NCBI RefSeq assembly: GCF_004010195.1
Contig: NC_057718.1
Location: forward strand, 101,699,463-101,726,813
Origin: Chiloscyllium plagiosum
Taxonomy: Eukaryota
Length of the DNA stretch: 27,351 nt
Direction of reading: 5' to 3'
Below the pieces are notes generated by a model that saw only the letters and a list, made by a program, of their open reading frames with translations, did not search any database and was not told the origin of the DNA. Shown one piece after another: positions 1 to 27,351 of the stretch; the stretch's first letter is position 1; each line of letters starts with the position of its first letter. A program made the position numbers and the translations under genes.

Positions 1-188
1 AAAGGTTGGGGACATTCGGGGTGATGCAAGGATGGGCCACTGTGCCATGGGGAGAAATCCCTCTGGAACGCTGGAAGGGGAGGGCCTAGCTGTATTTTGC
101 TTTTTTGTTGTACAGGACACAAGTTCCCACTCTTGATGACAATCCTTAATAAGCCTGAAGTAACACATTGTTGTACAATGTTTTGCAG

Positions 189-242
189 GAGAAGATAAGG
201 AGAATAATGAACACATACCTTATATTGATGACTGTGAAGACG
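189..242 (+). CDS. Candidate 54-nt internal exon of an unidentified gene
   Basis: ttttgcag| acceptor at 187-188 and |gtagga donor at 243. Length is a multiple of 3. Open in two frames: (G)EDKENNEHIPYIDDCED or EKIRRIMNTYLILMTVKT. No protein recognised. Confidence 0.3.
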
Positions 243-792
243 GTAGGACTAAATTTTGTTTTACAATAACAGAGAGCAGACATAATAAAACAGAAACATC
301 AGAAATGCAGTTAAATAAACTGAAAAATTGTGGATTGGTCACTGTTCCAATTTGCCAGTTTTTATTCATTTTAACAAGCAATTTAAAAAAAATTGAAATG
401 AATTTGAAGCCGAAGTTCTTAACAGTTCATTTCTCCAGTTTCTCTGGAAAGTAGACATTTCTGTCGATCAGCTGAGAAAGAATATTCCTCCTCTTTGGTT
501 CCGAGATTTATTCAGTGATGTCTTAAGTCAGTATTCGGACCAAGATGGTTTCCTTAAAGGCCACTCTTCATGTGTGACCCTGGACCTTCAATATCAACCA
601 TGAGGTCTCTCACATTTCTGCCCGACCCACTATATGACATTCACTAGATATTAATGGATTATTATATAAGCAGGAGCTAGGGGTCGATTGTTCCTTTAAA
701 CGATGGTGATGAAAATGCCATTTTACGTGGGACATTTCCTATGTTCTCCCGGCAGCGACCTTTTGCTTAGATTCATTTTTCTGTTTCCACAG

Positions 793-870
793 AAAGTGGA
801 CAATGAGGACATGACTCGAAGGATAACAAGACAGGTCGATGTCCGTGAAGGCAGACTGTCCCTCTTTTAG
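793..870 (+). CDS. Candidate terminal exon (coding part) of an unidentified gene
   Basis: Strong polypyrimidine acceptor (ttcatttttctgtttccacag|). Phase 0 reads KVDNEDMTRRITRQVDVREGRLSLF*, phase 1 reads (E)SGQ*. Followed by repeat-poor, T-rich sequence. Confidence 0.2.
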   Translation, partial: KVDNEDMTRRITRQVDVREGRLSLF

Positions 871-1747
871 ACTTCCAGAAGGTGGATGGTACAATTTTGT
901 GCTTGCGTTTAGATCGCCATCTTGTTCAGTTTTGTGTATCCAAATTCTGGGATGTATTATGTTTCGTAATTGTAATTATTGAGGGAAATATTTTGGCCTA
1001 ATATTGTGCTTTGAAATGATACTTTTACTGCCTACAACTGGTGTTCCATTGAACAAGAGAAATTGGATCCAATATCATATCAGCTTCTCAACCGAAGGAT
1101 GACCTAACTGTATTTATCCCTGTTACGCCAGGGTATATCACACCTCTGCTCCTTGAGTCAGTGTTTACCTAAAGCTTGACCCTGAAGTTGCCATAGAATC
1201 CAACAGTGACAGATCTAGGCCCCAATCAGTCAGCCATACCTGTCCCATTGCTGTTCAGATGTGTACACAAACTCAATAGCCAATTGTTTGGGATCTCTTC
1301 TCTTTTTAGAGATGGTGGATGAATTAAAAAATGGATTCACTTTGTTAATATTTCCTCCTTTGGCAATCCCTTGATACCACAGTAAGGTTGGTTCCCAGTG
1401 TAGAGACTAAGGAAGAATGAAAATTGAGTTGTGAGATTTGCCAGAGAAGTTGACGGTGGCTTTTCTAATCTGAGAGGGAGACAGCATTGGCAAATACAGG
1501 CCAAACCAGTTGATGGGGTGGTTGTTAAATTGGATCTTATCTCTTTATGTTTTACGTCTCCTTTAGCAATCCTTTAGCTTTTTGCACCATGTTAACTCCC
1601 TCCTGGCACACAGATTAACAAATTTTATTGGTTGTGGCAGTTCCTCACTTATTGGTGCCAATCTCTCTCTCTCTCTCTCTTTTTATTCTTTTTCCTTCTT
1701 TTAATTCATTTACAATACGTGGGCATCACTGTCATGGCCAGCTTGCA

Positions 1748-1912
1748 ATGGAATTCCCTTCCTAAACCTCTCAGCCCCATCTCTTCTCCTTTGAGATGCT
1801 TTTTATAACCTGCTGCTTTGATCAAGGTTTGGTCATACCTCGGCAGGTTTCAAAAATTGACTGGTTGCTCTTCCTGTGAAACATCTTGGGATGTTTTACT
1901 GCATTGTAAGGT
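1748..1912 (+). mobile_element. Degenerate L2-type LINE/SINE 3' fragment
   Basis: tggaattcccttcctaaacctctc...ctcctttgagatgct...cctgtgaaacatcttgggatgttttact resembles the recalled L2 3' end. A related copy lies at 9105-9260. Confidence 0.5.
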
Positions 1913-4900
1913 TAAAGTCATCATTGTCCCAGAGGACCAATCAGGCTGTTCTCCCAGCTCAGGGTCCTGTCCTGATAACTCCACTGGGAATAGGGCAGTG
2001 CCGTTCCCATATTAGCACCAACAGCTCTGCTTTGGATGCATTGCACTGAGAAAGTAAACCATCTCCCAAATTATTTCCAAGATTTTCTTTTCCCCTGAGT
2101 AGCTTTTGATTTCTCAGAAGCTCAGGGAGTTTGAATAACAAAGTCAAAAGTGGTGATGACTGTGAGGGGGACTAACTCCATTTGATAAAAGAAAATCTGA
2201 AATCCAGGTCATGGCTACTCCTCACTCTGACTAATTGGTGATAAATGTTTGGTTGACTTGAGAAATCCCTGTGCAACTCAGACCATGTCTCGCTGTTTGC
2301 AAACAGCGATTAGCTTGCCAATGAGAAATTGTTTGCAAATCCTTAATGCATATCTGAAAACTCCAAAGCTAGAGGATAATGTTTCTGATAAGCTAGAAAT
2401 AATTCAGTATTATTGCAGTGTGATCAACTGGGAACTCAAGCTTAATTTACTTAAATATTCACCAGTTGCTCTAGAGAGTCAGATTTCCTTTAGCAAGGAA
2501 GCTCACCACCATATATCAAAGTTCATTTGACAGGATGAGTGTTAGTTAATGTTCGTCTCAGCTTTCTCTCACTCAGTGTCAGTACAGAGCTGCTCATTCA
2601 GCCTGGAGAGGTGAAACATAGATCTGTGAATGCTCTTGTCCCTATCATTTTGGTCTCCAAGGAGAGATATTTTAATCTTCTGCTGTTCCTGTCACTTTAA
2701 CTTATTCCGTCATCTCTCACATTACAGAGGTCTGCAACATTACACAAAAAACATCTGCTGCCCTAACCCCAGAACCACACTTCAAAAAAAAAAGCCCTGG
2801 GATTTCGCATTTGAAAGACATGAATTTTATTGCCCTTGGCCCATGTTTGTTTATCTAAAAACACACCACCACCATGCAAGAGATTTTTGTTAAATTATGG
2901 CAGCAAGTTAGTTGCGAAGCTGGTGATGACTAGAACCAACTTGTTTCCAACTGGAGTAGATGGATAATAAAGTTTTGCGATGTATAGTACATTGTTATCT
3001 TACCTCCCCAGTAAATTACAGCTGATATAATTGGGCCTATCGGAATGAATGAAACTCAACACAGTTACAGTGTAACACTGATCATTCTCAATATGGAGAG
3101 CCAAGGCAGCAAGGTTCAACACCAAAAGACTGTCATTAAATCAGAAATCATGGAATGCTTGCTGTAGAGGTGGAGGCCATCCAGCCCATCAAGTCTCTGA
3201 GAGAACAACTTGACTCATCCCACTCTTCCACCCCTTCCCTGGAACTCGGTAAACCCTCCAACTCCCAGCAGACACCTAGCACCCTTCTGAAAGCACCCGC
3301 CCCCCACTCCAGGGCACAGTGTGTAGAATTCCGCTGGGAGTTGGAGCACTTAACTCCCTGCTCCGTGATGGTGTGCCTGGCCCCCAGACTGCAGCAGACA
3401 CACACTGATATGGACCTACCAGGAGTCATTTGTTATAAGGGATGAGGTGGGAAGCCTCACCCAAGGTGGACTTGATATGTAACAATATCCTTTACTGAAA
3501 CAGGAAGGACACAGTCATTTCTGAATAAGGAATGACTATGGTCCATCAGTAATCCAACATGTACTATCCTGGGGATCATACGATACAAAAAGGTTGAGTT
3601 GTTGACAGTGACCTGTCTCTGTCAATGAGTCTACATCAACTCAGGCATGAGGCAAGGCACTCTCTCCATTCCGACCAGGTGTTGGACAGCCCTGGGACTC
3701 ATAGACCTCAAGTCATACATTCCTCCCAATCTTGCTCCACTTACCACACATCATGTTTTAAATGTTTTAGATCCCAGCATGTTACTTTCTAAAGAAGTCT
3801 GTCACATTTGCATCCAAGTAGCTCAATACTCACAGTTTCCAGTGTCTCTCACAGGATGTTCTATATATTGGTCACTGACCTACTGAGATATTGCTTTTTA
3901 CTTGAACATGAGAATGTATCATCTAATGTAGATCCCCATCTCTCAGCCTGTATCCTCAGCTTCTCTTCTTCCAAACAAAGTACAACTGGATCTATGGTCT
4001 CTAAACTCAGCCGTCATATCACCAAAGTATTATGGGCAGAATGGCCTCTTTCCATGACGTTTGCTTCTATATTATTTCTTAATTGTTCACCTGTTCACCA
4101 ACAACATGCACAATTTAGAATAAGCCACTGATCATGTCCCCCATTCTGCACTATCCCTGGTATTCCAAGTGGTCGTGTCAGAAACACTCATATTTAAAAA
4201 TGCATTTTGACTTACTTTTAAAAATATAATAACTTTGTTGACAGTTTGCTTAATTTTTTTCTCAAATTGACTTAGGCATTTCTTTTAGAAACAGGAGAAG
4301 GTTGACAAGGCGATCACTGAGGAGATTTGGTACAGCTCGTTCCTATAATGACCAGTTCCTCTGTCTTAATTGGTACCTCAGTTGTTATAGTATTGGCTAA
4401 TCTTAGCAGCTAATGCTGGGCACTTTGGAAAGGGTAGTCCTCTTGCATTTAACTGTTTTGCTCAAGGATATGCTATCAGGGAGAAGAGTAGGTTTATCGA
4501 CTCGCAGAATGATGGAGCACGCAGGGAGGCCACTCAGCCCCTTGTGTCCTATGCCAGCCCTTTGTTAAAGCTAACTCTCTCTAAAGCTGTAACTCTCGGC
4601 TCAGGCCGACAGAGTAACATCTGATAGAACTCAATCCCGTTGTTCCTGAGACTGGCATCTCATGGCAATGAACACTAGGGTGAGAGGGATGGTAGAAATC
4701 ACAGGGAGGGGAGTTTGAGGTAGATCTTGACTTCATGATGCCAATGTAAAAAGGATGTTAATAGCTGAGCAGCCCACTTGACATCCCTCCTGACAAATAT
4801 AAAATAAAATAATACAAGGAGGGCTATCAGATGTGCTGTATCATCACTCAAAGTCTATCCCATTGAAATACAATGTGGTCTGATATGAAGCCCTGATCCA

Positions 4901-5514
4901 AATCTACTGCTCAAACCTCCAGATTTGTCCAGTTTACAATAAAAATGTTCTAAACACACTCTCTACCAGTTTTATGGATTCTGTGAAACTGCCTCTTGCA
5001 GTGTATGCTTGCTTTGCTTTAGACTATGTTTAGATAGATGTCTTACTTTCCATAGACTTTTCAGGAATACAGTTTTATTTTATTTCCTTTGATGCTTTAA
5101 GATTTGCCTTACCTCATGGTATGTAATAGTGACTGGCAGTTGTTTCTTGTAAACCTGAGGCAAGTGGATCAAACTGGAAATGATCCTCCAGATCTAATGC
5201 CTTGTTGTCAACATGTTAAGTAGCCAGCATTACATAATCGAAACAAAAAGGCTTTTTCCTCGTCATCTCTCTCTGTGCCATGAATTTGGAATGTTGCCAA
5301 TACAAAATGATACCGTCACACTTGGTCTGTTTAATAAAATGAACGATAATAGCATTTCGAAAAACATGCCTCTTCAATTATTTGAAAAAGTCATTTTTTA
5401 TGAGACTGCTGGTGTTTGAAAGTTGCATTTTGATTCCTTTGTCAGCTCCCACTGTCTGATGTAAAGGACATTACTTCTATTTTGTTTTTGGTTCTGATGA
5501 ACCAGTCGAGGTTT

Positions 5515-5683
5515 GGGTAGTGCTGCTTTCTTATTAGAGAGACAATGGTAGTGGTTTAACCTGAGGGTCACCGTGCCTTAGGCAAGGGGAGAGGTTGGGA
5601 TGGAGAGTCCTCAGTTGGTCCAGGAATTGGGCCTACAATGTTGGCAATGACTTGCTATTTGTCCACCAGCTGAGCTAAGTGAC
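5515..5683 (-). mobile_element. Degenerate tRNA-derived SINE
   Basis: Minus strand begins TTAGCTCAGCTGGT (A-box-like) with a decayed B box, followed by a body typical of a recalled shark SINE. A probable tail fragment lies at 1913-1952. Confidence 0.45.
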
Positions 5684-5929
5684 TGCTGAATGATTTGAGG
5701 TTGACTGTTCTTCTGCACTCTGAGCTGGACAAAGTTGGAATGTTATATTTCACTGATCAGGCAGTGAAAGAGAAAAAGAAGCTCATGATTTAGCGGTGGC
5801 CTTTCCCTTGAACCTGCTCAGAGTTCTTCAGTAGGGAAATGATGCATGTTCAGGCAAATGATTACATCCAAAAAGGTTTACGTGTCCCTCTGTTCTTTGT
5901 ACATCGACCGCGTTCTCTATATTTGAGTT

Positions 5930-5982
5930 ATAGAGTCATAGAGATGTACAGCATGGAAACAGACCCTTCGGTCCAACCTGTC
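5930..5982 (-). mobile_element. Short CR1 LINE 3' tail
   Basis: atagagtcatagagatgtacagcatggaaacagacccttcggtccaacctgtc is nearly identical to 20296-20348. Confidence 0.75.
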
Positions 5983-6194
5983 AGTTCTGGACCTTTTGCT
6001 ACTTAATTTTGCAGCTTGAAAGTTTTGGCTGACAGAATCTTGTCATAAGCCAAAGGCGATGTTTGGAACTCAAAGAATCATGCTTCTAACATTCCTGCAT
6101 CTTATTTCCTCCAATCCTGAGAAAGTCTCATGATGTTTGAAAACAATGACATATAACAAAATCAAATAATATCGAGTGCTATTGCAGCATTTAA

Positions 6195-6645
6195 TATAGG
6201 AGCTAGGAATAGGAATTGGCCATTCAGCCATTCAGGCCTGCTTCCCCATTCAGGAAGGGGGATCATGGCTGACCTAGTTATGGTCACAACTCCACTTTCC
6301 TGTGTGTTTCCCATGACCCTCAACTCTCTAGACTATCAAAAGTACACCTAACACAGCCTTGAATAAATCCAGTGAGCCTCCCTCTACTATTTTATGAGGA
6401 AGGGAATTACGCAGACTTACCATCACCCCCCACCCCCGCCCCCCGAAGAGGAAAAGTAAAATCCTCATCCTCACCTTAAGAGAGAGATTTCTTGAACTGT
6501 AACCCCCCCAGTTATAGTCTTTCTCACAAGAGGAAGCATCACTCTGGTCTCTACCACATCAAGTCCCCTCAGGATATTATCTGTTTCAAGAACCTCTCAT
6601 TCTTCAAAACTGTAAGGATAAACCCCTAAACTGTTCAATCTGCCA
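6195..6645 (-). mobile_element. Degenerate CR1 LINE 3' fragment
   Basis: Reverse-complement similarity to the CR1 copy at 11860-12242 (ggccattcagcc...gatcatggctga...agggaattac...). Confidence 0.7.
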
Positions 6646-6702
6646 CACATTCTCACCATTAAATTAGAACCAGAACTGTTTATCATTTAAACACCAGTGT
6701 TT

Positions 6703-6996
6703 TTTCTTCATTTACTGGCTAGGCCAGTATTTGTTGCCCATCCCTAATTACTCACAAGGCAGTTAACCACATGTAGGCCAGGCCAGGTAAGGATGGCAGG
6801 TTTCCTTCCCAAAAGGGCATTAGGGATGCAGTTGGATTTTCCCCCAACAATTGGCAACTCTTAATTCCAGATTCCTTTTCATTAAATTCACATTCCACCA
6901 TCTGCTGTGGCGGGATTTGAATCTGGGTCTCCGGAACATTCCCTGGGTTTCTTGGTTAATAGTCCAGCAATAATACCACTGGGTCATTGGCTCCCC
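6703..6996 (-). mobile_element. SacSINE1-like DeuSINE (tRNA head, Deu domain, LINE-derived tail)
   Basis: Minus strand: A-box-like CCCAGTGGTATTA, B-box-like AGATTCAAATCCC, Deu-like GGGAAGGAAACCTGCCATCCTTACCTGGCCTGGCCTACATGTG, and tail ATTAGGGATGGGCAACAAATACTGGCC. Confidence 0.7.
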
Positions 6997-8254
6997 TTAA
7001 ATGTGTTTGGCAAAATGGCATGATTCTTCATTGTAAAGTTCTAAGTAAGATACATAACTCACTCTCAATGTTTGTTTCCATTGATGCGTTTCACACTTTG
7101 AGACAGCCAGTCATTGTGAAAGGCTCCATAAAAATTCAAATCTTTCCCTTCCTTCCTTCAGTCCCTGCCCCATCAATCCACAAGCGTGCTCCAAGTGTGA
7201 ATACTCCATCCTCCGCCAGCGACCTCTCCCAGTTCCGTCTTCTCCCATTTCCATGCCCTGTGTCCATCATCCCCACGAGCAACTGAGAGAGAAGGCAGGG
7301 TGGGAGATGGGGGAATGGGTCAACATGAAGGGCAACGCAAAGGGGAAGATGAAAGAGATTTAAAGAAAGAGAGAAAGAAGACAGAAACATACACATGAAA
7401 TCGCATTTTTATAAAAGAAAAGTGGATATAACAATACTCCAGAAAAAGAAATAAAAGGTAGGTTTGCTTTCGATATTCATGGTGCATCAAACTGAAACTC
7501 ATTGACAAGAAAGATCATTCCTGTGGAAACTGACCTTCTGAAGGGTTTTAACACAACTGTGCATGTACACACACACACACATTTAAACTACTGACAAGAC
7601 TTTTTTTTTAACCAGCAGTTATGCTTTTTTTAAATTGTCAATGGATGTAAGCTTTAGCCTTTCCAATTAATTTGTTAGTCTAAACGAAGGGCGCCTGAAA
7701 GAGCTATTCAGACGGATGGGACATGATTCATGTTTGGTCTGATCCGGTTTGTAAATTGTGGAAATATGTTCTCTTTCATTTCAGCCCTTCATCAATAAAA
7801 CACAGCATCTCCTGATTCACTGCTTTGTGCAGAGCAGGGATTTCAAATGAACTCTAAGCTTCTTAACATAATTGGGTTCCGGTGCAGGCTAAAGAAAAGT
7901 CGCTTAGATTTGTTCGCAGTTCTGATGACAGCTGCTATTATTCCTATAGTGATTCAACTGACCAGTGGTGAGCATTAATAATCTCGCAAATGTTGCTTTT
8001 ATGTGTGTAACAGTATTCACTTGGGAACGACACAAAAGTAAGTCTTTTAGGAAACGCACATTCTTTCCATTTGGAGCTTGGTGTAATTATTTAATGTGAA
8101 TCACTGATAGGTTTTATTACAACACTCATTTAATTTTTTCACATGTACCCCACACTGAATTGTAAATAAAGCTTGGGCAGTTTATTTGTTTCGAGCTGTG
8201 CAGGGTACATATATAGAGCACAATATGCAATTGTAAATGGATTTCAGAAACGAT

Positions 8255-8935
8255 ATTCATTCATGGGATCAGGGCGTCACTGGCGAGGTCACAATTTGTT
8301 GCCCATCCTAATTGTCCAAGAGAAGGTGGTGGGTGAGCTGCCTTCTTGAACTGCTGCAGTGTTTGGGATGTGAGTATATCCATAGGTCTATAAGGATTTT
8401 GACCCAGTAACACTGAAGAAACAGTGATATATTTCCAAGTCAGGATGGTGAGTGGCTTGAAGGGGAACTTGCAGGGGGTGGTGTTTCCATGTATCTGCTG
8501 CCCTTGTCCTTCTAGATGGTAGAGGTCGCAAACTTGGGGGAGAAGCTGTTGAAGGAGCCTTGATGAGCTTTTGCAGTGCATCTTGTAAATGGTACACATT
8601 GCTGCCACTGTGTGTTATTAATGGAGAGGGGGAATGCTTAAAATGCTGCTTGGGATACCAATCCACCAGGATACTTTGTCCTGAATTGTTTCCAATATTT
8701 TTGGAGGTACAGTCATCCAGGCAAGTGGAAAATACTGAAGTAACCTGTAGGTGGTTAACTAGGATACCAGCCTGAGGAATATCTGTAGCAGAGAAGTGGA
8801 ACTTATGGTAAGAATGACTGCAGGTCATTCAGTCTTTCTCCCTAACTCCCATTGACTCCAATTTACTAGGGCCTCGTTGATGCCACACTTAGTCAAGTGT
8901 TGCTTTGATGTTAAAGGCATTCACTCTCACCTCAG
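8255..8935 (-). mobile_element. LINE (CR1/L2-clade, second family) 3' fragment, frameshifted ORF2 C-terminus
   Basis: Overlapping ORFs give AAMCTIYKMHC and RRTRAADTWKHHPLQVPLQATHHPDLEIY. The same peptides recur at 12664-12927 and 21012-21100. Confidence 0.75.
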
Positions 8936-8990
8936 AGACAGCATTTGTGAATTAGTTACAGAGTACAAAGAGAAAATTGTCCCATTTTCC

Positions 8991-9024
<34 letters not shown>
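8991..9024. repeat. (CT)n microsatellite
   Basis: ctctctct... run with one interruption. Confidence 0.95.
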
Positions 9025-9104
9025 GCCCCAGAGAGAGAATGCAGATTAGCAAAATTAATGTAACTCAATAGGTTACACAAGCCTTCCTCTCTACTCTACA
9101 TTAA

Positions 9105-9260
9105 AGTTTACTCCCTAAATTACATCTCTCTCTTTATCTCTCTTTTCTCCTTTAAAGCATGTGTAAAATCCACCTCTTTCACCACATCCTCAATCACCTA
9201 ACTTACAATTTCCTTCCGTAGCTTAGTGTTTTATAATACTTTTGTGAAATTGGAGCTGGG
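9105..9260 (+). mobile_element. Degenerate L2-type 3' fragment
   Basis: actccctaaa...ctcctttaaagcat...aaaatccacctcttt...tgtgaaat is similar to 1748-1912. Confidence 0.45.
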
Positions 9261-9276
9261 AAAAGATAGCTACCCT

Positions 9277-9316
9277 CAGTTCTGAAGAAGGGTGATTGGA
9301 CTCGAAAGATTGACTG
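9277..9316 (+). ncRNA. Minimal type I hammerhead ribozyme motif (helix III mutated)
   Basis: CAGUU-CUGAAGA-A-GGGU(GAUUGG)ACUC-GAAA-GA-UU^-GACUG. Helix I has 5 bp, helix II has 4 bp. Confidence 0.7.
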
Positions 9317-9400
9317 TTTCCCTCTCCACAGATGCTGCCAGCTGTTTCCTCCAGCACTTTTTTTGTTTCAGATTTCCAGCATCCACAGTCCTCTCTTTTG
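9277..9400 (+). mobile_element. Penelope-derived HHR-bearing short element (family C)
   Basis: HHR followed by ctctccacagatgctgcc...ccagca...tttccagcatccacagt, the tail shared with 13908-14006 and 22793-22980. Confidence 0.75.
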
Positions 9401-9404
9401 TTTT

Positions 9405-9522
9405 TGGGAATCAAGGGTTACAGGGTCAAGGCAGGACAGTGAAGTTGAGGATTATCAGATCAACCATAGTCTTATTGAATGGCGGAGCAGACTGGATGGG
9501 CTGAATGGCCTAATCCTACTCA
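9405..9522 (+). mobile_element. CR1 LINE 3' tail
   Basis: gggaatcaagggtta...agatcaaccatagtcttattgaatggcggagcagact...gggctgaatggcctaatcct is homologous to 12115-12225. Confidence 0.7.
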
Positions 9523-10639
9523 GGCATCATACAATCTCTCATTTGTTTTTGTTAAACCTGGCGAATATTGTTGTACAATCTGGCTAAGCCAATGGTACCC
9601 TCCTGACCATTGTACATCTTATGGTGCTGGTGTGAATGTACTGGCCATCTAACACCACACAAAGTTCAAATTTCAAAGTACTTTTGGTGAGTCTGTTGTC
9701 AACCATGTTGAATTTCATTTGCAAAATTGTATACATTCTTTGAAAGCTGCTTATTTTAAATAACTGCTTAATTGTAGGTTGTGATGTTTGAATTGTTTGT
9801 CCTTGTTTTAAAGGCTTAAGCAAGAAATGAGAGTCTACCACTTGCCAAAGCACAGGCCAGGGCACTAAGCATGTGTCTACCAATTTAGAATAGGCCGGGT
9901 ATGCGCACACTATCTTGCTTCAACCATGACTTGTTACCCCAAGCCAGGACCTGGGCAGACTTCATGTTAATACCTTGTCAAAAAGAAAGTCAGGAGATTA
10001 ATGGAGCTGACCTGCTGGGCACTAACATTTCTGTGTTTATTAAACGTCTGTATGTGTGTGTTTTGGGTTACTTAGAGGGCTAAACATTTATATTTTCATG
10101 TTACAAACTGCACGTGCTCAGTAGGGTGCAGCGAGCTTTTCCATCACAACACTAGCTGGCACCATCAATCCTGTCGTCAGCCCATTTATAATGGCTGGAG
10201 ATTAATCCACTTTCTCCCCAGTTGTGAACTATTTGGAGGACAGAGCACACCCTAGCATTGGGAGCACTAACTCCCTCTATGCAGATAAATCTGCCACTTG
10301 GAATGTAATATATGGATGATACAGGAAACTATTCTATTGGAGCAGTGGCGCTCATTAATCACATTATTGATCATTGGAATTCACTGTTAATGTGATTTTC
10401 GGTCGATTGGATCCCATTTCTTTACCAGAGAGCATTGACACATGGCTCACAAAAACATATAGCAGAGGTTAGAGTATACAAAATGTCACCTTGAATTTTT
10501 GTTTTATTTAAAATATAAACTAGCCAAAAATGTATTTGTTTCCAGTCAAGGAATCCTGTCTGTCACATGATTGTTCAGGTGACATTTCAGCTTGTTAGAC
10601 AAATACAAAAGCCACTTTCTGTACAATACAAACTATTTC

Positions 10640-10790
10640 TGGTACAGAAAGTGGCCAATCAGCCCATTTGGTCCATGCTGGTGTTCATTCTCTGCACAAG
10701 CCTCCTTCCATCCCCTCTTCATCTCAATCCTTGACATATCTTGTCTCTTTCCTTTGTGTGTTTATCTAGCTTATCCTTAAATACATCCAT
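10640..10790 (-). mobile_element. Old CR1 3' tail
   Basis: ggccaatcagcccat...ccatgctggtgtt...tttatctagcttatccttaaat. A reverse-complement relative lies at 12933-13075. Confidence 0.55.
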
Positions 10791-10805
10791 TTGTCCGTGT
10801 TGTAC

Positions 10806-10890
10806 TTTGATTTATTTATTATCACGTATTTATTTTTACAAAATAAAATGAAAAATGGTGTATAGTGTCGCCAGTCTCCAGCGCCAGTTT
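10806..10890 (-). mobile_element. Probable non-LTR retroposon 3' tail (Rex1/L2-like)
   Basis: tttgatttatttattatcacgta...aaaatgaaaa...tgtcgcca resembles 22113-22205. Confidence 0.4.
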
Positions 10891-11859
10891 AAAACACGGA
10901 AAAGTAAACCAAAACATAGATCATAAAGGCAGAAAAATAAAGAAATAATGAAAAAGTGTTCAACTTTATAATCCTTTTTAAGTGCTGTGTTGTGAGCATG
11001 GCGATTAGACACAAGTGCCCTTCACCACACCACAAATACACCCTGTTTTCACCACTGTTCAATGAAGATGCAGAATTGGTGAGCACGCGCAGTCTGTAAT
11101 ATGAAAATATAATGGTTTAGCCCTCTAAACAGGCACACACATTTTAGCATTTTAGCTAAAGAGAAAAAATAGATATCTGGCTGTGTACTTCAAAAAGAAA
11201 AACACTTTTTGTCAAATGGTGACTAATCTTGATAAGAACAGGAAATTCAAACATCAATTCCAAAGTGTCTTGCACGTGTGGTCAAGTCACTAATCAGACA
11301 TGGTTTTCTCTGGGATATTGACAGGCACATCTTGCTCAGGAACGCAACGTTGATAAATTCTTTCTGTTGCTTCCCCAGAAGAACAATCTTTTTTCTTCAT
11401 TCAAATACAAGCTTGTTTCATTCTGGGTTTCCTCAAGTGAAACATCCAAACACAAAATGGAAGCTGGGATACACTGTTCCAAACAGAACAGCTGTCAATA
11501 CCCTGTGGTAAGAGAGTCAGGTGTTTTCCCTGCAATGAGTCCAAGTGACCAAGACCAGCCGTTACCTCATGGTTTCAAAAAAATTTCAAAGTGTCTTTTC
11601 AATATAATCTTTAAAAAAAATGAAGCTATCTCCAAAATCCTTCAAACTCAAGACAACAAAAATGACCAAAAATTGGCCAATACGTTATTGTTGTTACGTA
11701 CAAAATATTGTAGGCTTTTTTACACTGCAAGCTCCTATAAACCGCAATACAAAATGAAAAAAAAAAATCAATTTTGAAGAAATTGACTGAGATAAATATT
11801 GGCCAGTGGAGCAAGGACACCTGACCGCCCATGGGCAGTTACAAACTGCAATTTAGCAG

Positions 11860-12242
11860 AAATGAGGGGGGATCTTTATAGAAACACTATGAAGGGAATC
11901 GATAAGATAGGAGTCGAGAGGATGTTTCCACTGGCAGGTAAAACTAGGTAAAGAGGGCATAGCCTCAAAGTTAGCGTGACCAGATTCAGGACTGAATTAA
12001 GAGGGAACTTCTTCACCCAGAGGGTTGTGACTCTGTGGAATTCCCTGCCTGGTGAAGCGGTTGAGGCTTCCTCGTTGAATGTTTTTAAAGCTAAAGTAGA
12101 CAATTTTTTGAACAGTAAAGGAAGTAAGGTTATGTTGAGTGGGCAGGTAAGTGGAGCTGAGTCCATGAAAAGATCAGCCATGGTGGACCAGGCTCGAAGG
12201 GTCAGATGGCCTACTCCTGCTCCTAGTTCTTATGTTGTTATG
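11860..12242 (+). mobile_element. CR1 LINE 3' fragment (ORF2 C-terminus and tail)
   Basis: Translates to RFRTELRGNFFTQRVVTLWNSLPGEAVEASSLNVFKAKVDNFL, a hallmark CR1 ORF2 end. Tail is ctactcctgctcctagttcttatgttgttatg. Confidence 0.9.
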
Positions 12243-12651
12243 CAGCAGGATACAGCGACCACAGATTTCAGGATGTTTTTCCTGTATTGAGGGCATTATT
12301 TATCAATGAGTTGTTGCTGTTCACATGCTGCCTTCAGCAACAAAGGGGTTCAGCCAGAGTGGTGAGCACTCCTACCTCACAATGCCAGGGACCCAATGTT
12401 GGACCCCACCCTTGGGTAACTGCATCCTCTGGTTACTGACTCTCTTGTGAGTACAAGACAGTTTCTCCCTTGTTACTATGTGATCAGTGCCTGCCTGCAG
12501 ATGGAGCCCTTTGTTGTTGAAGGCAATTGGAGGCTGAATGGCCTCCTCCTGTTCTGACATTCCACCTACTACATTGGAGTTCACTGCTGGCTGAGGTGCT
12601 GCTGTCTTCCCTTCTTTTCATTTCATTGCCAAATTAGAACAAGTCGAGTTT

Positions 12652-12935
12652 TTTTTAATTTAGTCATTTGTGGGAGGTGGGCGTCGTTGGTTGGGCCCAG
12701 CATTTATTGTCCGTCATTAGTTGCCCCTTGAGAAGGTGAGGTTGAGCTGCCTTCTTGAACCACTGGAGACCTCCTGCTGTGGGTTGACCCACAGTGCTGT
12801 TAGGGAGGGAATTCCAGGATTCTGACCCAGCAGCAGTGAAGGAATGGCGATATATTTCCAAGTCAGGATGGTGAGTGGCTTGGAGGGAAAGTTGAAGGGT
12901 GGTGGCATTCCCATATATCTGCTGCACTTGTCCTA
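12652..12935 (-). mobile_element. LINE (second family) 3' end
   Basis: LQATHHPDLEIYRHSFTAAGSESWNSLP, homologous to 8255-8515. Confidence 0.8.
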
Positions 12936-13907
12936 GATGGTAAACACATGAGGGAGAAAGGAATAGATGGATGTGTCAATGGGGTTCAGTTGGGTGGGTG
13001 GGAGGTAGCTCGCCTGGAGAATAAACATTGGCAGAAACCTGGTGAGATGTCTAACCAGTTGCTGTTCTGTAAAAACTTTGCTGTATTGATTCAGGAGTCT
13101 GCAAGAGGTCCCGGAGGTGATATGGCTGCAATTGTGTATTACCATGAATAAGTGAATCTGGGGCTGTGGTGCACAGGGACACGTTGCATGGCTTGAACAT
13201 TCAGTCTGCCCTATGACATACTTCCTTCCAGCCTTGATTCAAATTAAATGCCATTTTTGAAATGTACTGTCCTCCTCCATCTAAGTTTCTTTATTCAAAG
13301 TTCCTTCAATGGTGAGTTTTCCGATAATTACCGAGCATAATAAATGCTGACTCTGTGACATTCCAAATTAATCTCACTCAAATCAAAATCCAGTTTTGAT
13401 TCTTTCAGTAGTTTCCCACTGAGGCTTTAATGTCTGAGTGAACAAAAGTCTCATTTTGTTTTTTCATTCAAATTGTTTCTGAATATCAATTTTGCAGAGC
13501 CTGAGGCAGCCAGCCCAGTAAGGTGGACTGAATCTGAATCAGGTCCAGTCTGAAATATTAGAATATTCTGAAAAATCAGGTCACTTTTGATAAAAGATGC
13601 CACGTAGAGGAATTGATGGAAACTCATTCCCGATCTTTCACAGCTCATCAAAGTTGCATAGTTGATTTCACACAACCTAAAATCTCCACTAAAATGGTTG
13701 ACATCTTGGACACAGCTGTGGTAATAATGACGATGTGTGAAAACCTATTTCACCAATATTACGTTAGATTTAATGTGTGATATAATTTTATAGCTCTTTT
13801 TTTCTGAATAAAACTGAATTAAAGTAAGTAAATCCATCATAATTCACAATTTCAATCTGTTTCCTTGAAATAAATTGATTTGATCTTAATCAAAACCATC
13901 ACTAACA

Positions 13908-14006
13908 CACAAACACCAAGTGCTGGAGAAACTCAGCAGGTCTGGCAGCACCTGTGGAGAGAAATCAGAGTTAATGTTTCAAATCCAGTGACCCTTCTTC
14001 AGAACA
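13908..14006 (-). mobile_element. 99-bp TSD-flanked HHR mini-element (family C)
   Basis: Perfect 11-bp TSD catcactaaca at 13897-13907 and 14007-14017. Contains an HHR plus the conserved tail. Confidence 0.85.
13970..14005 (-). ncRNA. Minimal type I hammerhead ribozyme motif (weakened helix II)
   Basis: GUU-CUGAAGA-A-GGGUC(ACUG)GAUUU-GAAA-CA-UU^-AAC. Confidence 0.65.
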
Positions 14007-14272
14007 CATCACTAACATTTCAAAACTCAATTATTAGTGTATTTCTTCTGCGAATTCTCAAGGTAAATAAATAGTTAATTGCTAAAATATTTTCTTTCAG
14101 TGTTAGATTTTGATTTCCTTCCAGTCATTCCCTCAAAATGGCTCTCAATGCTTTAAAAATTCAGCACCTTAACATTGAAAGGAGGTTGAAAACAGAAGTG
14201 AAGTAAACAGCTTAAAACCAATAGCGAGTGTAACCAGCCTTCCCTTGGGTAAAAAATGTCACTTACCTTTGT

Positions 14273-14492
14273 GGGAGCAAATTACTGCAGACACTGGAAT
14301 CTGTACTGAAAACAATAAATGCTGGAGGTCACAGCGGGTCAGGCAGCATCCATGGAGGCAGTGAGAGCAAGCTAACGTTTCTAGATGATGTCACATCAGC
14401 TCTGATGAAGAGTCATCTAGACTGGAAACATTAGCTTGCTCTCTCTCCATGGATGCTGCCTGACCCGCTGTGATCTCCAGCATTTGCTGTTT
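14273..14492. mobile_element. 220-bp palindromic head-to-head dimer of an HHR mini-element
   Basis: Inverted arms at about 14307-14399 and 14402-14495 around catcag-ct-ctgatg. 14-bp TSD tcacttacct(t/c)tgt at 14259-14272 and 14493-14506. Confidence 0.85.
14398..14436 (+). ncRNA. Minimal type I hammerhead ribozyme motif
   Basis: AGCU-CUGAUGA-AG-AGUC(AUCUA)GACU-G-GAAA-CA-UU^-AGCU. Confidence 0.75.
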
Positions 14493-14938
14493 TCACTTAC
14501 CTCTGTCCTAGGATTGGTACTGGACCCTCAGCCTCTGCTATAGCCATGACCACCACCATGGCATCTGCTGAGTGACCTCTGGGAGCCAGGATAGGTCTAT
14601 CTTGTTCAAAAGGTACACAATCTATAGGCAGTCAGTCCATGTGACATTTTATAAATTCCCACTTTTGAAATAGAACCAGTCTGACTCAAGGTTGAAATAC
14701 AGACAGACTCTAACCTCACAACTTCAATGCATTGTATGGGCACCTTTCCTTTTAATAAAACCTTAAGTTATCTTGGGAATCTGATGTGAAAAAAGTTAAA
14801 CCTGCATCCCCAGTCTAAATGATTAAAGACTTAACAGCAATCTAGGTTTAAACAATGACTGCAGATGCTGGAAACCAGATTCTGGATCAGTGGTGCTGGA
14901 AGAGCACAGCAATTCAGGCAGCATCCGAGGACAGGCAA

Positions 14939-14974
14939 AATCGACGTTTCGGGCAAAAGCCCTTCATCAGGAAT
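14939..14974 (-). ncRNA. Minimal type I hammerhead ribozyme motif with intact core
   Basis: AUUC-CUGAUGA-A-GGGC(UUUU)GCCC-GAAA-CG-UC^-GAUU. Perfect helix II, palindromic ACGU helix III, weak helix I. Confidence 0.8.
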
Positions 14975-15104
14975 AAAGGCAGAGAGCCTGAAGCGTGGAG
15001 AGATAAGCTAGAGGGGGGTGGGGGTGGGGAGAGAGTGGCATAGAGTACAATAGGTCAGTGGGGAAGGAGATGAACGTGATAGGTCAGGGAGGAGAGGGTG
15101 GAGT

Positions 15105-15369
15105 GTGGGCCACTGGGCGATTTGGTTGATTGGTGCGGGTGTCTCGGAGATGTTCCCTAAAGCGCTCTGCTAGGAGGCGCCCAGTCTCCCCAATGTAGAG
15201 GAGACCGCATTGGGAGCAACGGATACAATAGATGATATTAGTGGATGTGCAGGTAAAACTTTGATGGATGTGGAAAGCTCCTTTGGGGCCTTGGATAGAG
15301 GTGAGGGAGGAGGTGTGGGCGCAGGTTTTACAGTTCCTGCGGTGGCAGGGGAAAGTGCCAGGATGGGAG
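15105..15369 (-). pseudogene. Penelope GIY-YIG endonuclease fragment
   Basis: PGTFPCHRRNCKTC...FTCTSTNIIYCIRCSQCGLLYIGETGRLLAERFREH shows the IIY...YIGET motif, the catalytic R and the Cys motifs of PLE endonucleases. Confidence 0.9.
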
Positions 15370-16049
15370 GGTTTGTTCAATACATCGCATCAATTGGATG
15401 ACATTTTGATCTTTTGCTATAAATTCTGTATCCTATGATTCTGCTCCACAACCACCTGATGAAGGAGCAGTGCTCTGAAAGCTGATGCTTCCAAATCAAC
15501 CTGTTGGACTATAACCTGGCATTGTGTGATTTTTAACTTTGTCCACCTCAGTCCAACACCGGCTCCTCCACATCACAGCTCTAGCTGGGTGAGATCTCTA
15601 TACCTGGCTCCTCAGTTGGCAGCAAAATCTTCACTATAAGAAGCAGCACTGATATCCTGGTGTTTTTGTAGGTAGCACACAAGTGACCAACCTATCGAGG
15701 AACAGGCTGTGGAAGGAGGGGCTGAGTGCTCTCCTTCTTTGTCTTTATGGTCCAGTTAGGAACTTGCAATGAATCCTGGCAAACCTTTGGCTAACTGAAA
15801 AGGAACAATTGCCAGAGAATAAGTGTCTCAGTAAAGAAATTGCGGATATAGCCTCTTCAGTACTAATGAACAAAACATGAAGCTAAGCCTCCTGATAAAC
15901 TGGAAGATGTGATTTGAACAACAGAAAATAAGGAAATAGGTTGTGAGTGTGTAAATGGAGACTTGCTGACACCAAGTACACAGAGGAAAGCTCTCCCAGT
16001 GAAAGATCACACCCAACGCTGTTAGTTACATGGCAAGGGGTACAGTTCA

Positions 16050-16525
16050 CATCGAAGATGATTATTATTAAACCAGAGAGGGTTCAGAAAAGATTTTGCA
16101 GGGTGTTGCTGGGACTGGACGGCGTATGATATAAAAAGTAGTCTGGAAGCGTTGTGACTTTTTCACTGGAGTGTAGGAGGTTGAGGGGTAACCTTATAGA
16201 GGTTTATAAAATCAGGGATATAAGTAAGGTGGTTGACAAGAGTCCTTTTCCTAGGGTGGGGGAGTTCAAAACCAGGGGGCATAGTTTTTAGAATGAGAGG
16301 AAAAAGATTTAAAAAGGGTATGAGGGGCAACATTTTTACACAGACAGTGGTTCATGTGTGGAATGAACTTCCAGAGAACATAGCGGACATTACAACACTT
16401 AAAAGGGATTTGGATAAGTACACAAGAAGGAATGGTCTGGAGGGTATGGAACTAGTTTGAACACATGATCAGCATGGACCAGTTGGACTGCAGGGTCTGT
16501 TTCCATGCTGTATGACTCTGTGACT
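16050..16525 (+). mobile_element. CR1 LINE 3' fragment
   Basis: ERVQKRFCRVLLGL and MRGNIFTQTVVHVWNELPE...LKRDLDKY, with tail ccatgctgtatgactctgtgact. Confidence 0.9.
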
Positions 16526-16934
16526 GTATAATGTTCAGAAACGCAGCTCTGCAGTTACTGGTCTTGAAATATTCTGCCTTTCATCTTCCTGTCACGCTGA
16601 AGTAACCTGCCAAATAAATTCATAGCAAAGAAACAGGTCGTTTAGCCTGACTGATCCATGCTGGTTATTAAGCTGCACACAATCGCCCTGCCATCGGCCT
16701 CCCCACTATCTCGATCTGTTCCTTGTGTCTTGATGTAGCTTCCACAGAAACAGCCCTCTCGTTTTTTCCAATATATTTAACAATGAACTGCAACTCTTTG
16801 AAGAAATGGAAGAGTAAGCATATTGCAAAATGTTACCATTGTATCCCATCACTTTGAAATCACAACACAAAAACAGGCCATTCAGCCCCTTTGAAAACAA
16901 CAGCTGGTTATTCTCATGGATCCCTGTGTTTCTT

Positions 16935-17172
16935 CAGCAGAGTGGACATGTTACTGGACTCAGACTTCAAGGGGACAGAGTAATGCTCCAGTACCATCTG
17001 CTGCTCCATCCTCATCTGAACTACCTGTGACTCCAGACCCACAGCAATGTAGATGGATGGAGGACTACACTCTCTGAAAAGTTTGAGCAAGTCACTTCGT
17101 TTGAGGGCAATTAAGGATGGGTCACAATTGCTGGTCTTGGCAGCCACACCACAGCTCACAAAAGAGTAAAGA
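16935..17172 (+). mobile_element. Degenerate SacSINE1-like DeuSINE
   Basis: ctacctgtgactccagacccacagcaatgt...gggcaattaaggatgggtcacaattgctggtcttggcag, related to 6703-6996. Confidence 0.6.
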
Positions 17173-18665
17173 AATACTGTCCTGTGGAGTGCCTTGGTAC
17201 AATGATGCAAGTTTATCAATGTTAACAAATATTAACATGGCAGTAATCTATTATTAACCTCATGCAAACTGCTAATGAACTACATTTCTATAGCTGCATT
17301 CTCAGACTTGCATTCTGGTGTCACTACATGAAGGCTGCCCTTCTTTGCTGAGCTTGCCTGAGGAAAATACAGTTACATCGCTACTTTGCGGTTGTCATGT
17401 AGTTAATCTAAAGACTTAAGTCTTTACTCACACCTCGCTGTTAAATTACTCCATCCTCACACTGCACTTGACTGAGAATTTGTCTTCCAGCCTCTGTGAA
17501 ATTTTTTGAAAAGATCAATCAGCCAGCAAAGACAGCCATGAACAACTCATATTAAAAGTGTTCAGGTAAAGTGATGCACCTCCGTGACATTCTGAAGAGC
17601 CCTGGTATTAATAACCAGTCCTCACTGAACTTCACCATCACTCACACCGAAACCCAGTATTGATTGAAAACTGTAACATGGAAAGTGATCAGTTATATCC
17701 CATGATGGTAAATTGACTACCAACCTATAGTTTAATGGTAGCAGTTCCTTTCTTTCACATGAAACTGCGTGCACTGCATCTCGAAATGCACTTTATTGTC
17801 GTTTGGTTATAGCATCCTGATTTTCATTAGTGTTTGCCTGTCAATGGAGTGTAGGGTCTGATGGAAGATTTGTCTTTCATTGGGCTTGGCAAAGAAATTC
17901 CTTCTTTGCAGTGACCTTTCCAGTTGCCCATTTACTCAGCCAAGGTTGTCAGGTTGGTCTTAGCCAATTTGACACAAAAGGAAAGCTTGCATTGTGGTAG
18001 TGCAGCCCCACATCTTAAAGTCCATTGTTGCCAATGATTGAAAGGGTCAACCCAAATCATCTGATCAGGGAGAGCCAGAACAAGGGGCTTCCAGTCTTCA
18101 GCTGTAGGGATTAGGCCATTTACAAGGCAAACCCACAAGAACTTTTTGAAAAAAATAGCTATTGAGAACCTGGACTTCTGCTGTTTGGGATAGGACAGCA
18201 ATATTGTACCAATGGGCAGTATGGTGGCAGAGATAAGCTGCAGAGATCAAAATAAGACTGAAATGGCTTGATTTGGAAAATGTGTGAGTGGATCTTAACA
18301 GTATTTCCAATAGAGATGAATAAGAACAAAAATTTTAGGATTTTTCAAATCACTGTAGTTCAAATCCCAAACCGTAATATTCAAACTAAAGAACAACAGA
18401 ATCCACTAAAATGAAGAAACGAAAAATTCTGGATAATGGCTAAATTTTACTACAACAAACTATTTAGTTAATACTGTTTTATTTTCGCATTCTAAACTAT
18501 AGAAGGGGTATTTACGCTCACACACTCGACAGAGTTACAATCCATACGACAAATAGAACTGCTGTTAGCTTCCAATGGATTCACATATTTGCCAGTTTCA
18601 CCAAGTGGCTACATCAAGGCACTATCCTTAGATTTCAGAGAATTTCCCAAACACACAACCAGTAA

Positions 18666-18953
18666 CTCAGTGGTTAGCACTGCTGCCTCACAGCGCCAAC
18701 TGACCCAGGTTCGATTCCCACCTCGGGTGACTGTCTGTGTGGAGTTTGCACATTCTCCCCGTGTCTGTGTGGGTTTCCTCCGGGTGCTCCAGTTTCCCCC
18801 ACAAGCCAAAGATGTGCAGGCCAGATGAATTGGCCATGCTAAATTGCCCATAATGTTAGGTGCATTAGTCAGGGTAAATATAGGTTTGGGAATGGGTCTA
18901 GGTGGGTTACTCTTAGAGGGTCGGTGTGGACTTGTCGGGTCGAAGGGCCTGTG
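18666..18953 (+). mobile_element. HE1-like V-SINE
   Basis: A-box remnant CTCAGTGGTTAGCAC, B box GGTTCGATTCC, V-domain TGTGTGGAGTTTGCACATTCTCCCCGTGTCTGTGTGGGTTTCCTCCGGGTGCTCC, and a CR1-type tail. Confidence 0.9.
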
Positions 18954-19084
18954 TGAGTGGATCTTACTGTAGGGAATTGTGCCATCTTGTCAATGAGGCA
19001 TTGATTGGGTACATCTATTGCGCAGCCAGTTTCAATGAACTCATGGCACCGACTACACTGTCACCTTCAAAAGCAGGGACATGC

Positions 19085-19235
19085 CATCAGAAATGGAAAT
19101 GGGAACACAGCAACCAGCGTAGGCCATTCTGCCCCTCAAGCCTGTTCCACCATTCAATGGCTGATCTGTGTCCCAACATGCTCTACCTGCCTTTGGCCCA
19201 TATCCCTTTGCTTAACAAAATAATTATCTAAGATT
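19085..19235 (-). mobile_element. CR1 3' tail
   Basis: gtaggccattctgcccctcaagcctgttccaccattcaatggctgatctg. Confidence 0.6.
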
Positions 19236-19409
19236 TGAATGGTCTCCTCTCATTACATATGAGAGTGTGTTGAAAAGCTATAAAGTAGCACAGCCAGCAC
19301 AAAGCTGACGCTGTGTGGTTTAAATAACATATAGAAAACCATAAGAAACCCATCAAGTCAAGCCTGCGTTTCTCAATTCTGTCTCATTACACAGCTACTT
19401 TCCACAGGG

Positions 19410-19533
19410 ACAAGAGCAAAACACTGCAGATGCTGAACTACAAACAGAAAACGCTGAACAGTCTCTGGATTTGTCAATAACTTTGGAGAGAGAATCAGAG
19501 TTAATGTTTCGAGTCGATGATTGTATAGCAGAA
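19410..19533 (-). mobile_element. Decayed family C HHR element
   Basis: Minus strand ...gactcGAAACATTaactctgattctctctcc...cagcatctgcagtg. The CUGANGA box has decayed. Confidence 0.6.
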
Positions 19534-20294
19534 GATGAGTATTTCCATCTGATCCTACTTTCATTCTCTAACACATTTGGTAATCCATCTTGTTCTTTGC
19601 TGGATTCTGTCCAATATATATGTAGATAGCTACTGGCATGTTCATCAAAATAAGACACAGTGCTGCAATTGGAACCTGATTGATTATTGCTCAATATTCA
19701 CTGGACATCGCACATCGCTAATATCAGGAGAGACCATGTCCCACAATGGAGAAGTTAACTTTTAACATTTTAACGTTTAATGGCATTAGCATGATGAAAC
19801 TCTCCCAGTATCAAAATCCTGGGGCTTACCATTAAACAGAACTGACCTAATTACTGTTGGGGATGAAGAGCAGGTCATTGGCTGGGAGTCTGGGGGTCTG
19901 CAGCATGTGACTCCCCAAAGCCTGTAATGGATCAGAGCAGACCCCCTCAGAAAATATTTCCAGAAAGTAGCCTAGACCCTAATGCTTTCTTACTTCTAAA
20001 GACAAATGTAAAAAGTCTGTTCCCGACGCAACACGATTGGTCAAACTACTTGATGTGAAGCAAAATACAACCAAACAAAGAGGAATTTAGAATAACTTAA
20101 TAGATTGGAAACTCAAAAGAATAAAAAATACAGTAACTATTACTGATTAACTGTTCCAATATAATAACATTCCCATAAACACACTCCTTAGCAAAAAGGA
20201 AAATTCAGACACAGATTCTCACATGTAGTTCTCCAATCCAGGAGGAAAAAGGCATCAAAAGAAAATTCAGAGAGAGTAGCAGTCTGGAAACATT

Positions 20295-20545
20295 CATAGA
20301 GTCATAGAGATGTACAGCACGGAAACAGACCCTTTGGTCCAACCTGTCCATGTTGACCAGATATCCTAAATTAATCTAGTCCCATTTGCCAGCAGTTAAC
20401 CCATATCCCACTAAACCCTTCCTATTCATATACCCATCCAAATGCGTCTTAAATGTTGTAATTGAACCAGCCTCCACCACTTCCTCTGGCAGCTCATTCC
20501 ATACACACACCACCCTCTGCTTGTAAAACTTGCTGCTTAGGCCCC
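20295..20545 (-). mobile_element. CR1 3' fragment nested in the LTR-like element
   Basis: Tail catagagtcatagag. The minus strand encodes RVVCVWNELPEEVVEAGSITTFKTHLDGY. Confidence 0.9.
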
Positions 20546-20682
20546 ATCATACACTTTTGAGACCCCAATATCTTCTGATGTTACTGAAAAAAAACCAAAA
20601 CCCATACATTTGGACCTGTGAGAGCTGTCCACACCCAGTCAGGCTGCATTAAAAAAAGTCTCCCAAGGTGTCTACAGTCGCC

Positions 20683-20778
20683 ACGATCAACCACCTGATG
20701 AAGGAACAGCGCTCCGATAGCGAGTGCTTCCAAATAAACCTGATGGACTAGAACCTCGTGTTGTGTGATTTTTAACTT
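20683..20778 (+). mobile_element. 96-bp TSD-flanked HHR mini-element (family A, decayed core)
   Basis: 12-bp TSD tctacagt(c/a)gcc at 20671-20682 and 20779-20790. CAC-CUGAUGA-AGGAACAGCGCUCC-GAUA-GCGA-GUG. Matches 15449-15540. Confidence 0.85.
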
Positions 20779-20988
20779 TCTACAGTAGCCTGTTTGGTAC
20801 CTCTGCCTTACAACCTCTCTTCAAAACAAAACAGACAAAATAACCTCTTAAAGTGACAGCATAATCACACACCTACCCTTCCCCACGCCCCACCCCCAAC
20901 AATGCTAAAAAGGCTTAACATCACTTAGAACGAAGGAGCTTATTAGATCAGCAGCCACTAACTCCAGCCTTTGCTCCCTCTAACAGCA

Positions 20989-21011
20989 ACACACACACAC
21001 ACACACACACA
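20989..21011. repeat. (CA)n microsatellite
   Basis: acacacac... run. Confidence 0.95.
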
Positions 21012-21372
21012 ATGGAAGCAGTGTGTACAATCTACAAGATGCACTGCAACAAGGCTCCTTCAACACCTTCCAGACTCACACCCTCCACTTTGAGGGACAA
21101 GGAGTTCAAGATGTCAACACAAAACCAGCTTTTCCTGGCTAAAAACAGAGATATACAAGAAATATTAATCTTGCAAGTGATGCTCCCACCCCATCAATGA
21201 AAGATTTTATCTAAGCTTTTCCATTTCAAGACAATTTCTTGACCAATCAGGGGCAACTAAAAATATTAGCTCCATTTTCTGTCCACAGATGATTCAAGAC
21301 TTGCTGAGTTTCTTCAGCAATTTCTGTTTTTGTTTTGTTTCAGCGTTAACTTACCTGGTTTAAAATTTAAAC

Positions 21373-21472
21373 TTTCCTGATGAAGGCCTTATGCCCGAAA
21401 CGTCGATTCTCCTGCTCCTCGTATGCTGCCTGACCAGCTGTTCTTTTCCAACACCACACTCTTCGACTCTGA
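21373..21472 (+). mobile_element. 100-bp TSD-flanked HHR mini-element (family B)
   Basis: Perfect 14-bp TSD tttaaaatttaaac at 21359-21372 and 21473-21486. Homologous to the reverse complement of 14880-14972. Confidence 0.9.
21375..21406 (+). ncRNA. Minimal type I hammerhead ribozyme motif
   Basis: UC-CUGAUGA-A-GGCC(UUAU)GCCC-GAAA-CG-UC^-GA. One helix II mismatch and a 2-bp helix I. Confidence 0.7.
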
Positions 21473-21592
21473 TTTAAAATTTAAACGAAGCTTGACAGTT
21501 CCACAAGTCAGAGTTGACTCACTGACCAATCAGACCTTTCTCTTATGTCATACAAACGTTGTTTTAACCCTCGAATTGGTATTCTTGCAAAG

Positions 21593-21626
21593 TGTCCTGA
21601 TGAGTGTAACGTGAAAAGATTGGATA
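21593..21626 (+). ncRNA. Decayed hammerhead motif of a fourth family (D)
   Basis: UGUC-CUGAUGA-GUGUAACGU-GAAA-AGAU-UG-GAUA. Core boxes and helix I are present, but helix II and the cleavage triplet have decayed. Confidence 0.5.
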
Positions 21627-21929
21627 AATTATCTTCTTTATAGCATTACTCAAGATCTGTCCTCCCAAACAACTATGTTTAATATGTATAGAACTGTGCA
21701 TTGTATATATTATATCTATGTGTGTTTATTATTCTATTTCAGATTTCTTAGTTTAGCGTTTTATTCCATTTACTGATTGTTTGTCTGTACTGAACAGGCA
21801 TTGATGAACTTACTTTCCTTCCTGGATCTTTGTTGTCTCCTCCTTAAATTTAGTCAATGTCCTGGAATCCACCACACTCTTGAAGCTCTTCATCTTGAAA
21901 CTATCAGGACAATTCACAAGAATACCTGT

Positions 21930-22617
21930 GTAAAGGGAAACAGTCATAAAGTAGACATAGAGAGGATGTTACTTCATGTGGCACAATCTGGAATGAGAGG
22001 TCATAGTTAGGAAAAGGTGGGTAGCAGATTTAAAACAGAGATGAGGAGAAATTATTTCTCTCTGTAAAGGTTCATGAATCCATGGAACTCATTCCCCCAG
22101 AGTGCGGTGGTTGAATGATTTATGATTTACTGTCACTTGTACTCTACAATGAACAATGCGGTAAAATACAATGAAAAGCTTCAACTGTCGCCACAGCCAG
22201 GTGTCACTGAATTACTTCAAGAATAAAACGTCAAAGCTGAATGAACGTCCATCTTCGCCCAGCCATCTCCACCACGAGCCCTGAGCCCAGAGCTGACCGA
22301 CCAACCACACCAGGGCCAGACCCACCAATGTCGGAGTTACCTCTCCTCAGGCACCATCTCATCGGCGCTGAACCCAGCTCACTGACAGGCCGCTGATTCT
22401 AGCTCCCGTGCTGGACCCACACCCGCCTCACAACCAGGAATCCCTGGCTCCGGGCCTACCACAACCAGAAGACCCCAACTCTGGGCTTAACACAACCAGG
22501 AGACCCCGACTCTGGGCCTAACACAACCAGGAAACCCCAGCTCCAGGCCTACCAGAGCCAGGAGACACCGACTCTGGGCCCATTACTCCTGCTCCTAGCT
22601 CTTATGCTATGTTATGT
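21930..22617 (+). mobile_element. CR1 3' fragment (21930-22112 plus tail 22583-22617), interrupted
   Basis: KVDIERML...GMRGHS...FKTEMRRNYFS...WNSFPQSAV, with tail actcctgctcctagctcttatgctatgttatg. Confidence 0.8.
22429..22581. repeat. 31-bp minisatellite, about 5 units
   Basis: Units start at 22429, 22460, 22491, 22522 and 22553. Consensus is cacaaccaggagaccccgactctgggccta(a/c). Confidence 0.95.
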
Positions 22618-22792
22618 TTCATTAGTGATCTTGCACATGGAAAATATCAGGGTGTAAATTCTTAGGGTGAGATGAACGTTTGAGAAGTCTCTCCTCTCAC
22701 AGACTCAGTTTCACAGGTAAGTAGGTTTTCTGCCAAATTTTTTTAAAAAAGAGAGAGAATGCAAAGTCTATCATGGAACTTTAACTGTTACA

Positions 22793-22980
22793 CCTGGCAG
22801 CATCTGTGGAGAGAAATCAGAGTTAACATTTCAGGGCGAGTGACCCTTCCTCAGAACTCGATCTGAGTAACAGTCAGTCAATCTGAAACATTAACTCTGA
22901 TTTCTCTCCACAGATGCTGAGCTTTTTCCAGCAATTTCTATGTTTGTCTCTGATTTACAGCATCCACAGTTCTTTAAGTT
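22793..22980. mobile_element. 188-bp palindromic head-to-head dimer of a family C HHR element
   Basis: cagcatctgtggagagaaatcagagttaa (22798-22826) and ttaactctgatttctctccacagatgctg (22891-22919) form a perfect 29-bp inverted repeat. Perfect 13-bp TSD tttaactgttaca at 22780-22792 and 22981-22993. Confidence 0.85.
22820..22859 (-). ncRNA. Minimal type I hammerhead ribozyme motif
   Basis: GAGUU-CUGAGGA-AGGG(UCACUCG)CCCU-GAAA-UG-UU^-AACUC. Perfect 5-bp helix I. Confidence 0.75.
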
Positions 22981-23869
22981 TTTAACTGTTACATCTGTTG
23001 GGTGTGAACGTTTAATTTGATAATTGTCTTTCAAATAGGAAGAAGTGTTGAACATTTCTGCACAGTTCCTGCTGCAGCTCAGGCAGTTAGTCAGGCGCAG
23101 GCAAGTTCCAAGGTTTTAGAATGCGACTTGTCAAACACGGAAATCTTGTTTAACTCAAGCACTGGGTTTTGGAAGCTCAAACATTGCTGCACCGAAATTA
23201 AATTTTGTTGAGGTAATTTGATCTCAAGATTTGCAGATTAATTTTTAGTCCAATTTTTAAAGTGGCTCGCTTTGATAGAGTCCATTAAAAGTGCCTATAG
23301 CTTTCCCAGTTAGACAGACTGTGTGTGTGTGTGAGTGTGTGCATAATTGGCATCTTTAATGCTCATTTGGTCGCACAGTGTATAATTGGATTTTGAACAT
23401 CAGAAAAATCTGACAGATTCAGTTACCCAGGCCACTTAAAGCCCTCAAGGTTGTTTAATTTATGAGGAGTTATTCCAAGCACAGTAGAAAATTTATCAGT
23501 GGATGGAATCCTGATTTGATTGTCTGACATGCTGCTAAACAGGGACCCAGACTGCACAGATTGGTTTACCATCGCCCCACGGGACTTATTTAATCATTTA
23601 ACCCAGCTTTGAAAAGTAAACATGAAAAGTGAGGTCTACCTAAAAGGAAAAAGCACTCTGTCTATCAGACTGCATTCCACTGATATGACTCAGTGAAATA
23701 TTTTAGAAGCGACTTGCGAATCACTTGGATTTTTCAAAATCGTTCCTTCAGAAAAATTAAGGGATTGGGCTCACAAATCTGCAACTCGTTACAGGAAAGG
23801 GATAAGGTCACTGAGACTTCAATTCCATCACAGCTGATTTGTACTTTGACTCCATTCATCTACCTTTGC

Positions 23870-23965
23870 TGGGCTGGTGCGGTGGTAGTGTCCCTGCCTC
23901 TGAGCCAGGAGATCCAGGTTCAAGTCCCACCTGCTCCAGAGGTGTGCAGTAACATCTCTGAAAAT
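23870..23965 (+). mobile_element. tRNA(Gln)-like short SINE
   Basis: A box TGGTGCGGTGG, CTCTGAG anticodon-like loop, B box GGTTCAAGTCC. A diverged inverted relative lies at about 25445-25535. Confidence 0.6.
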
Positions 23966-24274
23966 ACCTCCAGCTCGACTGGCTAACCCTGATTCCCCTT
24001 CTCCAACACATTTTTAGTTAACCTGCTCCCCGCTCCCTCCCAGTTTCATGGCTCATTTATGTGAAAGCGATTGAATAAATCCTTCCTCCCAAAGGCCTGG
24101 TTGGACTCTTTTTGTGCGGAAGGAATGGCTTTGGAGTAGGTACAGCATGGAATGAGGCCATTCAGCCCAACTGGTTAGGCCTATGTTCTTGTCTAACCCT
24201 ATAAACACAATGCTTTTTTCATCATCCCTCATCTGTTGGATCTTGGAGCAGTCTATACCCACATTCCTCTCCTG

Positions 24275-25212
24275 CTCCCTGGGTCACACAGCCTGGACAA
24301 AGACCCTCTGGCCCATTGTCTCCATGCCGGTCATCAAGAACCCATCCATTCTAATCCCATTTCCCAGCACTTGGCCTGTAGATTTATAATCATAGAATCC
24401 CTGCAGTATGGTAACAGGCCATTTGGCCCAACAAGTCCACACTGACCATCCAAATTGTAACCCACCCAGACCAATCCCCTACACTATTAATCTACATTTA
24501 CTCCTGCCTAATGCATCTAACCTACACATCCCTGCACACTAGGGACAATTTCCCAGAGCCAATCCACTCTAACCCGCATATCTTTGGGCTGTGGGAGGAA
24601 ACCAACGCAGACATGGGGAGAATGTGCAAACTCCACACAGACAGTCGCCCAAGGCTGGAATCGAACCCGGGACCCTGGTGCAGTGAGGCAGCAGTGCTAA
24701 CCACTAAGCCACCGTTGAATTTGTTGTGGTGTTCTGAGTGCTCATCTAAATTCTTCTTCAATGTCTTGAGGGTTCCTGCCTCACGTATCTTTTTAGGCAG
24801 TGAGTTCCAGTTACCCGCCACCCTCTGTTTTCCCTCCAATCCCTTCTAAACCTCATGCTCCTTACCTTTAAATTGTGTCCCTGGTGGTCATCTGCTCTAC
24901 TAAAGGGAAATGTTTTTCCCTGTCTCCCCAATTCATGACCCACTGAACTTTGTATGTCTCAGTTAGGTCTCCTCTCAGCCTTTTCTGTTGTGAGGAGAAC
25001 AACCCTGGTCCATCCTGTCTCTTTGTAGCTGTGTTGCTCCAGCCCAGGCAACATCCTGGTGAATCTCCTGCACACCCTCTCCAGAGCAATCACATCCTTC
25101 CCATAGTCTGGTGGTGACCAGAACCACACACAGTACCCCAGCTGTGGCCTAACTAATGTTATATACAGCTCCATCATGACCTCCTTGCTGTAGCATTCAG
25201 TGCCTTGGCTAA
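24275..25212 (-). mobile_element. CR1 LINE 3' fragment interrupted by an HE1-like SINE
   Basis: ELYITLVRPQLGYCVWFWSP..KDVIALERVCRRFTRMLPGL, KRLRGDLTETYK and WNSLPKKIREAGTLKTLKKNLD in shifting frames. Confidence 0.9.
24388..24714 (-). mobile_element. HE1-like V-SINE
   Basis: Minus strand GGTGGCTTAGTGGTTAGCACTGCTGCCTCAC...GGTTCGATTCC...TGTGTGGAGTTTGCACATTCTCCCC, homologous to 18666-18953. Confidence 0.9.
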
Positions 25213-25749
25213 TAACGTGGTAGTGAGTTCCATGCTCTCCCCACTCTCTGGGTAAAGAGGTTCCTCCTGAATTCCAGGTTGGATTTGTTGGTGACCAACT
25301 TATATTTAAGACACCAATTCTGGACACACCCGTCCACCCAATCAAACCTTTTCATGATGTTAAAGACCTCTGTCAGGTCACTTTGGTGTTTTCTGGAGGG
25401 ATAGAAAGGCTAAGGCTGTTAAATGCATTCTGATCCAGGTAGATTTTTCCAGTCACCCTGACACACCTCTGGGGGTGGGGGCACTTGAACCCAGACATTC
25501 TGCCTCTAAGCTAGGCTCACTACCACTGTACCACAGAAGCGTCTCTGACAGGCATAACCTCTTCATGCTATTGTCCATGTAATTGTTTTTATCCACCCTA
25601 TCAAAACCTTGAGCCATATCAACCCTCTCAATTAGATGCTCCTCTAATTGTCAGAGACTCATGATGTGGAGGTGCCAGTGCTGAACTGAGGTGGACAATG
25701 TTAAAAATCACACAACACCAGGTTATATTCCAACAGGTTTATTTGGAAG

Positions 25750-25784
25750 CACTAGCTTTCGGAGCACTGCCCCTTCATCAGGTT
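25750..25784 (-). ncRNA. Minimal type I hammerhead ribozyme motif with intact core
   Basis: AAC-CUGAUGA-A-GGGGC(AGU)GCUCC-GAAA-GC-UA^-GUG. 5-bp helix II and palindromic AGCU helix III. Confidence 0.8.
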
Positions 25785-26202
25785 GCTGTGGGGCAGGATC
25801 ATAAGACACAGAATTTATAGCAAAAGATCACAGTGTCATGCAACTGAAATGATATATTGAACAAACCTAGATTGCTATTAAGTCTTTCATCTTTTCGAAT
25901 GGGTTGCCAGTTTCCGTTTGTTAATATGTAAATCCCAGAACTTCTTTTAAGTCCATTATCAAGATAACCTAAGATTTTATAAAAAAAAAGGTGACACCTC
26001 AGCTCAGACAACAAATGCATTAAAAGTGTGAGTTAGAGTCTGTCTGTATCCCAATCTTGAGTCAGACTGGTTCGATTTCCAAAGTGGAATTTATAAAATA
26101 TTACATGGATTGACTGCCTGCAGATTGTGTGTTTTTTGAGCAAAATAAAATGTATCTGCAAATATAATTGTGCAAATACAAATTCACCCCATAGACCTAT
26201 AT

Positions 26203-26392
26203 ATGTGTGTGTGTGTGTGTGAGTGAGTGTGTGCATATGTGTGAGCGCATGTGAGTGTGAGTGCGCATGAGTGTGTGTTTGCGTGTGTGAAAGCTTGATA
26301 AAGTGTGTGTGAGTGTGTGATGGAATATAAGCCTTTGAGATGCTGCGGGCATGGGTGTGAGTGTGGAAGGTGTGTGTATAGTGTGTAGTGCA
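26203..26392. repeat. Degenerate (TG)n/(CA)n tract in the Penelope 3' UTR
   Basis: tgtgtgtg/gagtgt runs. Confidence 0.9.
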
Positions 26393-26398
26393 GTGGGT

Positions 26399-27168
26399 TC
26401 ACCTGTATTGTGACATGAACCCAAGGTCCAGGTTGAGGCCATCCCCATGGGTACTGAACTTGGCTATCAGCCTCTGCTCGGCCACTCTGCGTTGTTGATT
26501 GTCCCGCAGTCCGCCTTGGAGCACGGCCACCCGAAGGTCTGGGGTCAAATGTTCAGGACCACTGATGTGTTCTCCAACTGGGAGGGAACACTCCTGTCTG
26601 TTGATTGTGCGGTGTCCATTCATCTGTTGTCGTAGCGTCTGCTTGGTCTTGCCAATGTACCAAAGCCTCAGGGCATCCTTGCCTGCAGTGTAAGAGATAG
26701 ACAACGTTGGCTGAGTTGCATGAGTACCTGCCGCGTACATGGTGGGAGGTGTCCCCACGTGTATTGGAGGTATCCATGTCGACACTCTGACACGTCTTGC
26801 TGGGTCTGCTGTGACAGGGTTGTACGGTATTGTCCTGAAAGCTGGGCAGTTTGCTGTGAACAATGAGCTGTTTGAGGTTTGGTGGTTGTTTAAAGGCAAG
26901 AAGTGGAGGCGTGGGGAAGGTCTTGACGAGGTGCTCATTCTCATTGATAACGTGTTGCAGGCTGCGAAGAACATGGCATAGTTATTAGGCTCCCGGGAAA
27001 TACTGGACAAGGAAGGGAACCCTGTCTGTTGCAGCCTGTGTCTGTCTCCTGAGGAGATCATTATGGTTTCTCACTGTGGTACATCAGAACTGGCAGTCGA
27101 TGAGTTGAGCATCATCCCTTGTTCTTATGAGGGCATCCTTGAGCACCTTTAGGTGTCTGTCATGTTTC
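26399..27168 (-). pseudogene. Frameshifted Penelope ORF C-terminus (GIY-YIG endonuclease)
   Basis: One frame gives YSCNSANVVYLLHCRQGCPEA. It continues in another frame as WYIGKTKQTLRQQMNGHR...PVGEH...RRVAEQRLIAKFSTHGDGLN (VVY..YIG, R, E and GLN motifs). Confidence 0.9.
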
Positions 27169-27351
27169 TAGGAGAAAGTGAGGATTGCAGATGCTGGAGA
27201 TCAGAGCTGAAAATGTGTTGCTGGAAAAGCGCAGCAGGTCAGGCAGCATCCTAGGAGCAGGAGAATCAATGTTTCAGGCATGAGCCCTTCTGAAACGTCA
27301 GTTCTCCTGCTCCTAGGATGCTGCCTGACCTGCTGCGCTTTTCCAGCAACA
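27169..27351. mobile_element. Palindromic dimer of a family B element with deleted apex (runs off the window)
   Basis: Perfect 50-bp inverted arms at 27216-27265 and 27302-27351. The spacer holds only the GAAAC halves of two opposed HHRs. Confidence 0.9.

Follow-up and report, generated by a model that had tools for sequence, protein, structure and literature searches.

What are the hammerhead ribozyme motifs clustered at this bamboo shark locus, and how did so many copies arise? The window, that is, the whole stretch of 27,351 nt analysed here, had been described in a first-pass annotation as carrying seven main hammerhead motifs and a set of decayed copies. The positions of the seven are correct, and the CUGANGA..GAAA-NN-UH core is complete in each. 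A search with family profiles also recovered every decayed copy and added two pieces that had been missed, at 21250-21336(+) and 21876-21926(-). It identified 17 hammerhead-plus-tail pieces from five families between positions 9277 and 27351, and the same profiles found none in positions 1-9276. The features are as follows.

9277 to 9392, + strand: family A1 stub with a hammerhead at 9277-9316 (full core, non-palindromic helix III) and a long tail; a target duplication was looked for around it and none was found.
13905 to 14005, - strand: family A1 stub with decayed helix II (profile match, target-duplication search); 12-bp target duplication 13896-13907 / 14006-14017 with 1 mismatch.
14276 to 14497, both strands: family A2 head-to-head pair (profile match, target-duplication search), with a truncated long-tail arm 14276-14386 (-), a short-tail arm with core 14397-14497 (+) and a 14-bp target duplication 14259-14272 / 14493-14506.
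14598 to 15575, + strand: family D 3' fragment split by the B1 insertion (self-BLAST); 3' UTR 14598-14849 plus 15370-15450, a decayed hammerhead beginning at 15451 and a tail that reaches 15575. Reads and contigs connect 14844/14849 with 15370-15409.
14854 to 15369, - strand: family B1 copy with a GIY-YIG fragment (open frame 15084-15389 with a Cx4CxxC linker), part of the upstream pLTR, an intact hammerhead at 14974-14939, whose cut is predicted to fall between 14943 and 14942, and a long tail.
19415 to 19517, - strand: decayed family A stub, 5' half of the core missing (family profile).
20690 to 20784, + strand: family D stub with decayed core (GAUA) and short tail with AATAAA (family profile); 12-bp target duplication 20671-20682 / 20779-20790.
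21250 to 21336, + strand: decayed family A stub (family profile, E 3.8e-14).
21374 to 21478, + strand: family B2 stub with full core and one helix II mismatch (family profile); 18-bp target duplication 21355-21372 / 21469-21486.
21576 to 21652, + strand: decayed hammerhead-like copy of family E (family profile), an old, low-copy family with 5 more copies in 1.15 Mb sampled.
21876 to 21926, - strand: a further family E copy, in the opposite orientation to 21576-21652 (family profile).
22794 to 22975, both strands: family A1 head-to-head pair (family profile, target-duplication search), with arms 22794-22858 (-) with core and 22860-22975 (+) with long tail, and a 17-bp target duplication 22780-22796 / 22981-22997.
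25662 to 27160, - strand: 5'-truncated family D element (frames, simple-repeat tract, 3' UTR, hammerhead, tail), with broken RT-thumb/endonuclease frames 26399-27070 and 26553-26981, an intact hammerhead at 25784-25750, whose cut is predicted to fall between 25753 and 25752, and AATAAA at 25743-25738 followed by a GU-rich stretch; the tail terminates at the ORF start codon.
27174 to 27351, both strands: family B2 head-to-head pair, both cores truncated, the right arm entering an assembly gap.

This density is about three times the genome average (17 pieces against 6 expected), and 10-kb samples of the genome contain up to 10-11 copies. The helices had been described as still pairing, which is true of 14939(-) and 25750(-): both keep G10.1-C11.1, a helix II of at least 4 bp, the palindromic helix III and the NUH, with just 2 contiguous bp of helix I each. 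The five other full-core copies are decayed, with three G-U pairs in helix II of 13970, G.G at 10.1/11.1 in 14398, a C.C mismatch in helix II of 21375, G-U at 10.1/11.1 (family register) in 22820 and loss of the palindromic helix III (GA) in 9277. A CAC/GUG helix I, also reported earlier, is present at 15453 and 20692 but not at 25750, which has AAC. A descriptor demanding at least 3 bp of helix I matched 9277, 13970 and 22820 in the window, compared with a mean of 0.125 and a maximum of 1 in 40 Markov-shuffled windows. Most of the seemingly intact copies in the window are decayed.

The class assignment, minimal type I hammerheads of Penelope-like elements (PLEs) in several families, was confirmed. 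The family majorities, like 14939 and 25750, have the CUGANGA / GAAA / NUH core with helices I and II; among 64 strict sample hits, 50 combine a helix II of at least 4 bp with a helix I of at least 2 bp, and 35 have the palindrome as well. An extra nucleotide follows A9 (A in families A, B and D; U in family F), and the palindrome at 15.2-16.2 is ACGU in family B and AGCU in family D, with G10.1-C11.1 present. The few full-core copies of families A and F have G-U and CA/UG majorities because of CpG decay. Covariation of the helices holds at the family level: 59 of 64 majority pairs are canonical, as many as in none of 10,000 shuffles, and eight subfamily majorities show 2-5 pair types per position, indicating compensatory changes, in a set of mutually related families of which five have only 2-7 members. 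Covariation among the 11 window copies alone was non-significant (114 of 500 shuffles; two family E rows were misaligned). Upon monomer folding, helix I plus helix II formed the minimum-energy structure only in 9277 and 22820 among the seven motifs. The sole motif to fold better than shuffles was 14939 (z -2.2), but in a non-hammerhead register; the other six did not. Rfam at E<=1 gave no hammerhead family match in the window, and its miRNA-like matches on the 27216-27351 palindrome were attributed to chance.

We counted 197,380 strict cores genome-wide (275 in a reversed control), in agreement with the very high copy number that had been predicted. Sampling gives about 1.1 million copies, or about 3% of sampled DNA, and the 28-nt core of B1 has 18,175 exact genomic occurrences. 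The typical copy is a stub of 95-130 bp that begins 4-8 nt upstream of the core. Copy number and PLE origin thus stand from the earlier proposal of a large ribozyme-retroposon population. A separate ribozyme retroposon is unsupported, and so is a population of working catalytic RNAs: the copies are ordinary PLE ends, mostly decaying stubs with insertion-specific junctions. The word 'Penelope' is absent from the main text, as available, of the bamboo shark genome paper (PMC7677710), and a literature search covering few subscription journals returned no paper on shark hammerheads.

The motifs are the pseudo-LTR (pLTR) ends of PLEs, probably of Neptune type, a known kind. Two of them had been placed just 3' of GIY-YIG ORFs. 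This is correct for the 15084-15389 frame, the only one matched by Pfam GIY-YIG (E 2.3e-5), but not for the 26399-27070 frame, which has no Pfam match, has its endonuclease motifs spread across two frames and ends about 615 nt from the ribozyme. Family B carries GIY-YIG upstream of the hammerhead, with endonuclease and RT-thumb fragments only. Its apparent frames of 850-1375 aa proved to be runs of N, so no full element was recovered, and no copy connecting tail to ORF start was recovered either (assembly gaps). Family D copies contain RVT_1, and one of them (L162) is a near-complete element with the order tail-ATG-RT-EN-hammerhead-tail; together with L161 and L164 it shows the EN+ PLE layout of an ORF with RT and C-terminal GIY-YIG, a hammerhead pLTR and a tail. 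Long elements are flanked by inverted 5' copies. The linker between RT and endonuclease reads CHRRNCKTC in family B, with a decayed equivalent in the family D copy of the window; a CX2-5CxxC linker motif is common to Neptune and Nematis (PMC8557442). No named Neptune reference sequence was present among the 120 homologs listed. We did not find a coding partner for families A and E; the A tail is homologous to that of B, and for E no such homology was found.

Given these features, we consider it probable that most copies are dead-end run-off cDNAs that extend to the capped 5' end of uncut RNA. In the source element, the hammerhead lies shortly upstream of the ORF start and recurs past the ORF end; the tail behind this second copy has two alternative ends in the genome. 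The predicted transcription start is an initiator-like A located 4 nt before C3 in families A and B and 8 nt before it in family D. By analogy with an anole PLE studied in vitro, the RT-endonuclease would cut both DNA strands and reverse transcription would begin at two internal tail sites. When the cap-proximal tail is used, the cDNA would end after 95-130 nt, often with one base added opposite the cap (the extra G). A single cDNA would leave a solo stub, and two end-joined cDNAs, one per strand and start site, a head-to-head pair within one target duplication. For long copies, priming may have used a tail further downstream, the RNA being a read-through, tandem or circular one; a terminal-repeat jump is the other candidate source. 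From the literature, the ribozyme is a putative weak dimer- or protein-assisted cutter, maintained by selection on source elements (dimer result of Lunse et al. 2017, via PMC6765202); dispersed copies would decay and be mostly inactive. We take the template to be uncut because 5' ends do not pile up at the cleavage site, where 9 of 378 sampled copies begin, and because polyadenylated RNA spans it without a drop in depth (1050 vs 1012, in one run of reads, perhaps of a related species). One of 20 long ORF-bearing copies begins near the site. Against the proposed capped start, no pile-up of starts was seen in the RNA reads, nor was a template-switch tag found among the loose ends listed.

Head-to-head neighbours within 60 nt comprise 151 of 378 copies (40%), compared with 4 tail-to-tail. 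Duplications of at least 10 bp flank 32 of 76 entries; among 300 random sites, 6 gave one. Of 58 pairs in families A and B, 53 have tails of unequal length, one long and the other short; about half would be expected if the tails were independent, a bias that fits two distinct priming events. Direct tandems are rare (a same-strand abutting neighbour in 3 of 378 copies, no arrays and none in the window), and the copies therefore lack the two or more tandem units with complete hammerheads that characterize non-LTR retrozymes. This speaks against a reading in which stubs and palindromes propagate on their own as non-autonomous units of SINE, MITE or retrozyme type, each transcribed and copied as a whole; this reading, implied by the first-pass annotation, we regard as very unlikely. 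It would accommodate the absence of upstream homology in 39 of 39 unpaired family A copies, the lack of a coding partner found for that family and the recurrence of a few identical pair junctions at separate places, and tandem non-LTR retrozymes related to pLTRs have been described (10.64898/2026.07.22.740005). However, pair centres otherwise vary from insertion to insertion, and stubs share their subfamily variants with ORF-linked copies.

Alternatively, an antisense template that folds back and primes itself might give rise to the pairs, a mechanism put forward for rotifer PLEs (PMC3846280), the start being a hairpin-prone site and not the cap. Many centres are indeed short perfect palindromes or contain microhomology, and family B is covered to about the same extent by RNA of either orientation. 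Nevertheless, we judge this improbable: it leaves unpredicted the identical start of solo stubs, the many centres with a non-templated spacer, the G carried by both arms and the rule that one tail is long and the other short.

Run-off at a cap is consistent with the 5' boundaries. Base conservation drops upstream of -4 in families A and B and of -8/-9 in family D, with no step in F. Among 217 core-bearing A, B and D copies, 84 are tightly paired, 92 lack upstream homology and 41 are extended; 22 of 25 family F copies are extended upstream. Counted by eye, position -9 in the first 100 family D copies listed has 81 G, 9 A and 10 T, compared with 16 G at -10 and 25 at -8 per 100 (background 26%), control positions that have a T-rich bias from junction microhomology. 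Position -5 of B2 has 59 G, 28 A and 13 T, also by eye; B2 starts are scattered from -4 to -7. Pairs account for most of the excess: the G is present at 31 of 32 paired loci, at least 11 of which could have received it from the other arm, and two pairs have it on both arms (C2:43379303/326 and C2:44328398/420); solo copies have it in 10 of 24 (P=0.07). In LINE-1 work, the cap is copied as one extra base; our literature search for such a cap-templated base in LINE-1 work gave no confirmation. That the stubs are ordinary 5'-truncated copies, with RT dropping off past a structured, protein-bound ribozyme and the G stemming from repair microhomology, agrees with the strong 5' truncation typical of PLEs (PMC8557442), with the third or so of copies that begin within core or tail and with the weak solo excess, but is hard to reconcile with a step at one initiator-like A per family, 4 vs 8 nt from the core, with a G excess at that position only (81% vs 16% and 25%) and with family F, which has a similar ribozyme and no pile-up, and we find it highly doubtful.

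In family D, a functional poly(A) site lies some 30 nt past the cut site, upstream of both genomic 3' ends. AATAAA or ATTAAA occurs in 112 of 129 copies, and A-tails at +57/+60 relative to C3 are carried by 311 and 359 reads; genomic A-runs were rejected as their source, since 0 copies have an A-run there in this genome, although the reads may come from a related species. The hexamer is missing at that place in families A, B1, B2 and F. The predicted start site, the poly(A) site and the downstream RT starts of family D together give an LTR-like U3-R-U5 layout, in which the cap would lie 8 nt before the hammerhead and RT would start beyond the poly(A) site. We suggest only tentatively, and think it rather less likely than otherwise, that family D replicates in an LTR-like manner without tRNA or integrase. 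Its pseudo-LTR would then be a true U3-R-U5; target-primed reverse transcription would start in U5, close to the cap, and strong-stop cDNA would jump through the ribozyme-bearing R to the polyadenylated RNA 3' end. Stubs would be failed jumps, the tail U5 and partial tandems repeated jumps. ORF-bearing D copies that reach the 5' core continue upstream in 9 of 12 cases, against 13 of 30 unselected copies (P 0.09; P 0.03 against 38 of 100 by eye). The survey of tail-ORF junctions covered 50 of 83 loci. Inspection by eye of 44 D and 60 B long copies for crossovers within R revealed one clear cross-subfamily chimera, L234 in B. A search of the literature, few subscription journals included, returned nothing on strong-stop, cap or poly(A) in PLEs.

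LTR retroelements have a U3-R-U5 terminus and produce minus-strand strong-stop DNA. Family D resembles them in its predicted start site, its short repeat with a poly(A) signal, its downstream RT-start stretch and its proposed short cDNA ending at the cap; unlike them, it would be primed by nicked target DNA, not tRNA, and lacks an integrase. The copies are unremarkable as ribozymes, and probably most of them are dead. Nevertheless, the genome holds about a million fossil intermediates with base-level junctions, which favour a sense, capped, uncut template with two-strand priming. From them, start, poly(A) and RT-initiation sites can be read exactly for use with the existing in vitro system, and the copies strew many poly(A) signals through introns, those of family D being used in RNA.

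Among known systems, the minimal hammerheads of metazoan PLE pLTRs described by Cervera and de la Pena (2014, PMC4209133) share the type I core, the extra nucleotide between A9 and 10.1, G10.1-C11.1, the palindromic 15.2-16.2, several families per genome and the predominance of single motifs from truncated PLEs. Opposite-strand pairs are 100-700 bp apart there, whereas ours abut within 60 nt; about 4,000 hammerheads in coelacanth and 9,000 in Xenopus, obtained with another descriptor, compare with our roughly 197,000 strict cores and about 1.1 million copies; and the available part of that paper does not describe a fixed 5' start, extra G or poly(A) site. Neptune-clade EN+ PLEs (Craig et al. 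2021, PMC8557442; Arkhipova et al. 2013, PMC3846280) likewise have RT followed by GIY-YIG, CX2-5CxxC, partial tandems, an inverted 5'-truncated copy, a tail at one end (30-40 bp there), palindromes at inverted junctions and target duplications, but stubs and stub pairs dominate here, and our evidence points more to a sense, capped RNA as template than to the antisense self-priming suggested in 2013 (PMC3846280). The available parts of PMC3846280, PMC8557442 and PMC11167929 treat as open how PLE tails, inverted ends and partial tandems arise and what role the hammerhead has. Non-LTR retrozymes of animals (Li, Clavereau, Pollet 2026, 10.64898/2026.07.22.740005) carry pLTR-related type I hammerheads in vertebrates, including one cartilaginous fish; they are tandem hammerhead units (maximum 14,255, in axolotl), with dispersed monomers also noted, whereas ours are dispersed singles or inverted pairs. 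A further parallel is the Poseidon element PAc of the anole, studied in vitro by Frangieh et al. (2024, PMC11167929), in which insertion proceeds without need of the ribozyme; the words 'polyadenyl', 'strand transfer' and 'template jump' are absent from the text of that report. PAc belongs to a different clade and its ORF starts within the ribozyme, whereas that of family D starts about 90 nt past the cut site; as proposed here, both strands are cut and extended, RT starts at two internal sites equal to the tail ends, and the RNA template is uncut.

We identified all seven main hammerhead motifs reported by the first-pass annotation, at 9277(+), 13970(-), 14398(+), 14939(-), 21375(+), 22820(-) and 25750(-), each with a full CUGANGA..GAAA-NN-UH core. 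A descriptor with a 3-bp helix I matched three of the seven, against 0.125 matches per shuffled window (40 shuffles). Family profiles built from a genome sample revealed 17 hammerhead-plus-tail pieces from five families (A, in two subtypes, B, D and E), where about a dozen motifs from roughly four families had been proposed. All 17 lie within 9277-27351, and the same profiles found none in the part of the window before 9277; an Rfam search of the window did not detect the hammerheads. The core had been described as conserved, and the helices as variable in sequence but still pairing. The core is indeed kept in the seven, but most copies are individually decayed, and G10.1-C11.1, a palindromic helix III, NUH and a full helix II occur together only in 14939(-) and 25750(-). 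Folded as monomers, the motifs were unremarkable, as expected given that they are thought to act as dimers.

The proposed covariation is evident at the level of families: across the majority sequences of eight subfamilies (the families are related, and five of them small), canonical pairs make up 59 of 64 helix pairs, a count reached by none of 10,000 shuffles, and each position shows two to five pair types. It does not extend to the window's own 11 copies, whose pair count was not significant. Thus, selection likely acted on the source elements rather than on the copies. Family B has frequent variants in N7 and loop II, and its stem GGGC/GCCC is kept in 84 of 122 copies.

The window also contains the following features:

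18666-18952 (+) and 24414-24708 (-): a ~290-bp repeat with a tRNA-like head, present twice (the copies 71% alike)
10072-10120 and 11080-11128: two inverted arms of 49 nt each, separated by 959 nt and 90% complementary
22429-22583: a GC-rich unit of 31 nt in five tandem copies
11876-12229, 16130-16500, 20296-20530, 21950-22110 and 24959-25351: fragments that we take to be like LINE 3' ends of CR1/L2 type

The ~290-bp repeat presumably resembles the shark HE1 SINE. The CR1/L2-like fragments gave no Pfam match in two frames tested. The inverted arms match no hammerhead family profile and are possibly the ends of another element.

The 3.56-Gb genome contains 197,380 matches to the strict core pattern, against 275 to the reversed pattern, which bears out the claim of a very large population; a single exact 28-nt core alone occurs 18,175 times. 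The genome sample (119 fixed-position 10-kb samples, 1,146,519 non-N bases, contigs C1-C36) holds 64 strict matches, a density equal to that genome-wide. Profile searches identified 378 copies in it (B 211, A 90, D 49, F 28), or 3.2% of bases, and none in the reversed sample sequence. Extrapolation yields 1.1-1.2 million copies in the genome. Hammerhead counts given by Cervera and de la Pena (PMC4209133), obtained with another descriptor, include ~4,000 for coelacanth and ~9,000 for Xenopus. Assembly gaps recur inside long or inverted copies of the Penelope-like elements (PLEs) at loci L149-L160 and at the window's right end, so that the numbers of full-length elements and of pairs are probably too low. 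The tails of family B (for example, window 14854-14942(-) and locus L172) carry several branch-point, polypyrimidine and AG motifs resembling 3' splice sites, and with more than half a million copies exonisation could occur.

Most copies of families A, B and D begin beside the core. Among 217 core-bearing copies with 300 nt of upstream sequence available, 84 form tight inverted pairs, 92 lack upstream homology to other copies and 41 extend. In A and B (TCAGTT, TCATTC), sequence conservation falls off 5' of an A at position -4 relative to core position C3, and in D the drop is at -8; we take these sites to be similar to the Pol II initiator. Drosophila Penelope has been shown to have a start site within the pseudo-LTR (pLTR), the PLE end that bears hammerhead and tail (PMC2377424). 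Family F, with 22 of 25 copies extending and no tight pairs, shows no pile-up of starts beside the core and is a useful internal control; its three subtypes (L032, L040, L045, L094, L168) have an extra U after A9 and a longer helix II.

An additional G often precedes the start. By-eye counts among the matches listed gave G in 81 of 100 non-C bases at -9 in D (995 matches genome-wide), with 16 of 100 at -10 and 25 of 100 at -8, and in 59 of 100 at -5 in B2 (8,090 genome-wide); the background frequency of G is 26%. A scripted check of 60 loci found G in 31 of 32 paired loci, at least 11 of which the opposite arm can explain, and in 10 of 24 solo (short, unpaired) copies (P 0.07), a set from which four long copies were removed and in which two short-armed inverted B2 loci count as solo. 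The signal is strong among paired copies and weak among solo ones. In LINE-1, an extra G reportedly arises from copying of the cap; we found no confirmation of such an origin in the literature searched.

Head-to-head partners within 60 nt accompany 151 of the 378 copies, and tail-to-tail partners four. Duplications of 10-17 bp surround 32 of 76 entries; at random sites the figure is 6 of 300. Both complete pairs in the window are flanked by one. In A and B, 53 of 58 pairs combine one long and one short tail; among unpaired copies the long tail occurs in 81 of 180. Frangieh et al. (PMC11167929) demonstrated that the protein of an anole PLE cuts and extends each of the two strands, uses uncut RNA and begins reverse transcription at two internal positions, which correspond to the tail ends. 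Head-to-head junctions were attributed by Arkhipova et al. (PMC3846280) to self-priming on antisense RNA, a question they left open. The pairs here read naturally as two run-off cDNAs, which would be joined end to end. We also observed a B stub (L159:4612-4855) duplicated directly, head to tail, beginning at the start site and adjoining a CA repeat; it is one of the few direct tandems that might form a dimeric hammerhead.

The templates were probably RNAs in which the ribozyme was uncut. The cleavage site is the start of only 9 of the 378 copies, and in a poly(A) single-cell RNA run (~2% read, multi-copy mapping, possibly from a related species) depth over the cleavage site of a young D copy is flat (1050 to 1012). 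A-tailed reads of this run end at +57 and +60 from C3 in D (311 and 359; 383 and 472 on the window's copy), 12-15 nt past the end of a hexamer (AATAAA or ATTAAA in 112 of 129 copies) and just ahead of a GU-rich stretch. No genomic D copy has an A-run at these sites. Both genomic 3' ends of D lie ~25 and ~60 nt beyond the poly(A) site, so the polyadenylated 3' end cannot be their template; their source must be either a 5' copy of the terminus or read-through RNA. The latter is possible because past the site depth still amounts to about one third, and because A-rich loose ends are seen in 174 reads at the distal end of the tail. No hexamer is present at D's position in families A, B1, B2 and F; subfamily B3 has one further down.

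Long D copies bear on strand transfer, a cDNA jump through the terminal repeat R of a proposed U3-R-U5 layout. We found 83 exact tail-ORF junctions; of 50 examined, 20 reach at least 400 nt into the ORF, comprising 7 truncated between core and start codon, 1 ending in an assembly gap and 12 reaching the core. Nine of these 12 run on into an upstream pLTR (eight by alignment, L293 by eye), and three stop at or near the start. The run-on fraction compares with 13 of 30 unselected copies (P 0.09) and with 38 of 100 by eye (P 0.03). Tandem or circular templates fit this excess at least as well as repeated jumps do, which leaves strand transfer a minority reading. Separately, switching of templates between subfamilies is suggested by a chimera at L234:1450-1650: its upstream pLTR is B1, the hammerhead and first tail that follow from the start site on are B2, and the tail end is B1-like.

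The assignment of the motifs to Penelope families was right, as indicated by their ORF neighbours and by L162, a near-complete D element with tail, start codon, reverse transcriptase (RT), endonuclease, 3' UTR, hammerhead and tail in order. The B1 motif at 14939, part of a copy inserted in a family D fragment, is preceded by a GIY-YIG fragment with a Cx4CxxC linker. Before the D motif at 25750 lies a broken RT-thumb/endonuclease region, for which the genome has 32,278 first-look candidates. D copies match RVT_1, and shark proteins are the RT's best named relatives, with identity up to 81-85% in Chiloscyllium. Family A, whose tail is homologous to that of B, showed no ORF among the copies searched; family F, absent from the window, adjoins a different RT type in L168.

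The suggestion that the copies form a ribozyme retroposon of their own, or a reservoir of active ribozymes, does not hold: they are the ends of ordinary PLEs, and the motifs and elements are of an already known type. The value of the finding lies in its scale and in the junction evidence on the PLE mechanism. The linker suggests the Neptune clade (PMC8557442). With RT, endonuclease, hammerhead, tail and, beside long copies, inverted 5' copies, these elements have the same architecture as EN+ PLEs.
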